Under the pieces are notes generated by a model, which was not told where the DNA came from, made no database searches, and saw nothing but the letters and a program-made list of their open reading frames with translations. DNA of 64,000 nucleotides, taken from Marsupella aquatica. Lineage: Eukaryota > Plantae > Marchantiophyta. Positions within the stretch are counted from its first letter, which is position 1; every line of letters begins with the position of its first letter. The DNA is taken from positions 25,109,899 to 25,173,898 of the forward strand of contig OZ316891.1 in NCBI GenBank assembly GCA_973895155.1. The letters run 5' to 3'. This document shows positions 1-64,000 of the stretch, one piece after another. Made by a program: the position numbers and the translations under genes.

Positions 1-99
1 AGCACAACACCAATGGAAGGCTGAACATCATCCTTTGATCTAATTGTACATGTCATGCTTGTGCTGGTGTTTCAATGGGGAATATTCTATTTTGCAAAT

Positions 100-1720
100 G
101 AATAGTGGCGGGATACTCCAGGAGGTAGTGTAATCTTTATTGGGTCATTTATGAGAAAAATTGTGTCATAAATGCCAACAACTACAACTAGGGTCATTAA
201 AATGGTCATATGGGATGTCATATAAGTCAAATGACTAGACTTGTGGTCATTTGAGGCGTCCCTAATGCTGTCATTTAGGAAAAACAAAAATGACCAGTTT
301 GGGGCTAGTGGCTAGAGGGACGCCCTAGAGTGCCATATGGCCCCACATAGGGCTTGCAACCCGTCCACTAGGTGCTGGACACTCTACTTACTATTCCCCA
401 ACCACTACTTGCACCATAATTAATGTTGAGCCATGTTTTTGCGTTTAGCTAAGGCATGGAAAAATGACTCCCAAGTCATACAACTTTGGAGTGATTTGCC
501 AAAAGCGTCATCATGGATGAATATCTTATATTCCAAAGGAAAATGGAGCCATTTGTTTTGTTTGTCCAAGAGGTAATGCAACACCAATGGAATGGGCATG
601 GTTGTGGTGCTTCCCTCTATGGTGCATGTGCGTGCAGGTTCAAGGTAGAAGAATATTCTAATTTTGCAAGGAATCTAGGGCGGGCTCTTTTTGGAGGTAC
701 TAGGGCACAAGTTGGTCATTTATAAAAAAATGGTGTCATAATTGCCAATGACTACAAGTAAGGTCATTAAAACAGTCATCTAGGATGTCATATAAGTCAA
801 ATGATTGGACTTGTGGTCATTTGAGGCATCCTTTGTGCAGTCATTATCAAGAAGCACAAATGACCAGTTTGGGGCTAGGGGCTGGAGGTTGGCCCTTGAG
901 TGCCATGTGGCCCCACATAGAGCTGACAACCCCTCCACTAGGTGTGGGACACTATACTCATTATTGTCCAACTACTAGTTGCGTATTGAACACCTTGGAA
1001 CCATGTTTAAATGCGTTTACTTAAGGGATGATGGAACTTTGGAGAAATCACTCCCAAGTCATACAACTTTGGAGTGATTTGCCAAAAGTTGTACCATGGA
1101 AGCATACCATACTATCCAAAGGCAAACAAAACATATTTTGTCTCTCCAAGAGGAAGTGCAACACCGATGGAATGGGCGTGGTCATGGTGCTTCCCTCTAT
1201 GGTGTGTGTGGATTCAAGGTAGAGGAATATTCCACTTTTTCAAGGAATCTAGAGAGAGCTCTCTTTGGAGGTACTAGGGCCTTCATTGGATCATTTGTGA
1301 ACAATGGCGTGTCATAAATGCCTATGATTACAAATAGGATCATTGAAATGGTCATATGAGATGTCATATAAGTCAAATGACTAGAATTGTTGTCATTTGA
1401 GGGGGTCCCTTGTGTAGTCATTTAGGAGAAGCACAAATGACCAGTTTGGGGCTATGGGCTGGAGGTCGGCCCTACATAGAGCTGGCAACCTGTCCACCGG
1501 GTGCATGACACTCTACATACTATTCTCCATGCACTACTTGCAACATAAACACCTTGGAATATGGGGGTTCTCTTTTGGAGGTACTTGTGCTTCATTGGGC
1601 CATTGATGAACAATGCTAGGTCATAAATGCCAATGACCTTATATACTTAGTGTCATTGTGGCTATGAGGAGAGAGGTTAAAATGACCAAATTGGGCCAGG
1701 GCTAGAGGTCCTATACTTGA
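100..1720. repeat. Diverged tandem repeat, ~570-576 bp unit, ~3 copies
   Basis: ATGTCATATAAGTCAAATGA recurs at 215, 785 and 1361 with similar flanking sequence. It is rich in the ATGAC motif seen in the CACTA subterminal region. Confidence 0.85.
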
Positions 1721-3804
1721 CAGTCGCCCAAACTATTATTTTACCCAACAAATAGTCTCCCTTATGAGGGTTTGCGTCCTCCATTCTACAAAATCTCCCT
1801 TATGAGGGGTTGCGTCTTCCATTCTACACTGTGATTTGTGGCCGTGAACAATTTTCTAAAAATAATGCAACATTGGTGGGATACCATGTTTTAGACTTTG
1901 TCATGTAGATCATTTAATTAATGAGCAGGGTAATAATAAATCCTTTGTGAGGGAAAATCGTAGGTCTTCTAGCAATTTGGAAGTGTTTACATTGACTGTG
2001 AAAATGGCAAACAATCACACAACTTGACTTACAAATCTTAAAAGGGATGGAATTGCTGTTTACACCTCCTTTGCACCCCATTTACAGCTGGTTCATAGGG
2101 TCTATAAGTCAAGACTTCCTCTATTGTAAATATACTGGCTACTTCTCCTTTCTAAATTGACTTTGGAATTCAACTTTTGCTTTCACGGTCATCCAAATTG
2201 ACTGGGGTGTCAGTCTACTAAAACCAACCCTTACACTACCTAGCTTTACACTGGTTACCATCAGTCTACCGGTCCATAAGGAGTGATTATAGTGTAAAAC
2301 GGCTTCTACTACTTGCCTTTGTATTTTCAAAATCCCCACTCATGGGAAACGTCATGCGCGCTCGGATCTTGGGGTGCTGCCATACTTTCAAGCTCCCGAG
2401 CGTGCTCCCAAGCTGTGGAGACTGGACTTAATGTCCTATCACTTCGACATGTTCACTGCATCACAACAAATTTGCTCATTGTTCTGTCCTCTAGATGATT
2501 CCATGGCTTGATCCACATTCTTTAGAATGTTGCGAGATTTGTTTCAACTACTGATTCTTCCTCTACTCCATTCGACTACGCGCTTTCAATTTGACTTCTT
2601 TCCCATCTTTCCTGGCAGGCTCTTGCAAAGATAGGCCGCCGCTTCAATTTGTATCAATGTTCCCTGCTTCGTCATGCTCTCCGCAATCAGCCGTTCGTTG
2701 CAATGTCCAAAATAGCTGCCTTTAATTTTTGCTCTGCCCTTACTTCGCAAATTTCCAATTTGATCTTGGGGCAGGTAGACTGAGTTTATGTATGAATACA
2801 TGAATCAGTAGCGGCGGTCTGAGAAGTTTCCATGACGTTCAAAAAGTTGCGAGCCTCAATGGAAGGAGTGCCACTCAGGTAACACATTGTTCACTTATTG
2901 TGGCTGTGAGAAATCTTCAAAGCTTTGCAGATGGTTCACGTAAGCTTTCCTACGCACAAGGGCCCTAGTCTTACTACTTGGTTAGTAGTTAGAAGTCAAT
3001 TTTCCTCCTCGACAAGCGTAGGACGAGTTTCTCTTGCCCAAGTGCCTGGGTAGTGCACTCGGTTTCAACAGGGGCTGCAGATTGATGAGAGATTGATATT
3101 GATTTAAGAGTTCACACAAATTGGGGGATCAAATGCTGATGATCTTGAAAGAGGTTTTGTGAGAGTTCTTGTTAAATACGTCCCCATTCTAAATTTCTGT
3201 TATCTAATCTTCTGATCCTTCTATGCCACATGTATGCAAGTCTTGAGCTTAACATTGTTGGTCGTGGGCTTAAGGAATAATTGTTTGGATAAGTACTTTA
3301 AAAGTTGTAGTATTCCACTTGTGAGACCGTGCAGCCAGTCTTTTGCAATGAGATAAATTCAGAAAGGTCTTACGTATTGAGCTTTTTGACCTTGGCAGGA
3401 TTGTTTTCTAATAACCTTTGTTGAGTACAACAGCAACAGAAATGACACACTCCACGGTAGGTTTGATTCTATTTTAATCAATTGGCTGGCTGCAGCTGCG
3501 AGTATCTTGCTATTGCACCCCAAGGTCACTAGTTTGCAATTGCATCGAGCTATCTCCGTCTGTTTTCTCCAGGCAGCTGCTGCCTTGGTTTTGACCTCAC
3601 AGATTTCAGAGGAAACTGGGAACATGAACAAACTACAGTACAATACTTTGGTGTGGACTATTGAAGGGGAAGCTGCCTTCCAGGGTTTAAGGTTTCTTTC
3701 TGCCTCCCCAGCGTTCCATGACAATGGCAGAGCACATTGCCAAGAGAAGAATGCCTTTGGGTATATTGCTGAGTGCTCATCCATTAAGTGCGCACCTCCA
3801 TTTG

Positions 3805-3885
3805 TCTGGATTGGGGAGAAAGGGAAGCTCTTAGTGCCTGAAGAGTATCTTACATTCCTCACAGTCTGCCAATAAAAAAGTTATT
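3805..3885 (+). pseudogene. Possible captured fragment resembling the TYW3-type tRNA-wybutosine methyltransferase C-terminus
   Basis: IGEKGKLLVPEEYLTFLT followed (frameshifted) by ANKK resembles the TYW3 motif 'PLG..G.LLV.EEYL.FL...AN.K'. Short and recognised from memory only. Confidence 0.35.
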
Positions 3886-5359
3886 TGTGAGGGCAAAACT
3901 AACATGGATGGCAGATGTTCAATTAATCAATCCAAACATACACAAGAAACTAGAAAACTTACCGGAGGCCACTAGAAGCTTGGGAACTGACTGTAGGCCA
4001 CTAGAAAGAAAGAAAGGCCACTAGAAACATTTTTGTTTGGACGGTAGAGTCTCGAGAAGTGGAAATATTGCAGTATCCTGGGGCGCCAAAGATTTAAAAC
4101 TACCAAGAAATAACATGGCAGATGTGTAAGAAATCAGAAGCAGCACTAGTCAAAATCAAGGACAAGTTACGCTTGTCTACGATAGAGTTGGAGAATAAAA
4201 TAACAAGGAGTCTCCATTTGAGTCACTAGAGGCCCCTAAATAAAGCGGAAAGGTATCCCTAGAGGCACCTGGAAGACAAACCAAAAGGTTCTACCTTTGG
4301 GCATATATACCTGTTTAGTAGAAAAGTACGTGATTGTCTGGTCCTCACTATGCCGACAGGTTGTTTGAATTTGTGATGAATTTGTGATGGATATTTACTT
4401 CTGATCATTTACATCTCTGCCAACATCAACAGTCTTCAGTTTGACAACTCACTCGTTTGACCCAGATGAAACATTTTGAGAGAGTAAAGACGTAGATTAG
4501 CTCGCAGTCATTACCTTGCTATTGAAGTGTAGGATCCTGAATATATAGAACAGCGTATCTGATTGTGCTTTCTCAAAGTGTCATTAAATGTGTAAAGTGT
4601 TTCTGCCAACATCAACAGTATTCAGTTGCCTGGGCTTTTATACTGATCGGATATATATCATCAAGATTCCTCCATGTCGGAGAGAAACGCCTGTTTATAC
4701 GACTCACGTATAATATTCAACTCTTAACGCCCAAAAGAGGTTGGACTCATCTCTTTTTCAGCCTGGGACACTTTCTCGTCTCCCCATACTTCTTCCCCGA
4801 CTTCTTCAAGTCCTGCTCAGTTCGTGAATGATCTTTCTTGCCGCCTGCACTTATCTGCATTTGCCTTGCTTTCAGACAAGTTACACTTTTATTAAAGGTC
4901 ATCTCTCTTTATTGTATTGCTTTTCCATTTAAGACAGCATTGTCCCCACTACTGCTTGTCTCCCGGCTGAGCTTCTTTATTGCCTGCTATAATTTATATC
5001 AATTTTTTGCTCACCTGCATGAACTTGTTGTTCTGGATTTATCGTCGAGCCTTCTGCCTAATAGGCTAGCTAGCTACACGGTCTGCCATATTTCTTGTCC
5101 ACAAGTTCAGCTTTGAATAAATGGCGTCAGAGCATCTCTACTGTAGTGATCTTCTCTTTTTCATAGGGAATCAAAAAATTCTCTATCTTCATTGGCTTTT
5201 TGAATGGCTGGCGATGAAACTTCATTATTGACAAGTTCTCTTCCTCTCTACTTTCCCGTTTTCTTTATATAGCGGGCTCATTGTTTGACGTAAAGTTGTT
5301 GGCATTTTCAGCTTGAGTTAATACTGAACCTTGCTCCTATGGATGTCATGTCCTACAAC

Positions 5360-6458
5360 AGGTTATATTGATGGTGACATTGGTCAAGAGCTGGACTCAC
5401 GCCTTTTAAGATAAATAGGATTGAAGAACGTCAAGGCAATGAGGTAGTGCTTAAACTCTTTTAGCTAAGTGCTCTCACATATAGATTGCTTTATCTAAGC
5501 CTGGAAGAATACTGTAGATCTGAGCTGTGAGAAGACTCTACTATAGAGATTTGATTCAAACACGTTTGTGATTATTCAGTTCAAGAACAGTTGTGGAAGT
5601 TAATAATTACTGACTAAAACCTTTCCCAGTTATATCTCAAGTTATATGAATGTGAAGTTTTGACAATTGCTAGGTCCCTTGTTTGCTTGACTATTTGTGT
5701 CCGCTAAGCTGACTTCAGGTTATGTTTAATATGGAGTCAAATAAGTTGCGGATATGGTACCTGGCAAGCCTTGTTACATTCTGACTGGAATCGTTCTATA
5801 TTTTTTTAGCAAAGCCAACGGAGGATCCCTTGGAGATCAAGAAGGTGCATAAGATGCTGGGAACTTTACCTGTTGGAAAGGTTGATACCCTCAGTGGAGG
5901 AAAAGTTGAATTGCATCCTCGATAAACATAAGGTGACTGCCCTCAGTATTGTTTTCAAAGAAATAGATTGATAGACTTGAAGTTCAGTCACTGTTATAAA
6001 AATACCAGACAATGTACTTTAATTATTTAGTATGGTATAATTAAGGAACTCTAGGATTTGGTTGATGAAATGGATCAGTTCTTAAAGATTGAAGGTTAGA
6101 GGACATTGAAAGTTTAGGGCCAGCTATAAGTGTCAGACTTAGGAGTCTTCTTGGTCGAGGTCAAGCTCTTCTCAACAATTAATCTGCTTGTATTTGGTGA
6201 ATCTCTCTATATATATCGATATAAGGGACAACTACTGCCTCTGACTTCTCCTCCTGTCTAATTTACACAGCCATAGTGATGTACTCTATATCATGCATTT
6301 GGAATTTGAGAAAAGTTCTGAGCTCTTCTTGTTTTCCTTTTGCAGAATGATGACATTGTATTATATGCAAGCTCAATTTGAGTCTGATGAGAGTTTGGGA
6401 TGACTGGAAGTCTGCAATGTACGTACAATTTACCAAGAACTGGATCCTTTTGGGCAGG
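5360..6458 (+). pseudogene. Series of exon-like segments from an unidentified captured host gene
   Basis: Short segments bounded by polypyrimidine-AG and GT at about 5362-5443, 5719-5756, 5810-5932 and 6346-6458, separated by T-rich intron-like DNA, with in-frame stops. Confidence 0.35.
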
Positions 6459-7709
6459 TAGTGTTCATGATTAATTGCAAATGAAACAACAGGACCTCGA
6501 GCTTACCTTTTGAACATTGCAAGTTGCAATTGCCATTATGAGTTTGCAAGCCTAATGAATGACGGGTGCATTTCTAGCGAGTGAGCCAATTGGAATTGGA
6601 GAATTTCAACTCCTCTGTAAGTCTCTGATCGCACTCCCTTGTGTGGTATGTATGTCTTGGAATACCTAGATTACATGGTTTATGGGACTACAAATTCACA
6701 ACCAGCTACGTAGTCTCAATGTGATGCATTTTTTGCTCATATGACCTGTATTTTCCATTTGCTGATACAGGAGCGGGAAACTACAAGCTACCTGACATGA
6801 AAGGGACAACCACACTGTGGAATTCCAGATTGCTTAAGAAGCAATTGTTGTAGATTTTAGGGATGCAGCTCCTATACAAAGTATAATCATAAGTTTTTTG
6901 ATTCATTTGTTGATCACAAGCTTGATTGCTGGAGAATAGGATTAGATGCTCAACAGTATTCCAGTGTAGATCATTGATGAAATATTGTATGACACTCAAA
7001 ATGACATTATAAATAATGTGCATTATGATATCCAAAATGAGTCCATCATGTATGACATTCCAAATGAAATTATAAATGATGTGTGTTGTGACATCATTTT
7101 AATGACGCCTTCTCAAGTCATTTCCGTCATTGGAAAATGACATCTTTTATGACTGTCCAAAATGACTAATGAAATACGTCATTTTTTACAGATGAAAATG
7201 ACTAATGAAATACGTCATTTTGGACAGATCCAAAATGTCCAAAATGACAACTAAGTATATCCATGTGTCTATCACACAATGATCCACATGGTGGCTAATG
7301 ATTTGTGAGAGCTTTTGTCATTTTAGACATGTCTGAAATGACAAGAATTTATTGCCCCATGTTGATTATGAAAGATGCCACATGTCTATGGTTCATTTGT
7401 TCAAAATATGGGTCATTCTGGACATGTCTAAAATGACATATTATTTGTTTAGTGGTTGGACACATGGCTTTTTTTTAATTGGTGACGGTGACCGTCAATG
7501 GTGAACGGCACAAGACCATTGATGACACTTTTTTACGTCATTTTGGACTGTTGGTCATTTTGGACCTTTGGTCATTTCTAGTAATTTTGGACAATAACCA
7601 ATGACCATGGGATTTTTGCGTCATTTGTCCGATAGGACCATGACGCATTTGTCCAATGCAACATGTCTGGAAAGACACAAACAAATGTGTCATTGGTTTG
7701 ATGAAAAGA

Positions 7710-10700
7710 TGTCGCGCCCCTAACCCGGGCCTTAAATCCAGTTTAGTGCCATGGCGCGACCTCGACCACCAGTAGGGGTGAGGGTTCGGGCAAGGAGGTG
7801 TGTAGTGACCTCAATTAGCCCTAAGTCGGGCTAAGTCGATATACTTACCGGTATAACACCTGAATAATTTGTACTAGTCATAGGTATATTTGTTTTCCAC
7901 CGCTGGAATATTCCCTCAGTTAGTGACTCGGACTAACTCCCGGCTTGGGGCCTTTCAAGCCATCGACACGATAGGACCTTGTGACATACAATGAGTGGCA
8001 ATCCCTACCATTAGTCCGCACCCGGTACGTCCCTTAAAATAGCGCCTTTACCCAGCCAAAGCATACACACAACACCAGTTACTTGCAGAACATTAGGGGG
8101 AAAAGACTACATTTACTCAGCGAAGCATCAGTTTACATGGTTGACTCGACTTCAAAGGGGGTCAGCAGGCCCAACGGCAGCTGATGCCCAGTCTCTACGA
8201 GGCCCTGCCTCGCACTTGCCCAACAAGCTCGACTTTGGCTCTCACTCCTTGGTGCGCTCTGACCCTGCTCAGGCCGGGACTCCCCGTGCCTTACCTTCCC
8301 TCTGCTGAGATAACTAAGCCTTCTCCCCCTCCCTTAGCGGAAGGGGAAGCCTAAATACAACATTTGCGGAAGAGAACCGGAGGATACTGCCTTCCGGGAT
8401 ACTACCTACTGACTACTGGCCGCGCCGCACTGACCGGTTGACCGTTGACGACAAGGTGCCGACCGAGATGGCAACGGCCAAGCCAACTGACTAATTCCAG
8501 TCTGTTGATGGACTCCATCCTACGTTGGCTGATCCTAACTGATCCGGCCCTAATTCTTCTTACTGCCGCTAATCGGCGCCTAATGACAGTCATTCTGTCA
8601 TTACGCCTAACCAAAAGATGCCGTTGACTTAACTGCTTCGCGCGGCGCCTGCTTCCGCCCTTCGCTAACCACCCCTTACGTGTGTGCAGTGGTCGGACCA
8701 GGGTTGGTCCCCTTGTCGGGACGAGACCTCGAGCCGCCTTGATCAGAGGTGGGCCCAGGTTTTCCCCGCTGGAGGATGAGCAGGGTAATGCGGTCTTGCA
8801 AGGCCTTGTTATCCCGTACCGCCTCCTCCGCCTCATTTGCAGCTTCATCGGCCTCGGTCTGGAGCCGCGTCACTTCCAGATTGAGCTGGTCGATGGAGTT
8901 GCGATGGATCTGGTCCTGTGCTAGCAATTTATCTCGCTCGGCGGAGAGACTAGCCACCTGCTGTGCTGCCTGCAGGAATTGTTTGTTGAGGTCGGTCAGG
9001 CTGGTAACCCGAGCTGAAGATTCTGAGCGTAATTGAAGCACGGTGTCATCCAGCTTCTTGAGTTCGACCTGCGCTCCGCTTAACTCCTGGTTTAGTCCGT
9101 CCCTCTATTCGACGGTGCGGACTAACTCCTCGCGGTGATTTGTTGCCTCCTCCTCGAGGTGTTCTACCAGCATCTGGAGGCGCCCGATCTCATTCCCCTT
9201 CGCCATGAGTTCTTCTTCCAGGCGGTTTACGATCCGTGGTTGGTGCTCTAACATGAAGAAGGTTGGTTGAAAGTACGCCGAGACTTGTTGTCCGATGTAC
9301 GTCGCCAGCTCCCCAGACATAGTCTGGCTAAACTTCTGGACCAGGTCGTAGGCCATGGTCCCCGGGGCTACTTGGTAGTCCTCCATCCTCTGGGGTAGCG
9401 GTGGGTCCTCGGGTGGAGCAACAATCTCCTCTGTAGTCAACGCTGGGGAGGGGAAGATATCTTCAGGTGGTGGAGGGATTGGGGGTGGTTGTACTGCGGG
9501 TAGTGGAGGTTCAACGGAAGGGGGCGGCGGAATTTCCACAGGGGGTGGTGGCGGAGTATTAGTCGGGGCTGCCGGCTCGGGGTTTGCCCGAGGGACGGTA
9601 GTCCGCGTCGTTGGGGTTGCCTCCTCTGAGGCGGGGGCGACGTTACCCGGGGCTGAGGTGGCCATATTCTTTCCTCTGGCCTCCCGCCGTGCCTTGTACC
9701 AGGCGAGGATAATGGCGATATGACTTCCCAAGTACGTCTTCCCCCCAATAGCCATACCACCCTGAGCCCGCTTTAGCTCCCTCGAGAATCTTCGGTAGAA
9801 GAATTGGGCCCAGTTCCATCGTTTGTACTGTTCCACCTGCATGATCGTGCAGAGGGAAATCTCGGATCGCGGCTCAATCATGTGTAGGGTAGTCCGTATG
9901 AAGTTAAGCCGCTCCATACAGGTTAAGTTGGTGCATGCCCCCTGCTTGTATCCGTTGTCCGTCTTACCCTCGGGTTTGAAGTGCCGCGGCGTATACTCCT
10001 TATCCCAAATTCGTATTTCCATCGGCACCGGTCCGGTTGGTAGGCAAAAGATTTGCGTTAACCGATGCTCCGTGAGTGATAAGTCCTGCCCCGAAACCTT
10101 GGTGGTCGATGCGTCAGTGTTGAAATTGGCGATGAACTCACAAATCTCCTTCGACCCGGCGGCGCATGGCCTCCATAGCAAGTGGGCAAACCGCTCCAAC
10201 TGATGCTCCTTGAGATAGTCTGCATGTTCGAGTTTCTTGATCGCGATCCAGACTACTTTGGGGACGCGGATTACCTGTAATAAGTTGGACTTTGGGTTAT
10301 CCAGGGGCCGTCGGGTCTGGTTGGTCGGGGGGTTTTCCGGGGCAGGTGCAGGTGCGGCGTCGGCCCGTGTTGTTGGCTCGGGGGCCGTCGTAGTCCTTGG
10401 CCGCTTACGAGGACGCTATTCGAGTTGCGGACTAGCTCGCTCGGAACCCGAAGAGCACTCCGTGTTGATTACTGGACGGACGTGGGACTGGTTCGGCGGT
10501 ACTCCGGTGGTCATCGGCTGAGGCACTGGTGGTATCGGGGTAGCCATGTCCCAGTTGAAGGCATTGGAGCTTTCCCCGAGGAACGTAAGATTACGCGCCG
10601 CTTCCCGTTGTCTGCTGATGTCTTCCTGGCGCTTTTCGGCTGCGATCTGCTGGTCTAGGTACCCCGGAATCTTGTCAAACTCTGCTTGAGTAAGCCGCTG

Positions 10701-11545
10701 GTTGCCCTTCAGCTTAAAGAACTTCGCTGGAACCTCCAGAATCGCCTCAGCTACCGATCTAAGCCCTTCCTCGCTGAGGTATAGTTCGTTGATGTAGTCT
10801 CACAGCTCGTTGTAGCTGGAATCCCTGGTGGTGGCTATCCTTTCGCAATTAACCAGTGCCACCTTGGTCACCAGCTTTGCGTATCTTCGTTCGTAAGCGG
10901 CTTTCTCGGGGCAAGAGTACCAGTAAGTCTCGGAGAACTTAGCACCTACCTCGCCAAACAAGGTCCAAAATCCCAAGGCTGTGAGGGTCATACTAACCTC
11001 GTAGTCTGGTTTGTTGAGTCCACGTTCCCACCCGGCTGGTCCTCTGTCTCGTGGAGGCCTTGCTCGTCCTGACTAAATCTCGCCACATTCCGCGCTTCTC
11101 CCTCGATAATCTCCTTGTAAAGGTCGACTCGATTCGATCAGAAAGGCGAGGGGATGACAACGTCCGCGAATTCAAAGAAAGGTAGACATGAGCAAATGGC
11201 CCGCAGCACCATCGGCTCCTCTCTTATGGAGGTGCCAGGATGAGCCCGAGCGTGAGAAGGCCAGGCCGTTTTGGTCATTGATAGCGAGCTGAAGTCGGCG
11301 CCTTGGTCCCAGCGTGATTCTTCTAACTGATTTTTACTCCGCTGCCGCCACCGTACCTCGGTCGCGCGTAATAATCCCCTTCCTGAACTCGTAATGATTC
11401 CATCATTTTAACCTACTCCTAATCTAATCATAATGGCAACAGACGGCTATACGTGCTATTCTACACTAGGGCTACGGTCCTAATGACCGTATAAGTCCTA
11501 ATCTACGACCTGGTTTTGGTCAAGTGACACGTTACCCGTGTCACA
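7710..11545 (-). mobile_element. Solo LTR (3836 bp) containing a long decayed ORF
   Basis: TGT...ACA termini and a perfect 5-bp TSD AAAGA (7705-7709 / 11546-11550). No gag, pol, PBS or PPT inside. A near-identical end recurs at 63606. Confidence 0.9.
8676..10991 (-). pseudogene. LTR-encoded ~770-aa protein: N-terminal domain, central conserved domain, Pro-rich linker, coiled coil
   Basis: ORFs 10800-10991, 9105-10199 and 8676-9041 are in one frame, broken only by stops at ~10800, ~10416 and 9105. Homologous to 57052-59680 (DNGY..ERLNF..LHMIEPRSEIS vs DNGF..ERLEF..LHMMEPRGEIS). Confidence 0.8.
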
Positions 11546-11602
11546 AAAGACCATGTCAATAGTCATTGTTACAATCATAAATAACCCTGTTTTCTACTAG
11601 TG

Positions 11603-12540
11603 AGTTGGTCCGCATCTCCAAACAACGGGATGGACTAAACCAGGACTTGCTTAAGGCTCAGGCTGACGTTACGGGACTCGAAGCCACCGTGCTTCAGCTT
11701 CAAGTAGAGTCCTTGGCTTGGGTTAATAGCCTGACGGACCTGAACAACCAGTTTGTTTAGGCTGCCCAGCAGGTCAACGTTATCACCGCCGATCAAGATA
11801 AGCGGTTGGCCCAAAACCAGGCCAACCTTAAGACAATTGGCCAGCTCAACTTGGAGGTGGCACGGCTCCAAAAGGAGATTGACAAAGTCTCCAATGAGGC
11901 AGAGGAAGCAGCGCGGGATAACAAGGCCTTGCAGGAGCAGATTACATTGTTGGTAAGCCAGCGGAGCAGGGCGGGAAACGCCTATGATCAGGGTGGCTCG
12001 AGGCCCCAGCCTGACAAGGGGACAAACCCTAGACCGATAGTGTAACGCGCGTGAGGGGTTTAGCAGTGGGGGCAATCAGGCGACTGCACAGCGCAACCGG
12101 CGGCAAAGGCATCTTTTTGAGTTAGCCATAGTGACAGAATAGCTATCATTAGGCACCAATTAGTGGCATGGTAGGCGAGATTAGGACAAAGTTAGTTAGG
12201 ACCATCCAGGGTAGGATAGGCGACAATCAACAAGCTAAGACAACTGGCAACAAGACTTAGATGTAGCGCTGCGGTTGGCGACCCTTGCCACTGATAGTCA
12301 ACAGGACAATGGGCAGGCGATCAACAACGTCAGTAAGTAGTTAGTTAGGTAGGCTTGGGCCGAGGGAGGTAGCATCTCCCCCGCCCATTGGCAAATAGTA
12401 TTTAGGCTCCCCCTTCTGCTAGTATGGGAGAGATGCTGGTGGCTTATTTCAGTTAGGAAAAGCATGGTGCACGGGAGTCCCGACCTGCAAAGGATCAAAG
12501 AGCACTAAGGAGTGAGAGCCAGAGTTGATCTTGCTAGGAG
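11603..12540 (+). mobile_element. Diverged partial copy of the same protein-coding LTR family (coiled-coil 3' part plus downstream motif)
   Basis: Translation LNLEVARLQ..EAEEAARDNKALQ..DQGGSRPQPDKGTNP matches 8676-9041, and GGGAGTCCCGACC occurs at ~12473. Cut by the CACTA end on the left and another LTR on the right. Confidence 0.8.
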
Positions 12541-14533
12541 TGGTGGACCTTGCCACCCAGCGCCCTCACCAATCCTGGCACCCACGCCTAAGTGCCCTTG
12601 GAGCCTGAACGCCTCCATGGAATACCTGGAGCAAGCACCTTAGTGCCCCTTACACCACCAACGGCCCCTCCCATACAAAGCTGCACTTGCCCTCTAACGC
12701 GACCGCCACTCAACGGTCCGCACAGTCTACACAAGCAACCAAGCACCTCGGTAAGTAACCCTTCAGGATCTAGAACTTGCCAAGTCTAGCATCCTAACTC
12801 AAGCTCAATAGACGTTGGTAGATAGGTCAGCGATAGGTCCTCCCGACGCCATAAGCCGGAACCAGAACCCACATCCACTGTTCGTCCAGAACAACTCATT
12901 CCTTGGGCGCGGCCTAGGTTCCCCCTTGTACCTATCCATCACCAACTGACCGCCCTGACCTCAGGACATGCTCATGGCCCAACTAAGCGTAGCTTGTCCC
13001 AAAGCTTGTCTAAAGCTTGTCCCAACACGTCGGGACCAGAATGGCCCCAACTCTAGCAACCAACTCTCGGCTTGCCCCACTGATGGTCTAGGGGCCAAAC
13101 ACCATTGGGACTCAACCTCCCCACCTACTTGGCCTTGCCTCCCCAACGCAAGCTCCCTTGGGAGACTGAACGCTGTTTGGCTACTGTTTGACGGGATTTG
13201 GCAAGCGGGCGAGCTAACACCCACCAACCATGAGAACCCATGGCACTCCTAGACCCAGCTGAGCTCAGGAGGACCTAGCCCTCCTCGAGATATTTCCAAC
13301 CCACCCAAGAAGTCTTCCAATGGATTCCCGTTGGGAAGATATCGCCGTTTCCATTTGGCGCTTTCCCTTAGTGTCGCGACTGCCGCGTCTCACAACTTCG
13401 GCTTTCCCTTGGCCCCCAGGGAGACACCACTCCCCTCATATATGCTTCTGGAGACCTGCCACCCCCGGACCAGATTTGGTCCTCAATATTTGGCCTCCAA
13501 CCCGAATCCTATTTCGCATAACGGGTGCGCCACCAACTGGCAACGCCCATAACTCTCTTGTTAGGCATCCGCAAACGGAATGCCTTAGCCCGTTGTGATC
13601 AGGCCGACCCGGTGCTCATGCCTAGGCCCTCAAGTCTCATCGCCGCTTGGGGCCCCCGACCGGCCCAACCCGGATCGGGCCATAACTTGCGCCCTAAGTG
13701 TCCGTTGCCCATGGAGTCAACTCCATTGGCCTTGGGCCCAAGAGGAACTCACACTCAAGCCCTCAGAACTCAAAGTCCGTTGTCATGCCAAAAGATTTCG
13801 GCTCAGGAATGGCTTTTATAGGGGATGATGGGCGAGGCCTCCCGGTTGGGTTGCGTGCATGCTGACTCGGAGGGGCTACTTGGTTGGATGGATTGAGGTT
13901 TGATGTTTGGGTGACTCGTCGTCACCAGGTTTGGTGTTTGGGTGAGTCACCAGGCTTGGAGTTTGGATGAGCCTCGCTGATGGCAGCTAGCTCAGGCTGA
14001 AAGGTTGGGTTTTGGATGCTATTTAAGACTTGAGCCTCGGCTCATTGAGGTTGGCGGTTGTCTTTTGAGATCTGTTGAGTTATGTTTTGTGAGTTTCGCT
14101 CCGTTCTGCGGAACTCGACTGTTGTGCGGCGGTTTTAGAGTTCTCTACGAGTGTTGGATCCAGGTGGGGATTTTTCAAGTTTGGAGCCTCGTTGGTCCAG
14201 ACCCAAGTTTTGTGTGAGCTGTTTTAGACTAGTGGAGTAGCTAGTCAAGTTTTGGTTTTGTGAGCTAAGGAGGAAAGTTTTTCCGTCAGATTTTGAGTAG
14301 ATAGTCACTCGAGGAGTTCAGCTTGACAAGTTAGAGGTAGCGGCCCGCCAAAGGGTTAGCTACCAGACTCTTGCAAGCAAGCTTACTTGAGGGCACCCAT
14401 TGTAACCATTGTGAGAAAAGTAAAAAAATAAAGGAGTGAGAGTTTGCTCCAAAAAGTGCTTGTCGCCTGTCCCAGTTGCAGCTAGAAATGCGCAGTTTAC
14501 CCGAGGAGCCCCTAACTTTAAGTCCTTGCGACA
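12541..14533 (+). mobile_element. 5' LTR of a Ty3/gypsy-type retrotransposon
   Basis: Ends ...TGCGACA directly before a PBS and gag. TATA-like CTATTTAA at ~14020 and AATAAA at ~14428. The left boundary is approximate. Confidence 0.6.
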
Positions 14534-14534
14534 T

Positions 14535-14552
14535 TGGCAACCATACTGGGGA
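14535..14552 (+). other. Primer-binding site (resembles tRNA-Arg type)
   Basis: TGGCAACCATACTGGGGA begins 1 nt after the LTR-terminal CA and resembles the TGGCGAC...CTGGGGA PBS of Tat/Ogre-like elements. Confidence 0.65.
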
Positions 14553-14574
14553 GTCCTTGGGGCAATTGGATGAG

Positions 14575-15730
14575 ATGGGTGACTATGACAAAGTTGATCG
14601 GATTTCGAGCATTGTCATGTCGATGATGAGAACCATACGAAAGGAAGAGCTTGAGGCGGAAAGGGTGAACAGGGAAGCGAATAGAACTACTCAGTGTCTC
14701 CAAGAGGTTTTGAAGGAGAATGGGCAGTTCGATGGGAGAAATGTGACAAGCTACCTTAAGTCTTACTTGACAAAAGCAGTTGTCTACAAGTTGGACAAAG
14801 GGACGGCGGTGAAAGAGTTCATGGTGCTGGTTGAGAAGGAGTTGAGTTCAACGGTGCGGACCATCGTTGAGTCAACTGAGGGCTGGGATGACTTTGACCA
14901 GAAGATGAAAGAGGAGTTCCAAGCAGAGGATGCTGATGGGGTCATGTAGGCTACCTTCTTGGATTGGGTGAATGACAGGAACAAGAAGCTGAAGGGGCCA
15001 CAAGAGCTTCTAAGGGAGTTCAAGAGAAGGGTGTCTCAGTTACCAAAGTGGGATGTGGGGATCATTGAGTTGCAGTGCTTGACGCTCTTCTTAAGGGCAC
15101 CTTCGAGAGGAGCTTGAGAACGCAATGGAGTTGCTGGAACCTTTGAGAGTTACCTTGTCTAATGACTGGAACCAAGTTGAGAAAGCGGTGTCAAAAGTGA
15201 GCAATCGACACCGGCCGCGAGAGCTGGACAAGGAGGCTACCACTCTCGACCTAAGGCCGTCGGAACCAATATTGAGGAAAGAGAAGCAAGAACCAGCAAA
15301 GGATGAGATCAAACCATTGGTGGATGATCTTGCGGAAATGATGCGGCATATGCGGTTGAGAATCCGAAACTGAGGGTTGCAAGTGCTCCCGAGAGGAAGT
15401 GAGAGATGCAGAGTTGGCCATGCATGTGGTGCGACAGCAAAGAGCATGACAAACAGGAGTGCTTGGATCTGAGGGAAGCTGCGGATAAAGGGCTGATCAA
15501 GTTCATCGGTGAAGTTGGTTAGAAAAAAATATCATTTGCCGATACTGAGGAGCCGATTCCATTCAACTCCAACAAGGGAGGCATGAAGGCTTTGGCTGAG
15601 AAGCGAGCTGGGAAGCGAGTCGAAGAGGCGTCCTCTTCGCACTTGGAGGTGAATGTTTACAATGTGGAGTTGGATGGCCCCGCGGCGGAAACGGACAAGT
15701 TTTACAAGCGCTTGGCAGATCTGGAGTAAA
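14575..15730 (+). pseudogene. Retrotransposon gag, degenerate and truncated
   Basis: FDGRNVTSYLKSY capsid-like motif and a Cx2Cx4Hx4C zinc knuckle (CMWCDSKEHDKQEC, ~15421-15462). Contains stops and frameshifts and ends at the TIR at 15732. Confidence 0.8.
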
Positions 15731-16528
15731 GGTACATCATCAGTTATCAGTGACTGATATCAGTCATTGCTCGTCGCGCTTAACACTTACCTGCATGTCG
15801 GCGACTGTGCTCAGATTGGCCCGGGGATCTCAGCGAACTCGCAAACATCTATGATTCAGGGTTTACGGTCTTGAAACGCAAAGCAATAAGCATAAAGGCG
15901 GTGTCCGTACAGTTTTAGGCGACCATAGCCAGAATGTCAAAGAGGTCGCCGACATAAGGTCGACATGATGTTTACTAGAAAAACATTTTACAACCCATAT
16001 ATTGTAATTCGTCGGCAATGCTCGCCGAGAAGACATCATCGAGATACTACTACTAGGCTGTTGGTGGTGCCAGCCTTGAAAGAAGTAATCAACGAGAATT
16101 GTGATGCAGTGTAGAATCCTTGGGATCAGTTGCGACCACCAGAAGATCAAGATGTTTGCCCAATAAGAGAGCTTATAAGAAAAGGTAGCATGAATTCATT
16201 GTCATTCCTTGGCGATGCTCGCCGAGAAGACATCGTCAAGAGACTGCTACTCCTACTTGTCAAGCCGAGGAAAATGCTCTCGGCGAGGGTCGCCGACTTT
16301 ACCACGACAGATTCAGTAATGTATAACTAAGCTGCCTAATCTGCACAAAATGTTTCATAAGATCTGGATTACACAGCCGATTAGACGGATTTCTACTATT
16401 ATCGTCCAGTTTAATTTGACACTCCATAAAATCATTACCGACGAACGATTCAGTAACTACCAAAATGTATCAAAACTTTGAGGCTACAACGTTCCTCTAT
16501 TTCCTACAAGTAAATGTGTACACGAAAT

Positions 16529-17320
16529 TCATGTTTTTTGTACATTCACTCCAGTGAACGCCCCTAATTCAGCTCTTGCCGAGAGGAGGTCATTCATTTT
16601 TACCCATAGATTCTGGACGTTGTCACACATCTCAGATAGCCTAGCCTGCACATCTACATGAAGGCTCATAAGCTTCTGGAAGTCTGACTTGCTGTCCGCG
16701 ATCTCTGCATCCAAACTCTTCAGCAACTCTTTAGCAAACACGAAGTCAACATCAGCATATTTCGAACACTCGGCACTAGGCGAGTCCTTGTGGCTGGTTG
16801 TGTTGTAACGACCGCGGAACTTAGCTGCACCGTCTACGGGCATCTTCAACGTCTCGTTCATTCTGTTTGCATCACCAACAGCCTTGCGATTATCTGGAGA
16901 TCTCAACAGACAAGGAGCTTCACCATCACCGTCTGGCAGTGTGGTAGCCATTGCAATAGGATGCTTCCTTGGGCGACCTTGTTTCCTCTTCTCTGCCAAG
17001 AGCCAAGGAGCTTCATTATCAGGTAACGCGATCGACATTATGATGGGATGCTTCCTCGGCCGACCTCGTTTCCTCTTCTCTGTCAAGAGCCGAGGAACTT
17101 CATTATCAGGTAACGCTATCAACATTACGATGGGATGCTTCCTCGGCCGACCTCGTTTCCTCTTCTGTGGGACGATGTCCAAAACGGCGGAGACAGTGGG
17201 TGTGTGCCTGTCTTGGACACCGATCATAGACTCCACTCTGGCCATGGTGCTCTGCCCTGATGAGAAAGAAGGTGAAAAATTGTAGGGTGCATCGCGCTGC
17301 CACATTGCCTTCACCTCCAT
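16529..17320 (-). CDS. Triple AT-hook protein with a C-terminal coiled coil
   Basis: Three KRK[R/Q]GRPRKHP motifs in ~81-bp repeats and a heptad-rich C-terminus. Intact 263-aa ORF; an upstream exon is possible. Confidence 0.75.
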   Translation of the reverse strand: MEVKAMWQRDAPYNFSPSFSSGQSTMARVESMIGVQDRHTPTVSAVLDIVPQKRKRGRPRKHPIVMLIALPDNEVPRLLTEKRKRGRPRKHPIIMSIALPDNEAPWLLAEKRKQGRPRKHPIAMATTLPDGDGEAPCLLRSPDNRKAVGDANRMNETLKMPVDGAAKFRGRYNTTSHKDSPSAECSKYADVDFVFAKELLKSLDAEIADSKSDFQKLMSLHVDVQARLSEMCDNVQNLWVKMNDLLSARAELGAFTGVNVQKT

Positions 17321-17861
17321 CTATCTAGTCCGTGTTGTGGTGACCTGCAACGTACAAGACAATCATCATCATTGCCACTAAAAATCCAATAATTATTGGT
17401 ATCCTATCCCTAGACGGTTGAAGGGACAACAACGTCCGCTCGTAATAATGGGTACATGTCTTTTCACACACACTCCAGGTTTGGCCAACAAATGAGTTAA
17501 TGTTGATTTGACCTGCAACGGTCAAGACTGTCAGGATTAGTTTTTGGCACTGTATGAGCGTATGATTCCACAATTACTATGTAATCCCATTTCGGCAAGG
17601 ATCTCTGAGATCAGAGGCCACCGACTTCTTTGTTAGTTTGACGACAAAGAGTTTAGGGTGTAAGTAGATCTCGGAGAGGGTCTCCAAGATCTGGTGGTTC
17701 TCTCACTCGGCAACGGTCAAAATTATGATCCTAAGTTCCATTTTGGCGAGGGTCTCTGAGATCCAGTTTCTTACTTTACCTTGGTAAGTGCGATTTTGGC
17801 AAGGATCGCAGACATCCAATTGGGAAGTTCCATTCCGACGAAGTTCCATTCCTGCGAAGTT

Positions 17862-18400
17862 CCATTCCGGCGAGGGTCACTACATCCGGTTTCAGTGCCA
17901 TTTCGGTGAGGGTCGCTGACATCCGGTTTCAGTGCCATTTTGGCGAGGGTTGTTGACATCCGGTTTTAGTGCCATTCCGGCGAGGGTCGCTGACATCCGG
18001 TTTCAGTGCCATTCCGGCGAGGGTCGCTGACATCCGGTTTCAGTGCCATTTCGGCGAGGGTCGCTGACATCCGGTTTCAGTCCCATTCCGGCGAGGGTCG
18101 CTGACATCCGGTTTCAGTGCCATTTCGGCGAGGGTCGCTGACATCCGGTTTCAGTGCCATTTTGGCGAGGGTCGCTAACATCCGGTTTCAGTGCCATTTT
18201 GGCGAGGGTCGTTGACATCCGGTTTTAGTGCCATTTTGGCGAGGGTCGCTGACATCCGGTTTCAGTGCCATTTTGGCGAGGGTCGCTGACATCTGGTTTC
18301 AGTCCCATTCCGGTGAGGGTCGCTGACATCCGGTTTTAGTGCCATTTTGGCGAGGGTCGCTGACATCCGGTTTTAGTGCCATTTCGGCGAGGGTCGCTCA
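17862..18400. repeat. 37-bp tandem array, ~14 copies
   Basis: Unit GTGCCATTTCGGCGAGGGTCGCTGACATCCGGTTTCA (e.g. starts at 17895 and 17932), with no spacers. Confidence 0.95.
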
Positions 18401-18702
18401 GATCCGACAAATGGCAAATGTCTCCAAGGTGAGTAGCGTTCACGAACACTACATCTTGGAGATCCTCGCCGAATTCCAACGGTGCCGTTTGGATGTCGGT
18501 GAGGCCGCCGGGAGGGAAAAAAGACCACACCAATAGTACGATAACGTAAGCTTTTTTATTATTGAAAAATGTCGTACAAAATTAGTCCATGATGCTACCC
18601 CTGACCTCATTACTACATGATGAGTTCAAGTCATGACATGACCTAGTGGCCAGTGGACCCTATCGACAATGCTATCCGCGATGACCTCCTGTGCCTTCAC
18701 AG

Positions 18703-19413
18703 TCAAATATCACTAGAATAAAGCCCGTAGCCACTGTCTGGATTGTTGCTCGGCAATTTTTCTACATTGTCACACCATAAGATTGGGGTTAACCTATTCT
18801 CCACCCAGTCCTGGACTCTTCCTAGCACATCTCCATCGAAGAACTTATCATACAGATCCCTCTCAATTATCTCCGTCCTCCAGACGTAGTTTGCCACCCA
18901 AGACTTGAGTGATGTAACTGACATCATAGAGAGGGCATCAATAGGCGGAATTTGTCATAAGAGAACACGGAACGTACACGCGGTTGAGTGACGATTCCAA
19001 TGTCGGTTGTCGTCCATGTTTTCAATGACGTCCTTCACCACTTTTAACGCTGCCCATCCCTTGGAGTGAGTCACGAGGAATCTCCATTTCCTACTAACTC
19101 TGGACAATATGCGCATGTTGTCGATCATCTTGAAGGTAGCATCATCATCAGTGCCATGTGCATTTGCAGACTCAAATGCATTTCTAAGTAGAGGCCAAAC
19201 ATGTCCCTCTGTCAGCATATCCGGGAGGCCAGGGATGAGACTCTGCCTTTTTGCTTCTTCTGCTTCCTCCGGAATAGGCTCCCCAATAGTCCCCCATATT
19301 GAGAGCCGATCAAAATCAGCTTTCAATTTCAGCTCAATAATTGTCACCGTAAACTTATCAAGGCGTGTAGCGCACTTTTCATGATAACGCCTCTTCGTGT
19401 ATGATCCTTCCAT
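18703..19413 (-). pseudogene. F-box-like protein A (one frameshift near 18955)
   Basis: LIPGLPDMLTEGHVWPLL...LSRVSRKWRFLVTHSKGW. The paralog at 55228-55957 reads through this junction in a single frame. Confidence 0.7.
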
Positions 19414-19740
19414 GTTGGAGAGCCGCTTGAAGCAAGTTTAGCCGCTTGAAGCACCCGTGAGATGAAGATGACACCCAACAGATTGAACACAACAACCAAC
19501 CAACCGAACAAGCGGATGAAGAATAGAGAAAGTGCCCTCCTCTTTATAACGACATCGACATTGACATATTGGTTTCGATGGTCTCCACCTGCGAAGTCTG
19601 CGGGTTGATCTTGACCCTGTAGGGGCTGCGCGCCGGTTGCGCAACGGGCGTAGAACGTCTGTCTTCGTGGGGAGGCTCTCCCTAAGAAATGAACAGCGAT
19701 GTCATTTCTGCCCAGTGCGATGAATGTCAAAGTGTAGAAA

Positions 19741-20017
19741 TTCAACCAAGCGCAGGGATAAGTGAGAAGGACGTTGAAAACCCTAACAAAGAGTGAAGAG
19801 GAAGAGGAAGAGTAAGGAAGAAGGGAGCACGTACCGCACGTACCGCACCGCACAAAACTACGTCATGGATATGGGACATCCCAACTATACTTGACAACGT
19901 ACATCTTGTTAACAGACCAAACAAGAAAGTACGCAAGGGAAGTACGCAAGGGTCTAGGATTTACGGCCCAGTATAGGGGGTACGTGTTTAGGGTTTAGGG
20001 TTTAGGGTAAACCCTAA
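19741..20017 (-). promoter_or_regulatory. Upstream module with telo-boxes and GTAC repeats, duplicated at 37311-37655
   Basis: Inverted homology to 37311-37655. (TTTAGGG)3 at ~19987-20007 and repeated GTACCGCAC. Confidence 0.55.
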
Positions 20018-20201
20018 ACGGTCCAAATGTCAAAGACCCTCGCCAAGAATTGATAGTGAAAGATAGGAAGGATCTCATGTCGCCAAGTATTTATTACTCA
20101 AAAAAGTCGTACAAAATTAGTCCATGATCTCTAAATCTGAACCAGGTGTGGCGTACTCCTGCGTATTCTATACACTAAACCGATAATGACATGAAGTGCA
20201 C

Positions 20202-20930
20202 CTAAAAGTTGTCACGATTGACACTTACACCTTGATCAAGTCTTTCCTGAACCTGCTCAGTGTACCAATTATCAAGACGAGTCCTTTTCCAAGCATCTAC
20301 TCGTTCTTGCTGAACACCATATATCGACAGATAACAGTCCGCTTCCTCCGAATCACATAATAACCAGGAATCGATCCTCTCATTTAAGATATCATCAGCC
20401 AACCGAGCCCAAACATCAATCGGTGGAAACGCTCTCATTGACTCACAAAAGAAGTGAGGTGTCAATTCAAGCCATCTTGTGGCACAAAATATCACAGCAG
20501 TAGTCATTGCAGCCCATGCTATGGAGTTTGTTATCAAATATCTCCATTTCCTGTTGATATGTGCAACAGACCGCACCATCAGGCACATCTTCCTCACTGG
20601 AGCATCCACAAGCACAACATCTTCCAACATTGATTGGATCCGGGGCCATATGTGCAACTCCACAAGATCATCAGGCAATCCCGGAATCAAGTTACCGGCT
20701 GGAGGGCGACATCGTAGGGGATAACGAGAGGAGGGGAGATTCCAGATGCGAGCACGGTCTTGTTCTTTACTAGCAAGAAGCGTCTGCAATTCCGATGTAA
20801 GCCTTTCTTGTGTCCTATCAATCACCATCTCACGTCCGCCTGCACTAGGATCCATAGTTTCGAACAAAGCAACAACCCTCATCCCAAGGACCCAAGCGGG
20901 TTTAGGGTCGAATCTGAGCCTCGCCAACAT
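20202..20930 (-). CDS. F-box-like protein B
   Basis: LIPGLPDDLVELHIWPRI...VAHINRKWRYLITNSIAW in an intact ORF. A paralog lies at 60584-61249. Confidence 0.7.
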   Translation of the reverse strand: MLARLRFDPKPAWVLGMRVVALFETMDPSAGGREMVIDRTQERLTSELQTLLASKEQDRARIWNLPSSRYPLRCRPPAGNLIPGLPDDLVELHIWPRIQSMLEDVVLVDAPVRKMCLMVRSVAHINRKWRYLITNSIAWAAMTTAVIFCATRWLELTPHFFCESMRAFPPIDVWARLADDILNERIDSWLLCDSEEADCYLSIYGVQQERVDAWKRTRLDNWYTEQVQERLDQGVSVNRDNF

Positions 20931-21213
20931 AAATCCGTAACCCTATACTTATAACGGTCATATTATAAACCCTAACCCCCTAACCCTAGGCCCGCAACCC
21001 TGAAGTCCATGTCGGCGAGGGTCGCCAAGATGACTCAGGAGTTACATCGGCGAGGGTCGCCAAGATTAGATGACTCGGCGAGGGTCGCCAAGATTAGATG
21101 ACACGGCGAGGGTCGCCAAGAAGTCCATGTCGGCGATGATCGCCCTAAACCCTAAACCCTAAACCTCGCTACCATTAGGTGACAATGTTAGCGAGGGTCG
21201 CCGACATACAATG

Positions 21214-24200
21214 TCAGACGATACTGGCATTTGCTACAAGGCCGCGGACCTCAGTTAGAGTCAAGATAGGTTGGTTTACACATTGATCCGTGTCAATGTC
21301 CCTTTTACAGATGTTTGCAAAGCACCAGTACAAGTACTTGCACGGGAAGTAGGCTCTTCCCATCGACTCCCTATACATGAAATCCTTGCAGGAGCAACTT
21401 GGGAAGACACAGATCTGGACGCAATGTACTGAAGTTCGCCCCCTGCTAGTGTTGTTCACCATGAGCCTTATGCCGGTAGCATTCCCTGTTTCAATTCTCC
21501 TCATTGACGTGCACACAATGGCCTCGATCTTAGCATTTTGGATACGTGCTAATGCATCCTTGGGGGGGTCTGACCTCCTTCGCCTTGCCTGGCCATTGCG
21601 GCGAGTACCACGATCGTCAGGCCTTGTAGGATCTGGCCGCTCTGGGTATGTGTTCAAATCCATGATGATGTCGCCAGCACTCACTACCTCATTCATAACA
21701 TCACCACCAGAAATGACATCCACTCCATTGTTGTGCAGGAAAATAACCTCTGCTTCTGTAAGATTAGTACCACGAGAGACCGGAAACTTTGAAGGCAGTG
21801 GTGGTAGCACGCCGGTAATGAAAGGCAAAGAGGATTTTGTGCAACACTGGTTGTTCGGACAAAACCAATACGGATATGGAACACCTGGTTCATTAAATTT
21901 ACTCCCCGCCAGCCAACAAATACCAACAACACCCAATTCGCTCACTTTCAATCCTGCCTCTCTAATAAATTGAGCACATACTCCCCGTTCCTTGCCTTTG
22001 AACGCACCTCTACAACCGGGACTCTTACCACATGTTGAGATGCGGGCCAGAAATAACGTCCCTGGCACCAAATCAGTTTCCTGAACATGTCTTCTGACGG
22101 GCTCCGGACGTGGGGTTGACCTTGTCGTCCGTTGGAGAGGTTCCACAATGACAACTTCAGGCTCGCCCGAGCCACTACCGCCATCAGAAGACAGATCCAC
22201 AACTTCAGGATCTGTGCTTTTTAAGGTTGCGTCCCTGTTTGCAACCCCCTTGAACTTCCTCTTCTTTGGTCTCGTTACCAGAACAATGTCAGGCCTGTGT
22301 GAATCTTCTACTACCACATGAGCGCCAGATACGGCCTTCCCGCGCTTCATAGAAACCGTTTCTACATCTCCGCTAAGTGGGTCCGCCGACGAGAACTTAC
22401 GCAATTCTGGTTGAGTTATAACTGTGTTCAATTTTGAAAAGAAAGATTCCACATTCCCAACAGCAGTAGCGTCTCGAAGTCGGAGTTCAAATAGGCTCGG
22501 TCCCCGCCCTTTCCTCCCACTGTGTTGGTAGTGCTCCAAAGATGCAACCTGGCTCAATGCTCGAGTTGCATCTAAGTTACAGGACTGTACTAACCCAACC
22601 TTTCTATTAGAGGACCATTTCCGCATGACCGCATGCACCGACTCTGCCCCGCTGTGGTTAGGCATCAGCGTAGCCTTTTCTCTGTCCATCTCCTACAATT
22701 TCCAAGAAGAATGTCAATACAATTGGAAACATATCTCGGCGACCGCTGCCAATATTTGACAGAAAGCGTTACAGACAGAGGTCATCCAATTGAACATCCC
22801 TTCAACTGACCCCATGTCAGCGAGCTTCGCCGAGATTTGACGGATTTCATGCATATAGAGGAAAAGCGTTAGACACTTACGAGTCTCAAAAAATTTCCCC
22901 ATTGAGAAAACCGAACAATCCACCAAGACATCCACGTTGTGAGCTCCTTCGCTTTTCCAGGTAGCGCGTTGCCCTCGCTCCACCACGTCTTAAGCTTCTC
23001 AAAAACTCGAAATGCAAGAACTATGTTGCCGGCGTGTCGAAGCGAATCTAGAATTTCCTTATGCTCAAATCTCTTCTGTGGGACAATGTGCTTCTGCACC
23101 CTCTCCACTGATTGGGCCCAGTGAAACGCATCAAACCTCTCTCTATGGGTATTTACCTTTCCATCCCAAAATTCATTGCGGATTGCATTCCACCCAGCAG
23201 CAGCATTATCAGCCATAAAGCCACAAAATTCAACATTGATAAGCCCATGTTCTCCACACACCCTCCTCATGACCTTCCATGCAGTTTGTAATGCCGCACT
23301 ATCTTCTGAAACCAGCTCACAAACAAATATTGTGCACAGGCCCCGATAGAAATGGTCATACACGTGTGCTGACATGGTGCACCATTTGTTGTCAAGTATA
23401 CGATGCATCACATCAGACATCACCCATGAATGCTCGAGATCCCCGCCTGGCTGCATTCTTCGAACAAGGTCCACCCCGGAACCAGGACCTTCTGTACTCA
23501 TTTTAAAAATGTGCGGTCGCTCGTCTGTTCCCACGTTCTGGGATGGGAACAAAACACTTTGGATAAACGGAAAGGCAGTCACCTTCCGCATCTCCAGTAT
23601 CATGTTAAGATCAGACGACACATGACTGTACTTCTTGATGCTCCTGATCATAGAGCAAAAAATGGATTCATCACCGAGGATGGACAACATTTCATTAAGG
23701 TCTCTTGCCTCCTCAGATGTCACCATTTTAGCCACTGGGTCTTCAAGGATATCTTTAAGTTTCTGTATTGCCTTGCCCTTGATAACAGACGGCATAGCAG
23801 TCGGACTCCTCTTCAGCTCCACCTCCACAAGATTGCGCACAACTGATCGTTGATCCTTGTTATGCGTGAACATTGCAGGATGGGTGTGATTTCCTATATG
23901 CATCGCAACACGAGACTTGTGACAATAATTCACGTCATCCTTGGTTGGAGTGATATAGTACATCTCACTTGGGCATCGAGCTATACACCTGGGAGGCCTC
24001 TTGCAGTACGTACAAATTACACTCGACGGGGTAACATCGCGTCCAACAGGGAAAGGTAGCTCATTTGTGCCTGCTCGATCTCGGGTCCACTTTGCAGAAT
24101 TGTGCTCTTGTCGCTGTTGAAAATTTTCACAATCCTCATGCAGACATCGCAGAGAACCCAAACACTTGACGCTTTGGATCTTGTACGAGTGACTATTGTT

Positions 24201-25064
24201 GTTCAGCTTTGGGCCAATGTTTGCTCCCGTCTCAATTAACCGGCTCCACATGTAACAATCGTTCTTGCGCTCCATCCCAAAGAAGAAACAACCCTTAGAG
24301 TATGGACCAGTAAAGGGTGGCAACTCAAAAATATGGTCTCCATCATAGAATTCTGGCAATCGCAGAACTCTCTCGGGCAATTTCATGCTCAAAATCTTAC
24401 GAGCAGCTTGTACACAACGAGAGGTCCCTTTTCCGTGCAACATGGCATGAACAACACTGACAAGGAACTCATCCTTCCATACCGAATCACCATCTTGGAG
24501 ACCCTCGCAGAGGATGGATGCCTTTGAACGAGGTGTCTCCTTTGGTTGACGATAACAAGCTCCACGATCCTCCCAGAATTGGGATGTGTTTGACTGAGGT
24601 GTATTCATTGGTGAAGGTTCACCATCTCGGAGACCCCCTCTGACATGAATCCCACTGGATCGAGGTGTCTCCTTTGGTGGAGTATCACCATCTCCACGAT
24701 CCTCCCACATTCGAAATGAATTCGACCGAGGGGTACTCGTCCGAGAAGGTTCTTCATGTCGGAGACCCTCTTTGACATGGTGTGCACTTGGTATGCACCC
24801 TATCTTTCTGCAAAGAATATAAGACGCGCCATACTTCAGGTACCACTCTCGCTCATCTCCATCTCCTTTGGATTCAGCAGACATGGACAACCCGTCCTTG
24901 CTCTCCTCATAAATCATGAAATCCCCTACCTTCAAACCAAAACGGCTCGCTACTTCATGTTCCTTAGTCACTCGGACAATGTCAACGTTAGAATTACGAA
25001 AAACAACTACATCCCCCGTTAAAGATGTGATAATCACAAGAGAGGCCATGTTTCCCGAATCCAC
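21214..25064 (-). CDS. MULE-type transposase, two exons (25064-22881, 22692-21214), ~1220 aa: GCM-like Zn domain, DDE core, zf-PARP-like finger, SWIM
   Basis: Phase-0 GTAAGT...TTGTAG intron joins the 731-aa and 491-aa ORFs. Catalytic motifs WVMSDVMH, FMADNA, DAFHW (C/DxxH) and NHSGAESVHA. GCM-like CLGSLRC..C...CTYC...GNHTHP. SWIM PSCSCKDF...PCKYLYW (His changed to Tyr in this copy). Confidence 0.85.
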
Positions 25065-25363
25065 ATAGGGAATGATCTGACATCCCTTAAAACGACAAAC
25101 TTTGAGGCTCAGCGTTAACGCACCTGTACGTACCAGTTACGGCCAAGAATACCGTTCCGGACAACGTGCGTAGAGAAATCGTATGACCCGGAACGATACT
25201 TATAATGAGAATTGTACCGCAAAGAAGGTACCTAATTGCCAGCAGCCGCCAAGAAGGTACATTTCTGTAATGTGTGGATGTGGTACATTCTGCACGTCGT
25301 GGTCTTGAAAGTCCCATCGTGCGGGCCCACAATCCCTCGTGCGGGCCCGATCCCCTCTTTACC

Positions 25364-26195
25364 CTACATCAACTTTTTATCCATACTACTCGGCGAGGGT
25401 CTCTGAGATCTATTTGGGACTCCTGGGGCCCACACTCTTGTGCAAGCTCGAGTTTCACAGTAGGAAATTTGTTGACTTTTCAACATTGACTGTTCAACAT
25501 TGACTCTTCGAGTCGGAGCATCATCGACTTTTTATCCCTACTCCTACTCGGCGAGGGTCTCTGAGATCTATTCGGGACTCCTGGGGCCCACACTCCTGTG
25601 CAAGCTTGAGTTTCACAATAGGAAATTTGTTGACTTTTCAACATTGACTGTTCAACATTGACTCTCCGAGTCGGAGCATCATCGACTTTTTATCCCTACT
25701 CCTACTCGGCGAGGGTCTCTGAGATCTATTCGGGACACTTGGGGCCCACACTCCTGTGCAAGCGAGAGTTTCTCAGTAAGAGATTTGTTGTTTTTGCAAC
25801 ATTGACTGTTCAACATCGACTCTCCAAGTCGGAGCATCATCGACTTTTTATCCCTACTCCTACTCGGCGAGGGTCTCTGAGATCTATTCGGGACACCTGG
25901 GGCCCACACTCCTGTGCAAGCGAGAGTTTCTTAGTAAGAGATTTGTTGTTTTTGCAACATTGACTGTTCAACATCGACTCTCCGAGTCGGAGCATCATCG
26001 ACTTTTTATCCCTACTCCTACTCGGCGAGGGTCTCTGAGATATATTCGGGACTCCTGGGGCCCATACTCCTGTGCAAGCAAGAGTTTCTCAGTAGGAGAT
26101 TTGTTGTTTTTGCAACATTGACTGTTCAACATCGACTCTCCGAGTCGGAGCATCATCGACTTTTGATTCCGTCTCTTACTCGGCGAGGGTCTCTA
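25364..26195. repeat. 158-bp tandem array, ~5.3 copies
   Basis: CGGCGAGGGTCTCT at 25391, 25549, 25707, 25865, 26023 and 26181 (exact 158-bp period). Confidence 0.95.
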
Positions 26196-29100
26196 AGATG
26201 GATTTGGATGTAGGATTCCCAGATTGCCTCCTTGGCGCAGGTCTACTTCAGAGTTTGGTGTCGGTTGTTTGGAGTGCATATCATACTCGGCGAGCCTCTC
26301 TGAGATATATTCGAGCATTGTAAAAGAGAGAAAACGCCGGTCTGTATGGATATTTGCAAAAAAAATTGGATTCATGGTACGGAGAAGCGTTTCTAGTTCC
26401 ATAATCCCATTTGGGCGAGGGTCTCCGAGATATATTTGAGCATTGTAGAGGAAAAAACACCCAATTTGGAGTTGTCGAGTCGTTTTGTACGGATAATTGT
26501 AAAAAGTTTATGGATTTATGGTACGGAGAAGTGTTTCTAGTTCCATAGTCCCATTTTGGCGAGGGTCTCCGACATCTTGGGTCCCACGGCGGGGGACCAC
26601 TAGAAGAAAACCACCCATTCTGAGACCCTCCCCTATGTGACTTGTGCAAGACCTTCATAAATATGCGACTCCAAGTTTGTGGGTGTCATGTTAGTTACAT
26701 CATACCAACTAAGTTTTGGTGAGGCTGTGGGAAGTCATGCTTACAACTTTATCCAATGTCGCTATTGTAACACTGGTAAGTAAGAAATAGGTAAGTTATG
26801 TTAGTTACTCCACAATAGTGCATTGGACATCATTTTTTAAAATTCCGTCAGCATGCATACCCCATTAGCCAATTTCGGATGCCAATCCCTAATGTGCAAC
26901 TCCCGGTGCAACTACATATTGCACACTCATGGTTCAATAAGTCCAAATCTAAATGGGTATAAATATGGGGGTTTTCATCAAAATGGTGGGTACTTTCACT
27001 TATAATGTGGGGTCATACCTGACTATATTTGGCCTTGTTCTTGACCAAAATGCACTCTCCCCACATTGAACTTTTTGCTAAGTCATTTGCATTTGTTCTT
27101 TTATGTCCAAACCAACCTGTTTGCTAAGTCACTCGATGGCTGCCCACATGTGAGGGGTACTACTTTCCCTCAGGGTCAGTGTACCTTGGAGGTTGGTTTT
27201 GCGAGAGAAATTGGGGCCCGTGCCCTAAGTGTTCAGGGTCAGTGTGCCGCGGAGGTTGGTTTTGCGAGGGAAATTGGGAGTCGACGACCTTCATTCCAGC
27301 TGCACTCTTTGCGAACTTCCTGTAGGGGGCAATGAAAGTGTTTGAGCGCGATTGGACTTTAGGGTGCAAATGTGTTTAGGATTGGCCTGCTACGAGCGTC
27401 AGTGTGGAGGTCTGCCAATCAGTTTTGAGGGGAGTCCATTGTCGCTTTTCAACCTGCTGGTGAGCTAAGCTGCTATTGAGTTTCAAGTGAGAGCTGCCGA
27501 CTTGGAGTTGAGCTCTGCGAGGTCGAGCTTGAGTGTACATCTGCTCGACATACTTTTGGGAGCTCACAGTTGGCAGGAGGGCCAAGTCATTGCACAAAAA
27601 GTTGCAGCCGTGACAGTGCAAGCTAGGTAGGCGGAGGCTGGTTACTACAAGCAAGGCGGAGGATCACTGCGAGCTAGGCGGAGGAATGCTACACTGCTTC
27701 ACATTGTCAAGAGACATGCTGCATCGGCCCAAGTAAGGTTGCATTGACCTATCTATCTCTATGTCACCTCTATGTCTGTAAGGTCCTAACCGATAGTGTG
27801 CTTAGTGAGGTCCTGCTTTAAGCTACATTTGTGCGATTGATTGTGTCCTGAGAAGCTTAACCATCACATGGGGGAATGGTAGCGAGAAAGGAGGGGTGGA
27901 GCCTGATGGTCGCCAATATTCAAACAGGGTCGCCTTGCTCGATTTGCAAACTTTCACTTAGGACGTAGATTAAAGCATTAGACTATGGGCTTCAATCGCT
28001 ATGGAAAAGTAGGTTTTTGCTGCGTGGCCCTTCAACAGTTGAGTGGTGTGAGGGCGTGCAAAGACAACGAGAGCTTTGGAAAGTAACTGTCATTCAGCCC
28101 GTCGTCCGAGTTAAGTTGCTGGTTTTGCAGTTTTACAGTAGTGCTTCATGCGCAATTCATGATACGGGCAGTCAGCGGGCTGCGACAATGTAGAGCCTGC
28201 GACAGCATTTTGTGAGTGTTGCAAGGTGGGTTTTCTTTGTTTGCTCTTCTATTCTTGGCTGTCAGTCGATTATTCACCCCATCTCGTAGTGCATTTTCTT
28301 TTGTCTTCGTCTTTGGAATCCCTGCTGGGACACGGTCGTAGTAAGCGGAAGAGGTGATCAGGTCCTGGGTTTATCTTTTCTTGAGGTTTGTGTAAGAGCC
28401 GGGATCTGTATTTTGGGACAAAGTAGTGTATGGGAGCTGCAGGGCATCTTTTTAGGGTATGAGATTTTGGTCATGGTACGTAGTGGAATAAGATGGATTT
28501 GCGAACTGGGAGCTTGGATTTACAGAGTTAGGCCTTTGAAAACATATTTTTCTTCTTCATCATTTCTTCCCCTCGTGTCACTATGCACCAAATAATCCAC
28601 GGAGAAATCGTTGTATTCTATAAGGAAGTGAGGATTGGTGACAATATTGTGATACTTTAGGACGTGTTTGTGAACGTTCGCTGGTGTAGCGATCACCCGG
28701 GAATATGTGTTTTATAGCTGGAGTTTTCGATTCTCCAACTAAGTTGCTGATCCTTCCTCGACCTGCTTCATCTTGCAAAAGATTTGCTTCTAGCTCATTG
28801 ATGAGGCGGTAATCGTAGTAGGCGTGACTATCGAATAATTTCAGGGCTCTGAAGAGTCACCCGTGGCAGAGAACAATGATTTTGAACATCTTGAGAAAGA
28901 GTTTCAAGCAAGATCCTTTGGCTTTGCCTTGGGTGATAGCGAACACATGTGTGTAGGCTTCCACACAACGGCGTTCCATGATCTTGGAACCCACTTGCTT
29001 TCTGGAAGTGACTATCCAGAACCTGGGGTCCTCCGGTGGTAGCCTTATCCCAAGGTTTTTGATGTTGCTTCAAAGTTGCTTTGAGCTGTCGTCTCAGTAT

Positions 29101-29711
29101 CCATTTTCGCATCTTGGATTCGATAGTACTGAAGAGAGTGCCTGAGTTTCAATTGTCCTAAGAGATATCTCAATTCTCTAAGACGTCCGATTGTCAAGTA
29201 CAATGTCAAGACTGAGCTGCCAAGATGCAGGTTCATGCATGAACACTCTGTATTTACCTTACCTCGAATATGAGATCCTGGCATTAACGAATGACGACAA
29301 TGTGTTTGCGTGTCCTTTCTGCCCTGTCCCAGCTCAGAATGACTACTCGTAAAGAGCTGCAAAGGCAAAATTGTTTTCGTGTTCTTCAGATTGGCATGCA
29401 ACAGTTTTCTCAACAATAATTTAACTATGGGGTGCAACCACAATGAAGTGCACGAGGGCGGAGGGAATCACAGAAATTCACCGGGGGCAGCTGCATTGAC
29501 TTCTTGATCCATCGCATGCCTTGCTTGCTTCTGATGATCAAGGGTTGTTTTTTGCGTAGGCCAAGGGCCGCATTTTTGAGGACGCACACATGCGAGTTGG
29601 CCCTTATTGTATTGAGTAGTATTTGACAGGTTCCCTGTTGAAATTAGATCTGATCTTGGTTTTTGTTGTCGTTCTTTTCCTTCTCTCTATACTAATGCTT
29701 TTGTTTGCCAG

Positions 29712-29824
29712 GACGTCACAGTGATGGGGTCGTTTGATAATTGGATGCGAGGTGAATCCTTGTCTCCAGAGAGTACAGGAACATTCACAAATTTCTCCGC
29801 TACACTCAAATTGCGGCCAGGCAG
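29712..29824 (+). pseudogene. PTST1: Captured exon of a CBM48 protein, PROTEIN TARGETING TO STARCH 1-like
   Basis: DVTVMGSFDNWMRGESLSPESTGTFTNFSATLKLRPG, flanked by CAG and GT splice sites. Confidence 0.75.
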
Positions 29825-30326
29825 GTGGGTGGCTTTTCTTTCAGTCAACCATGAAGTAGGTCGTGTGTTTTTTCTCTTGAAGTTGGCAATTTTATGCTTC
29901 TCGATTCGTTCAACAGTGCGATGAGAAGTGAGGTTACTCCAGTATCTATGTGCACTACGGACCCTCCTGTCCGAATAGTTCACTATTGAATTGGTCCTGG
30001 ATAGATTCGACTATTCAGTTCCCAATTCCAAAGATTCCATCCACTGCCGGTAGATTTTATCCATCCGGCAGATTGTAGAGTCGCTAGCAGAAATAGTCGT
30101 ACTGTACTAACTAGGAAGCATGTGAAGAAGTAGTGTTCACAACCTCGTACTCTCGAATTACAACGTTGGAGGTGAATTGTAACTCTCCGTCCATCTGTAC
30201 TATGTTTTTAGATCGTAGCAGTTGACCCGAGTGTTTGTCCTTAACGCAGTTACCAGACAGATGCTCTTGTGTTGGTCTGATTCGGAGTTGAGAATGCAGC
30301 AGGTCGAAACTGGTGCAAATTTATGG

Positions 30327-30640
30327 ATCAAAGGATACCAGGTTTGGAGTCGAGGCAATTCGAGGGCTCTTACACTCCAAGGTGTTGATGAATTACCGAA
30401 TGCTGAGAAGGTTACCATGGGCCCAAAGGTGTAGAAGACATCTGCTTAACGTAATTATTGTCCGTCCCTCATAAAATTATGTCTAGGTGTGTCGTAGGTG
30501 CGTGACATCCTTGTACCAGTCACTCATTGCTTTGTGAATCTGTAACTCTTTTCCAAGGTCAAAATGTGGTTACAGAGCAAAGTTTTGGTTATCGTGAAGT
30601 TAAGAAGGATGGTGTGACGGTGGCAAAGGCCTTTTGCAAA
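30327..30640 (+). pseudogene. HSP60: Captured two-exon fragment of chaperonin-60 N-terminus (mitochondrial HSP60-like)
   Basis: KDTRFGVEA..RALTLQGVDELPNAEKVTMGPK, an intron at ~30429-30556, then GQNVVTEQSFGYREVKKDGVTVAKAF. Confidence 0.85.
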
Positions 30641-32373
30641 CTTGCCTATGGATCCTTGTCCTCCTATTTCACCTCACTGAAATTCTCGTTGTTCTTTCTT
30701 CTTTAACGTATAGATGAGTGCTATGTTGGAGGACGGAAAGAATCTTTACAATGAAGACGCTCCGTTAATCTTATTTGGTTGCTGCTCTAGAGCCTTTTCA
30801 TCCAAATTAATGAAAACATGACTACCTCTGTTTAGTATATTTGTCCAAACACGCTGCAGGATTGGAAGCTCGGTTACTATGGTGAGAGAGACACCACGGT
30901 CCCCCAGGTGCTCTTGATTGCTTCCGTCTGTCGTCTCCCCCTCTGTAGTTATAGCATAGTGTTGTGAATCAGTGCAGCAATGATGTGAGAAAATTATTGG
31001 TGTCACGTTGATGGGTGGGCGGCAGTGGGATAATCGATTAGGCACCGAAGGAACGAAATGAAAGAATGCCGTAAGGGCGCAATCGGATCTCTCTCACTCT
31101 CTCTTTCAACGCCAGGGGTCCAGGATCTTTGCATGCGACCATAACTATACCCAGAACTGTATGATCCAAGGGCCGCCAGAATGTTGTACAATGATGGTGG
31201 ACCACCTGGTGCTGTGGTTGACGAAGAAAAGAACGTGCCCTGCTTAGACACTCTTCGCGCACACAGCCCTTTTGCCATCACAGGTTGGTCTAGTTGTGCA
31301 ATTCTGCAAAAATTTCAGACAACAAATGCGGTCCTTGCCGAACACGATGCTCAACAGGATGGTGGAAGTTGCAAGAGTCTCCTAGAAGTAGTGGAAGGCA
31401 TGAAGCTTCAAAGCATTCATAGGATTGACAAACCGGTCTAGCTGTATGCACACTAATGTAGTGTATAACCAAGCTGTACGCACACTAATGTAGTGTATAA
31501 CCAAGCTGTAGATATTTCTAAAGGAAACTGTGGCCCAAATGCTAATCCCTTGACTTCTGGAGGTCACCTGTCTACAAAGCTGTACGCACACTAATGTAGT
31601 GTATAACCAAGCTGTAGATATTTCTAAAGGAAAATGTGGCCCAAAATGCTAATCCCTTGACTTCTGGAGGTCAGGAGATCTTATTTTGGTTGTTATAGCC
31701 AGCCGCATATTATTCCTTTTTTGATGTGAATTTTTACATTCCTGTAATCTGCCTATTCAGCTTGTCTTTCTTCAATCTTGGTGTATTTTACGATGGATGT
31801 AATTGTTTCTCCCAAAGAGTTCTCCTTCAGATATCTTGTCTGTCTGAAATCTTTTACTTCCATGCCGGCTTTGTAAATTCTTCACCCCCATGGGTCTTGT
31901 CGTTTCGGAATTTGGGGGCTTCCATATGCTTGACTATTCAGCTCTTAGTGCAGATGGTTTTCTCTTGACCATCAGCATTTGGCCAAAGGGTGTCTTTGCA
32001 ATCACAGTAGATACGTGTACAGTCTTGAATCAGAGTCAATGCGTTTTGGTGCCTGACTAAAACATTGTTGATGCAGAAAAAGAGAGGAGGTTCGCCACTT
32101 GCTACAAGAATCACCGCAGTCGCTTGATGATCAAATGAATGATGCAATGCAAGATGGCGGGATTCCTGGGGATCCTAATATGATCCTGCAGTGAGTTTGT
32201 GTGACATGAATAGTTCAATGTGGCACTGAAATTGTGATTGTATTTTCATATTGGAATGTTGCAGAACCACAGAATTTTCAAAGAAACGAAAGGAGTATGC
32301 AAGAAGGGTGTCCAACACTATCTCTGGGCGTGTGCGTCGGAGTGAAAGGTTGAGCAAGAAGGTGGTACCTACA

Positions 32374-35300
32374 ATGGCAGAATGTGGAGATGACATGGAT
32401 GCTGCACAGGTGGGTGCAGACACTAGACAAGAAGATGCAGATGATGAGTATTTTCCAGAGGAAATGGATGAGGATGGGGGTTATGAAGATGAATACATTG
32501 CAGAGCAGCCCCAAAAGAAACAGGTAAGTAGTTTTCCCAACAAGGTTTTGAGTTAAAAACTCTTATTTGGAGGTTTCATATGTTCAGTACTACACATATG
32601 TACCTTGCTTAGTTCCTGACATTGTAGTTGGTGATGTGATGCAGCGTCCTGCCAGTTCTGTTTTGCCTTCAAAGCCTGTGCATGCACCATACCAGCAGGG
32701 GGGGCTGACCTTTGATCAAGGTTGGCAAGGTGGTAGTAGTGGTAGATCCCAGGCTGGTGCCCAATACTATGGCAGGGGGCAAGCTCTAGGTTATGCCCAT
32801 GGTAGAGGCAGAGCAGGTCCAAACCCACAGTCTCGTGGGTTTGGACGTCCACCTCAACCATGGGGATGTGAGTATATATCTATATGCCAGTTCTTTGTGA
32901 AGGCATGACACTCCTGAATTTCAGACTGCATATCAATTTTTGACATTGTTTGGGATGTATTGGATTCAGACAACATGAAATTTTGTCCACCTACCATTGC
33001 ATGCAGATTCTGCCCAACCTGATTGGGCAAATGCTAGTAATGATCAGTTCCAATGTCCACAAGGACAAACATGGGTTGAACCAGGTTGGGAGGATGGTGG
33101 TGGGTCGTGGAATGAACAAGGTTGGGAAGGTGGTGAAGGTAATTGGCAAGGATATCAAAATACAGTACCTACAAACGTTGGAAGAGGGGCAGGTAATGTC
33201 TGATCTTGTCAGCAATGGAAGAACCCATTATATCTGGAGTCCATTCACGTGGGGGGGGATTCTGCACATGTATAATGATAGAAAATGTATGTGTGTAGGT
33301 TGGACAGTCGAACCATCGACTCAAGTATTCACTAATGCCCCTATGCAGATGCAGCACGGAAGGGGGACAGGTATGTCGGTGAATGTTCAGTTGTTTTCCT
33401 ACAGTTTGTACTTAGTTTTCAGTACATATGTTTGCACACACATACCTAGAAAGTGACATCATTCGGCCCCTGTACTAGGCTGGACAGGTGGTCCAGGGTC
33501 GCAACAATTTCAGAGTGCAGTCCCTGCACAGGCATCTACAGGCAGAGCTACAGGTATGTATGTTTGAAGAATTCTTCTTGAAGTGAAGCATTGAATGTTG
33601 CCGTCATCCATTCTGCTGTATGTAGTTCTCAAGCATGAATGGCATTGTATTTTCCCAGGTGGCTTCAGAACCCCAGGTAGGGTGAATGAAGGGGTGGCCA
33701 ATACAACGCCCAGTACTACCGAGAGCAGTGCACGAGGGGAGGTGACAAAGAAAGGGAACGTAAAGTTGAATGAGAGACAATGGGTGGATGCTGAGTGTCC
33801 TCGCAAGAACCGATGGCATGCTAATTTGAAAGCTGAAGTATTGCGTTGGTTAGATGTGAGTGTTATTAATTTTAAAAAACAGCATCCAAAAGATTGGAAG
33901 ACTGTATGTGAAAATGTTGCTGGCAAATGGAATTATGTGGGCAGTGATGATGGCGTGGACATAGGTTGCCTAGAGAGTACAGCAGGTAAAATCATCAAGC
34001 AAGAGAGGTGGAGAATGCATAAGGCTTGGAAGGAAGGTGGGGAGAAGCCAGATATGCCTCCACCAGCCAGTTGTGATGATAAAGTGTGGGCAAGGTTAGT
34101 AGCTTATTTTGTAACAGATGCTTCAAAAAAGAAGAGTTCACAGATGACCGAGGCCAGGTTGAGTGTTCAGAACCCTAATCTGACAGGAAGGACCGGCACT
34201 GCACCGACAGCTAAACGTTTGGTAAGAATGAATGGCCTAGCTATGTAATTTATGCTACACTATGTACTGTTTTTTAGTGTAAACCCATACATGTAAACTT
34301 TGTTTTTTAGTGTACATTCCCTGAATATTGATCGATAACTTGTGTTTGCCATGCATGTGCAGAAACCCCAATTGGGGCAAAGCCCTTCAAAAGAAGAGTT
34401 GAGGGCCAAAATTGTGAACACCCGAGCTCAAGAGGGTGTATCTGAATCCTCCAAGCATGTAAGTTATATGAGTTCTGATTGGTAATTGAATGACCTGCGT
34501 TGAATTTCAGGTGTACACTGTATATAACATTGATTGTGCATATATTGCCCAACATTTCATATGGAGTGATTGAACCTATACCCATGTGTCATGTAGGGAG
34601 GTGGATCTTTACTTACAGAGATAAGTGGTCGTTTGAAGGCTGTCGAAACATGTCTTCCAGAGATCAATGAACGTTTGAATTCATTGACTGACTTGTTCCA
34701 TGTGAACTTCAAGACATTAATGGAAGCTGTTGTGTCGGTGAGAGATAAAATTGATTCCAATTCTGCAGGAGTTCCACCATCACCACTTGAGGTGGCAAAG
34801 TCGATGCACTCTTCTGGCATGCCAACGACATGTAGGCTTGAAGGTAAGGCCTTTACAACTGTGTGGGATATGATTATTAAATGTATAGTTTGAATTGACA
34901 TTGTTTGTTGAATGTGTTATTTTTAGTAACATATATTGTGGTTGTTGTGTCCATAGAGAATAAGACAGGTGCTACAGAGAAGAAATATGAGAACCTGGCA
35001 AATACTCGCTGTAATTTAGAGGCAACAAAGTTGCAGTTTGTACAAGCAACTTGTTTGACAGAGGGCAGTCAACCATGTTTGGATAAGGATGACATTGGCA
35101 AGGGAGTGGATGATATCAATGTTGGGGCAAATGAGGATATCAGCAAGCATGACAAGGATACCATTGAGCCAGATTCATGCTATGTAGATCTTGACTCCAT
35201 TGCAGAGATAAATGATTTGCAGAATGTATCATTCTCAATGATAGGTGTGCCTCTTGTTGAGATAAATCCAACCAAAGAGTTAGTTGGTATGACACTCCCA

Positions 35301-35753
35301 GGTGATGAACCTGCTACTGTGACAGTCCTAATAGAGGAACCTACTGAGCCTAGCTTCACTACTGTGAAGAGAGGAAGCATGCGCACACGAAGCAAGTCTG
35401 CTGGTGGGAGCAAAGCCACGTCAAAGGTTTCATACAAACCTCCAAGAACAGTGCTGGCAGAAAGATCTAAAGTGGAAGTGGGGAAAGCACCTAATGCTGA
35501 GGGACAAAGTGGCTTGTTAGCTATTGATGAGAGTGGAACACGAGTAGGATTTGGCAGAGTGCAGGTTGGTTCCACAACGTTCCATGGCAAGAGGATTCCC
35601 CCAAGTTATTCAGTAGTGTTAGTCACATTACTAGTGAAACCTAAAGTTGTCCTTCCCATTCCAAACACAAATGATGATCCTCCTCAAAAGACACTTGGAG
35701 ATGCTGCAGGTTCTTTGGTATTATGGCCAAGCAAGTTCATAGAGGATCCATAA
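32374..35753 (+). CDS. CACTA TnpA/ORF2-like multi-exon gene
   Basis: Several GT-AG exons. Ptta/Transposase_24-like segment (VWARLVAYF...KKSSQMTEARLSVQNPNLTGRTG) and Tnp1/Transposase_23-like C-terminus (FHGKRIP...V.LPIP...TLGDAAGSLVLWP). Exon borders not all resolved. Confidence 0.7.
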
Positions 35754-37310
35754 CAATGTCATGCCATTATTTGTTTGTAGTGTGAGTCATGTCATGTAGA
35801 TTTTAGATGTCAAGAAGCAGTACAAGAATCATGTCCTCTTGGAGATTCATAGTATCATGCATGTGCTTTCAGTTATCTCATCCTGCAGTCATCAATTATG
35901 AGTTCCTGTTTTGTCTGAATTACATTGATCACATTGTAAACTATTCCATTGGAATTTAAATGATCTTCATTTTTTAGCAAGATTGTGATTGTGTTTAATT
36001 CTTATGAATGTTTTATGTAGGATCTGCTTATATGATGCTTTGTTTCATGTGGATGTCATTCATGCTATGTTCATTTCTTGTATTCAATGTGTTATATTTC
36101 TAAAGTTAGAACATCAGTTTCTATGTATTGTAATGTGGAGTGCTCTCTCTCCTTATGAACTGTCCCTCTCTGTTCATTAGTCATGGTTATAACTTGCATG
36201 TGAACCTTATTAGTTATAAACATGAGTATATAGAGTCCCAAATGGTTTTGTTGTGTGACGCGGGCCAGGGTCTCCATTGGTCTCTCCTGTGACACTAAAT
36301 GGTCACACGCTAGTCGTTGTTGAATGCGGGTAAGTCATGTATGTGACTTACTATGTGACTCGCTGAAGTCATATTGCAGTCACGTAGAAACAAGGCTAGA
36401 CTCCACAATAAAGTCACAGATCAGTCACAAATGGGTATCAAGCAAGTTGCAAAGCCCAGTATCAATAGTGACTTCCATTTTTTGGTCTCAACTTTTGCAA
36501 CTCCAAGGGTCACAGCGTGGGTCAAGTCACGTTGAGTCACAATGAAGTCACATGAGCCAAAATGAGTCACATATTGCGGTCTCAGTTCACCTCGGATTCT
36601 TCTAGTGGACTAATGCCTCTCAATTCCATCTCGGAGAGGGTCTCCGAGAGACACGATGCCTGATCTGCCTTACCTTTCCTCCCGTGATATGGTCCAAGAG
36701 TTTAGAGGCATTGCCATTTCATGCACACTACTCCTTCTCGAAGAGGGTCTTCGAGAGTACAAGGTGTCTGAAGTTCTTCATCTCCCTAGATAAAGTGAAG
36801 ACATTTGGGGCACACCTTTCTATGTTGGTGAGGGTCTCTGACATGGAGCAGGGGTATTTTGGATTTAGATTGTCAACTTCCTTGTCCACAATCCTCTTTT
36901 GCGAGTGTCTCAAAACAGGATGACTGCCAGATGTGGCACACCACGCCATCTCGGAGAGGGTCTCCGAGATCTATCGGTGCTGTCTCATTGCAGCTTTGTA
37001 TACCCCACCCAAGGGTATATAGGTTTAGGGTTTAGAGGTCTTTGTCAATCCCGCTATCCATTCTCGGTGAGGGTCTTTGAGATTTGGACTCGTATTGTGG
37101 GCCCCCATTCCCTCTTTGGGACGAGGCTCCAAGATGTTGACACGTCTCAGTATTGGCCCGCTATCCATTCTCGGCAAGGGTCTTTGAGATTTGGACTCGT
37201 ATTGTGGGCCCCCATTCCCTCTTTGGGACGAGGCTCTGAGATGTTGACACGTCTCAGTATGGGCCGCAATTAATTGTTGGCGAGGGTCTTTGAGATTTGG
37301 ACCCTAAATC

Positions 37311-37655
37311 TCATACCCCCGTACTGGGCCGTAAACCCTAGAACCTTACGTACTTTCTTGTTTGGCCGCGTACTTTCTTGTTTGGCCCGTTAATTAACAA
37401 GATGTACGTTCTCTAGTATAGTTCGGATCTCCCGTATCCATGTACTTGTGTGCGGTGCGGTACCGGGGATCTCTCGTATCCATGGAGTACTTCCATGCGG
37501 TGCGGTACGTGCGGTACGAGGGTCCTTCCTTACTCTTCCTCGTCACCGGTGCGGTACGTGCGGTACGAGGGTCCTTCTTCCTTACTCTTCCTTGTCACTC
37601 TTGCTCTTCACGCTTTGTTAGGGCTTTCAACGTCGTTCTCACTTATCCCTGCGCT
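37311..37655 (+). promoter_or_regulatory. Upstream module of the ParB-like gene (paralog of 19741-19985)
   Basis: Shares GTACTTTCTTGTTTGG, TAACAAGATGTACGTT, GTGCGGTACG repeats and TTCTCACTTATCCCTGCGCTT with the reverse complement of 19741-19985. Confidence 0.55.
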
Positions 37656-38207
37656 TCCTCACTCTTCATCATTCACTCCCCATCTCATTCACTCCCTGTT
37701 ATTCCTCACGCATCCTCGCTCTTCCTAGGTCCCCTCCGCTCTTTGTCCCAGTCTTCCAATCACGTTGGCTTTCCTCTCTTCCACTTATTCTTGGCAAGTG
37801 TGGCCGTGTGCCCTGGTTTGCGAAGGTGTTTTGAAGGCTTCACCTTGGCGGCGGTCGAGTCTCGTAGTTTCAAGCTCTGTGCTGGTTGGCAAAGGTGATT
37901 TGAAGGTCTTAGTTTGGTTTGAGCTCGGCAGTGGTCGACTCTCAAAGTTTCAAGCTTTGTGCTGCAAAGGGTGATTTGAAGGTCTCAGTCGGCGGTGGTC
38001 GAATCACTCTCAGTGGGTTGTAGTTTCAAGCGCGGCGCTTCACCCATCTCCGAGGTTGGAAATTTTGTTCACTGCATGACTGTCTACACGATTTGAATGT
38101 ATGTTGCAAGCTTGACATGTCAAAACTTTTGCTCGGCGGGGCTCGCCAAGATGTATGGTTATTGTGAAGTAATTCTTGAATGTTTTCTCATGTAATCTTA
38201 GATCACA

Positions 38208-41200
38208 ATGGTGAAGAGGAAAGACTCGGCTGGTTCTGTCGCTGGACCTGTTGATAGCGGAACTTTTCAGCGGAGTAAGAAACAATGGTCTTTGTCCCCT
38301 TCGCCAGTGACATCTCGACTAACACGCTCACAAGGTGGTCCCCTTGTGGAGTCAGTGGACTCAAGGAGGAAGTTTGAGCCAAAGCAAATATCGTTCGAGC
38401 CAATAGGAGCAGCGGAATTAGCAGATATTGCAGAGAAGGGAGCTTGGGAGTTGATCGTCTCCAAGTATGAGATGAAGTTTGAAAAAGATCCTCCCCGGAT
38501 CCCCTTATGCCGGCTCATGCCAATGGAGGCCGTCAGGAATCTTCATGATGAGTCAGTGGTCAAACTAAAAAAAGGATTCAGAGAGAGCGGCTATGTTGTA
38601 AAGCTCAGCGAGTTCCACATCACTGAGTTCAATGAAGCAGGGGAGACGAGGACAGTGGCAGAGTTCAAGCCCTATTGGGACTCGCTGTGGACTGAAATCA
38701 ATGAGCAGTTTGAGCAAGAGTGCGATGCGTCAGAGGACTTCAAAATGCTCAAGGACAAGATGGTTTTGGGTTTTTGACGGAAACCATAGGTACACAGCTT
38801 GGTCTGCAGTTGCGGAGGAGTTTCCAGATCAACCGCAGTACCATCCGTGTGTCAGATTCTCTCTTTTGAACGCTGGAAAGGACGGATTCAAGAAGGTTGA
38901 GCAAGCAATGCATGCTCTGAACTTGTAAGTAACTCACATTTTGCAACAACAGGTATACAATATTGTTTCCCTTGTGTGAATACCCTATTGGCAATCTGTC
39001 AAAGATTGCCTTGTTTGAATGTTAGACCTAAGAACATTCTTTGCCGTGTCCAGGATAAGCGTGACTGTCATGAGGACGTCATGGTTCAATGACGCCGATC
39101 GGGTGGCGAAGCTGTTGAACAATCCATTGGAGGAGTACAGTTTGCTTATGTCCAAGGAGACGCTGGAGGGTTTCCTCAAGGCTCGAAATCGTGGCCACGG
39201 GAAGACTTGGTACTCCAAGAACATGACAAAAGAGGCAGCTGTGTACATCATGAGCTGGTCAAACATTGAAGCGGGGCGAATCAATATTTCAAAGGAAATG
39301 GCACAAGACGCAGGTCGTGGGCACCCGTGGAATGCCAAGAGACTTGAGCATGAGACTGAGGCAATGATTACTGCTGCGTGCAAGAGCTGGGACACTAAGT
39401 TCCCCAAGCTTGCAGCCTGCGTGAATCCAACCAATGGTTTGGAATTCATCCTGGCATGTCGACAGCTCTATCACAAGTTGGCAAAGGAGGCCAAGCAGGG
39501 TGTCATGAATGTGCAGGTTGGATTGGACAGGATCCGCTTGTTTTCTGGGCCTTGGTTAAATGCAAAGTGCAGATTAAAACTCCTTGAAGGCTCATTTTGG
39601 AACGGAGGAAGATAGGAGTAGGTATCACCATCCACGTAGCAATAGTGATTCAGCGGTTAGATCATGGCTAGCAATGTGGTCAATGTGGTGTTACATCGAC
39701 TACGTTGGTTGTATCTTGTTGACCAATTTTGCTGAGAAGGCCTACCAGCCTGGCAATTTTAGCGGAACGCAAGAGGAATTTGCTGAGCTTTATAGAAAGC
39801 TTTACCGATCTTATGTGCAAGAGAAATCCTTAAAAGTAGGCGGTGACATTTGGAATGAAGGGAATACCAAATTGGCATTTTGGGAAGCGTGGATTAAGCA
39901 AACAAAGTGGTGCGTGACAAGATTTCTCATACATCAGGAGAACATGAACATCTCATACATGTTGAAACAACTACCATTGGTGATTAGATCTTGGATGGAG
40001 GCTACAGGTAGCCTTAGCATGTATCCATGTGATGGTAGCATGCCTCATGGCAGAGTATTCTCAGAGTGGGAACGGAGGAACTGCCCATGGTACATGGAGT
40101 ATGACAATTGGAACACTTTTCTCGAGGTTGCCGAGAAGGATAGTGCAGACCTGCTCAAAGAAGCACAGGAACCTAGTAATTACTATGATATAACAAAGTT
40201 GCGACAACTGTCAGATTCAGTAACGGAGGCAACAGAGGTGGAGACCCTTATCCCAACTGACCCTGCCTATGACGGGAAGAAGGCCAGAAAAGAAGGTGAA
40301 CGGAAGGTTGACAAGGAACCATTGAGCGACATCAGTCAGTCTGACTCGCTAACCAGTCCAAGAAAAACATCAGGTATTACTCGATTCCTTTTGCATTGCA
40401 TAGTGGTTTCATTTGGAACTACATCTTGGCTGGGTTTGCTAACATAGTACTGAACCAATTTCGGGGTCGTTGAGATAGACTGCATCTCATCTTGGCGAGG
40501 CTCGCTGAGAACAAACAAGTTTTAGTTGCATCTTGTCCAAACCCTTGGATCTCATCTCGGCAAGGCTTGCTGAGATGAACAGCCAAATGTCGTCTGGACC
40601 TTTGCAGATGAAGTATAATGTCAAGTGTCTGGATGTCATGTCGGCGAGGCTCGCGGAGAAGCTTAGGATCAATAACCCCATTGCTTTGCAATCTATCCAG
40701 GTATGAAGGAGATACCGGAGGAACCAGGTTTTGTAAAAAGCAAGGCTGTAGAAGTGGCTTCAAAGCCAATTATAGAGAAGGCTCCACAGCCAACAATAGA
40801 GTCGGCTACAGAACCAACTGCAGAACCAACAATAGAGCCGGCTACACTACAACAAGGCAACCAGCAAGTGGAGCAACAAAGCGTGCAGCCTTTGACAGAG
40901 CCAATGGTAGACCAGCCTCTGGACCAACAAAGCGAGAAGCAACAAGAGCATGACGCATCCCAGGGAGAGAACGCAACCCAAGGAGGGGATCATTCAGATG
41001 ACGTACGGGTAGATAACGAAGGAGAAGATGAACGGGTAGAGGACGAAGGAGAAGACAAACGGGTAGAGGACAAAGGAGAAGACGAACAAGAGGGGCGTGA
41101 GTCTAATACTCTGGCGCCAAAACGGATGCCATTATCCTCAAGGCCGAAGACAAAGGCTGCAAAAAAGACCAAAACAACGAGGCCCAAACCTCGCCGCGCA

Positions 41201-42453
41201 AAAGCACGTGACACTGAGCTTGAAGACATTCCGCCCAGCCCCATAGAGCAACCCCCGCCTAGCACCATACCACAACCCCCGCCCAGCCCAATAGAGGTTC
41301 CGCCCACGACAATCCAACATGAGGCCCCAACGGATGGCCCAAATTACGAAGAGGACGTTGAAGGAGAACCTGAGTCGGATGGCACAGAGGTGGTTGGAGT
41401 TCGGTGTTCAAGCGCCGATAACTTTTCTTCCCCGCTCAGGCATTGTTATTTTAAATGGTCTCCGTATCTTTTCAAAACTTACTTTGACGCTGCCAATGAC
41501 AGTAAAGAACCGGCTGTGGTACTCCGTTTTAGAGACTGGTGCAGAAAGCTTAGGCGGGGTGGTTTGGCTGCAGAAGGCTGGCTAAAGAACGGGAAGCCTA
41601 CAAGGTCTGGTGCAAATCTGATTCTGATTCAAATGGGATCAGACACCCGCATGCATGTGGATGGGAACATCCCATTGTGGAATTTGTTCCGGCCAGACGA
41701 CCTCAGTCGGGTTGAGGATTTTGTGTGAGTTTTCCTCGATGATGAGGGATTGTTTGGCATAGTGCACAGTGCTTCGGTTGCCCACTCCGCAGTACTTTGT
41801 GACAGTCTCAATTACGAAGAGACCAATTGGGTGCTGAAAGACACCTTTTTCATCTGGAACGCCACACCCACCTTTGACTTCACGACTCGAAAGCGGGTAA
41901 GTCTTATAGATTTAACTCCATTCTTGTCTTATGTTCTTTCGGTGACTTGTACTCAGAAAGACTCATCACTGACTTTGTTCAGTACCTCCAGAGTGAATAT
42001 CTCAAGCTGGACCTTTGGGGATTTAAATCGTCTGCCGAGGTATGCCCAAAGGATGACGTGAAGCCAATCAGTGTCGAGCTTGATATGAAGTTGAGGAACG
42101 GGCTAACTAACTATACAACGGGTCAAAATGAGACCATTGATGATTTTGGTGGCACCTTGTCTCCAGCTACACTCCAATGTATAATAGAATATACAACTAA
42201 GCTAGGGGGAACTGTTGTCACGTTCAATGCACACTTCGGGGCTATCTTTAAGGCTGGTGAGAATTGTGGGCGGATGGTCTTTGGGATCGAATCCTATCCG
42301 TACTTCAAATCTTATGTGGAACACACGATGACAGAGTTCGTTGGAGTGCCTCTAACGGAGCAAGAGGAGGCAGTGGATCGTCGAAAATCCAATCCAAAAA
42401 AGCGCAAGAAGAAAAAGCCTTCATGTGAGTTTACTACCGTTTCCCTTCAATGA
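38208..42453 (+). pseudogene. Multi-exon gene: ParB/Srx-like domain, helical region, acidic/Pro-rich linker, beta-class N4/N6 DNA-MTase-like domain
   Basis: RIPLCRLMPMEAVR...VVKLKKGFRESGY...FWVFDGNHRYTAW (ParB signature, +1 frameshift at ~38763). In-phase introns at 38925-39053 and 40374-40700, and another from ~41897. C-terminal SPATLQCIIEYTTKLGGTVVTFNAHFGAIFKAGENCGRMVFGIE resembles MTase motifs X-I-II. Further frameshift at ~39600 and stop at 41726-41728. Confidence 0.65.
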
Positions 42454-42965
42454 TTTTAATATTGTCCCATAGTATTTCAGCGGACTCGCCGAGATGGCTC
42501 TCCATCTGGGCAAATCCATCTCGGCTTACCTCTCCGAGATGCATGTCGGCCGGCCTAGCCGAGAGGATCGCATCTGGCCCGGGCACTTTGAGATTTACTG
42601 GAAAGTCCCTCTCAGCTGGCCTCTCCGAGATGCATGTCGGCGGGCCTCGCCGAGAGGAACTGCATCTGGCCCGGGCATATTCAGATTTCCAGGCAAGTCC
42701 ATCTCAACAGGCCTCTCTGAGATGCATGTCGGCGGGCCTCGCCCAGATGAATCCCGAGTGGCCTGGCCACGTCAACTTCTATTGGCAAGTCCACGTAGGG
42801 CCTTAGATGCGTCTGGAGGGACAAAAATACATCTTGGCTAGCCTCTCTAAGATCTATCTCGAAAGGCGACTCAATGGATTATCTGGGGTGTCCACATGGG
42901 CTCACTTGCCTCAAATTTGTTCTTGTGATCCGTCTATTTTGGCGCAATACATGATTCGATTTAAG

Positions 42966-44122
42966 TATAACTTAGTAGCAGTTCCCGACAGGACCACTGA
43001 GTCGGCAACCGAGGAATGGGACACACAGGACAGACGACTTGTGAAGCTTGCTTGGGAGGAAGCTTTGGCATTATTCTCTCCGGAGAAGTCAAGCCTACCG
43101 TGCTATGCTGATACGTATCATGAAGAAAGAGTTGCTCATTTTGTGAAAGAGAGAACAAGGAAGACTCTCAAATTTGTCAATGATAGGGCAGAAGAGGCTG
43201 AATCGGATGAGAGTAGCTTGGTAGGAAGTGATAGTGATAGTCTCCAAACTCACCATGCAAGCATAAGTTTGTCAAGCTCCAATTCCGAAGAGTAATTTTT
43301 GGGTGAATTTACCTTCATTGCAGCTCAGAAGCAAACTGAGCCACAACAACCAGTTGACGAGGTAGTGACTGCCCAGCAAGGAGTCAATCAGGGGGTGCCT
43401 GTGCACCAACGACTGAATCAGGGGGTGCCTGCACAACGACATCAACCCGCCATACTTGCGACCATAGTCAAAGAAGCATTGGACTCCAACAGGGACCAAG
43501 ATGAAGTCCTAGTCAGCCTCAGCGACTTAAAATTGAAGAGAAAAGATTTCAAATGCTTGAGGGCAAAAAAATGGCTCACTTGTGACATCATCAATGCTTA
43601 CATTCCTCTATTGGAGCATAGAGCAGAGGTCATTGCAAAACCCAAATGCATGCTTTTGCCCACACATTTTTACAATGTCTTGACGCATCCTGCGTACACC
43701 TTCAACGCAGTGTTGGCATTTGTGAAGGGCATTGACGTCTTTTCATTCGACCTCATTCTAATCCCCATCCACAGGCCAAAACATTGGGTACTAGCTGTGG
43801 TCAATTTTACTTTGCAGCAACTACATTTGCTCGATCCCATTGGAGGCGAAGCATCGGAATGCGACAATTTGGTGAATGTCGTCGGTTTCTCCATGACCTG
43901 TCCCGCTTGCGCAGTTGTCCCCACTTATCGCCATTACAATGGCAACGCATCATCCGCGACGATATTCCAGCCCAACCCGATAGTTACAATTGTGGAGTAT
44001 ATGTCATAATGTACATGGAGCGTCTTTCTAGCGGCTCTGTATTGGCGGTTGACCCTAAACATGTACTGCTTATACGACAAACGATTATTGTAGACCTAAT
44101 CTGCCAGACGATCAGTTTGTAG
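42966..44122 (+). pseudogene. Ulp1/SENP-family C48 peptidase region, possibly the last exon of the ParB-MTase gene
   Basis: WLTCDIINAY...THFY...LILIPIHRPKHWVLAVV...LLDPIG and, after a frameshift at ~43880, PAQPDSYNCGVYV (H-D-Q-C intact). 42807-43295 is in the same frame, separated by one stop. Confidence 0.85.
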
Positions 44123-45039
44123 ATAGAGGATCGATGGATTGCCTTTGTGAATTCAATTTGTGAATATTTCACAACAGAGCAACATGTTGTATACGAAGTA
44201 AAATAAAAATTTCCTCCAAAGGTTATGTTCTGGTCCTGTACTTTCTACGCTCGACCCCGTGTTGTTTTTCAATGTCATGCCGAGCTCTCCTGGATAAGTC
44301 GGCGAGGGTCTTTGAGATAAGTCTTTGAAAGGGACGTGTTGTATGGACTCTGTTGTACGATGTGTTGTATGGATCCTTTTTGAGATTTAGTAGCGACACC
44401 CCATGATATATCAAAGACCCTGTGTGAGAAGTTTTTTTTCCCTCAAATTTCAGTTGAATCTTGGCGGGGCTCGCTGAGATTCAACTGAACTTCAAGGAAA
44501 TCTCAGAGAGGCCGCCAAGATTGAAACTTTATATTCTCCTTCAATGTCAGAGAGGCAGCCGACATAAGAAATGGTCGAAGTAAAGTACCCGATCCAACCT
44601 CAAAGAGGCGCCGACAATGGCGCGGACTGCGATTGGGTTGTGGATTGGGTTGTGCCCCAGAAGAATTCATCTCAGCTGATTTGTTGAGTTCCGGTGTTGG
44701 ACTGATATCAGTCACTGATGAAACTCACTGATAATTGATGAAGTACACGACCCCTTGTCGTCGTCTTGACAACAAGTACCATAAATTGGCATACTTATGT
44801 TGTCAGATTTGGAAATAGGACCCTTGGGTCAACCTTTCACGATGAGTGTTGTGACCTTCACATTGAGGCGCATTTTGTAAGGACATATTTAATTAAACAA
44901 GTCCTACCCATGTGCAGCGAATATAATACGGCCCGAGTCCTAATCGTCAAACTGTCGTGCAAGGTTGGTATTGTGGATATCTTCGGTTAAACCTGGTGAT
45001 TGAAGGTACTTTTATTGGTGGTTTTGGTAGCTCTACTTA

Positions 45040-45577
45040 ATGGCTGCATTGGAGAACCTAATTGTTGCTAAGATGGCATCCGTATTAGCCCATGGCATCC
45101 GTATTAGCCCATGAGCGTAGGAAATATATTCGAGGAAAAGTGCCCGGTGTGGAATGCGGAAGTTTGTTGAATGGATTTCCTGATCAACTGGTTGAATCTC
45201 ACATTTGGCCTCTCTTGGCATTGTCTTGCACACAAGATGAACACCTTGGCCATGACCTAAAACTTTTACCCGAAGAACAACTGACTCGAATGAGAACAAT
45301 CATTTGTCTTGGAGCCACCTCAAAGAAATGGAACCATCTTGTTGTTGGTACACAATTTTGGGCATTACTGAAATACGCAGTCCGTGAGATTAATGACATA
45401 AACAAAATGCTTGCAAGCATTCCTAATGCCGACCTTCTCTCAAACCTACATATTGCTAGGGTCTTCCGAGAGGAAACTCATTTCCTCCCTCCCATAGATA
45501 TGCTTGGGTGCTTTTCGTATGACCAATTAGATGCGTTTCTTAGAGCAAACCACCCACTGAAAACAATTGACTACTAA
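45040..45577 (+). pseudogene. F-box-like protein C (related element family)
   Basis: LLNGFPDQLVESHIWPLL...LGATSKKWNHLV...FWALL aligns with genes A and B. A 19-bp tandem duplication (ATGGCATCCGTATTAGCCC) disrupts the 5' frame. Confidence 0.6.
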
Positions 45578-45936
45578 ATTGACCAAAGGAATGAGGAGTG
45601 CGATAAATTTATCGGATGTTCATAGCAATGCCTCATTCACTCAGACTCGTCCATGCCATGCAAGAATTGTCCGCTTCCCGCTTTCTCCAAGATTCACCCA
45701 AACTCTCGAGAAGAGCTTGTAAAGAAACACTTTGAATGTAAATGACACTGCCTCACCTGACTTCGGGTTGTGTGGTCTAGAGTGTAGTTTTTTGCGCATC
45801 TACGGACGATTAGCTGACAAGTGCATTGGCTTCACAACCCATTATACAAGGTACTATAAAGTTGGAATAAACTTGTACAATTGTAATGAGTATGTTCTCC
45901 AAAATGTATTCCTGATTTCTATTCGCTGATCAGGCC

Positions 45937-46455
45937 ATGCTCGAGCGACGCATTTTTGTACCCTTTGTGGATCCTCCAGAATGGGGGAATGGCGCCATGA
46001 TGGACCAGCTAAGGAGGCTGGATGAATCACTAATTTTAAAGATTTGCAGGCTGGTCGCAAAACCATTTTATAATAATGCATTTCACTTCTACGTAGACCA
46101 GGTAGGGGGAGAAATTTATATCCGATGGGATAGATATGTTGCATTTTCTAGAAGAGTTATCCTGCTCTTTCTGAAAACTGGTGCAGTAAAATGTTTTATA
46201 CTGCACTGTTGTCATGTTGTGAAGGGCAATCCTGCGTATGAACCAGAATTCTATGCCCACAGCAGACATAGAGCATTCGATGAGATTCAGGATGTGATTG
46301 ACCAGCTGGACAATCCTCTTGCCACCAAGTTTTTGATTGACACTGGTGGGAAGTTATATTTGTACAGGACTCGTCAACTCCCCCCTCGGCCTCTTTGTGC
46401 ATTATTTAGGTTAGTTTATGTATCTTGTTTATGGACAAATGGTGAGATGTGTTAG
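45937..46455 (+). CDS. Hypothetical protein (172 aa), probable transposon cargo
   Basis: ATG-initiated ORF with protein-like composition next to gene C; no family recognised. Confidence 0.35.
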   Translation: MLERRIFVPFVDPPEWGNGAMMDQLRRLDESLILKICRLVAKPFYNNAFHFYVDQVGGEIYIRWDRYVAFSRRVILLFLKTGAVKCFILHCCHVVKGNPAYEPEFYAHSRHRAFDEIQDVIDQLDNPLATKFLIDTGGKLYLYRTRQLPPRPLCALFRLVYVSCLWTNGEMC

Positions 46456-48913
46456 TGTCACGCGATTGACATGGGTCTTAACACCAAAAATGTCACTATG
46501 GGTGCCAAAACCATCTCCTTGTACCTGAGGATCATGAAGGGATGTTGCGAAGGCTGGTAAACACCAATTTATGCCCTTAACACCAGACTATCATAGCAAG
46601 ACTCTATCACACATCACCCAAGCTCAATCCCAAAGAACCAAGGTTGGGGATCAGGTCTGCGCTCATGATAGTTCTGGTGAGAAGGGGTCTTCATATTAGG
46701 CCCGTACACACAGGGCCTAGCACTATGGTGCGCATAGATCTATACGTATGCTTACTGTCATAGGTATGTTTCTATTCCGCCGCCGGAATGTACCCATAAA
46801 CTAGTGACTCCTGACTGATTCCCGGCTTAGGGACTTCTAAGCCATTGCCCCACCACTCTGCCATTCCACTCTCAGCAATCAGAGCTATGACAGTCCTCAC
46901 CCAGCCCGCTTCAATGCACCCTGTACACCTCTCAATGACACTGCTAGTCCCATCATACACTCAGATTGCCTCACACACACACACACATCCATGAGAGAAA
47001 TGAGGCCTGAGAGGAAAACTCAGTTAGATTCAAAGATGTGCACAACAGTTCACTGAGAACACTTGATCCGAACACTAGGCCCGAAGGCTGTCTCCTCCAG
47101 ATTACGACGTGCTTGCCCTGCAAGCCCCATGCTTGCCATGCAAGCTCAATCCTGAACCTGAGCCCGGCTCACTCCAGATTGCGACGGCAGATTGGACTCA
47201 AACCAATCCCGTACTTGCCTTGCAAACTCAATCCTGAACTCAACCTCCTTCACTGCACTTCATTCTTGGGGGCACATACAGATCTCACACCTCCAATTCA
47301 GAACGTCAAGTTACGCATACATAGTTGACTCGACTTCAAAGTTGGTACCAGGCCTAACGGCGATCTACCCCAGACTGCAATGAGGCCCGGCCTCACGCTT
47401 GCCCTACAAGCTCCGCTCTGGCCATAGATCCCTTAGTGCTCTCCACCAGACAAAGGCCGGGACTCCCCATGGATCACGTAGCCTTGCCAGACTGAACTGT
47501 AAATGCTCCTCCTGCTGCCCCTCAATCAATGTCTCAGCCTCCCTAATGTGCTCACCACAAATCAAATTGACATCCTCCCCACAGTTTACAATCACCAATA
47601 CATCACCTATCACCAAGGCTCTGTATCGGGGGAAAAGAACCCAGTTGTGCTACCCACTAGAAAGAGCCACAATCCAGCTCGCAAACCTAGCAACCCGTTG
47701 CTGTGAAGCTTGGCTGATTACTCCCTGAGTAATAGCACAACCAAGCTCTCCCCAACACACAGCGTCCAAGTCCAGCCTTGCTTGCACAGAGCTCCTCCCT
47801 GCTGCTCAGTCTAAGAGAGATCACACAACTGATGTCCCCCCCCCTTGCCTCTACCGGGGGGCTGCTCTATATACTCTCTCATTGAGCCCAAATGGGTGGA
47901 TGCTACGCTGCTAGAGCCCCATCCCAGCCCTAACAGAGCCGCCACTATCTCTAACTACTGAACCCTAACTTGCAGCTTTATTTCTATCTCAAATTGGCTA
48001 TGTACTTTGGATTTGGCCCTCCTCCATGGTTTTTGCGAGCTTGCACCTCCTCTCCTGATTTCTCTATTCAACCATTTGCTGCGTGGATAGCAGCGTTGGA
48101 AGCGGCTTGAGCTCCTCTTTCCAACGAGGTCAATTATAGCCGATTTGGTCAAATACACAGAGAGTTATGCCCCTGCAACCGAGAGGGGGTACTCACTGTT
48201 GCGCTAACCCGAGTTACATAGCTAACCTGAGTTCGGCTAACCTAGCTATCCTATCTAACCCGAGTAGAGCTAACCCGTGGTCTCGGGTTAGGCCGCTACC
48301 CGCTATCCGCTATCCGCTAACCTAGCCTAAGCTGAGCCCGAACCCGAGCTTACCTATGCTAACCTGAGCCCAAGTTTAGGCTAACCCGAGTTAAGTCTAA
48401 CCCGGGATCAATCTAGTCCGAACCCGGGTTAAGCATAAGCTGAAGCCGCGCTGACCTGAGCTAAGCTGAAGCCGTGCTTACTTGAGCTAAGCTGAAGCCG
48501 TGCTGACCTGAGCTAAGCTGAAGCCGTGCTCCCCATAAGCTAAGCCGTGGTCGAGCTTGGGTTAACCCGAAACTGAAGCCGAATCCGCTAATTCCGGCCA
48601 CAAGTTAACCCGTCACACTAATCAGGCCGTATCTTTCTTAATACACCTCTGTTTCTCGAGTGTTTTATATCGATTTTACTCGCCTTGACCAGATCTTTCC
48701 AATGCTCTTTACAAATCCGGATTTGGTGACATATTGAAAGAGATATGGTCATCGACCACCCGCGACATAGCTGTTATTTCCCTACTCTTAACGCCATGAT
48801 TGCCCTTATTCTTGCCATCTTGCTAATTGTTATGCAATATCAATAGCTACTCCTTGCATACAGCAACCTACTTAATCAGATTACAAAATAAGGACCATGT
48901 CATTGGCGTTACA
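46456..48913 (-). mobile_element. Solo LTR (2458 bp), non-coding relative of the ORF-bearing LTRs
   Basis: TGT...ACA termini and 5-bp TSD GTTAG (46451-46455 / 48914-48918). Shares two motif blocks with 7710-11545. Confidence 0.9.
48200..48580. repeat. Degenerate minisatellite inside the LTR
   Basis: Repeated CTAACCCGAG and ~30-bp CTGAGCTAAGCTGAAGCCGTGCT units. Confidence 0.7.
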
Positions 48914-49759
48914 GTTAGTGTTGCACAAATGCCTGTTGTGACATTCCGTCACGCCGCTATTCAGTAGCTATAGTTAATCCTGAGACCAGTGCCACAGATT
49001 TTCATTGGCTGTGGGCCTATGATCACATGATCACTCATATACCCCAATGGGTATGATAGCCATGATAGAAAACAGAAAATAGATAACCTGTTACCAGGAG
49101 ATATTTTGCTGTTAACAGTAAAATTTTCCCTGTTACCAGTTTTGCATCAACCATAGCCCTTTGGTCCAAATGAAAAACTACACTAATCACATAATTTTGC
49201 TTTAGTGAATTAGGTTTAAAACAAACAATTATTTTGTGCCATCCGATGGATGAAGAGTACTATCAATCCTCCCTTGCCACAACATTTTGTTGTAGAAGAT
49301 AACTAAACACGGTATTGGGACTATACCCAATGAAACATTCATTCAAATATCACTATTTGTCCAGGCTAAAAAATGACCCTTAGGGTGGGACCCACCATAG
49401 CACAAGTGAAGAGTAGTGTCCAAATAAACTCAATCAAAATGAATTCACTTAAATGGACCGTGTACCGTGACAAACAAATGACAAAACACCTCCTAGCGAC
49501 AACTATATTTTTCATAATAATTGAATAAACGCGGCTTTAATGATAAAAGAGAATGATATCCACTTACACATTTTAGATAAAACATGTTGTAATGCTTACA
49601 CTACACGCATACATAATAAAGCAAGGAAAGTAAGAGTTTCTAGAAGCAGCACCTGGCGCTAACCAAAAATTCTGAATAAAACAAGTAAAATATCAGTTGG
49701 CTAAAGACAAAATAGTGACTATCCGTTATATTGAACGACCTATACGTAAGTTTTGGCCT

Positions 49760-52700
49760 CTATTATAAGCCATTCAAGTTCTGCCTCTCCAAGACAAGCC
49801 TGACTTCGCCCACAGTCAAAATTGGTTGGCTACAAAGAGTCAACTCCTCAACCTCAAGTTTGAAAACATTTATGTACACCCAGTATAGATGTTTACAAGG
49901 CATGTACAACTTGCCACACGAATGTCGTTGGAAGAAGTCCTCACAAGAGCAAGCAGGGAAGATACAGATTTGGACAAAGTACGTGCTTGGTGATCGAAGG
50001 TTCTCATGGATTCAAATTCGAAATTGCTTTCCAAAAGCATTTCCAGTCAGAACATTCCATTCCCCATCCAAACTCATCTCTTCTTGTCGTGCAGACTCCA
50101 TTTGCTTAGTGTGACCCACAGTGAGATTAGACCGAGGTCTTGAGTTCCTCCCGTTCCGACTACCCAGCAGGACATTTGGCTCCAAAAACCTTATTGTTTC
50201 TAGGAACACGTTGACATTTATCCTGAGGTCAAACAAAGATGGCGCAGATCGACTCGATCCTGTTGTTCGGGCTAAGACAAGTCCTTGCTCTTCAAGGAAC
50301 GTAATTTCAGAAGGAGATAGGCTCGTACCCTTCAAAATAGGCAATATTTCAGGAAGAGGAGGAAGCTGATGAACACCACGACGCGGACGACTCTTATAAC
50401 ATGTTTGGTTTGGGCAGAACCAAATCATTTCGGAGATGGGTTCGCCCCTGAAGAGACAATGGCCCTTCACGACAATTCCAACAACACCGTCAGACAAATG
50501 GAAGCCAACCTTCTTGATACGATTTTGACACTCATCGCGATCAGAACTCCCATTGAGTGTCCCATTACACTGGGGACCTACTCCATACTTGGACGTCCGT
50601 CACAACTGCCACTGCCCAGAGGGACATCCTTCTCTAGCACAATCGTGCGTGGAAGTGGATTCTGAAGTGAGGCTGGGGCACTGAGCGGAGGTTTTGTGGA
50701 TCTTGTTGTATGGGTTGTTTGAGGGGTATTGTCTAGTGAATCAGTATCACCGTCTGATGTGTCCATACCAGAGATATTCACCACTCTTGTCACAGGATCA
50801 TTAGAATTTGAGGGAATGGAGGCAAAGTCAGTTCTATTTAGGTTTTTCCTTTTCAAACCACGAGTATTTGGTGTGGTTATGAGAACGGTGTCATGCCGAT
50901 GGGAGTCTTGTGGAGAGACAATCCCACTTGCATGTCCCTTTCTCTTCATTAACTTGGTCACGATATCTCCGTTAAGGGGAGTACTTCTTTCCAAATCGAA
51001 GTCCGCCATGTTGGAAAGAAGCATGTTGGTCGTATCTTCAAATAACCTCGGCAAACTTGCTTGATCGGCGGAACGGAACGCCAATTCCCATATAGTTGGC
51101 CCCTTTCCTTTGTTCAACCCTTTCCAATATGCACTGTATCCTGCAGCTTGAGACAGGGCACGGTTTTGGTCAACATTGCATGCTTAAAAAAGACCAACTT
51201 TTTTCTTTGTAGCCCACACTTTCATCGACGCATGCCTTGATTCTGACCCTGTACAGTTGGGAATCAAGGCACCTTCTTTTGCGCTTTTGCTCTGCCATAG
51301 TCTGAATGCAATAATAAGTACAGGCATTGTATTACCAGCGCCAGGCGCTGGCACCAACAAGTATGTAAAACAGACGCAAAATACAATTTCAATTATAATT
51401 CTGGAACTTTGTGGGCATATTGGATTCAATGTATTGTATTCCTGGTTTTGACGTGTAAGATACAAGAAAATCATACTAGCGCCTGACGCTAATATAAAGT
51501 TGATGAAAATGAAAGACAATCTGAGAGGAGATGAATATCATACCACTCAAATAAAATTGCCCCACTGGTGCCAGCAAACAACCCACCAGGATATCCAGCT
51601 TTGTAGCATCATGAGCTTTCCAGGGACACAGTTTCCTGATTGCCACCAAACCATAATCTCTCAGGACACCCGATACGCTACCACAAACGTTGGAGCGTTT
51701 CTTAGTTTCTCCCAAAGTCTTCGATGTTCCGATTGACATTCTTTGAGTACTCCTTCCTTGGAATGTCAATGGAAAGATTGATAAAAGTGAAATGCATCAG
51801 AGCGCTGCCTCTCCGGGTCTGGGTGTCCACCAAAAAGAACATTACGCACAACATTCCATACCGCTTGTGCATTGTCCGCCATGAACCCTTGGATGACAAC
51901 CTCCTATAATCTATTTTCCTTGCAAACCTCAATCATAACTCTCCAAGCGTTTTCAAAAGACTCAGTGTCTTCACCTTTCAACTCGCATGTGAAAATTGTA
52001 CAAAGCGCACGGAAGTTATGGTCGTACACATGCGCGCTAAAAGTAAACCAATCGATTGTGAGATGCTGCATCACATCAAAACTCACCCAGGCTCCTTCGA
52101 GTCTTCCACCCAGTTGCATCTGTCTCAAAAGTTCCACATTGGAACCGTGACCCTTCGTGGTCATTTTAAAGATGTGAGGCCTATCGTCTTGACATCCTTG
52201 ACCCGGGAGAAAATACCTCTGGAGAAATGACAGGTTAATCCTCTTCTGCATTTGCGAGAGAAAATCTAATTCACCCGACCCTTTTGGTCTATCCTAACAC
52301 TCCGACAAAAAGATGCAAACTTCTGGGGAGTGGAAAGTACCATCAAAGACTTCCATATTTTAGTTTCTTTGATATCGACCATGTCGTCAACATGTTCGCA
52401 GAGAGCTTTCACTATGGACCCTATAGCAGAATTCAAGATCCCTACTGGTTTTGCCAGAGGATTGGCTTCATGATTTTTTTTAATTAAATCCTCGACCATC
52501 TTTTCCGCACTCCTACAAAAGGTTTTTCTACCTGGATGGTTATGCTCACCTATATGAATCGCCAGGCGGGACATATAACTACATGTTTTTGCATCAAGTA
52601 ATACTTGCGGGTACATATAGAACAAACGGGCAGGGCAATACTTGACACAAAAAGGAATCTGATCACAATAATGACACACAACACCGCCCTCTTTGATAAA

Positions 52701-53464
52701 AGATCCGACAACATACTGACCACTAAGCTTTGGAGTACCCTGCCATGCCTTAGCATTTGCCTTCTTCTTCCTTTGGAAGTACTCGCAGGACTTGTTCCGA
52801 CATTCAATAAATCCCGTACAGGTAACCTTACCGAATTGCCAAAGTTTTTTTTGGCTGAACGTTTGCGGTAGTTGGAAATATGCGTGTCCAAATGTAGCAA
52901 TCTTTGGCACGGTCCATGTCCCTAAGCCTAGAGCCTTTAGAGAGCATCTTGTCAATGGGTGGCGATTCAAACACAACGTTCCCATTGTACTTAGTTGGCA
53001 GACAGGAGACTTGCTCGTGTCTGAAATCACCCGCTGATATGAACCTCGATAACTCGCTATGACCAGTGGATTTGAGTAACGTATCCATTGCACTCTGCCA
53101 ATACACAACCTCCAATTGGTTGGAGCTTCCCGGAGTCTCACCTTTAACGACAGCATGTTGCGGGACTTTCATCTTCAACGTAGGACTTGGAGTGTGATCT
53201 CCATCTTCACTAGAAGAAATCTTGACAACATCAAATATAACTTGGGGACACTGGACAGTCCTTCATGTTGTCTTACTCGAAGTGAGTACAGAATCCCTGC
53301 GTATAGATGCCAAAACCGTTCACCATCATCCACATTGAACGTTGCAGCATCTTCGATGTCATCACTGGTTCAAGCTCTCAAACAATGCACTCAATATCAT
53401 TCATCTTCAAATCAAATCTCCTGCGAAGGTATCTCTCCCGGACCTGCTTGTACGTGTCTTCCAT
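49760..53464 (-). pseudogene. Second-family GCM-like/MULE/SWIM transposase, frameshifted
   Basis: Fragments collinear with 21214-25064: KVTCTGFIEC..GEHNHP, RPHIFKMTTKGHGS, WVSFDVMQH, DAFHF, ESRHASMK, WFCPNQTC and SWIM PACSCEDF..PCKHLYW. Intron at an equivalent position (~51300-51560). Confidence 0.85.
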
Positions 53465-53829
53465 AGGGACGGGGATGGTGACAATATCCCCAGTCCTGAA
53501 TCGGGATAGAAGTATGGACCAAGACATTGCAATCATAAACAAATACCGAGGGCTGTAATGTTTTGAGGAAGAAAAGTCTATGGGAATATGGAGCTTATAT
53601 CAGTTGAACCTGGGAACTTCACGTTAACCGATCTGGTTGTATAAGACATAAAACATAGACAACATAGGATCCGTTGGCACCATAAATGAATTTTGTCATT
53701 TTTCCCTGATAAGTCCGGATGTCAGACGCATACATACTGCCAAAAAAGACACCACAAAAAGCTTTAACCGACCCTAAGATATTCCATAGTCGGAACAATT
53801 TGAGTAGCGCCTGGCGCTAACTAAAATAC

Positions 53830-54384
53830 TGTGGTGCGTCCCATGGCTCCCTAAACCCAAGAAACCCCTCTGCACAAGCCGATTCCCGCAGGTTTCGCTC
53901 TTGGCGAGGCCAATTTTGCGGCTTAGCGGCATGGGACGTTGCTAACCTCCTTCTACTACTTTTACTATTAACATTTTTCTCACATATACTGGACAGATCC
54001 TTCATCGGGTCATGAGATACGTAGTCGGCCTCTTCTAGGCCTTCCCTTGTCCTCCTCTCTCGGTTTCCCTTTAGGTATGTTTGGATTCCGCCGCCGGAAT
54101 GATCCCCAACTGGTTTGGGTAAGCCGCTAAGACCTCTCTCAGCTCGTGTGGTGCGCCCCATGGCTCCCTAAACCCAAGAAACCCCCCAGCACAAGCCGAT
54201 TCCCGCAGGTTTCGCGCTTGGCGAGGCTGTTTTTGCGGCTTAGCGGCATGGGACGCTGCTAACCTCTTCCTCTACTACTATTAACATTTTACACACATAT
54301 ACTAGACAGATCCTTCATCGGGTCATGAGATACATAGCCAGCCTAATCTAGGCCTTCCCTTGTCTTCCCCTCCTTCTGGAGATA
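53830..54384 (-). mobile_element. End of another LTR with an internal ~230-bp direct duplication, interrupted by MULE copy 2
   Basis: Starts TGTGG. 53830-54060 is repeated at 54147-54370, and the TTCCGCCGCCGGAA hairpin shared with other LTRs lies at 54086-54099. Confidence 0.55.
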
Positions 54385-55227
54385 GGTAACATCATCAGCT
54401 ATCAGTGACTGATAACTGATATCAGTCACTGATATCAGTGAAGGGTCCATAGTGAGGGGATGTGGGCGAGGTCTCTGACATTGGCAAGGATATGTCGGCG
54501 TACTCGCCAACATCATAAAATCATTCAAGCGGACCCAATATGTCCTTTCCGTACACATTAATGCGACCAAATTAGAATGTCAGCGAGACCGCCGACTTGA
54601 TCTTTACTATAATTGTTTTGGAAACTTCATACATTGTCTCTCCTTGGTGGGTTAGGCGCTACGCTTGACTGTTTTGTGTTGGGAAAAGATCTCGGCGAGG
54701 GTCGCCAACTTCACAATGCTGCGTGCTCAAAACAAAGTTGTCTGCTCAAAACCGCAAAATGTGTCAGAGACCCTTGTCGAGTGTTGCATGGCATTGGCGA
54801 TCTGACGTACGTCCAGCAATCTGACGTACGCCAGCATATCTTGGAGAAGGCCGCCGAGATCTGGCCGAGTATCATCTCAGAGACCCTTGTCGAGTTTTGC
54901 ATGTCGGCGAGGTGGTCGACATTGGCGATCTGACATACATCCAGCGATTTGACGTACCCCAGTATATCTCGGAGAAGGCCGCCAAGATCTGACCAAGATT
55001 CATCTCAGAGACCCAAGCTGAGTTCTGCATGTCGGCGAGGTAGCCAACATTGAAAAAACACCGTGCCAAACATGTTTGTCGTGCAAATGTCAAGTAATTT
55101 ATTAATCACAAACTCGTACAAAATTTGTCCATGTTACAAAATCTGAACCAAAACTACCAGGGGTGAGGATAAATTCTTCTAAACTAAACCTAAACCAACA
55201 ATGGCGATCGACCTAAACCCTAAATGA

Positions 55228-55957
55228 TCAAATGTCATCACTATGAAGCCCGTACCCACTATCGGGATTGTTGCTCTCCCAACTTGCTACATCGTCACAC
55301 CACAACAATGTGTGTAGCCTGTTCTCCACCCATAGTTTGACCCTTCCAAGCTCATCCTCGTCAAAGAAACTGCCATACAGATCCCTCTCATATCTCTCTG
55401 TCCTCCAAACATAATATGCCACCCAAGACTTCAATGATATAGGTGACATCATTGCGAGGGCATCAATAGGAGGAATTTGATGCAAGAGGACTCGAAACGT
55501 GGACGCGGTTGAGTGTCGAGTCCAATGTCGATTTTCAGATATGTTTTCAACAATGTCCAACAGCACTTTTATGGCTGCCCATCCCTTTGAGTGAGTCATT
55601 AGGAATCTCCATTTCCTACTAACTCTTGACAATACATGCATGTTGTTGATTGCGTTGAATGTAGCATTATCATCTCTGCCATGAGCATTTGCACATTCAA
55701 ATCTGTTTCAAAGTAGAGGCCAAATGTGTCCCTCCATCAGATCATCCGGGAGGCCGGGGATGAGACTCTGCTTTTGGGCTTCCTGACTGCGCAATGGATA
55801 ATGCATAGGCTCCCCCCCAGAACTCCAAGGAGAACTCCATATTGACAACTTATCGGAAAGAGCTATCAATTTCAGCTCAGTAACAGTCATCCTGAACGTC
55901 TCAAGCCGTGCAGCGCACTTCTCATGATAACACCTCTGCGCATTGGATCCTTCCATG
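55228..55957 (-). pseudogene. F-box-like protein A, copy 2 (frameshift at ~55705)
   Basis: MEGSNAQRCYHEKCAARL...LIPGLPDDLMEGHIWPLL / LSRVSRKWRF...NNPDSGYGLHSDDI, closely similar to 18703-19413. Confidence 0.75.
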
Positions 55958-56585
55958 TTGAACAAGAGAATAGTGTCAAGTGGAGACCTCCATGATAAGG
56001 CAACCAAAGAGTGAATAGTGATATGGATGATTGACCTCACAAATTTTGCCCAAAACTTATGGTTTTATTGCTAGGAGCAGATTAACTAAAAAAACATTGT
56101 CTAAATATTATGGGACTGTTCGATATATTACGGGGTTCCTATCTGTTATCCATCTCAGAGAGGGTCTCTGAGATTTTGCGGATTGTGCCTGCCAATTTGT
56201 CAACACAATATAGTACACTTATCTCAGAGACTCTGGCCGACTTCACGAGGACAAAAGTGATGGTAAACGACCTCTCCAAGACTCATCTCAGAGACTCTCT
56301 CCAACATGAGAAGGACAATTGTGTACTGCCATGTATGTTGAAGAGGTCACTAACATAACGAGAACATTGCACTGAGATTCCGCTCAAAAAATTAAAACTT
56401 TTACTATTCAAATTTTTTTGTACAAAATTGTTCTAATTGGTCTATTACACAAAATTGGTCTAATTGTTCTAATTGGTCTATTACACTAATGCAGGCTGAT
56501 ATTTGACATGGCATTCAATGTGGGCAAACAACTTTCACATTGGTGCTCAGTCGATGCCGCTAAAAATTGTCACGATTAACAGGAA

Positions 56586-59500
56586 TGTGACGCCGCCGGT
56601 ACGGCAAGTAATGAGTAATTTGGTCTAAACCGTGCCTAGCACGCGCGTTAGGGGTATCTTAGGCCGCTATGATTAGCATAACGACAGTATTTAGGTAGCC
56701 ATTATGAGTAGGAAATCATTAGTCAATAAGGGGAATTCATGTTTGGGCTGGCGGCGCGTCCCCATTTGCACGCCCGGGTTACGAGCGTGGAGGGGCCCTT
56801 CCTCGGGTCCGTATAACGAACTTTGGGAGGCATCCGTTGACACGCGGTGACTCAGACCGGCGGAGTGGCCGGTACACTACAAGCGTGAACGGTTCAGCCT
56901 ATGGGCAGCGAGGAGATGACAGGGGATTGGCAAGCCCTCAAGGTATAAAGAGGGAACCGGCCCTTTGGAGTGCACCAGTCCATCAGTCCACGCGCCAGCT
57001 TCGATCCCAACTCTCTCGTTCTCTCTAAGTCGCCACTACTATCTTCTCTGAATGTTGCGCACAATCCTCTCCAGTTCGGCCATTCGATTCTGGACGCAGT
57101 TCCTATCTACCGGAAGGCACTTGGCCGACTCATTGAAACACGCCAACCCGTGCCGATACAAAATAGAACGCGAGTACGAGAGAGCCATCCGCCTAGCAGG
57201 ACAACACCACTACATCCTTAACTTTGACTACCCATCCCAAAGTGAGCTTTACCAACCAGCTGAGGTATCTGGGTACTTCTTCAACGGAGACAAATATATC
57301 GGGTTTTGGGAAGCATTGCTTTGGCTTCCGGACGAGGTCTTCAATATCCTGGGGACGATCGACTTGCAACAACATCACTTCGACCACATCCCTGCTCAGG
57401 TTCGGGCTATCATCAACATCAAGTCTAGTACTAACCGTTCGACAAGGTCGTCCGCACTTGTTTTGGAGAACTTCTACCAGCACCTGCAGAGCTTCATGGG
57501 AACTAGACCCGCAACCACCGGCGCCAGCCCGATGGACCCCATACCCGTACCCATACCAATGCAGACTCAGGGTCAGGCTCAGCCTCAACCTCAGCCTAGC
57601 CAACCCCCACCGCCAATCGCCCCGCCAGCAGTACAAGTACGCTCTGTTATCAACGCTGTGGACCTTAGCGACGACGACGAACCTACCCCACCCTTGATCA
57701 GGCGGCCAAGAGGAGCAAGCACTCGGGGGGCCGATACTACATAATCCCCTCCTCGGACCCACGGAGCGGCTCTAGCAGACAACACGGTGATCGTGGCCGC
57801 CCCGGGCCCATTACTAACGGCGGTAGCACTACCTGTGCCCGAAAAAGAGGATGGGGAGGTGTCACCATCCCCGAGCCAGCCACGGGGGAAGAAGAGGAAG
57901 GAACCCACCACTGCATCCGGGTTACCATTGGCCACGGTAGCCGTGGCCAAGGTGACAATGCACCACATGGGGGAAAATGTGCATAACAACATCCTCCATC
58001 CCAAGCATGCGGTGTACCTGAAGACTCAGGGATTTGAGCACCTCACCTCTCTCCCCTGGAACACTTGCAGGTACTACGGGGAGGACATGACAGAATTCGT
58101 CAAGAATTATGACGGCATACGTCAACAGACTCGGCTGCGGGGAAGGAATATGTCCCTCATGGAAGAACGGCTCAAGATGATCTTCGGACTACCCAAAGGT
58201 GACCATCAAGTCAAATCACGGGCTCCCGTGGGCAAGGGAGCCAAGTACCAATCCTCAAGTTTTCCTTCAGAGGGAGCAGTGGACAACGGGTTCGTGATGA
58301 GGACCTGCCTCATGCCCAAGATAGCTGAGCGGCTGGAGTTCCAAAGGTACGCTCTCCACATGATGGAACCCCGGGGGGAGATCTCCGCCGCCCAGGTTAT
58401 CCAGGTCGAGAACTATCGACCCAGGAGGTGGGCGTCGTACTTCGCTAAGAAATTCCATGAAGAGATGGAGCGGCGAAAGAAGACGCTATATATTGGCGGG
58501 AAGGTATATTTTGCTAGCCACATCGAGATCATTCTTGAGTGGTACGCTCAGTTTGATCGACGAACCCTTCCCCGTGTCAACGTTGCAAGGCTGGTCCCCG
58601 CTAGGTGGGTGTTCCCGGCCTTGGAGAGACGGCCCCAACCCAAGGCACGAAGTCCAATGGACACGCAGGCTTCACCCACCCCACCCCCGCAAGTAGCTAT
58701 AGTCGTGACCGAGGAGGTACCGGATGGGTCGGTTATCGCAACCGTAGATGCGATCCAACAGGCCGGGCTAAGTACAGAAGTCGGTACAACGGAGGTCTTA
58801 CTCGAGCCCGGGCCCCCCAATGACCCGGCGATGGCTATTCCGGAGAACCGGACATTGCAGTTGCAGGACACTCCAGCCCCTTCCAACGCGTCACCAAGGC
58901 TGGATGTCACTGCCCCGGCCCCCGCATGTTGACGTCTGCCCATGCCCAACTCCGGACAGGCACAACCTGGACCACCCAGAACTCTTCGTACCGGGCACAT
59001 TTCTGAATGGGCTTCTGGGAGATTTTTCTCATCAAATTGCCCGGGATATCGGGGAGTTCATGGCCCGGAAGGTAGCCTGTTTCTTCAATCAGGAGTTGGT
59101 TGCCGCAGTAAAAGCCGGTCGGGCCCTGTTGGAGGCCCTTCAGAGGATAGAGCGATACCGGGAGGAGTCCGTATACTTAAAGAACGAGGTTGCAGCTCAG
59201 GAGGCGGAGCTTCTGCAACTACGACCCAAGGTCGCAGCCGCCGACGAGTCGTTAGCAAAGGCGCACGCCCTTACCGCCCTAGCCGAGCAGGCCAAAGCAG
59301 GGAATGAGGCCGAGATTTCACGGCTCCGGTCCCAGATTGACAGTTTGAAGAAACAAACTGTCATCTGGCAGAAAGACTTGGAGGAGGCCGAAGAACAAGC
59401 CCAGCGGGACACTACGGAAATAGCCACGCTACAAGCCAAAGTAACGCGGCTTCAGACCAAAGCCAATAAGCAGGACCAATTGGTAGGCAAGCTGACGAGC

Positions 59501-60583
59501 GACGCCCAGCAGCTGGAGGAGGCATGCCAGGAGGCAGCGGAGGAGACGAACGCGGCAAAGCGAGAGAACGAATCTCTGCTAGACCAAGTCCAGCTCCTCA
59601 AGTCGGACAACAACAGGCTTCGCAGACAGCGGGAAGACCGCTCCCACTCGGGCGGCTCTGGCAAGCGTGCCAGACATTAGCGGTGGAGTAGGAATAGAAT
59701 AGGGTTAGGAGTAGCTAAAGTTAGGCTATTGGGACAGGCACCTACCTTAGTTACAGCAGCACTGCCGTGCTGTCTAGCCTGCGTAGATTAGGATCTTCTA
59801 ATAAGACACGGCCATTTTTTGGCCTGACGGTCAGATTAGTTAGGACCTAAGTCAGCGGATCTTCGGGCGGGAGGACACTCCGTTCCCCGGCCCTTAGTAT
59901 TTAGTGCACCCCTCGGTAGAAGCAAGGGGGGGGTTTTTAGTCTCAGAGTTGGACATCCATGGTATGTGCGGGGAGTCCCGACCTCTGGGAATGAAAGAGT
60001 ACCAAGGGGAGGGGGTAGGACTAAGCTCGTTGGGCGAGTGCGGAGCCGGGCTCCGTTGTAGTATACTCTCTCGGCCTTGAACCTATTCATTCCGGAGCTA
60101 TCAGGTCAACCAAGTGTACGCACATGTCCCCTATGTAGTAAAATCCTTTCCCATTATTTCCTTCGTGTAAATCGAGATTGTATGCTTGTGCGCGTGTATG
60201 TGTGTGTGTGAATCTCGTGTATAGGTGACAACGCCGGGCCGAACGCACTACCTGAGTCGTGCACGGGGTGCAGCCTATGGGTATGTGGTTGCGAGCACGG
60301 GTTGAGGACCTGTATCATAGAATCTGGATCGAAGGCGGACAACACGAAGGCTTAGAAGTCCTTAAACCGGGGTTGATCCTGTTATCGACTAAGGTATGTT
60401 CCGGCGGCGGAACACAAACCATACCTAGGAGATGTCCGTATCTAACAGTAGGCGCACTTAGCGCTAGTTTTCGTGAATTAGGTGCATGACGCGCTTCCCT
60501 CCCTGCTCGAACCCTCATTTTTACGAAGGAGATGCCCGTTTAAAGCTGAAGCCTGAGTTACGGCCAAGGCGGATGACGTGACA
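56586..60583 (+). mobile_element. Solo LTR (3998 bp) with a long internal ORF, inserted in F-box-like gene B copy 2
   Basis: TGTGACG...CGTGACA termini and 5-bp TSD AGGAA (56581-56585 / 60584-60588). Removing it restores the host C-terminus ...ERLDNGVPVNRDNF*. Confidence 0.92.
57052..59680 (+). pseudogene. LTR-encoded ~875-aa protein (one stop, one frameshift)
   Basis: 57052-57744 and 57787-58932 are in the same frame, with a shift to 58820-59680 (coiled coil). TATAAA at ~56944 upstream. Homologous along its length to 8676-10991. Confidence 0.8.
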
Positions 60584-61249
60584 AGGAACACCATTATCAA
60601 GTCTTTCTTGAACCTGTTCAATGTACCAGTTATCAACACGAGTCCTTTTCCAAGACTCTACTTGCGCTTGCTCAAGACCATATACGGAGAGGTAGCAATC
60701 CACTTCCTTTGAAGCACATAACAACCAAGAATCGATCCTTTCATTTAAGATACTATCAGACAACCGACTCCAAACATCGATCGGTGGGAACGCTCTCACT
60801 GAATCTCGAAAGAACAAAGGGGTCACTGTAGGCCATCTTACGCGACAAAATGCTATAGCTGTAGTCATTGCAGCCCATAGTATGGAGTTTGTTATCAAAT
60901 GTCTCCATTTCCTGTTGATATGAGCAACTGATCGCACCATCAGGAAGAGAGTCTTCACTGGATGATGACCATCCCAAACTGGATCCAAAACTGCAACACC
61001 TTCGAGCATTGACCAAATCCGGGGCCAGATGTGCAACTCCACAACCTCATCAGGCAACCTTGGAATCAAGTTACTCACTGGAGGGTGATATTGTAGGGGA
61101 TAACGAGGATTCCAAATGTGAGCACGGTCTTGTTCCTTACTAGCCAGAAGCGTCCGCAATTCCAATCTAAGCTTTTGTTGTGTCCTATCAATCAAAAGCT
61201 CACGTTCACCTGCGCCGCGATCCATAGTAAGTTTGTAACAAAATAACAT
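60584..61249 (-). pseudogene. F-box-like protein B, copy 2 (last codons displaced to ~56560-56585 by the LTR)
   Basis: LIPRLPDEVVELHIWPRI...VAHINRKWRHLITNS; strongly similar to 20202-20930. Confidence 0.8.
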
Positions 61250-61374
61250 GCCTAATCTGAGAGCGAGCGGATGGTCTACCCTCCTATTGTGACCCTATCC
61301 ATAGCAAACCCTAAACACTAAACTGACAAGAACAACGGATACATAATATCGGTCACATAAAACGGTCATTTATC

Positions 61375-62760
61375 CTAAACCCTAAACCCTAAACCCTAGG
61401 CCCAAAACAAGTGACCCTATTTGGCTGTTTGGTAAATGTCGGTGAGGGTCTCTGAAATACAATGTTGGTGAGGGTCTCCAAGATACAATGAGGAAGGAAA
61501 CCTATTCATGTCGGCGGAGGTCGTCCAGATCAGACAATACCGGCATTTGATACAAGTTTGCCGACCTCAAAGTCAAGATTGGTTGGTCATTTTTCCTAAA
61601 CCCTAAACCCTAGGCCCAACACAGGTGACCCTATTCAGCTGTTTGGTAAATGTCGGCGAGGGTCTCCAAAATATCAGCGAGGGTCTCAGTAATACAATGT
61701 CTGCGAGGGTCTCCGAGATACAATGAGGAAGGAAACCTGTTCATGTTGGCGGAGGTCGTCGAGATCAGACAATACCGGCATTTGATACAAGTTTGTTGAC
61801 CTCAAAGTCAAGATTGGTTGGTCATTTTTCCTAAACCCTAAACCCTAGGCCCAACACAGGTGACCCTATTCAGCTGTTTGGTAAATGTTGGCGAGGGTCT
61901 CCAAAATATCAGCGAGGGTCTCAGTAATACAATGTCTGCGAGGGTCTCCGAGATACAATGAGGAAGGAAACCTATTCATGTTGGCGGAGGTCGCCGAGAT
62001 TAGACAATACCGGCATTTGATACAAGTTTGTCGACCTCAAAGTCAAGATTGGTTGGTCATTTTTCCTAAACCCTAAACCCTAGGCCCAACACAGGTGACC
62101 CTATTCAGCTGTTTGGTAAATGTCGGCGAGGGTCTCCAAAATACAATGTCGGCGAGGGTCTCCAAAATACCTTGTCAGCGAGGGTCTCAGTAATACAATG
62201 TCGGCGAGGGTCTCCAAAATACCCTGTTAACGAGGGTCTCAGTAATACAATGTTGGCAAGGGTCTCCGAGATACAATGAGGACGGAAACCTGTTCATGTT
62301 GGCGGAGGTCGTCGAGATCAGACAATACCGGCATTTGATACAAGGTTACCGACCTCAGAGTCAAGATTGGTTGGTTAACACATTCATCCATTCATAGGAA
62401 CCGTTCATACATAATATCGGTCACATATAACCGCGTCTTTTTTCCTAAACCCTAAACCCTAGTCCCAAAACAGGTAACCCTATTCGGCTATTTGGTAAAT
62501 GTCGGCGAGGGTCTCCGAAATACAATGTCGGCGATGGTTTCCGAGATACAATGAGGAAGGAAACCCTATTCGGCTATTTGGTAAATATCGGCGAGGGTCT
62601 CCGAAATACAATGTCGGCGATGGTTTCCGAGATACAATGAGGAAGGATACAATGAGGAAGGAAACCCTATTCGGCTATTTGGTAAATGCCGGCGAGGGTC
62701 TTCAAGATACAATGTCGGCGATGGTCTCCAAAATACAATGTCGGCGGAGGTCGCCGAGAT
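61375..62760. repeat. Complex tandem array, 235-bp core unit containing telo-boxes, the family palindrome and the transposase 3' end
   Basis: CTATTCAGCTGTTTGGTAAATG at 61631, 61866 and 62101. Units include CCTAAACCCTAAACCCTAG and GACCTCAAAGTCAAGATTGGTTGG. Confidence 0.85.
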
Positions 62761-63605
62761 CAGACAATACCCGCATTTGATACAAGGTTGCTGACCTCAG
62801 TTAGAGTCAAGATTGGTTGGTTAACACATTGATCCGTGTCAATATTCCTTTTGAAGATGTTTGCAAAGCACCAGTACAAGTGCTTGCACGGGAAGTAGGC
62901 TCTTCCCATAGACTCCCTGTACATGAAATCCTTGCAGGAGCAACTTGGGAAGACACAGATCTATACGCAATGTATTGAAGTTTGGCCCCTACAAGTGTTG
63001 TTCACCATGAGCCTCACGCCTGTAGCATTCCCTATTTTGATTCTCCTCATTGATGTGCACACAATTGCCTCGGTCTTAGAATTACGGATACGTGTGGCAG
63101 CGTACTTGGAGGTGTCTGACCTCCTTCGCCTTGCCTGGCCATTGCGTCGAGTACCATGCTCATTAGGCATTGTAGGATCTATTCGCTCTGGGTATGTGTT
63201 CAAATCCATTATGATGTCGCCAGCACTCACCAATTCATTCATAACATCTTCACCAAAAATGACGTCCACTCCATTGTTGTGCAAGAACAAGACCTCTTCT
63301 TCTGTAAGATTAGTTCCACGAGAGACAGGAAACTTTGAAGGCAGTGGTGGTAAAACACCGGTAATAAATGGCAAAGATGATTTTGTGCAACACTGGTTAT
63401 TTGGGCAAAACCAATACGGATATGGAACACCTGGTTCGTTAAATTTACTCCCAGCCAGCCAACAGATACCGACAATGCCTAATCCGCTTACTTTTAGTCC
63501 TGCCTCTCTGATAAATTGAGCACATACTCCCCGTTCCTTGCCTTTGAATGCACCTCGACAACCGGGACCAATCATTGGGATGCGAGCCAAAAAGAACATG
63601 CTTGG
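62760..63605 (-). pseudogene. 3' part of MULE transposase copy 2 (zf-PARP-like + SWIM), interrupted by an LTR
   Basis: Near-identical to 21214-22060, with SWIM PCKHLYW intact and a stop at 62961. Confidence 0.85.
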
Positions 63606-64000
63606 TGTGACACGGATAACGTGTCACTTGACCGAACCCAGGTCATAGATTAGGACTTATACGGTCATTAGGACCGTAGCCATAGCGTAGAATAGCACGT
63701 ATAGCCGTCAAGTGGCCATTATGATTAGATTAGGAGTAGGTTAAGATAACCAAATAATTACGAGTTCAGGAAAGGGATTATTACGCACGACCGAGGTACG
63801 GTGGCGGCAGCGGAGTAAAAATCAGTTAGAAGAATCACGCTTGGACCGAGGCGCCGACTTCAGCTCGTTATCAATGACCAAACGGCCTGACCTTCTCACG
63901 CTCGGGCTCGTCCTGGCACCCCCATAAGAGAGGAGCCGATGGCACTGCGGGCCATTTGCTCATATTTACCTTTTTGGAATTCGCGGTCGCTGCCATCCAC
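63606..64000 (+). mobile_element. Start of an LTR of the same family as 7710-11545
   Basis: TGTGACACGGATAACGTGTCACTTGACC... is nearly identical to the reverse complement of ~11150-11545. Confidence 0.9.

Follow-up and report, generated by a model that had tools for sequence, protein, structure and literature searches.

Does the DNA between the two ends of this large repeat form a single transposon whose accessory genes travel with it, and if so, could those genes shield the element from silencing by its host? In the 64-kb window (the whole stretch of 64,000 nucleotides that was analysed), the unit at about 15724-44754 is a Mutator-family DNA transposon (a MULE) with accessory genes aboard, present as a decayed copy and measuring 19,022 bp (19.0 kb) without a nested CACTA element.

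15724..15769, plus strand: left end, with 8 outer nucleotides and a short imperfect TIR that has an internal 16-bp palindrome
26599..36607 (about), plus strand: nested CACTA element with a 3-bp duplication and a Transposase_24 match (E 1.6e-4); outside the MULE proper and free of the dispersed palindrome
44709..44754, minus strand: right end, with an imperfect TIR and 8 outer nucleotides

The original prediction of a TIR-bounded unit of about 19 kb holds for the TIR pair, the length and the linkage of the arms, but a clean insertion with TIRs and a target site duplication (TSD) was not recovered, and each end is placed about 8 nt outward of the predicted one. The TIR-like pair (15732-15769 and 44709-44746) is 38 nt long and 79% identical, and its core was found four times in the 64-kb window, where 0.35 occurrences would be expected: once at each end, and two further times at the start of a second copy (copy 2). 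The left boundary at 15724 is marked by varied flanks in three of four runs (X1, X2, X3) and by an empty-site continuation behind it, and the right boundary is probably 44754, with one type of loose end before 44755 in two of the four (X1, X2). No TSD of the 8-11 bp expected for Mutator and MULE elements was found around the main copy, and its left and right ends have dissimilar empty-site sequences and sit in different host sequences. The main copy is thus not one simple insertion, and for the same reason it cannot reveal the TSD of its family.

The unit might instead have been patched together by chance from separate elements, or from genes captured neutrally, without any coordinated function. 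Consistent with such a mosaic are the missing TSD and the differing host sequences, the absence of the AT-hook-like gene from copy 2, and the finding that no single contig covers the transposase through the ParB gene. However, contigs join the two MULE arms across the CACTA site in all four runs and in two organisms, the palindrome and upstream sequence are common to both arms, and dN/dS is below 1; we regard a mosaic as highly improbable. The same contigs skip the CACTA insert, confirming that it is nested in the MULE, and link the ParB/Ulp1 arm to the transposase arm, both as predicted. The predicted divergent layout is likewise borne out in the window, with the transposase, F-box-like and AT-hook-like genes running leftward and the ParB/methyltransferase-fold/Ulp1 gene rightward. 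Among the private changes of the main copy, many replace C by T or G by A in CG/CHG contexts, from which it follows that this copy was methylated, and three of its right-arm lesions are absent from other contigs. No element of this kind was found in the literature searched.

The leftward genes begin with the transposase.

22869..25052, minus strand: transposase exon 1, with a GCM-like zinc DNA-binding domain and an RNase H-like core holding two catalytic Asp and DxxH
21214..22692, minus strand: transposase exon 2, with the catalytic Glu and a C-terminal SWIM finger

The exon 1 AF2 model reaches pLDDT 86, and the best Foldseek matches of the transposase model are ISCth4 (E 7e-5) and the GCM-DNA structure 1odh (E 0.009). 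Together with the DDE residues (D353, D421, H450 and the exon-2 Glu), which are conserved in an alignment with relatives, the ISCth4 match upholds the identification as a MULE transposase. A VIA structure comparison to ISCth4-type DDE ranked third (Z 7.0, 172 aligned, rmsd 7.8), and a Riccia relative was placed by the Atlas among MULE clusters (0.76-0.81, a lead only). IS256/Mutator transposases (ISCth4, PDB 6xg8; WRKY-GCM1 and SWIM; PMC1702500) are reported to share this architecture, an RNase H-like DDE core with DxxH, a GCM-like domain at the N-terminus and a SWIM finger at the C-terminus, but the protein here is too diverged for Pfam MULE, which gave no match to it or to the relatives scanned, and falls in a clade of 72 retrieved relatives at 28-69% identity. 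None was present in the viral contigs searched. SWIM exceeded its cut-off in one of 16 relatives scanned and was sub-threshold in one more; the His of the finger is Tyr in the main copy and is kept in copy 2.

Beyond the transposase, the left arm and its partial second copy comprise the following.

16529..17347, minus strand: AT-hook-like gene, in which an 87-bp tandem repeat supplies three (K/Q)GRPRK repeats, with a predicted coiled coil
18703..19416, minus strand: F-box-like gene 1, with one internal stop in the main copy and a sub-threshold Pfam F-box match (E 0.07-0.09)
19748..20056, minus strand: upstream region of F-box-like gene 1, 80-91% homologous to that of the right-arm gene
20202..20858, minus strand: F-box-like gene 2, a paralogue of F-box-like gene 1
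54378..63605, minus strand: copy 2, diverged and partial, with the left end, F-box 1, F-box 2, transposase exon 2 and 33 palindromes

Two F-box-like genes and an AT-hook gene had been predicted, and the genes are present, but their assignments fall below Pfam cut-offs: the AT-hook-like match is sub-threshold, and F-box matches (E 0.05-0.09) were obtained in two of five paralogues scanned, a roughly 25-aa insert splitting the motif, with no Pfam F-box match for gene 2. Between the copies, dN/dS is 0.40 (0.28-0.59) for F-box-like gene 1 and 0.49 (0.33-0.77) for gene 2, which is not neutral and supports purifying selection on this cargo. The expectation that copy 2 keeps the gene order holds for F-box 1, F-box 2 and transposase exon 2, but the AT-hook gene is missing, which leaves the claim that this gene is inherited cargo unsupported. 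Other elements interrupt copy 2 and cut it off at 63605, so it is silent on the right arm.

A more distant family (44747-53829) had been cited as proof that cargo is inherited with the element. Its transposase is homologous, but its F-box-like gene faces the transposase, and no TIR, palindrome or comparable dispersed 10-mer was found in it within the window; it does not serve as such proof. A cargo search of 80 metagenome loci of distant transposases, the best 80 of 353, gave no matches: neither these nor the distant family had the palindrome or a detectable ParB/MTase/Ulp1 gene, although such blanks are weak, since these loci are remote and decayed and most do not reach the length of an element. 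Zisupton elements carry SWIM and Ulp1. In Zisupton/KDZ transposons an F-box domain is likewise tied to a DNA transposon (PMC12062965), but the transposase superfamily is another and the domains lie in one polyprotein, in contrast to the separate genes of this MULE.

The right arm is occupied by one gene and its upstream region.

37054..37656, plus strand: upstream region, with palindromes and a telobox
38208..38926, plus strand: exon 1, a probable ParB/Srx-fold domain with an IPLCRL box, an insert of about 50 aa and DGNHR; frameshift near 38772
39054..40373, plus strand: exon 2, a conserved region without assigned function; frameshift at 39582 in the main copy only
40702..42424, plus strand: exons 3-4, a low-complexity linker followed by a beta-class N6/N4 methyltransferase fold; stop at 41726 in the main copy only
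43324..44122, plus strand: Ulp1/C48 protease retaining His, Asp, Gln and Cys; frameshift at 43880, confined to the main copy

The predicted Ulp1 is well founded: Pfam C48 matches both halves (E 6e-11 and 4e-7), and the His-Asp-Cys triad and oxyanion Gln are intact. An intron reading of the split was dropped for a frameshift because other contigs have an extra base, and the Ulp1 exon is probably spliced in frame to the methyltransferase exon. Relatives of the gene include 20 gene models in Riccia and two in Calypogeia. Ulp1 motifs were found in none of the 55 retrieved, and the single complete Riccia relative that was examined does not extend beyond the methyltransferase; the Ulp1 fusion is thus either not ancestral to the family or separately annotated in these relatives.

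Profile comparison gives the C-terminal part of the protein a beta-class N6/N4 methyltransferase fold whose motifs are atypical (hhalign probability 96.5%, E 1e-9, 210 columns, motif IV before I). Pfam PF01555 (N6_N4_Mtase) matched three of five Riccia relatives scanned at E 9e-6 to 5e-5, just under the curated cut-off. With a methyltransferase HMM built in the analysis, the window model did not rise above 1000 shuffles, and the matches above shuffles, for this fold and for ParB alike, came from family profiles. The window copy has QMGS in the DPPY slot and TFNAHFG in motif I, with the Asp lost in both; Riccia relatives have D[LM]P[STI]G and DFAGGWG. The canonical (D/N/S)PP(Y/F) and FxGxG motifs do not occur, and there is no DPPY in the window or in five relatives with the slot located. 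The methyltransferase-like designation therefore stands for the fold, but these atypical catalytic motifs do not support an active enzyme.

An enzyme active with a non-canonical motif could place 4mC, 6mA or another self-mark on the palindromes or the element, blocking or mimicking host 5mC. The residues kept in Riccia relatives, D-[LM]-P-[STI]-G at the catalytic position and DFAGGWG as motif I, speak for such an activity, as does the existence of retrotransposons that carry C5 methyltransferases (PMC5890265). However, the aromatic residue of the catalytic motif, which stacks on the flipped base, is missing in six of six sequences, and the window copy, having lost Asp in both motifs, has diverged further. 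Even with functional 4mC enzymes reported in a liverwort (bioRxiv 2021.02.12.428880), we consider methylation by this protein very unlikely. Marchantia MpDN4MT1, bdelloid N4CMT and DNMT-carrying retrotransposons are likewise prokaryote-type methyltransferase folds in eukaryotes, a liverwort included, but those are active enzymes.

The N-terminus is probably ParB-like, with moderate support. The DGNHR piece of exon 1 matches a PHROG ParB-like profile (E 0.005); with the 50-aa insert removed beforehand, the ParB profile match scored 25.8 (probability 22%), while 60 column shuffles gave no more than 18.0; the boxes stand in the right order (box I, then the (D)GxxR box II); and DGNHR is exact in 12 of the 14 relatives showing the motif. 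On the other side, Pfam ParB matched neither the gene nor the relatives scanned, the window model alone was not above 1000 shuffles with a ParB HMM built in the analysis, and the single-sequence fold of this exon reached pLDDT 36. No HTH or other DNA-binding domain, and no dimerisation domain, was identified in the protein. Word-seeded homologue searches with the ParB and methyltransferase exons found no relatives, and PDB sequence searches and phage tblastn gave nothing significant. An exhaustive phmmer search with exon 2 returned 46 matches, four of which were unrelated bacterial repeat proteins and were set aside. Some relatives are labelled 'trimethylguanosine synthase' in UniRef, a name not taken up here because Pfam and PHROGs give DNA methylase families. 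One Riccia family member lies on the same contig as a Riccia transposase, 25 locus tags apart, and was not accepted as proof of linkage.

The nearest named look-alikes are found in phages. In the Atlas, a Riccia relative adjoins phage ParB_N + N6_N4_Mtase clusters (0.82-0.83, leads only), and 10 of the 24 phage ParB seeds collected are ParB-methyltransferase fusions. Phage ParB-N6/N4-methyltransferase fusions are described with an equal domain order and a beta-class fold (PMC12704722; PMC4738411), but the MULE gene is eukaryotic, intron-containing and transposon-borne, encodes about 1,200 aa or more, and has a conserved middle region and no DPPY. The main text of the ParB survey uses neither 'plant' nor 'liverwort' (PMC12704722).

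Both arms are further tied together by a dispersed sequence.

16009..44480, no strand assigned: palindrome ATCTCGGCGA-GGG-TCGCCGAGAT, 23 bp, 64 copies (43 in the left arm, 21 in the right)
17858..18406, plus strand: 37-bp tandem array of about 15 copies, one palindrome each
25367..26199, plus strand: 158-bp tandem array, lying upstream of the transposase and holding one palindrome in each unit

Non-coding DNA holds 61 of the 64 sites (6.9/kb, against 0.3/kb in coding sequence), and none occur in the flanks, the CACTA, the distant family or any of 31 representative related loci. When a matrix was trained with right-arm sites only, it recovered the 43 left-arm sites and none elsewhere tested. 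The sites lie in introns and promoters of cargo genes, mostly internally and also near both MULE ends, and they have been amplified in different tandem units in the main copy and in copy 2. VANC targets are likewise amplified by different tandem repeats (PMC5735166), and by analogy the distribution here is the pattern of a VANC target. This family-specific palindrome, unlisted in the original prediction, would make the VANC analogy stronger than first stated.

The main rival is that the palindrome is a site for the GCM-like domain of the transposase, serving synapsis and self-regulation; selection on the cargo would then reflect other roles, for instance in keeping the transposase stable or in opposing host defences elsewhere than on DNA. 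The transposase does have such a domain, palindromes also stand near both ends, and the MULE transposase AtMu1 is reported to bind and hypomethylate its own family alone (bioRxiv 2026.08.24.746577). However, AtMu1 binding was at the TIRs, whereas most sites here are internal, in cargo introns and promoters; the TIRs hold a palindrome other than the dispersed 23-bp one; and the distant family has a homologous transposase without a comparable dispersed 10-mer. We judge this explanation rather unlikely.

Our preferred, tentative reading, to which we give somewhat less than an even chance, is that the ParB-methyltransferase-fold-Ulp1 protein binds the palindrome and shields the element's own copies from silencing. 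The gene would descend from a phage-type ParB-N6/N4-methyltransferase fusion, and its product, no longer methylating DNA in the usual way, would dimerise and form a DNA-binding platform on the palindromes that lie in promoters and introns. There it may bring Ulp1 to remove SUMO from silencing factors, while the F-box-like proteins may send host silencing factors for degradation. Counting against anti-silencing are a right-arm protein without an identified DNA-binding domain beside a transposase with a GCM-like one, the methylation of the main copy itself, the absence of Ulp1 motifs in retrieved relatives and the moderate support for ParB.

In another version, the ParB-like domain would be a nucleotide-gated clamp that loads at the palindrome, as at a parS analogue, and slides with the methyltransferase fold and Ulp1 over kilobases. 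The conserved DGNHR, the order of the ParB boxes and the palindromic target are consistent with this, and ParB-fold clamps are reported to act in gene regulation as well (PMC12704722). However, enzyme-fused ParB folds are described as often binding ATP or activating rather than clamping (PMC12704722; PMC13229309), the protein has no identified HTH or dimerisation domain, and with sixty sites spread over 19 kb there would be no need for long sliding; such a clamp seems decidedly unlikely. A phage ParB-methyltransferase domesticated as a parS-like addressing system, in which a nucleotide-switch protein on a private palindrome, with a SUMO protease and F-box proteins, strips silencing from its own family, is in our view unlikely.

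Shielding by the right-arm protein would amount to a VANC/KIU-like system that arose independently in plants of the liverwort type. Arabidopsis VANDAL/VANC and KAONASHI (KIU) MULEs are likewise large, with accessory genes and Ulp1 (PMC5735166; PMC13317346), the latter in KIU-type VANC proteins (PMC13317346), and they also have a short family-specific motif that is dense in non-coding DNA and multiplied by tandem repeats. VANC motifs, however, are described as 8-9 nt long and arrayed in one orientation, in contrast to the 23-bp palindrome, and a Pfam scan of the right-arm ORFs gave C48 only, with no VANC-type protein recognised. The accessory protein here differs in having a methyltransferase fold together with a probable ParB fold; the element has short TIRs; and relatives occur in liverworts rather than eudicots.

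The MULE is thus a candidate anti-silencing system in the liverwort lineage, with a prokaryote-type protein and a likely target site that can be read from the sequence. To our knowledge, flowering plants are the only group in which sequence-specific transposon anti-silencing has been studied well (VANC/KIU, TnpA, AtMu1). If the reading is right, the VANC strategy would have evolved convergently and a ParB-fold protein would act on plant chromatin; a new sequence-specific epigenome tool could also come of it. Mechanism aside, the unannotated multicopy ParB-like/methyltransferase-fold family in liverworts, MULE-borne here, is a new part. Also new are the 23-bp family-specific palindrome, the relatives and methyltransferase fold of the right-arm gene, the intact Ulp1 triad and the dN/dS of the F-box-like genes.

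The element carrying the predicted cargo, a Mutator-family unit (~15724-44754), consists of two arms flanking a nested CACTA transposon.

Features of the element and of copy 2, a second diverged partial copy (54378-63605)
21214-22692, transposase exon 2
22869-25052, transposase exon 1
26599-36607, nested CACTA, ~10 kb, with a 3-bp duplication
19778-21147, 37025, 55215, 61306-62447, telobox-type AAACCCTAA sites

The proposed TIR-bounded structure was upheld in part. An inverted pair (38 nt, 79%) is present at 15732 and 44746, and its core, with four matches against 0.35 expected, recurs beyond the element ends only at the start of copy 2. In contigs of four public runs (two organisms and two studies, one possibly the window's own source), the left end lies at 15724: the flanks before it differ in three of the four runs, and an empty-site sequence runs on behind it. 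The right end probably lies near 44754, with a loose end before 44755 in at least two of the four runs among 24 listed of ~1,280 matches. However, the window copy has no TSD and its two 9-nt flanks are unlike, nor was the left empty-site sequence found beyond the right end. The two ends represent different insertion sites, presumably brought together by recombination between copies or by an adjacent deletion. The predicted ~19 kb without CACTA proved accurate (19,022 bp), and contigs link ~26576-26593 to 36607, joining the arms, in all four runs among the matches listed. Among the matches listed for these runs, no contig reaches from the transposase as far as the right-arm gene; the sequences upstream of F-box gene 1 and of the right-arm gene are 80-91% identical, linking both arms. 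The left part of the CACTA holds captured fragments, including a glycogen/starch-binding module (AMPK1_CBM, 29616-29921, E 2.6e-4), and contig depth is about tenfold greater over its right part, among the matches listed.

Assignment of the transposase to the MULEs was confirmed structurally. Both exons are covered by relatives having one uninterrupted ORF; the 72 relatives retrieved include a Riccia sorocarpa protein. A model built from 73 sequences (pLDDT 86) found its best match in the IS256/Mutator transposase ISCth4 (E 7e-5), followed by a GCM domain on DNA (E 0.009); a VIA search with it was more ambiguous (Z 7.0, rank 3). Two Asp, a DxxH and an exon-2 Glu are conserved and kept in the window copy. 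Pfam MULE matched neither this transposase nor the relatives scanned. MULEs with GCM-like and SWIM domains are described in the available text of PMC1702500 and PMC6446971.

The left arm holds 43 copies of a 23-bp palindrome, ATCTCGGCGA-GGG-TCGCCGAGAT, the right arm 21 and copy 2 a further 33; none lies in the 15.7-kb left flank, in the CACTA, in the distant family (a related MULE at 44755-53829) or in any of 31 representative metagenome loci of distantly related transposases. With a looser pattern the counts were 45, 19 and 32, respectively, versus shuffle means of 0.2-1.8. A matrix built solely from the right arm recovered 43 left-arm sites but nothing in three control regions. The analysts' own gene models place 61 of the 64 sites in non-coding sequence, a density of 6.9 per kb versus 0.3 in coding sequence. 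Because many lie within tandem arrays (37, 158, 107 and 92 bp in the element; 26 and 235 bp in copy 2), the sites are not independent, and 37 remain after the arrays are thinned. In these respects the palindrome resembles VANC21 targets, likewise non-coding, dense and expanded through tandem repeats (PMC5735166, available text). The TIRs bear a separate palindrome, TGACTGATATCAGTCA, whose copy number varies (15749-15764, 44703-44718, 54400-54439); it is a candidate transposase site distinct from the internal one. One related locus (L003, 5115 bp) repeats its own 10-mer (six copies in four blocks), possibly another family-specific motif.

The right-arm gene (exons 1-4, 38208-42424; Ulp1, 43324-44122, probably a further exon) had been described as ParB/methyltransferase-like/Ulp1, of which the ParB part received moderate support while the methyltransferase fold and the Ulp1 domain stood. 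Exon 2 gave 46 matches in an exhaustive search, four of them spurious; the 26 examined, with their cluster members, include at least 20 R. sorocarpa gene models (seven contigs) and at least two Calypogeia fissa proteins. R1sor_027256, a complete Riccia relative (1,207 aa), aligns from exon 1 through exon 4, and thus the ORFs of exons 1-4 form one gene. The C-terminal domain of this Riccia protein matches PHROG DNA methyltransferases (E 9e-7) and, slightly below cut-off, Pfam N6_N4_Mtase (E 5e-5); a family profile including the window aligned with beta-class methyltransferases over 210 columns (probability 96.5). UniRef names three Riccia relatives (P0119, P0121, P0122) 'trimethylguanosine synthase', a label that looks wrong, as Pfam and PHROGs indicate DNA methylase families. 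Motif I is DFAGGWG or TFNAHFG (relatives / window), and the catalytic slot, which in none of these sequences carries DPPY, is D[LM]P[STI]G in five relatives and QMGS in the window. An active, non-canonical methyltransferase is quite improbable, even with 4mC enzymes present in liverwort (bioRxiv 2021.02.12.428880, available text).

The N-terminal domain contains IPLCRL and DGNHR; of the 14 relatives in which the latter motif is seen, 12 have it unaltered. The domain's match to ParB_N profiles is moderate (score 25.8, with 60 shuffles reaching no more than 18.0; probability 22%) and was obtained only after excising a ~50-residue insert; judged from its sequence, the domain probably has a ParB fold. 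In the Atlas, the Riccia protein is nearest to two unnamed streptophyte clusters (0.95 and 0.93), followed, as leads, by phage ParB_N + N6_N4_Mtase clusters (0.82-0.83); fusions of this kind are characteristic of phages (PMC12704722 and PMC4738411, available text). That the protein acts as a ParB-type sliding clamp is unlikely. Ulp1, 3' of the methyltransferase part, has its His, Asp, Gln and Cys intact and would be fused in frame to the methyltransferase exon, as splice phases permit; its motifs occur in none of 55 retrieved proteins. A 162-aa open frame between these exons (42807-43295), for which a homologue search was blank, may be an extra exon.

MULEs carrying Ulp1 and accessory genes are already known, and retrotransposons reportedly carry C5 methyltransferases (PMC5890265). 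Full-text literature, spanning few subscription papers and no supplements, yielded no account of the 23-bp palindrome or of a plant DNA transposon with a ParB/methyltransferase gene; the gene's family could appear in the supplements to the ParB survey and to Iyer 2015. Tentatively, the most likely reading is that the element carries a candidate VANC/KIU-like self-protection system made of different parts. The right-arm protein would bind the palindromes and deliver Ulp1 to them, its methyltransferase fold would serve as a non-catalytic module, and host factors would be removed by the F-box-like proteins. Such a role would resemble that of KIU proteins, which combine targeting and Ulp1 (PMC13317346, available text). 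In the main rival, which is somewhat unlikely, the transposase binds the palindrome instead: AtMu1 transposase by itself hypomethylates its own family, but its binding was at TIRs (bioRxiv 2026.08.24.746577, available text).

The two genes predicted to encode F-box proteins are paralogues and F-box-like, but score under the Pfam cut-offs; F-box domains are known in Zisupton (PMC12062965, available text). The proposed dN/dS comparison with copy 2, a single pair of decayed copies, gave 0.40 (0.28-0.59) and 0.49 (0.33-0.77) for these genes and 0.24 (0.15-0.35) for transposase exon 2. Copy 2 was thought to keep the gene order, and these genes are comparable, but the AT-hook-like gene has no counterpart there. 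That the unit is a neutral mosaic is very improbable and, with the clamp and active-methyltransferase readings, among the less likely. The window copy itself is dead: F-box gene 1 has a stop, and the right-arm gene three frameshifts and one stop. Three of its lesions are not present in other contigs among the matches listed, and its private changes include many C-to-T and G-to-A substitutions in CG/CHG contexts, which suggests past methylation. Telobox-type AAACCCTAA motifs lie upstream of cargo genes (six sites in the element, seven in copy 2), are absent from the left flank and the distant family, and may give cargo expression in dividing cells.

The distant family has the expected homologous transposase (~28-46% identity, frameshifted) and F-box-like gene (24-31%), but the latter is oriented towards its own transposase, and neither a TIR nor any dispersed motif was found within 44755-53829. 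This unit is broken by an LTR-like insertion and contains a 179-aa ORF without assigned function (45916-46455). Elsewhere, two GC-rich elements (8200-12550 and 56500-60430) have long ORFs matching only coiled coils in Pfam. The first shows long inverted similarity (8503-9128 versus 11602-12232), and 11152-11545 matches 63606-63998 at 92%.

Follow-up and report, generated by a model that had tools for sequence, protein, structure and literature searches.

A 23-bp near-palindrome recurs through the non-coding DNA of two related transposons on contig OZ316891.1 of the liverwort Marsupella aquatica, which raises the question of what, if anything, reads it. The 64,000-nucleotide stretch analyzed here is referred to as the window. 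The original prediction had interpreted the palindrome as the binding site of a dimeric protein encoded by the element, in an arrangement resembling parS/ParB, or alternatively as a site for a transposase GCM domain or a VANC-like target.

Geometry of the 23-bp motif

The consensus AT(C/G)TCGG(C/A)GA-NNN-TC(G/T)CCGA(G/C)AT was scanned over the whole window with up to 5 mismatches. A total of 96 sites was recovered, versus 1.42 in 50 blockwise dinucleotide shuffles; at up to 4 and up to 3 mismatches, the corresponding figures are 88 versus 0.24 and 68 versus 0.0. Within 16009-62760 lie 95 of these sites, in agreement with the dozens of variants initially reported, and the three copies singled out at the outset were recovered, 36948-36970 being perfect and 17668-17690 and 21009-21031 carrying 1 mismatch each. 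Because the sites were collected by their closeness to the consensus of the original prediction, estimates of conservation are biased. The 95 sites form 40 groups whose flanks are unrelated between groups, 55 of the copies (many of them in tandem arrays) folding into groups with shared flanks; recent local duplication, named beforehand as a competing explanation, is therefore insufficient on its own to account for them.

The motif consists of two inverted 10-bp half-sites in a fixed 10-3-10 layout. Among half-site pairs in plus-then-minus order within 40 bp, 20 of 27 are spaced by exactly 13 bp, and 28 of the 36 exact half-sites have a partner. It had been claimed that the two arms vary together, and a symmetry test had been suggested. 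This covariation has to be rejected: Fisher tests gave p=0.78 (95 sites) and 0.29 (40 independent sites) for arm positions 8/16, and p=0.73 and 1.0, respectively, for positions 3/21. Symmetric pairs were close to expectation (23/38, expected 19.8, and 19/31, expected 18.8), no compensatory change was found and the two arms mirror each other only weakly in their conservation (rho 0.62, p=0.054). Mismatches are for 171 of 271 of the C>T/G>A type, consistent with decay. A hairpin model was likewise rejected, as the arms are independent and only one of five hand-picked copies folds better than its own shuffles. The lack of covariation between the arms favors protein read-out over a hairpin and, judged from its sequence, the 23-mer shows the pattern expected of two half-sites read by a protein.

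Elements with and without the motif

Within the window, sites with up to 4 mismatches are confined to two related Mutator-type elements, E1 and E2, and not to the single element originally supposed. E1 (15724..44754) is a Mutator-type cargo transposon of ~19 kb without a nested CACTA element. Its left end is set by the loose ends of flanking contigs at 15724 together with a step in depth, and its right end by the loose end of one contig at 44755 together with the terminal repeat. Mutator/MULE elements produce target-site duplications of 8-11 bp; none is found around E1, and this copy has probably recombined, since its two flanks are different repeats. The nested CACTA (26598..36607), whose ends were read directly, is bordered by a 3-bp duplication (GAC) and matches Transposase_24 in Pfam (E 1.6e-4), and one contig joins both of its flanks without the insert.

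The 23-mer accompanies the genes of E1 from one end to the other, as located by the motif scan. Lone exact half-sites stand at 15795 and 15946, one of them 71 bp from the left end, while the nearest full copies lie ~280 bp inward from the element ends: three at 16009..16299 on the left and two at 44296..44480 on the right. A minus-strand gene encoding three RGRP AT-hook-like repeats, as read from the sequence (16529..17320; no AT_hook match in Pfam), is preceded upstream by 19 copies at 17589..18475, 14 of which form a 37-bp tandem array. Two cargo genes follow on the minus strand, A (18703..19437) and B (20202..20942), both F-box-like by eye and both shared with E2 (77% and 78% DNA identity, respectively); neither open reading frame has a Pfam match. 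Upstream of gene B, six copies in a 28-bp repeat are found with telo-box repeats (21009..21207). Nine copies, in a 158-bp array and as singles, lie upstream of the transposase (25387..26575), and seven, among them the perfect one and a 107-bp array, upstream of the ParB-type gene (36628..37296). Seven further copies form a 92-bp array in a putative intron with splice sites placed by eye (42430..42981). Beyond it, a plus-strand region of the Ulp1 (SUMO protease) family (43296..44122; Peptidase_C48, E 5.8e-11 and 4.3e-7), frameshifted in the window copy, possibly represents, to judge from the sequence, the last exons of the ParB-type gene.

E2 (from about 54380 to 63605, where it is cut) belongs to a related subfamily with the same terminus and gene order as E1; its visible part excludes the ParB-type gene, and no AT-hook gene occurs at the position equivalent to that of E1. 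Interrupted by an LTR element (56585-60580), it contains 32 copies of the 23-mer, with arrays of 128, 235, 86, 101 and 26 bp. Genes of E1 and E2 are 77-86% identical, whereas most spacers cannot be aligned; matching spacers nevertheless both keep the 23-mer, in arrays of differing period. Between the two elements, the sister element E3 (44755..54379) provides an internal control. Its minus-strand transposase (49787-53400) is divergent but of the same type as that of E1, by comparison with the latter, and it carries four copies of a 15-bp palindrome of its own. E3 has no ParB-type gene within the window, which counts against a ParB-type reader, although its upstream side is cut by E2.

At up to 5 mismatches, no 23-mer site was found in the 10 kb of the nested CACTA, in the LTR element or in 44746-54385, the interval of E3, and 1-15730 contains a single site with 5 mismatches. 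The proposed absence from the inserted CACTA and LTRs was thus borne out, and the introns and element ends named as carriers all hold copies (6/6 intervals). The statement that the motif marks all non-coding DNA went too far, as 14 of 17 non-coding intervals contain it and the remaining three are short putative introns of 64-118 bp, the introns of E1 genes being placed from DNA alone. The motif is not strictly non-coding either: three of the 95 sites (24492, 24624 and 24756) belong to a 132-bp repeat within the transposase open frame. These are also the only coding sites among the 40 independent ones, versus a coding share of ~53% in E1/E2 (p=1e-9). Its occurrence in tandem arrays was confirmed, although the arrays exceed the three originally counted.

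Candidate readers encoded by the element

The E1 transposase (21214..25136, minus strand) is composed of two exons and is collinear with a homologue, P0001. Its intron (~22694-22880) holds two copies of the 23-mer and its N-terminal coding repeat three. By eye, it comprises a Cys/His domain (GCM-like), a MULE-type DDE core with a CxxH-like motif and a C-terminal SWIM-like motif, the DDE-core and SWIM-like motifs also being kept in P0001; in total, the protein carries several Cys/His domains. Searches of Pfam returned no MULE, GCM or SWIM match, searches of the PDB gave no support for the GCM or MULE label, and the structure model was unusable (pLDDT 34.5). The GCM label derives from visual recognition of a Cys/His pattern. 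The ends of E1 carry a second palindrome, of ACTGATATCAGT type, in the left terminal inverted repeat (15724..15770, plus strand), which is a candidate transposase site and pairs with the right terminal repeat (44700..44754, minus strand; 29 of 33 aligned columns identical). E2 opens with the same terminal palindrome motif. From these sequences, the terminal palindrome is the likelier transposase site, and the proposal that a transposase GCM domain reads the 23-mer is weakened by the presence of this different palindrome at the element ends.

Divergent from the transposase, a plus-strand gene (38208..42430) was delineated by comparison with homologues, with which it is collinear; it would encode a ParB fold, a helical domain, an acidic linker and an amino-methyltransferase-like domain. 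By description, this layout recalls the accessory proteins of algal transposons. The window copy is broken by two frameshifts and one stop, which are absent from contigs of other element copies. Its putative 5' UTR intron holds one copy of the 23-mer and the intron at ~40378-40700 three. The canonical Box II arginine patch of ParB is GxxRxxA with ERR; the corresponding position in the window reads DGNHR, with one Arg kept, and [DE]GNHR occurs in 39 of the 67 homologues of the ParB exon.

The presence of a ParB-like gene, as originally proposed, was supported by structure modeling. The model of a Riccia homologue, ~32-37% identical to the ParB exon of the window, matched five bacterial ParB chains with Z 8.2-8.5, three of which superposed on it over 93-96 residues with rmsd 2.5-2.6 A, and sulfiredoxin less well, with Z 4.1-5.5. 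Some ParB alignments extend over 153-158 residues, past the N-terminal fold, with rmsd 5.1-5.3 A. Foldseek gave no match at E<=0.001 (best 0.12) and a wide structure search none at Z>=8. No HTH profile matched the ParB-type protein, neither the methylase-like exon nor the ParB alignment matched any PDB entry by sequence, and neither the ParB exon of the window nor part of P0001 was found in an Atlas look-up. A homodimer prediction, in which the alignment was not used, was uninformative (score 0.00). According to the accessible part of one source, ParB-fold proteins without HTH (Srx, SerK) bind no DNA sites, and the nucleotide used by ParB-type proteins is not predictable from sequence (PMC12704722).

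Pfam N6_N4_Mtase was matched by three of the five Riccia homologues tested (E 9e-6 to 5e-5, below the curated cut-off), and the language-model neighbours are phage ParB-methylase fusions (score 0.82-0.83), which serve as a lead only. At the catalytic position, the window copy reads QMGSD, versus DxP[T/S/F]G in 18 of 31 long homologues, and its SAM-binding motif reads FNAHFG versus FAGGWG; intact methyltransferase motifs IV and I are both absent from it. Collectively, E1 is predicted from these models to encode a ParB-fold protein fused to an amino-methyltransferase-like domain. Among 29 open reading frames scanned with Pfam, which cover the long frames of E1, there was no ParA or other ATPase family and no VANC-type family.

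Interpretation and known parallels

We see roughly even odds that the 23-mers, as their sequence suggests, are family-specific loading sites for the element's own predicted ParB-fold protein, serving self-recognition and anti-silencing and not segregation. A site for a dimeric element-encoded protein would fit the fixed 10-3-10 layout, the independent half-sites, the confinement to one family and the non-coding enrichment, even though the covariation argument advanced for it was wrong. In the proposed mechanism, each subunit of a dimer would read one half-site through the helical domain that follows the ParB fold, and expansion of the arrays would place more sites close to every promoter, in the way described for VANC targets. 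Once bound, the protein might spread in the manner of the nucleotide-gated clamps VirB and KorB, and it would keep the element genes expressible. The methylase-like domain, predicted to be inactive in the E1/E2 family, would act as a binding module, while host 5mC at the CG-rich site would erode the 23-mer by C>T and may gate binding. Every family copy would thereby recognize itself and counter host silencing. A bolder version, which we consider improbable though worth stating, would have a nucleotide-gated ParB sliding clamp, loaded at family palindromes, spread over the 19-kb element in the manner of VirB, with a dead methylase and a SUMO protease stripping silencing, each family evolving its clamp-palindrome pair separately from its transposase-end pair.

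It is unlikely that the transposase itself binds the 23-mer through a zinc domain in addition to the terminal palindrome, either for self-activation as with TnpA or AtMu1 or at internal synapsis sites. The transposase has several Cys/His domains, and it is in view in both E1/E2 and E3, each with its own palindrome. The lone half-site close to the left end of E1 counts against the ParB reading. As far as the available text of bioRxiv 10.64898/2026.08.24.746577 describes, a Mutator transposase alone can bind and activate its own family, and family activation through clusters of a cognate motif holds for both TnpA and the AtMu1c transposase. However, these proteins bind termini, which in E1/E2 carry a different repeated palindrome, whereas the 23-mers run through introns and promoters over 19 kb. 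Distinctly less credible is reading by a different protein, be it a host factor or one of the AT-hook and cargo proteins of the element. TGTCGG/CCGAC, which we take to be the ARF and DREB/CBF core motifs, forms part of the G-type half-site, and G occupies position 3 in 19 of 80 pooled independent arms; the telo-box repeats in the same promoters indicate that host motifs are used. Yet C at this position, in 52 of the 80 arms, removes the core, and a host site would not be expected to be limited to one family. AT-hooks bind AT-rich DNA, and the AT-hook gene has no counterpart at the matching position of E2.

A neutral origin without any reader, in which slippage, conversion or a hairpin micro-element multiplied a single ancestral palindrome, appears very unlikely. 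The shared-flank copies and the C>T/G>A decay are in its favor, while the 40 flank-independent contexts, the fixed geometry, the avoidance of coding DNA, the retention across unalignable spacers and the results on compensatory change and folding oppose it. We give about the same credence, and if anything slightly less, to the idea that the element encodes an N4C/N6A methyltransferase which marks the family by modifying the 23-mers. Such marking has been proposed for Ectocarpus Sola1-1 in the accessible part of PMC12477816, and the N6_N4_Mtase matches and phage neighbours point in this direction; the methylase motifs of the window are nonetheless degenerate and the Pfam matches under the curated cut-off. 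That the element has an extrachromosomal form maintained by genuine parS/ParB partition is barely credible: the ParB fold does occur together with dyad sites, but ParA is missing from the scanned frames, the canonical arginine patch is replaced by DGNHR and each element has ~60 degenerate sites. parS/ParB therefore holds as a working analogy only, the sites being many and dispersed in a nuclear transposon without a partition role.

Returning to a self-loaded ParB-fold protein, the closest layout is that of VANC targets, and by analogy this alternative of the original prediction would fit better than parS/ParB. In the portion of PMC5735166 available, VANC targets are short motifs, specific to a family and built up by tandem repeats, that occupy introns as well as the non-coding DNA between genes and at the termini. 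VANDAL elements of Arabidopsis share with E1/E2 this placement, the presence of accessory genes and tandem repeats that change from one related family to the next; unlike the 23-bp dyad with its candidate ParB-fold reader, the VANC motif is 8-9 bp and non-palindromic, with proven binding. In red-algal Plavaka elements, a ParB accessory gene is reported to lie next to arrays of inverted repeats (bioRxiv 10.1101/2025.02.11.637652, as partly available). Those with PAG3 in Bostrychia are DNA transposons of 17-19 kb whose tandem inverted repeats were proposed as self-target, but they are EnSpm elements in which ParB is fused to a 2OG oxygenase, the arrays being described only by PAG3 and with no motif defined in that description, whereas the motif of E1/E2 is element-wide. 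Sola1-1_Ec32 of Ectocarpus, a 21.5-kb element of a brown alga, encodes, in opposite orientation to its transposase, a protein that combines a ParB-like with an N4C/N6A methyltransferase-like domain and for which self-binding was proposed. It belongs to the Sola superfamily, and the main text of PMC12477816, in its accessible part, lacks the word 'palindrom'; in E1, the methylase motifs are degenerate and a Ulp1 protease follows. Bacterial ParB/parS, VirB, KorB and Noc combine a ParB fold, a subsequent helical domain and dyad sites, and VirB, which loads at virS sites, acts as an antisilencer (PMC12704722; PMC10770331, both as partly available). From these the E1 protein differs by its DGNHR Box II, the lack of ParA, a large insertion, the methylase-like tail and its eukaryotic chromatin context, and its clamp behavior is only predicted. 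Spm TnpA and the AtMu1 transposase, as far as described in the available text, offer a parallel in that an element protein binds densely clustered copies of a family motif containing CG, but their binding is terminal, whereas here the motif is element-wide and the terminal motif separate.

Searches beyond the window gave no exact 23-mer in viral contigs, no confirmed transposase among 22 viral stretches and no confirmed ParB middle domain among 364 metagenomic stretches. One of 399 metagenomic transposase stretches was confirmed (locus L001), 2.5 kb of coding DNA only, in which the best site is 7 mismatches from the 23-mer. Searches of the freely readable literature turned up no account of such a system from land plants. 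As ParB accessory genes, once by inverted-repeat arrays, are already known from algal transposons, the system of E1/E2 is a variant of a proposed kind. The window offers a candidate site that is precise and statistically strong, along with a distinct motif at the termini, E3 as a control from a sister family and intact homologues in Riccia and Adiantum, so that a site-loaded antisilencer of ParB type becomes directly testable in a eukaryote. If true, land plants would have two anti-silencing systems of independent evolutionary origin, and the one described here might serve to target epigenome editing.

Distribution and geometry of the 23-bp near-palindrome

The 23-bp near-palindrome (23-mer) is a real feature of this DNA. 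With up to five mismatches to the originally proposed consensus allowed, the window contains 96 sites, of which 95 fall in the interval 16009-62760. Compared with the means of 50 blockwise dinucleotide shuffles, the observed counts were 68 vs 0.0 (≤3 mismatches), 88 vs 0.24 (≤4) and 96 vs 1.42 (≤5). The three copies quoted in the original prediction proved exact in their coordinates, and the motif was, as claimed there, missing from the nested CACTA transposon (26598-36607) and from the LTR element at 56585-60580, with 0 sites in each. The scan at ≤5 mismatches also returned no site in block 44746-54385, and the first 15.7 kb contain one weak site.

After clustering on flanking sequence, 40 independent contexts remained; since sites were chosen by closeness to the proposed consensus, conservation figures are biased upward. 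Only 3/40 independent sites are coding, while coding DNA represents ~53% of the elements (p=1e-9, with estimated exon limits). The motif had been described as marking all non-coding DNA: this holds for 14 of 17 non-coding intervals, the exceptions being three short putative introns, and three copies lie in the transposase frame. At 24492-24778, three copies are translated as HVKEGLRH-like repeats in the N-terminal extension of the transposase. E1 and E2, the two related, apparently Mutator-type elements which carry the 23-mer, hold it in arrays with periods of 28, 37, 92, 107, 132 and 158 bp (E1) and of 26, 86, 101, 128 and 235 bp (E2).

The 23-mer consists of inverted 10-bp half-sites flanking a polar 3-bp centre, which reads GGG in 62/95 sites. 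Among plus-then-minus half-site pairs within 40 bp, 20/27 are spaced by 13 bp, and 28/36 exact half-sites have a partner. The arms, originally described as often varying together, do not co-vary (p 0.29-1.0; symmetric pairs 23/38 with 19.8 expected, and 19/31 with 18.8 expected). Among five hand-picked copies, only the perfect one folded better than its own shuffles. Together, the constant spacing, the independence of the two arms and the scarcity of coding sites suggest that a dimeric protein reads the 23-mer in double-stranded DNA. At 61436-62760 and 42518-42748, full 23-mers stand 2-3 bp apart, and half-sites alternate in orientation with a period of 12-13 bp.

C>T or G>A changes account for 171/271 mismatches in the sites, the kind of change which cytosine methylation by the host is expected to leave. 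Among the best-supported 80 of about 2,900 sequence differences, five fall in motif sites: three bring an arm to the consensus in other copies, one alters the centre and one is non-restoring.

The surrounding transposons

Several plant transposons are nested together in the window. E1 (15724-44754) was delimited by loose contig ends, its right end by one contig and the terminal repeat, and E2 starts, again from loose contig ends, at about 54380. Contigs from 4/4 sequencing runs (two studies) cover E1 and many of them are variant; the E1 family is therefore multi-copy, read depth giving no copy number. One contig runs from 26597 straight to the DNA beyond the CACTA insert, whose 3-bp duplication is visible; no target-site duplication was found for E1. 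From its terminal repeat, E1 carries an AT-hook-like gene, cargo genes A and B and the transposase, all on the minus strand, followed by a divergent ParB/methylase-like gene and an Ulp1 protease. In the window copy, frameshifts and a stop interrupt the ParB and Ulp1 regions, and contigs from other copies lack them. E1 and E2 have in common the terminus, cargo genes and the 3' part of the transposase (77-86% identity), most spacers being unalignable. By motif, the E1 transposase looks MULE-type and is collinear with its homologue P0001; Pfam and PDB searches did not confirm the MULE, GCM or SWIM labels.

Other repeats were observed in the window. A duplicated 125-bp unit of very high depth (53830-54379) adjoins the left end of E2, and a unit of about 570 bp occurs in three copies at 121-1560. 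Proline-rich and coiled-coil proteins are the sole products encoded by two related LTR-bounded elements, at 9105-10800 (minus strand) and 57052-59680 (plus strand), neither of which shows a polymerase, and a further LTR copy begins at the window's end (11178-11545 vs 63606-63973).

Other palindromes and promoter modules

E3 (44755-54379), a sister element, has its own 7-1-7 palindrome, YAGCGCCWGGCGCTR, at 49647, 51336, 51477 and 53805, all in non-coding DNA (four copies vs 0.20 expected, for a pattern picked after being seen). A third spaced-palindrome cluster (GTCATTTTRGAC, 2-bp spacer, reverse complement) lies within tandem repeats at 7030-7600; it probably belongs to a further DNA transposon, as its subterminal array. 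An inverted paralogous module including the 23-mer (80-91% in blocks) is common to the promoters of cargo gene A (19748-20055) and the ParB gene (37050-37656), which suggests that both genes are co-regulated. Telo-box (AAACCCTA) repeats cluster in E1 and E2 promoters (19778-21154, 37026, 37333, 55215 and 61306-62662), and the window scan found none in the CACTA, in E3 or in the LTR element.

Candidate readers of the 23-mer

The most likely reading, with chances that we consider about even, is that an accessory ParB-fold dimer loads on the 23-mer dyad. Array growth would then gather sites around promoters and in introns, and their occupancy would keep cognate copies expressible in trans, perhaps aided by spreading of the kind for which VirB is a precedent (PMC10770331). 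The sites, their geometry and the gene content are direct observations; which protein reads them, its dimeric state, its spreading and its anti-silencing effect are inferences. The ParB exon has 67 homologues, 39 of them with [DE]GNHR; named accessory-protein homologues occur in a liverwort, Riccia sorocarpa, and in a fern, Adiantum, which suggests that the host is a non-seed land plant. The E1 gene is collinear with Riccia P0073 (1207 residues) across its ParB, helical and methylase-like parts. The model of another homologue, P0010, has a mean pLDDT of 68.8, high across the ParB part. Its top nine Foldseek rows were ParB, Noc and KorB, none significant, and it aligned with bacterial ParB at Z 8.2-8.5 vs 4.1-5.5 for sulfiredoxin, some alignments extending beyond the N-terminal fold. 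In a wide structure search, KorB came top at Z 7.4, near helical noise at 7.0. Against a ParB reader, profile searches returned no HTH for the ParB-gene product, and E3 has a private palindrome with no ParB gene in view.

That the transposase itself reads the 23-mer is unlikely. E1 and E2 end in a second palindrome, of ACTGATATCAGT type, inside inverted repeats of about 45 bp, and full 23-mers begin about 280 bp inward of the E1 end, with a lone half-site at 15795. Because the Arabidopsis sites bound by transposase and by TnpA lie at the termini (bioRxiv 10.64898/2026.08.24.746577), the terminal palindrome would, by analogy, be the natural candidate transposase site, and the element-wide 23-mer would call for an accessory protein. 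Another element protein or a host protein as reader is rather improbable, and neutral spread of the motif more so. Slightly less probable again is that the 23-mer is a methylase substrate: N6_N4_Mtase matched below its curated cut-off in 3/5 homologues tested (P0073 and two cluster mates), and methylase motifs are degenerate in the window copy of the ParB gene. A true partition system is scarcely credible: with no ParA among the ORFs scanned, membership in ParABS was rejected.

The likeness of the ParB-fold reading to ParB-type regulators lies in the predicted reader. In layout, the 23-mer is similar to VANDAL/VANC sites (PMC5735166); a Pfam scan of 29 ORFs gave no hit to a VANC-type family. 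Accessory genes of ParB-methylase type have been reported in Ectocarpus (PMC12477816), and in Bostrychia inverted-repeat arrays adjoin a ParB gene (bioRxiv 10.1101/2025.02.11.637652); in the portions available, both papers propose self-binding without a test. No land-plant description of such a system was found in the literature searched, and the supplements of the Bostrychia paper may define a motif. While the ParB-antisilencer idea is already in print, the sharply defined 23-mer site makes it testable.

Follow-up and report, generated by a model that had tools for sequence, protein, structure and literature searches.

A decayed accessory gene of a liverwort DNA transposon combines predicted ParB-like and methyltransferase-like domains in an element dotted with palindromes

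A ~19-kb plant DNA transposon, E1, lies within the 64,000-nt stretch of the Marsupella aquatica genome that we analyzed (hereafter the window; contig OZ316891.1) and carries, at 38208-44122, a decayed copy of its accessory gene. Our preferred reading, in which we place about even confidence, is that this gene encodes a self-targeting, anti-silencing ParB-type clamp that acts on the element's own palindromes and keeps its chromatin open. It draws on the element, the gene structure, the homology of both domains, the loss of methyltransferase (MTase) motifs and the palindrome distribution. The gene is organized as follows:

38208-38924, + strand: exon 1, encoding a disordered N-terminus followed by a ParB/Srx-like CTPase domain (VR, DGNHR, MHxxN)
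38925-39053, + strand: intron 1, GT-AG, its codon position shared with relatives L001 and L002
39054-40373, + strand: exon 2, helical region; in a homologue model its first part aligns with the half of ParB/KorB structures that binds DNA
40374-40700, + strand: intron 2, GT-AG, with three palindrome copies
40701-41896, + strand: exon 3, acidic/Pro-rich linker, then the N-half of the beta-class MTase-like domain (motifs IV, VI)
41897-41982, + strand: intron 3, GT-AG
41983-42424, + strand: exon 4, C-half of the MTase-like domain (motifs X, I, II) and a basic KKRKKKKP stretch
42425-42978 (end 42975/8), + strand: intron 4, GT-AG, containing six copies of the palindrome and a tandem repeat of 91/92 bp
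42979-43295, + strand: exon 5, LPxYA...FVxD motif, terminating in TAA (43293-43295)
43324-44122, + strand: Ulp1/SENP-like C48 protease exon

All motifs quoted in a first-pass annotation, made from the letters of the window, were recovered at this locus, and its view of the copy as a pseudogene is borne out by four lesions: +1 frameshifts at 38762 (exon 1) and 39582 (exon 2), a TGA at 41726 (exon 3) and a -1 frameshift at 43880 (Ulp1 exon). Most other copies of the gene are free of these lesions. FDGNHR (38773-38790) is reached only beyond the frameshift at 38762; the motifs of the MTase part are ANLILIQMGS (41612-41641), FLDDEGLFGIVH (41732-41767), SPATLQ (42160-42177), TFNAHFG (42220-42240) and GRMVFGIE (42268-42291). 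The spliced model (38208-42424) is colinear with the Riccia protein P0158 over residues 21-660 (28%) and 969-1174 (25%).

The N-terminal domain is predicted to be ParB-like, with a CTPase half and a putative DNA-binding half resembling ParB/Noc/KorB. We used the fold predicted for P0158, which is 36-37% identical to the window protein over this domain (pLDDT 86-98 over residues 21-180). In a VIA structure comparison of this model, the best 11 of 644 chains were ParB/Noc/KorB, including 7bm8 (Z 8.6, rmsd 5.0, 177/180 aligned), and 6sdk (Z 8.3, rmsd 4.7, 198/199 aligned, model residues 33-393, nearly the whole NTD+DBD construct, but in an all-helical region where a helix-turn-helix DNA-binding domain is tentative). 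For Noc 7ol9, 99 residues aligned with model residues 29-192 (Z 7.7, rmsd 3.7). PadC reached Z 7.2, and Srx scored lower (Z 5.6, 89/89 aligned); in a wide search of 48,161 chains, KorB came joint first (Z 7.5). Z values for the ParB-class matches are middling, with rmsd 4.4-5.0 apart from Noc 7ol9, and point to a ParB/Srx N-terminal fold in the homologue, as the first-pass annotation had proposed for this domain. Foldseek with the same model returned no match at E <= 0.001, a PDB sequence search with the family returned none, and sequence searches reached ParB weakly (phrog_1033 in 3/67 members, best E 0.0027). The nucleotide motif of ParB is G-x-x-R with an Arg upstream and an Asn downstream. 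The same pattern is apparent in the aligned family of 67 rows (G in 62, R192 in 59, upstream R108 in 61, downstream N236 in 59), and [DE]GNHR occurs in 106/150 homologues among those listed. The likeness to bacterial clamps (ParB, Noc, KorB and VirB; 7bm8, 6sdk, 7ng0, 8qa8) comprises the predicted fold of the nucleotide-binding half and, more tentatively, of the helical part after it, G-x-x-R with its flanking R/N and a candidate palindromic site, but identity is 10-14% and the plant protein has a ~50-residue N-domain insertion, a fused MTase-like domain and introns.

The prokaryotic derivation suggested at first pass holds as an ultimate origin only: our searches found no close prokaryotic relative, and the nearest N-domain look-alikes are eukaryotic. 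The best Atlas feature match of this domain is fungal DUF3723 (0.96, 185/256 shared), conserved cargo of the giant Starship elements; PF12520 gave no hmmscan match in 37 relatives at E <= 0.05. In its accessible text, the Starship paper compares DUF3723 to TIGR02168, not ParB (bioRxiv 10.1101/2021.12.13.472469), and nothing linking DUF3723 with ParB was found in the literature searched. We treat this kinship as a lead only.

Profile comparison indicates that the C-terminal domain is homologous to beta-class amino-methyltransferases in the permuted order IV-VIII, TRD, X-I-II-III, in agreement with the order first read from the window. Against 88 phage and plasmid beta-MTase domains, the family profile scores 92.1, versus a maximum of 21.2 among column shuffles (n=25), and HHalign gives 98.2% (E 4.8e-14, 197 colinear columns); the N-half alone scores 32.5 versus a shuffle maximum of 17.9. 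Three Riccia relatives match PF01555 (E 9e-6 to 5e-5), a profile check that had been suggested, and Atlas similarity to PF01555 clusters is 0.95. Where a Rossmann MTase fold would lie, the P0158 model has pLDDT under 50, with an alignment depth of only 3-7 rows.

The DPPY and FxGxG motifs had been called degenerate, and they are. Motif IV in the window is QMGS (41630-41641), versus [DNS]PP[YFW] in 76/88 controls, and motif I is TFNAHFG, versus DxFxGxG in 60/88; P0005 (68% identity) has the same motif I. A proposed search for paralogs keeping both motifs yielded less degenerate forms: DLPT, DMPS or DMPT in Riccia and DVPF or DFPI in Adiantum for motif IV, all short of [DNS]PP[YFW], and DFAGGWG in Riccia for motif I. 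Motif I in Adiantum is QMYAGCG, also off consensus. The description "dead" therefore applies to the window branch only. These relatives, with D-x-P-F/I kept in ferns and DFAGGWG in Riccia, favor an alternative in which the MTase is active through a non-canonical site, or formerly was in the family, placing a 4mC/6mA self tag on the element, with the window branch as a decaying side line. For an Ectocarpus protein, methylation of the element that encodes it has been proposed (PMC12477816), and Marchantia DN4MT1a/b are likewise prokaryote-type, beta-like amino-MTases in an early-diverging land plant, though these are host genes with TSPPY intact and 4mC activity shown in sperm, and the accessible text of their paper does not mention ParB (bioRxiv 10.1101/2021.02.12.428880). 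Against this alternative, motifs IV and I are both off consensus in the window and motif I is identical in P0005. Furthermore, the main contig of run X1 (41147-42263) shows 14 differences. None of the seven that were located falls in the motifs; restoring DPPY would take eight changes, more than the other seven, but DMPS, at four, would fit among them. We consider it improbable.

In each of two frames, the Ulp1 exon scores above the Pfam threshold for Peptidase_C48 (43.1 and 28.5 bits, threshold 20.7), another profile suggested at first pass; it matches SENP1 (E 1.1e-17) and has all of its His, Asp, Gln and Cys (KHW, LLD, AQP, NCG). The first-pass annotation read the palindrome-filled gap at ~42425-42965 as intron-like and as a possible splice to this exon. 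The intron stands, but joining at 42965 would lose the frame (13 stops); acceptors at 42975, 42978 and 42981 keep it. Because the following exon 5 ends in TAA ahead of Ulp1, a fusion requires a second splice. A strong acceptor at 43323 lies 28 bases beyond the TAA, and four to five in-frame donors within exon 5 (e.g. 43213) reach it. Exon 5 resembles the C-terminus of P0107 (4/1000 shuffles reach the score) and, weakly, that of P0024 (105/1000); its TAA is likely the natural end of a short isoform. No full-length relative retrieved shows any resemblance to Ulp1, and P0158 terminates without it. Fusion of Ulp1 to the ParB-MTase protein, as read from splice signals, is unproven.

The likeness of exon 5 to those C-termini also suits separate products, in which the ParB-MTase protein stops at TAA 43293 and represses the transposase as KorB would, while Ulp1 is a captured host-type protease with its own start in intron 4, as in KI-MULEs. 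An in-frame ATG at 42951 and the rank of KorB in the wide structural search add to this case, and Ulp1 capture by MULEs is described as common in the accessible part of that work (PMC13317346). However, the Ulp1 ORF has no ATG of its own ahead of the domain, which, together with the 28-base gap and the donors reaching 43323, argues that exon 5 has to be common to Ulp1 and the upstream gene. Separate products therefore seem quite unlikely to us.

The transposon setting had been recognized at first pass and is seen in the following features:

15731-44748, strand not assigned: host element E1, ~19 kb excluding the nested CACTA element
15731-15775, + strand: left end of E1, terminal-inverted-repeat-like, GTACATCATCAGTTATCAGTGACTGATATCAGTC (motif search)
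21214-25049, - strand: transposase-like gene, 1215-aa frame open after removal of one intron
26598-36607, strand not assigned: nested CACTA element (CACTA...TAGTG, 3-bp GAC duplication), interrupting E1
44700-44748, - strand: right end of E1, terminal-inverted-repeat-like, an inverted match to the left-end motif

The end motif occurs only three times, at 15731-15775, 44700-44748 (inverted) and 54385-54445. Contigs of runs X1 and X2 connect 26593 directly to 36607, without the CACTA element, which matches Transposase_24 (E 1.6e-4). The transposase-like gene is intact, on the strand opposite to the ParB-MTase gene within the same E1, and two palindrome copies lie in its intron (22880-22693). Read by eye, it has a Cys/His finger, D..D..H / E motifs, CxC..CK and a SWIM-like end; a Pfam search gave no match, and we take it tentatively to be MULE-like, from motifs that suggest the DDE transposase with SWIM finger of MULEs. 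MULEs are marked by terminal inverted repeats and an 8-11-bp target-site duplication, in the accessible account (PMC6446971). The ends of E1 are short and imperfect, and no duplication of at least 6 bp was found at any boundary tested; we call E1 MULE-like only and do not class it as a MULE.

The first-pass annotation noted palindromes in intron 4 and missed their spread over the whole element. The 21-bp palindrome TCTCGGCGA-GGG-TCGCCGAGA, counted with up to 5 mismatches, has 56 copies in E1, 54 of them outside ORFs. Every one of the 82 sites in total lies in E1/E2; the CACTA element, LTR-like and flanking DNA have none, and control sequence has one in 243,627 bases. Relatives L001 and L002 (47-51% protein identity) have three sites in intron 1. 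The palindrome is likely the candidate binding site of the ParB-like protein, though the transposase or an AT-hook ORF product could bind it instead. Its presence across the whole element strengthens the self-targeting idea. CpG decay in the palindrome is as in methylated DNA (C17 to T in 33/82, G18 to A in 20/82), indicating that protection, if any, fails in the E1/E2 copies.

Palindromes spanning E1 end to end, including less than 100 bp from the left end and in the transposase intron, would also fit a clamp serving transposition or inheritance: loaded on palindromes, it would compact the 19-kb element and deliver both ends to the transposase, much as ParB condenses DNA around parS, with MTase and Ulp1 as passengers or acting on the transposase. 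As far as the sources go, giant elements from superfamilies unrelated to one another repeatedly carry ParB-like genes, and all face long-range synapsis; the nearest look-alike, DUF3723, is conserved Starship cargo. In every case available to us, ParB cargo is nevertheless combined with DNA- or chromatin-modifying domains (MTase, 2OG oxygenase, SET nearby, Ulp1), which points to chromatin, and a second, related transposase-like gene at 49719-53168 has neither palindromes nor a ParB gene in the visible stretch. We judge a role in transposition or inheritance unlikely.

In the preferred anti-silencing reading, the clamp would bind CTP, load at the 21-bp palindromes and slide along the element. 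The MTase domain of the window branch would have lost methylation and serve as a DNA- or methylcytosine-sensing module, and Ulp1, added through a second, probably alternative, splice, would deSUMOylate the silencing proteins that sit on the element. Overall, bacterial parts would achieve anti-silencing of the VANC/KIU kind. VANC/KIU (Kaonashi) of VANDAL MULEs are likewise element-encoded factors associated with short non-coding motifs, often tandem repeats, and some occur with Ulp1 (PMC5735166, PMC13317346); ParB/MTase homology is not reported in the accessible portions, and anti-silencing is demonstrated for VANC whereas we infer it for the E1 gene. VirB is described as a CTP-dependent anti-silencer (PMC10653881).

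The design of ParB, methylase and palindrome has already been described in transposons of brown and red algae, in sources available to us in part; the first-pass annotation missed this cargo and its adjacent inverted repeats. The ~1100-aa accessory protein of Ectocarpus Sola1-1_Ec32 combines a ParB-like domain with an N4/N6 MTase, and its proposed role is to bind the element that encodes it and modify that DNA (PMC12477816). Compared by domain description, it resembles our gene in that a single protein has both domains and its gene runs opposite to the transposase gene within a DNA transposon of ~20 kb, but it belongs to a brown alga and a Sola-1 element, and Ulp1, degenerate motifs and palindromes are not mentioned in the accessible description. 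The accessory genes PAG2/PAG3 of 17-19-kb Plavaka elements in Bostrychia likewise encode a ParB-like domain and a PF01555 methylase, but in two genes (ParB-2OG oxygenase and methylase-SET) with an EnSpm-type transposase; their tandem inverted repeats, proposed as ParB binding sites, adjoin the ParB gene, whereas E1 palindromes spread through all non-coding parts (bioRxiv 10.1101/2025.02.11.637652).

What is new here is a large liverwort/fern family, multi-copy in land plants (293 clusters), a branch in which a pseudo-methylase is coupled to Ulp1, and the lead to fungal Starship DUF3723. No earlier land-plant description was found in the openly accessible literature searched. CTP-switch clamps have been described in bacteria and archaea and on their plasmids, and a eukaryotic nuclear one, if true, would be new biochemistry; a sequence-specific spreading anti-silencer, if true, would be an epigenome-editing tool. 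The algal combination of ParB, DNA-modifying domain and inverted repeats is, in the accessible texts, a sequence-based proposal. The present locus makes the design testable in land plants: its 21-bp site is defined and persists among relatives at ~50% protein identity, there are copies that remain intact as well as an intact transposase-like gene, and Riccia and Adiantum members offer near-intact and dead methylase motifs. In a broader and rather doubtful extension, liverwort and fern transposons may hold hundreds of nuclear CTP-dependent sliding clamps. Each would load at the parS-like palindromes of its own element, spread over it and carry along a methylase (active in some branches, a reader in the window branch) and a SUMO protease against silencing. 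Their clamp domain would be the same as fungal Starship DUF3723 and algal ParB cargo, and giant transposons of eukaryotes would share it as a general device.

Three-frame translation and splice inspection gave a gene model that begins with the ATG at 38208 and contains GT-AG introns at 38925-39053, 40374-40700, 41897-41982 and 42425-42975/8, and every motif cited for this locus in the first-pass annotation was recovered by a motif check of the window. Two further candidate introns were discarded: 39622-39762, a stretch that aligns with Riccia proteins, and 43292-43323, which is 32 nt long and out of frame. Intact exon-1 proteins, 51-86% identical, stop at the same intron as our model. The spliced model is colinear with the Riccia homologue KAL3677308.1 (P0158) over residues 21-660 (28%) and 969-1174 (25%), confirming that the N-terminal domain and the methylase-like domain belong to one protein.

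The copy in the window had been called pseudogenised, and four lesions bear this out: a +1 at 38762, a +1 at 39582, a TGA at 41726 and a -1 at 43880. We compared it with contigs from four public runs of two studies (402-793 contigs per run over the gene), all of which behave as DNA, with introns covered by contigs. The first three lesions are absent from all or nearly all contig depth, and the fourth from 62-94%. Differences between window and reads are predominantly window-T/read-C and window-A/read-G. Together, the missing lesions and this bias identify the window copy as a decayed, probably methylated, member of a multi-copy family.

A profile search recovered 293 clusters of this family at E <= 0.001, of which 150 were listed. 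All 10 long hits whose organism was looked up come from Riccia sorocarpa or Adiantum; among 10 shorter hits looked up, an organism was recorded for one, again Adiantum. Short-pattern searches of viral and prokaryotic genome contigs found no relative. In an Adiantum homologue (P0070), the C-terminal half of the MTase is followed by a NIF/FCP1-like phosphatase domain (residues 955-1129, E 2.4e-12), representing either a further swapped effector or two gene models fused into one.

Pieces of the window gave no significant ParB or MTase match in Pfam, PHROGs or PDB sequences, and ParB was reached weakly by sequence searches. A structural model of P0158, built from an alignment of 136 rows, has high confidence for residues 21-180 (an earlier 4-sequence model had a pLDDT of 37). 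In a Foldseek search with this model, ranks 2-4, 6, 7, 9, 11 and 12 went to ParB, Noc and Srx entries, at scores that were not significant. When compared with 48,161 chains by VIA, KorB tied for first (Z 7.5, rmsd 5.2, 190/201) and PadC came fourth, amid helical-bundle noise. In a second VIA comparison of 644 Foldseek-ranked chains, the first 11 were all ParB, Noc or KorB (Z 8.1-8.6, rmsd 4.4-5.0), with alignments spanning nearly the whole of their N-domain-plus-DNA-binding constructs; Srx reached Z 5.6. The core motif DGNHR or EGNHR occurs in 106 of the 150 listed hits, and an alignment of the 67 ParB hits with long coverage (of 155) has a flanking Arg in 61 rows and a flanking Asn in 59. The proposed ParB-like N-terminal domain is thus supported through its homologue's model and these conserved residues. 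In the Atlas, the domain (P0158 residues 150-400) has fungal DUF3723 and sponge-rich clusters as its closest neighbours (0.96), followed by ParB_N (0.92, 126 features in common). The available text of one report describes DUF3723 as conserved cargo of fungal Starships (bioRxiv 10.1101/2021.12.13.472469); a literature search found no paper treating both DUF3723 and ParB. In our reading, the domain is a genuine ParB-clamp-like module that belongs to an old stock of eukaryotic mobile DNA rather than a recent transfer from bacteria.

The C-terminal half of the methylase-like domain gave weak matches, all to DNA methylases, as were nearly all listed rows of tblastn searches with the homologues P0005 and P0159 (E 0.01-9). 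Its N-terminal half had no match from the window alone and was matched solely as a family profile. We compared a family alignment of 10 hand-cut segments (from the 10 of 160 proteins with a visible MTase part) with a profile built from 88 beta-class domains. The family profile reached a score of 92.1 (197 aligned columns, E 4.8e-14; at most 21.2 in 25 column shuffles), upholding the suggested beta-class relationship; its N-terminal half alone scored 32.5 against a shuffle maximum of 17.9, and the spliced window domain alone scored 33.7 (shuffles <= 22.6, n=40). Riccia members fall just below the cut-off for PF01555 (Atlas 0.95). The alignment pairs LILIQMGS with LVLTDPPY at catalytic motif IV and TFNAHFG with DPFAGSG at SAM-binding motif I, motifs found in 76 and 60 of the 88 beta-class controls, respectively. 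TFNAHFG is common to the window and P0005 (68% identity), and DPPY is excluded from the main contig of run X1, as it would require 8 changes against 7 unlisted differences. Because both motifs are degenerate in the window branch and less so in its relatives, that branch is likely catalytically dead, as the first-pass annotation had suggested it might be, but the family as a whole is not necessarily so. An MTase that actively marks DNA with 4mC or 6mA, a role that the relatives' better-kept motifs would suit and that the motif loss here argues against, is quite unlikely.

The Ulp1 (C48) domain passes Pfam, matches SENP1 at E 1e-17 and has its catalytic residues. The palindrome-bearing intron had been suggested as a possible splice from the gene to the Ulp1 exon; it leads instead to a 105-codon exon (exon 5) whose last codon is the TAA at 43293. 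An LPxYA...FVxD pattern in exon 5 resembles the C-terminus of homologue P0107 (4 of 1000 shuffles reach the score); the match to P0024 is not significant (105 of 1000), and the pattern is absent from the P0158 C-terminus (560 of 1000). Ulp1 lacks its own ATG and starts at a strong acceptor 28 bases past the TAA, and exon 5 contains internal in-frame donors. The simplest reading of these signals would be two isoforms, with and without Ulp1. Ulp1 was not seen in any relative compared. In an alternative reading, Ulp1 would be a separate product and the ParB protein a KorB-like repressor; with no ATG for Ulp1 and donors in frame, we hold that alternative to be rather improbable.

The gene sits in a transposon-like element (E1) bounded by short inverted repeats, at 15731 on the left and 44748 on the right, and ~19 kb long when a nested insertion is not counted. 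No target-site duplication was found at the element ends, a left gag-like ORF has no continuation beyond the right end, and Rfam gave no family within 15000-47000. Divergent to the ParB-MTase gene is a transposase-like gene with 1215 open codons after one intron, MULE-like motifs by eye and no Pfam match.

Features of E1 and its surroundings
121-1559: beyond the elements, a ~570-bp unit in three diverged tandem copies
16529-17320 (-): ORF with three AT-hook-like KRGRPRKH repeats, close to where E1 begins on the left
17734-18411, 25367-26207, 61381-62835: tandem arrays multiplying the palindrome, units of 37, 158 and 235 bp
18700-20942, 45089-45577, 55228-56064, 60521-61294: small F-box-like cargo genes forming one family, two per element, 24-41% mutual identity
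19986-20011, 21140-21166, 37020-37035, 61369-62471: short CCCTAAA runs, like those of plant telomeres, in non-coding element parts
26598-36607: complete-looking CACTA element, ~10 kb, with a 3-bp GAC duplication, nested in E1 between the ParB-MTase and transposase-like genes
44749-54384: more distant relative with a transposase-like gene (28-46% identical) and an F-box-like gene; neither palindromes nor a ParB gene in the visible part
54385-63623: second element (E2), from the family of E1, with the same left end, F-box-like genes, a SWIM exon 85% identical, an LTR-like insert and 26 palindrome sites; cut near the window end

Contigs from runs X1 and X2 bridge the empty CACTA site. Over the right 4.3 kb of the CACTA element, summed contig depth is ~10x that of the remainder. 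The F-box-like genes match the Pfam F-box weakly (E 0.05-0.16); with Ulp1, they would give the element two ubiquitin/SUMO-pathway tools. The AT-hook-like product is a candidate rival binder of element DNA. At 19644-19697, contigs exit the window on both sides with letters resembling large-subunit rRNA. The 54 bases may be a captured fragment of rDNA; Rfam has nothing there at gathering score.

The palindromic motif TCTCGGCGA-GGG-TCGCCGAGA occurs at 82 sites with <=5 mismatches, confined to E1 and E2. In E1, 54 of 56 sites lie outside ORFs, though ORFs make up 57% of its length. Control DNA contained 1 site in 243,627 bases, and three 20-kb Markov sequences contained 0. E1 has no general excess of 9-bp-arm palindromes, so the signal is one specific motif. 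Its CpGs show C-to-T decay. Two metagenomic relatives (47% and 51% identical) keep intron 1, with three motif sites within it. A ParB clamp that aids synapsis and transposition would suit the spread of these sites along E1; the pairing of ParB cargo with DNA- or chromatin-modifying domains in the described cases speaks against it, and we consider it unlikely.

The ParB-methylase kind is already described. In the accessible text on a 21.5-kb Sola-1 element of Ectocarpus, a ParB and N4/N6 MTase gene lies opposite the transposase, much as our gene is divergent to a transposase-type gene, and self-binding and self-modification by its product are proposed (PMC12477816). Bostrychia has ParB-2OG and MTase-SET cargo, with inverted repeats adjoining the ParB gene in that account (bioRxiv 10.1101/2025.02.11.637652), whereas here palindromes occur throughout the non-ORF DNA of E1. 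The sections available of Iyer 2016 (PMC4738411) list N6A-MTases linked to ParB from algae, from fungi and from phages, but few from land plants. What appears new, judged from sequence, is a land-plant, pseudo-methylase, Ulp1-linked version with a conserved candidate site.

Excerpts of the literature offer precedents in VANC/KIU, for motif-guided anti-silencing with Ulp1 in plants (PMC5735166, PMC13317346), and in VirB, a CTP-dependent bacterial anti-silencer (PMC10653881). The palindrome-bearing arrays here are reminiscent of the tandem amplification of VANC targets. The first-pass observation is confirmed and its interpretation partly supported. With these parts and their homologies, the motif loss, the site distribution and a predicted clamp-like fold of the N-terminal half, the protein may load as a clamp at the palindromes, gated by CTP, and then spread; its methylase module would be non-catalytic, and the long isoform would perform deSUMOylation. 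We give this reading as a whole about an even chance of being correct, and its net effect would be anti-silencing of the element.

Follow-up and report, generated by a model that had tools for sequence, protein, structure and literature searches.

A gene with a predicted VANC21-like core inside likely solo LTRs of the liverwort Marsupella aquatica

Two related units of about 4 kb (A and B), each enclosing a long gene between TG...CA ends, were identified in a window of 64,000 nucleotides from the liverwort Marsupella aquatica (contig OZ316891.1, positions 25,109,899 to 25,173,898). The 4-kb unit has integrase-type ends, a 5-bp target-site duplication (TSD), empty sites and many copies, and it lacks terminal repeats. 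The homologous gene inside the units is under purifying selection and is dead in both A and B. We see about an even chance that A and B are solo LTRs of two Gypsy-type families, carrying in U3 a gene selected at the protein level, whose core, predicted to be of the VANC21/PMD/Transposase_32 type, would bind DNA of its own family and counter silencing. The solo-LTR reading is favoured because of the TG...CA ends, the TSDs, the empty sites and the LTR-type promoter and U5 module that are common with an ORF-less relative, unit D.

Units, copies and neighbours

The units and their relatives in the window are the following:
56586..60583, + strand: unit A, likely solo LTR, 3,998 bp, TGTGACG...CGTGACA
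56581..56585, + strand: left TSD of A, AGGAA, evidenced by the sequence, the empty-site joint and a paralogous site
60584..60588, + strand: right TSD of A, AGGAA, read from the sequence
7710..11545, - strand: unit B, likely a solo LTR that belongs to a second family, 3,836 bp, TGTGACA...GCGCGACA
7705..7709 and 11546..11550: TSDs of B, AAAGA, flanking both ends
63606..64000, + strand: unit C, a B-family copy of which the window edge leaves only the 5' end, 91.6% over 395 nt to B 1-394
11602..12538, + strand: fragment F of a B-like unit, with the coiled-coil end, the 3' non-coding part and a TATTTAG box, 66.9% at the DNA level to B 2418-3327
46456..48617, - strand: unit D, ORF-less TG...CA relative with box and hairpin module, whose flanks are not a TSD

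A sequence-only reading had described A and B, at the coordinates given above, as units of about 4 kb with TG...CA ends and 5-bp TSDs, and this was borne out by the sequence. The further copies that it placed at 11603-12540 and from 63606 onward are real and correspond to F and C. The absence of gag and pol was supported by a scan of six ORF pieces, in which no gag or pol family was matched. The DNA of A and B is highly diverged, as had been stated, and aligns in patches only, at 59-71%.

No short true LTRs were found at the unit ends. When the first and last 300-1500 nt of A and B were compared by local alignment, seven of the eight direct-repeat scores fell inside the range of 100 shuffles; the exception was B at 1500 nt, with a score of 34 against a shuffle maximum of 32. 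For terminal inverted repeats (TIRs) the local-alignment scores were 16-22, and none extended beyond about 7 bp in either unit.

Contigs of four public runs were aligned to A at 85% likeness (7,262, 4,550, 10,514 and 318 contigs). Contig cover spanned the whole of A and stepped up inside both ends in all four runs, indicating that A is repeated end to end. The depth in run X1, which is a sum over contigs and not a copy number, was 10,490-331,181 in the 24 bins lying entirely inside A versus 1,658-4,209 in the flanks. The other copies are within about 85-99% of A. In three of the four runs they stop exactly at 60583 and are followed by differing flanks. An empty-site joint (56580>60584, with 5 letters shared) was present in two runs, and an uninterrupted paralogue of the target site lies in the window near 20205-20245.

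Every complete copy with the gene in the window stands as a single unit. Paired LTRs, a PBS, a PPT and gag-pol were not seen for either family in the window, or in the junction contigs at the 3' end of A. None of the four loose-end lines beyond the 3' end of A begins with TGG, as a tRNA-type PBS would (9 junction contigs of 22 aligned). The junction sample is small and filtered, the three junction contigs of X1 representing about 414 of an end depth of about 2,770.

The proteins of the gene gave no match in unit D with tblastn or tblastx. A derivation of F from the LTR-PBS-gag element at 13372-15720 was ruled out: that element has its own 1,162-bp TG...CA LTR, whose DNA matches none of A, B and D. 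In this unrelated neighbouring LTR, which is followed by PBS-like sequence and gag, a TATTTAA lies in sense about 514 nt from the 3' end. A 13-residue tblastx match at 1128-1166 falls inside an unrelated 570-bp array and was discarded as chance. An Rfam scan of the window gave no match at E<=1. Metagenome collections yielded no usable locus, the four motif loci sharing nothing else with the window. No locus was obtained from prokaryote genome and viral contig collections; the viral contigs gave one matching stretch without a locus.

The gene and its protein

The gene and its predicted domains are located as follows:
57052..59680, + strand: gene of A, about 875 codons, interrupted at 57742 (stop) and near 58925 (frameshift)
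8676..10991, - strand: gene of B, 771 codons, with three internal stops at 10802, 10418 and 9107
57052..57441, + strand: N-terminal helical domain (FW...EA..LP..F...G...L), common to relatives, model pLDDT 67.5
57961..58575, + strand: central domain, predicted VANC21-like fold, remote relative of Transposase_32
59090..59640, + strand: coiled-coil C-terminus, limits approximate, with many weak coiled-coil Pfam matches, all below the cut-off

The gene occupies about two thirds of each unit (about 2.3-2.6 kb). One reading frame of about 770-880 codons per unit had been proposed; the sizes agree with this, and the part that did not stand is the intactness of the frames, as both are broken by stops or a frameshift. 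The longest stop-free stretches are 395 aa and 436 aa in units A and B, and both gene copies are pseudogenes. Contigs of other A copies vary in length at the frameshift site near 58925. The idea that every solo LTR stays an expressible gene holds in principle only, because both copies in the window are pseudogenes.

The two proteins align as had been noted, with 28% over 525 columns (E 2e-44), and the N-domain and central motifs previously quoted are present. A dN/dS analysis of the ORF, which had been put forward as a check, revealed purifying selection (dN/dS about 0.2). For B versus F, over 145 codons, the identity by codon position was 0.74/0.79/0.50, with a dN/dS of 0.19 and a pN/pS of 0.35 (bootstrap 0.26-0.46). 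No gap opening was found in this coding part, versus 13 in the adjacent non-coding part, where the identity was flat (0.63/0.66/0.65). The central domains of A and B gave a dN/dS of 0.22, with dS near saturation. Of the 727 contig differences from A, the 40 listed are mostly private to the A copy and were left out of the selection estimate.

The predicted order of the protein is an N-terminal helical domain, a linker containing a cluster of basic residues (A, RGKKRK; B, RPRKRPR), a VANC21-like domain, a Pro-rich linker and a coiled coil. A search of 1.84 billion representatives gave 68 relatives at E<=0.001, among them a stop-free protein of 906 aa that combines the N-domain, the core and the coiled coil. 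An organism name was attached to 8 of the 20 relatives looked up, and in all eight it was Calypogeia fissa.

The central domain was modelled with a pLDDT of 94.5 and a pTM of 0.90. In the structure comparison that had been suggested, VANC21 ranked first in two programs. The match had a Z of 7.8 and an rmsd of 4.0, with 192 of 205 residues aligned, and the next one had a Z of 2.6. Foldseek gave a non-significant E of 0.34 (prob 0.47, TMq 0.43), and the identity to VANC21 was 10-11%. No sequence match to VANC21 or DUF1985 was found for the window proteins or their relatives, and Pfam gave no match in either globular domain of the window proteins. Transposase_32 (PF20167) was matched by 3 of 39 relatives (E 1.6e-7 to 0.006), which are the most distant ones; the best relatives scored 30.8-33.5 bits, under the Pfam gathering score of 45 bits. 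Atlas matches of two relatives to Transposase_32, ATHILA, DUF1985 and PMD clusters (scores 0.83-0.86) are taken as leads only. The structure search with the N-terminal domain returned generic helical bundles without an outlier (best Z 5.4), which does not imply a novel fold. A viral structure library gave no structural match at E<=0.001.

These comparisons point to a core predicted to be of the VANC21/PMD/Transposase_32 type. A shared VANC21-type fold, itself predicted here, does not show a function. The gene would likely help its family to evade host silencing, because the core is predicted to fold like the anti-silencing protein VANC21.

Non-coding parts and proposed mechanism

The following elements were recognized in the non-coding parts:
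56944..56949, + strand: TATAAA, then a CT-rich leader; likely gene promoter; CATAAG stands at the corresponding position of B and C
59898..59933, + strand: TAT[TA]TAG box and C-rich/G-rich stretch; likely LTR promoter and U3/R boundary
8351..8357, - strand: B copy of the TATTTAG box
60171..60210, + strand: TG-richest 40-mer of unit A; likely polyadenylation downstream element
60345..60430, + strand: conserved two-hairpin module TTCCG-GCGG-CGGAA, likely in U5, about 185 nt from the 3' end

Units B and C have no canonical TATA ahead of the gene. The TAT[TA]TAG box is conserved in all four homologous units (A, B, F and D) and lies 650-690 nt from the unit 3' end; the TG-rich stretch trails it by about 270 nt, in the sense of the gene, in A and B. 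Judged by the sequence, the box at 59898 is more likely the promoter of the genomic RNA than the TATAAA at 56944, which rather resembles a promoter of the gene itself. The position of the TATA-like box near the 3' end suggests that the gene sits in U3, as sag does in MMTV. This placement is a qualified one because the box reads TATA-like on either strand.

In the hairpin module, both-side changes were found in 4 of 13 predicted pairs, from four sequences only. The 5' non-coding parts have a CpG o/e of 1.0-1.2 versus 0.68 for the window, a weak indication that young age or a promoter island would explain as well. Tandem arrays were not found in the non-coding parts of A, and B has one 19-bp row. 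No 5-7-mer was enriched in these parts, the top counts being inside the range of 60 shuffles. As regards a self-priming PBS, the post-box stretch ranked fourth among the duplex sites with the X1 flank and second with the X3 flank, and was outside the top six with X2.

The following mechanism can be proposed. A promoter of its own, close to the 5' end of U3, would drive the gene. Genomic transcripts would begin past the TATTTAG box, which lies 650-690 nt from the 3' end, and a poly(A) site immediately ahead of the TG-rich stretch would serve both RNAs. Each reverse transcription would then copy the gene from the 3' LTR into both LTRs, and the gene would outlive LTR-LTR recombination. In the weakest step, young solo LTRs might supply the protein in trans, keeping the family unmethylated or active. 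The wider proposal, that a sequence-specific anti-silencing gene of the VANC type was moved into U3 in a liverwort retrotransposon lineage, making each LTR or young solo LTR a self-contained unit that de-silences its family in trans, is advanced tentatively.

Alternative readings and known systems

The same anatomy could serve another protein job, such as an LTR transcriptional activator, an integration-guiding chromatin tether or a coiled-coil particle-associated scaffold, a possibility that we consider rather doubtful yet worth retaining. PMD proteins share this fold, and according to passages of two sources they have silencing or anti-Polycomb roles in Arabidopsis, unlike VANC (PMC13547354; bioRxiv 2024.09.27.615353). 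Retrotransposon extra ORFs are described without known functions in part of a review (PMC7264820), and VANC-like target arrays were not found in the non-coding parts. However, the sole solved structural match is a DNA-bound, sequence-specific anti-silencing protein, and the elevated CpG o/e of the 5' non-coding parts weakly argues in the same direction. It is unlikely that the orientation is the opposite one, with the genomic RNA running against the gene and the gene lying antisense in an expanded R/U5 of the solo LTRs. On the other strand the box reads CTAAATA or CTATATA, and two loose-end lines past 60583 open with a pyrimidine run (10 of 14 first letters alike between X1 and X3), which would be a minus-strand purine tract before TG. 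Antisense extra ORFs are reported as common in Tat/Retand elements in a section of PMC7264820. Nevertheless, these loose-end lines are mixtures of three contigs (agreement 0.82 and 0.59), in A and B the TG-rich stretch comes after the box when read in the sense of the gene, the neighbouring PBS-bearing LTR has its TATTTAA box in sense, and a strong-stop DNA of >3 kb would be required.

That the 4-kb unit is the mobile element itself, a single-LTR, gene-bearing, non-autonomous element using a foreign integrase and having no full-length parent, appears quite improbable. The single state of every complete gene-bearing copy in the window, together with the lack of a PBS in the nine junction contigs, is consistent with it. 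However, that sample is small and filtered, TIRs are absent beyond about 7 bp, and no reverse-transcription route is known for a unit without PBS and PPT. Least of all do we expect the units to be two-LTR elements of the TRIM/LARD type that lost internal sequence, with the gene between a pair of short LTRs. Such a layout would agree with extra ORFs being usually internal, as portions of two reviews indicate (PMC6317226; PMC7264820). Against it, A shows no terminal direct repeat above shuffles at four lengths, though it is about 85-99% to other copies, and no PBS was noticed after the first few hundred bases.

Returning to the reading of A and B as solo LTRs with an anti-silencing gene, plant LTRs are treated as non-coding, and extra ORFs as internal, in the relevant parts of reviews (PMC7264820; PMC6317226). 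A gene of about 800 codons in a plant LTR would make a solo LTR a possible gene, beyond a promoter remnant, and LTR-masking or gene-calling tools would mis-annotate it. Databases already contain relatives, entered as unnamed proteins of Calypogeia fissa. From the predicted VANC21-like core, a function can be proposed and tested for a class of accessory ORFs in retrotransposons. If true, transposon anti-silencing would extend to LTR elements and to bryophytes, VANC-type anti-silencing would have a much greater age and wider distribution than dicot Mutator elements, and the host's main route for removing LTR elements would leave a counter-defence gene behind. Interest in proteins with sequence-specific demethylating activity also extends to their use as epigenome tools, as a passage of PMC5735166 points out. 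A literature search by literal phrases, covering papers outside subscription, found none on plant-LTR genes or on VANC-like proteins of liverwort retrotransposons; the supplements of PMC6317226 and PMC13547354 may list LTR-overlapping ORFs.

The extra ORFs of non-chromovirus Ty3/gypsy elements comprise, in the sections concerned of three papers, Athila ORF-1 (PF03078), Transposase_32 (PF20167) and PMD (PF10536) (PMC6317226; PMC7264820; PMC11728184). Like the gene of A and B, these are accessory genes of LTR elements with a globular domain and a coiled coil. As described there, their place is either the stretch from the LTR to gag or that from pol to the 3' LTR, whereas the gene of A and B lies inside the TG...CA unit. 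The A and B proteins also differ in falling below every Pfam cut-off and in having an additional N-terminal helical domain.

VANC21 is a protein of Arabidopsis VANDAL21 (PDB 9LNK/9LNJ; PMC5735166, in part). PMD proteins are described as structurally like VANC, and coiled coils are mentioned for VANC21 and the Athila domain, in parts of PMC13547354 and bioRxiv 2024.09.27.615353. The likeness of the A and B proteins to VANC21 lies in the predicted central fold and also in the conserved core, the variable linkers and the coiled coil. VANC is called dicot-specific in a passage of PMC13547354, whereas A and B come from a liverwort. Its carriers are VANDAL Mutator-like DNA transposons, in contrast to a carrier with TG...CA ends and a 5-bp TSD. 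VANC targets are often tandem arrays, and none such were found in the non-coding parts of A and B.

The textbook LTR-borne gene is MMTV sag. In betaretroviruses of the MMTV type, according to parts of PMC4667437, sag lies in the LTR, has an internal U3 promoter and is kept in solo LTRs. Its protein makes betaretrovirus LTRs alignable (PMC4667437, same parts), and likewise the protein of A and B. In contrast, MMTV sag belongs to an animal retrovirus and encodes an unrelated immune-modulating protein, while A and B represent a plant element whose gene of about 2.3-2.6 kb would fill about two thirds of the LTR.

Boundaries and copies of the units

Boundaries of units A and B and of their genes
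56586-60583, plus strand, unit A, starting with TGTGACG, ending with CGTGACA and having AGGAA on either side
57052-59680, gene of A, about 875 codons, interrupted at 57742 (stop) and near 58925 (frameshift)
7710-11545, minus strand, unit B, having AAAGA on either side
10991-8676, gene of B, 771 codons, with three stops

A and B represent an integrase-type unit that is repeated and contains a selected gene. The flanking duplications bear out the limits proposed in the sequence-only reading, and the extra copies noticed there proved to be genuine B-type copies, namely C (63606 onward, the 5' end of a copy at the window edge) and the fragment F (11602-12538). The first and last 300, 600, 1000 and 1500 nt of A and B were compared, with 100 shuffles for reference. 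No terminal repeats were found: seven of the eight direct tests were no better than the shuffles, the sole exception being B at 1500 nt (score 34, shuffle maximum 32). The short true LTRs at the unit ends, which the earlier reading had named as the case against it, were thus absent.

Words of A were present in six public runs from four organisms. In four runs, the contigs together covering the whole of A numbered 7,262, 4,550, 10,514 and 318, and depth, which is a sum over contigs and not a copy number, stepped at both ends of the unit. The empty site was observed in two of these four runs, with a joint spanning exactly the unit and five letters shared; an uninterrupted paralogous site lies within the window, near 20205-20245. 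At the 3' end, 22 contigs aligned to an 83-base stretch, and nine of them (three of the four runs) extended beyond 60583/60584 into other sequence, which confirms this boundary. None of four loose-end lines beyond it started with TGG, a small and filtered sample by which a primer binding site (PBS) is neither shown nor excluded. It is very probable that the units are solo LTRs.

The encoded protein

Each unit had been credited with one reading frame. The lengths held, whereas intactness did not, both genes being broken by stops or a frameshift. Contigs from other copies vary in length at the frameshift of A, so it is likely private to this copy. The A and B proteins (X at stops) are 28% identical (E 2e-44) and their DNA matches in patches only, as anticipated from the sequence alone.

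The suggested dN/dS analysis revealed purifying selection. Over 145 coiled-coil codons of B and F, identity by codon position was 0.74/0.79/0.50, with dN/dS of 0.19 and zero gap openings; the adjoining non-coding DNA was flat (0.63/0.66/0.65, 13 gap openings). For the central domain (core) of A and B, dN/dS was 0.22 in a protein-guided alignment with dS near saturation. The signal was weaker in the N-terminal helical domain (pN/pS 0.80, interval up to 1.01). Selection acted during the active history of the families, not on the present copies.

A central-domain profile built from two sequences matched 68 proteins (E<=0.001) among 1.84 billion representatives. Organism names were found for 8 of the 20 relatives looked up, all Calypogeia fissa; the others were Logan, ENA or JGI records. 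On this basis a liverwort is the likely host. Several of the proteins were also matched by the N-domain profile, and a stop-free relative of 906 aa has the same succession of N-domain, core and coiled coil. No Pfam family matched either globular domain of the window proteins. Transposase_32 was matched by 3 of 39 relatives, all below cut-off, and Atlas gave Transposase_32, ATHILA, DUF1985 and PMD for two relatives, as leads only (scores 0.83-0.86).

The core was modelled from 35 sequences (pLDDT 94.5). Among 48,161 chains, VIA-align ranked VANC21-DNA (9LNK) first, with Z 7.8, rmsd 4.0, 192 of 205 residues and 11% identity (runner-up Z 2.6); Foldseek likewise placed VANC21 first, but at E 0.34. 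A VANC21-like fold is therefore quite probable for the predicted core. In published work, VANC and the PMD protein MAIN are structurally homologous, VANC and the Athila domain multimerise via a coiled coil (PMC13547354), PMD-C is tied to VANC's DUF1985 domain and retrotransposons are the source of PMD-A genes (preprint, 10.1101/2024.09.27.615353), and Transposase_32 is described as an Athila ORF1 relative (PMC11728184). Since these families are interrelated in print, the core likely belongs to one VANC/PMD/Athila-ORF superfamily. Membership in VANC itself was rejected because the core had no sequence match to VANC21, the non-coding parts of A and B had no VANC-type target arrays, and, unlike VANC, the protein is carried by a different element type.

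Proposed layout of the probable LTR, and neighbouring elements

A TAT[TA]TAG box with a C-rich/G-rich stretch after it is conserved in A (at 59898, 686 nt from the 3' end), in B (about 648 nt from the 3' end), in F and in D, the relative without an ORF. The TG-richest 40-mer of both A and B lies about 270 nt beyond it. Four places have a conserved two-hairpin module, which lies about 185 nt from the end; 4 of its 13 pairs are changed on both sides, which in four sequences is suggestive only. In an unrelated LTR of the window that precedes a PBS-like sequence and gag, TATTTAA lies about 514 nt from the end. Judging from these motifs, the simplest reading would be U3 (gene with its own promoter), box, an R region some 250 nt long, poly(A) site and U5, with TATAAA at 56944 as the putative gene promoter in A. 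The box is TATA-like on either strand and the flanks beyond the 3' end of A are pyrimidine-rich in two runs, so that the U3 placement can only be inferred; both observations would also suit LTRs in reverse orientation, which we consider improbable.

Neighbouring elements
11584-11602, minus strand, CACTAGTAG, cutting fragment F
13372-15720, plus strand, ordinary truncated LTR element: LTR of 1,162 bp (TGTCGCGA...GCGACA), TATTTAA box at 14020, AATAAA, PBS-like TGGCAACCATACTGGGGA from 14535, then degraded gag, whose CX2CX4HX4C knuckle lies at 15421
17583-18510, 25386-26317, 61381-62778 and further scattered sites, tandem repeats of 37, 158, 235 and 26 bp, each built around a GGCGAGGGTCTCCGAGAT-like motif (one family has 47 copies)
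18703-25136 and 55228-63605, larger repeat present twice (78-90%), with telomere-like CCCTAAA runs and ORFs of 755 and 492 aa, neither with a Pfam match; more distant relative at 49900-53200
33595-44009, plus strand, large DNA-transposon-like gene cluster that includes a Ulp1-type protease domain (PF02902, E 5.8e-11) and, below cut-off, a trace of Transposase_24 (E 1.6e-4)
46456-48617, minus strand, D, 2.16 kb, TG...CA, ORF-less, with promoter box and hairpin module as in A and B
53830-54271, pair of copies at a distance of 317 bp, 92% over 125 nt
54099, minus strand, hairpin module TTCCGGCGGCGGAA, outside any definable TG...CA unit

The PBS-like sequence resembles Tat/Athila tRNA-type sites. 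CACTAGTAG looks like the end of a CACTA transposon, and the element bearing it seems to harbour unit B as an insertion. A and C are inserted into the larger repeat, whose 492-aa ORF contains a SWIM-finger-like CxC...CxY motif. The flanks of D (TTAG/CTAA) are reverse complements and not a target-site duplication; TTAG also precedes the LTR at 13372. The GGCGAGGGTCTCCGAGAT-like arrays are reminiscent of the target arrays for VANC in DNA transposons; they may mark, in a different element family, a motif to which a protein binds.

Proposed mechanism and known systems

The gene would be carried in U3, each cycle would copy it into both LTRs, and it would survive recombination down to a solo LTR. 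Its product is predicted to contain a VANC21-like domain together with a cluster of basic residues and a coiled coil. In the weakest step, drawn from VANC, this protein may bind DNA of its family and counter silencing in trans. Taken as a whole, the proposal has about an even chance of being right; that the solo LTRs act as dispersed anti-silencing genes is more doubtful.

The units are a real feature, and solo LTRs and VANC/PMD/Athila-ORF-type accessory ORFs are both known. For their combination, an accessory ORF inside the LTR, no plant description was found in literal searches of largely open literature, which is weak evidence. Among the elements named in a liverwort genome paper are Athila, Phygy, Tekay and Tat, and its available text does not describe gene-bearing LTRs of the A/B type (PMC12885004). 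The window supplies two families that have diverged deeply, a relative lacking the ORF, and evidence for the U3 placement.

The MMTV-type sag is described as an LTR-borne gene, copied and retained in the solo LTR (PMC4667437), and VANC binds the DNA of its own family and counters silencing in trans (PMC5735166). The gene described here would resemble sag in lying in U3 and being kept after solo-LTR formation, and its predicted protein may, by analogy, resemble VANC in family-DNA binding and anti-silencing in trans.

What the first reader, a model, noticed from the sequence alone, without database searches (positions are those of the whole stretch)
59968..60113. Conserved structured element A in LTRs: two adjacent NGG-triloop hairpins with compensatory changes
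Seen in three diverged LTRs, read in ORF sense. Hairpin 1: GCTCGT-TGG-GCGAGT (60025-60039), GCTTGT-TGG-GCAAGT (within 8197-8228, minus) and GCTTGT-AGG-GCAAGC (within 47380-47411, minus). Hairpin 2: GCGGAGC-CGG-GCTCCGT, GCGAGGC-AGG-GCCTCGT and GTGAGGC-CGG-GCCTCAT. Paired positions change together. They are preceded by a conserved GGGGAGTCCCG.CC ... AC(C/T)AAGG and followed by GTCAAC(C/T)A. The element is retained even in the LTR that lacks the ORF. Inference: a functional RNA structure (packaging, dimerisation or export signal, or an unknown ribozyme).
Basis: seen in the sequence. Interest (0 to 1): 0.72.

Follow-up and report, generated by a model that had tools for sequence, protein, structure and literature searches.

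The report
Forked G-loop RNA in retrotransposon LTRs
Three distantly related end repeats of jumping genes, likely from a liverwort, carry the same long stem forked into two small G-rich hairpins, kept by many paired mutations, so it likely folds as RNA and likely serves as the handle by which the element's own capsid protein picks its RNA for packaging and copying (untested).

Summary
Confirmed, and larger than reported. The two hairpins exist in all three copies: 39 of 39 cells pair, and 4 of 13 pairs change on both sides. They are the forked tip of a 107-110-nt bulged stem that each copy folds into on its own (z -3.8, -3.5, -2.3). Over the whole stem 109 of 117 cells pair and 18 of 39 pairs change on both sides, 4 by transversion. 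It starts 72 nt after a TATA-like box in two solo LTRs and 405 nt after one in the ORF-less unit. Y-NGG-G triloop hairpins occur 12 times downstream of these boxes (0.7 expected) and never upstream. No Rfam match, no hammerhead core, no conserved palindrome. No RNA data, no R-scape, only three full copies. Best reading (0.4): a cis-acting leader/R-region RNA showing unpaired Gs to Gag/nucleocapsid. Main rival: a TAR- or poly(A)-hairpin-like regulator. The scan noted the host LTR family on other DNA, but my look-ups found no note on this RNA element.

The parts
56586..60583 (+). Solo LTR L60 (3,998 bp) with a broken gene in its 5' part
   Evidence: TG..CA ends and AGGAA duplication on both sides; 1,253-2,613 contigs laid on its last 900 bp in each of 4 runs
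59898..59932 (+). TATA-like TATTTAG and C-run/G-run box; likely the LTR promoter (inferred)
   Evidence: Same pair of motifs at 8357/8346 (-) and 47873/47861 (-); TATTTAG also at 12399
59969..59984 (+). 5' conserved motif of element A; can form a small local hairpin or pair with the 3' motif (unresolved)
   Evidence: Near-invariant in 4 copies; both folds appear
59988..60094 (+). Core: bulged stem capped by a three-way junction (Y), copy L60
   Evidence: MFE -48.6 kcal/mol, z -3.80; covariation
60025..60039 (+). Hairpin 1: 6 bp, U-G closing pair, NGG triloop
   Evidence: Pair probabilities 0.87-0.99; first loop base is C in most family depth
60040..60056 (+). Hairpin 2: 7 bp, C-G closing pair, NGG triloop, directly adjacent to hairpin 1
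   Evidence: Pair probabilities 0.90-1.0; 3 of 7 pairs change on both sides
60100..60113 (+). 3' conserved motif (RGTCAACYA), followed at once by TGTA in all three copies
60260..60272 (+). Hairpin 3: a third NGG-triloop hairpin, homologous at 8017-8029 (-) and 46913-46929 (-)
8138..8286 (-). Element A in solo LTR L8 (7710-11545); core 8158-8266
   Evidence: z -3.50; AAAGA duplication
47321..47470 (-). Element A in the ORF-less LTR-like unit L47 (46456-48617); core 47341-47450
   Evidence: z -2.30; no ORF match; no target duplication
47171..47242 (-). Extra fork-like module L47b (longer hairpin 2); Y fold from alignment only
   Evidence: Model R1, which was not built on it, scores it at E 0.008; aligned; its own MFE is a different fold
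47094..47157 (-). Extra fork-like module L47c, a near-duplicate of L47b; Y fold from alignment only
   Evidence: R1 E 0.11; its own MFE is a different, nested fold
12470..12538 (+). Fourth copy, 5' half only by sequence, in an LTR fragment related to L8
   Evidence: 74% to L8 over 148 nt ending here; R1 E 0.003
57052..59680 (+). Broken gene inside the LTR, upstream of element A (context); core predicted VANC-like
   Evidence: 38% identity to the L8 counterpart; the L8 core model matches VANC21, Z 7.7, rmsd 4.4, 195 aligned, next row Z 2.2

Best explanation
Element A is a conserved forked stem in the LTR that likely folds in the element's RNA near its 5' end and likely acts, with further NGG-loop hairpins, as a landing site where the element's Gag/nucleocapsid would grip unpaired guanines to select and chaperone the RNA for packaging and reverse transcription. 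SHOWN in sequence: the stem and Y junction, their paired changes, fixed single-base bulges, an invariant A and G at the junction, repeated Y-NGG-G hairpins on one strand only downstream of a TATA-like box, and retention in an ORF-less unit. INFERRED: that the box is the LTR promoter, so that the element lies in R/U5; that it folds as RNA; that the ligand is Gag/NC; that the ORF-less unit is a non-autonomous rider that keeps and multiplies the signal. The fold itself I put near 0.8; the stated confidence is for the Gag/NC role.
For: Fold: three copies only 62-76% alike in this region each give the same stem-and-fork MFE in context and alone. Hairpins 39 of 39 cells; upper stem 22 of 27 (read by hand); lower stem 48 of 51 with 7 of 17 pairs changed on both sides, 3 by transversion (register set by hand). 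Each left arm pairs best with its own right arm (-28.6, -37.2, -31.7 kcal/mol; cross-copy -15.7 to -24.6). Two single contigs from another coded organism give linked arms with 4 more both-side changes, 2 by transversion (records 24 and 25, read by hand; depth about 4). Loop code: 12 Y-NGG-G hairpins of 5 bp or more in 2,753 nt downstream of the boxes, against shuffle means summing to 0.73; 0 on the other strand; 0 in 7,243 nt upstream; 8 in 108,008 nt of the rest of the window. Six of the 12 defined the motif; the other 6 (4 distinct loci) did not. Role by analogy: the HIV-1 packaging signal is a tandem three-way junction exposing unpaired Gs for NC (PMC4576207, passages); the CaMV/RTBV packaging signal is a purine-rich sequence on top of a long leader stem bound by coat protein (PMC5902531, passages). 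The LTR's own extra protein looks like a DNA-binding VANC rather than a Tat-like RNA binder (a weak-to-middling match).
Against: No transcript, start site or poly(A) site is shown. No full-length element, PBS or gag gene of these families was identified in the window, so LTR orientation and the presence of a zinc knuckle are untested. Folding energy does not pick the strand (antisense z -3.6, -3.5, -3.4 against sense -4.1, -3.0, -2.4), and the G-U excess rests on 6 positions against 2. If the element is in R it also sits on the 3' end of the LTR gene's mRNA, which is poor for selective packaging. The retroviral psi lies downstream of the PBS, outside the LTR (PMC3902901, passage), and R of the 5' UTR is dispensable for Ty1 RNA localisation to retrosomes (PMC4974528, passage). 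The extra L47 modules do not fold as a Y on their own and are near-duplicates of each other. Three full copies cannot give R-scape-level significance, and the shuffle control ignores relatedness.
Confidence: 0.4

Rival explanations
1. A TAR-, poly(A)-hairpin- or export-element-like regulator: the forked stem on the nascent RNA binds a host protein and controls elongation, suppresses 3'-end formation in the 5' LTR, or licenses export of unspliced RNA.
For: Starts 72-74 nt after the TATA-like box in 3 of 4 copies; TGTA words (recalled as a plant poly(A) upstream element) begin right after it in all three full copies; donor-like GT words lie just before it in L60 and L8. HIV-1 TAR is a multi-bulge stem with a CUGGGA loop (PMC11885821, passages), which contains a C-NGG-G word.
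Against: In L47 it lies 405 nt from the box, unlike promoter-proximal TAR (recalled requirement). No pyrimidine bulge like TAR's UCU is conserved; the fixed bulges are mostly single purines. Triloop hairpins are scattered over the whole downstream part, not only at its start. The ORF-less unit keeps it.
Confidence: 0.25
2. The selected structure is DNA: a hairpin of strong-stop cDNA that guides first strand transfer, or a palindromic promoter/enhancer array read on DNA (including by the VANC-like protein or by WRKY factors at the 3' motif).
For: The antisense strand folds as well as the sense strand and both fold with DNA parameters. Kissing hairpins of cDNA and R were proposed for Tto1 (PMC3061985, passages). 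The 3' motif read backwards is TTGACY, the W-box (recalled). The LTR protein resembles DNA-binding VANC21.
Against: G-U pairs at three fixed hairpin positions would be A-C on the other strand, and the antisense hairpins lose those pairs. Arms change in sequence while staying complementary over 100 nt, which a duplex-DNA word would not need. Strand transfer would still use the RNA fold and is not exclusive of the best reading.
Confidence: 0.13
3. A hairpin source or decoy of small RNAs, like the palindrome region of maize Sirevirus LTRs.
For: A long stem with a sequence-conserved lower part; Sirevirus LTR palindromes form hairpins, keep structure but not sequence, and are siRNA hotspots (PMC4728375, abstract and section 16).
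Against: The longest uninterrupted helix is 7-9 bp, with fixed asymmetric bulges and a branched tip, a poor Dicer-like substrate (recalled criteria). It does not explain the conserved loops and junction.
Confidence: 0.07
4. A new class of self-cleaving ribozyme.
For: A three-way junction with invariant unpaired A and G, and conserved terminal motifs that can close with non-canonical pairs. Plant retrozymes carry hammerheads in their LTRs (recalled; listing of PMC11722881 only).
Against: No Rfam family at gathering score in the window or at E up to 10 in three regions except two unrelated weak hits. No CUGANGA and no twister-like word in any of 3 copies. No covarying pseudoknot was seen. Cleavage in the leader would cut the cap off an autonomous element's RNA.
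Confidence: 0.04
5. A neutral relic: an old inverted repeat or fold-back whose apparent covariation comes from CpG decay and template-switch copying between arms.
For: Two of the 4 hairpin changes sit at CpG on both arms, and a CpG-biased null reaches 0.09 in one direction. Only three full copies.
Against: Transversion-type paired changes, fixed asymmetric bulges and a shared junction; A is the best-conserved non-coding part between L60 and L8 (0.65 against 0.54-0.60), whose proteins are only 38% alike; independent triloop hairpins.
Confidence: 0.07

Closest known systems
HIV-1 core packaging signal (psi), PMC4576207 (passages)
   Same: Three-way junction architecture with unpaired guanosines, in the 5' leader of an LTR retroelement; a donor-like site lies just upstream in two copies
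   Different: Psi lies downstream of the PBS, outside the LTR, and has a palindromic DIS loop; here the structure is inside the LTR with NGG triloops and no shared palindrome; binding untested
CaMV/RTBV leader stem with apical purine-rich packaging signal, PMC5902531 (passages)
   Same: Long leader stem with G-rich sequence exposed on top; a plant reverse-transcribing element
   Different: Much shorter here, forked tip, and no conserved short ORF before the stem (no ATG just upstream in L8; the L60 ATG is a minority letter), so no shunt layout
HIV-1 TAR, PMC11885821 (passages)
   Same: Bulged stem just after the likely start site; loop contains C-NGG-G
   Different: Forked, about twice as long, purine bulges instead of UCU, 405 nt from the box in one copy; the LTR's extra protein looks VANC-like, not Tat-like
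Tto1 R-region hairpin for first strand transfer, PMC3061985 (passages)
   Same: Structured stretch in the repeated part of a plant LTR retrotransposon
   Different: Tto1 is copia-type, its model was predicted for one element and needs an open loop; no cross-family covariation was seen in the passages read
Sirevirus LTR palindrome region, PMC4728375 (abstract, section 16)
   Same: Hairpin-forming LTR region shared between families in structure more than in sequence; module number varies
   Different: Those are palindromes of the cis-regulatory region and siRNA hotspots; here a defined bulged, branched fold lies downstream of the TATA-like box

Membership tests
LTR of an LTR retrotransposon | TG..CA termini with a 4-6-bp target duplication | tested here: met
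   L60 AGGAA/AGGAA and L8 AAAGA/AAAGA
LTR of an LTR retrotransposon | Same test for the ORF-less unit L47 | tested here: inconclusive
   Family-like TGTGAC..GACA ends but no target duplication
LTR of an LTR retrotransposon | Flanks a gag-pol body with PBS and PPT (fixes orientation and Ty3/gypsy class) | not testable with these tools
   Only solo units here and no genome held; the gypsy label comes from unchecked scan notes
Retroviral-type packaging signal (psi) | In the 5' leader of the genomic RNA | tested here: inconclusive
   Downstream of a TATA-like box; no RNA to map the start
Retroviral-type packaging signal (psi) | Unpaired guanosines in loops or junctions | tested here: met
   NGG loops and an invariant junction G in predicted folds
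Retroviral-type packaging signal (psi) | Located downstream of the PBS, outside the LTR | tested here: not met
   It lies about 470 nt inside the LTR's 3' end; so 'works like', not 'is', a retroviral psi
Retroviral-type packaging signal (psi) | Binds Gag/NC and is needed for encapsidation | not testable with these tools
   Needs binding and packaging assays
Dimer initiation site (DIS / Ty3 PAL) | Self-complementary loop or conserved exposed palindrome | tested here: not met
   Loops are NGG; the 6 self-complementary hexamers in 3 copies all differ in sequence; Ty3 uses a 6-nt palindrome (PMC11381356 section 26)
TAR | At the very 5' end of the transcript | tested here: inconclusive
   72-74 nt from the box in 3 copies, 405 nt in one
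TAR | Pyrimidine bulge under a single apical loop; Rfam match | tested here: not met
   Mostly single-purine bulges and a forked tip; no Rfam hit
Hammerhead ribozyme (retrozyme type) | CUGANGA and GAAA core (recalled) | tested here: not met
   0 CUGANGA in 3 of 3 copies; GAAA in 1 of 3
Other Rfam ribozymes and ncRNAs (twister, HDV-like, SRP, 5S, tRNA, miRNA) | Covariance-model match | tested here: not met
   0 hits at gathering score in 64 kb; at E up to 10 only two human lncRNA models far below threshold; ARAGORN 0
New ribozyme class | Self-cleavage | not testable with these tools
   Needs an in vitro assay
G-quadruplex-forming LTR sequence (PMC3902901) | Four G3 runs with short loops | tested here: not met
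   0 with loops of 1-7 nt in 6 strands; 1 with loops up to 15; no quadruplex in the MFE of 3 copies with G4 folding on

The most novel reading that the evidence does not exclude
Y-NGG-G triloop hairpins, led by this forked stem, are a multivalent packaging code written inside the LTR: the first structurally defined Gag-recognition signal of a plant LTR retrotransposon, conserved across families whose proteins are 38% alike and multiplied (6 hairpins, 3 forks) in an ORF-less rider to out-compete its helper for capsid protein.
Probability: 0.2. Interest if true: 0.75.

Novelty: new variant of a known kind. Interest (0 to 1): 0.5.

Why it matters
How LTR retrotransposons pick their own RNA is poorly defined even in yeast (PMC4974528, passage: packaging sequences 'have not been precisely defined'). 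Ten literature searches showed no covariation-supported leader structure for a plant element; the library lacks most subscription journals. This element is a short, exact candidate with built-in mutants (loop Gs, junction A and G, bulges, compensatory pairs), so any of the proposed roles can be tested directly. Structured R/U5 leaders are a known kind, the host is likely a liverwort without an active-element assay, and the role is inferred; hence a middling score.

Tried and rejected
More homologues: no genome is held. Pattern scans gave 0 in viral contigs and 4 in metagenome contigs, all 4 without any blastn or tblastx match to the window and without the hairpins; dropped. The protein alignment was too loose for a locus search. 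The word-based protein search found nothing; the Atlas gave no result. Expression: no RNA holder listed among 6 runs; not evidence either way. Laying contigs on a 66-nt stretch gave no variant table; on 901 nt only 40 of 147 variant rows were shown. Model R2 had a mistyped structure and was discarded; R3 found only its 5 training modules above E 0.9. The span as given (146-150 nt) and the 441-nt L47 leader are not unusually stable. MAFFT/RNAalifold on three copies misaligned the lower stem, so I set that register by hand from conserved anchors; a tool count of it was not obtained. L12 as a fourth full copy: it can fold into a stem (z -2.27), but its right side has no sequence match to the others and reads as an ungapped inverted repeat of related sequence, so it was left out of all counts. 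Rejected: G-quadruplex, ribosome-shunt layout (no shared upstream ATG), palindromic dimer site, tRNA, known Rfam families. Resemblances to 5S rRNA, SRP RNA and miRNAs were recalled only and have no Rfam support. The bacterial promoter scan is irrelevant to a plant. The plant structured-RNA survey PMC12218528 has no mention of LTR, transposon or Marchantia in its text and none of 5 terms in its one held supplement; its alignments were not compared.

Full report
Setting. The window is repeat-rich plant-like DNA: CCCTAAA runs, and Pfam hits to a plant En/Spm transposase and a Ulp1 protease in 2 of 18 frames scanned. No whole genome is held. The gene inside the LTR has 36 relatives at E up to 0.001; 6 of the 10 looked up are Calypogeia fissa proteins, so the host is likely a leafy liverwort. 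Two units are solo LTRs: L60 (56586-60583, +) and L8 (7710-11545, -), each with TG..CA ends and a 5-bp target duplication. L47 (46456-48617, -) has the same terminal words, no target duplication and no match to the LTR gene. The L60 and L8 proteins are 38% identical, so these are distinct families. The L60 family is highly repetitive: 1,253-2,613 contigs per run lay on its last 900 bp in 4 of 4 runs.

The observation. On the three-copy alignment 39 of 39 cells pair, 4 of 13 pairs change on both sides, 6 of 500 shuffles reach that, and sliding the partners drops pairing to 33-51%. That alone is moderate evidence: all 4 changes are transitions and 2 sit at CpG on both arms. A transition-only simulation gives 0.0005 for L8/L60 and about 0.001 for L60/L47 with even weights, but 0.01-0.02 and 0.0004-0.09 with CpG weighted 10-fold; L8/L47 is not significant (0.05-0.20).

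What is really there. Each copy, folded separately with flanks, gives one long bulged stem capped by a three-way junction that holds the two hairpins back to back. Upper stem, 9 pairs: 22 of 27 cells pair and 7 pairs change on both sides, 1 by transversion (read by hand). Lower stem, 17 pairs in a hand-set register: 48 of 51 cells pair and 7 pairs change on both sides, 3 by transversion. The middle helix was not counted, because its homology is unclear. Total: 109 of 117 cells, 18 of 39 pairs. The arms are only 15-23 of 36-37 letters alike between copies, yet each left arm pairs best with its own right arm, and at most 2 of 1,000 shuffles match it. Unpaired letters are kept: an A 5' of hairpin 1 and a G 3' of hairpin 2 in 5 of 5 modules, a purine bulge five bases below the junction, and single bulges in the lower stem. 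The longest unbroken helix is 7-9 bp.

Outside evidence, thin but in line. In the family's contigs the first loop base of hairpin 1 is mostly C where the window has T, so N is free. At 60085, 60100 and 60103 the family has G where the window has A, and these Gs match L8 and L47, so the window copy is partly decayed. Two single contigs of run X6 (another coded organism, depth about 4) have both arms readable; over 7 comparable middle-stem positions each pairs at 6, with 3 both-side changes, plus 1 in the lower stem (read by hand).

More modules. A model of the three copies also scored 12469-12640 (E 0.003), 47165-47245 (E 0.008) and 47096-47157 (E 0.11); the other 32 of 38 rows had E 0.28 or more. 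The two L47 hits align as extra forks with a longer hairpin 2; over all 5 modules 89 of 95 cells pair, 11 of 19 pairs change on both sides, and 0 of 500 shuffles reach this. Against this: the two are near-duplicates, their hairpin-1 loops are AAG and AUG, and neither folds as a Y alone. The 12.4k copy is a 5' half by sequence and was left out of the counts.

A loop code. Hairpins of 5 bp or more with a Y-NGG-G loop occur 3, 3 and 6 times downstream of the TATA-like boxes on the ORF-sense strand (shuffle means 0.14, 0.21, 0.38; 0, 1 and 0 of 200 shuffles as high), 0 times on the other strand, 0 times in 7,243 nt upstream in the same LTRs, and 8 times in 108,008 nt elsewhere. Six of the 12 defined the motif. 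The others are a homologous third hairpin about 200-460 nt downstream in all three units and three more in L47.

Position and strand. A TATA-like word plus a C-run/G-run box lies 72-74 nt before element A in L60, L8 and the 12.4k copy, and 405 nt before it in L47; TGTA follows the element at once in all three full copies. I infer that A lies just inside the transcript, in R or U5. Folding energy does not choose the strand. G-U pairs do so weakly: 11 G-U against 2 A-C cells in the three copies, at 6 against 2 positions, three of them fixed hairpin positions. No RNA data could be examined.

Mechanism. Conserved shape with free stem sequence, fixed G-rich loops and repetition of the loop motif point to a multivalent protein-binding RNA. 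The most likely ligand, by analogy only, is Gag/NC: HIV-1 psi exposes unpaired Gs at three-way junctions (PMC4576207, passages), and plant pararetroviruses carry a purine-rich coat-protein site on top of the leader stem (PMC5902531, passages). Retention and multiplication in an ORF-less unit fits a cis signal used in trans. The LTR's extra protein was folded with pLDDT 88.8; its best match is DNA-binding VANC21 (Foldseek E 0.24; Z 7.7, next 2.2; Z under 8 is middling), in line with unchecked scan notes, which lowers a Tat/TAR-type pairing. Against packaging: the site is inside the LTR rather than after the PBS (PMC3902901, passage), it would also be on the LTR gene's mRNA, and R is dispensable for Ty1 RNA localisation (PMC4974528, passages). 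I give Gag/NC recognition 0.40, a host-read regulator of elongation, 3'-end choice or export 0.25, a DNA-level role 0.13 (Tto1 model, PMC3061985, passages), a small-RNA source 0.07 (PMC4728375, abstract and section 16), a neutral relic 0.07 and a new ribozyme 0.04.

Known or new. No Rfam family matches; hammerhead core, palindromic dimer site and G-quadruplex tests fail (Ty3 palindrome from PMC11381356, abstract and section 26). TAR shares a bulged stem and a C-NGG-G word (PMC11885821, passages) but not the fork or bulge type. PMC7264820 (passages) covers extra ORFs, not RNA structure. Ten searches and a term search of PMC12218528 with its one held supplement showed no description of this motif; bioRxiv supplements and most subscription papers could not be seen. 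Verdict: a real, apparently undescribed architecture of a known kind of part (structured R/U5 leader of an LTR retroelement). Interest 0.5.

Noticed in passing
window 60342-60425 (+); 7870-7965 (-); 46750-46850 (-); fragment 54072-54101 (-): A second conserved structured block near the LTR 3' end: a GGCTT/AAGCC hairpin and a stem ending in a CCRGCGGYGG hairpin; with hairpin 3, 8 of 31 predicted pairs change on both sides.
   Followed up: partly
window 57052-59680 (+) and about 8676-11000 (-): Broken gene inside both solo LTRs (stops, and a frame change in L60); core predicted VANC21-like, C-terminus coiled-coil-like. Noted before by the scan on other pieces of this genome.
   Followed up: partly
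window 46449-46455 and 48618-48624: L47's flanks are near-inverted copies of each other (TGATTAG / CTAACAC on the minus strand) instead of a direct target duplication; unexplained.
   Followed up: no
window 12558-12660: Two tandem stretches that are reverse complements of element A's left-arm word, right after the truncated fourth copy; one is an ungapped inverted repeat of its left arm (24 of 33, counted by hand). It may belong to a related LTR on the minus strand.
   Followed up: partly
window 60104-60110, 8140-8146, 47324-47330: The 3' motif RGTCAAC read backwards is TTGACY, the W-box of WRKY factors (recalled); the R varies as the W-box allows.
   Followed up: no
window 59961 (+), 8296 (-): Splice-donor-like words 8-9 nt before element A in L60 and L8; if used, spliced RNAs would lack the element, as for retroviral psi. 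Not seen in L47.
   Followed up: no
window 63606-64000 (+): 5' start of another LTR, 92% identical to L8's start, inserted into a repeat that is uninterrupted at 21182-22065.
   Followed up: no
window 48334-48530: L47 carries short tandem repeats (26-nt period) where the other LTRs carry the gene.
   Followed up: no
window 56944 and 56688 (+): TATA-like words upstream of the LTR gene in L60, a possible second promoter inside the LTR.
   Followed up: no
window 17771-18510, 25386-26317, 61381-62780: Tandem arrays of 37, 158 and 235 nt, the last with telomere-like CCCTAAA runs.
   Followed up: no
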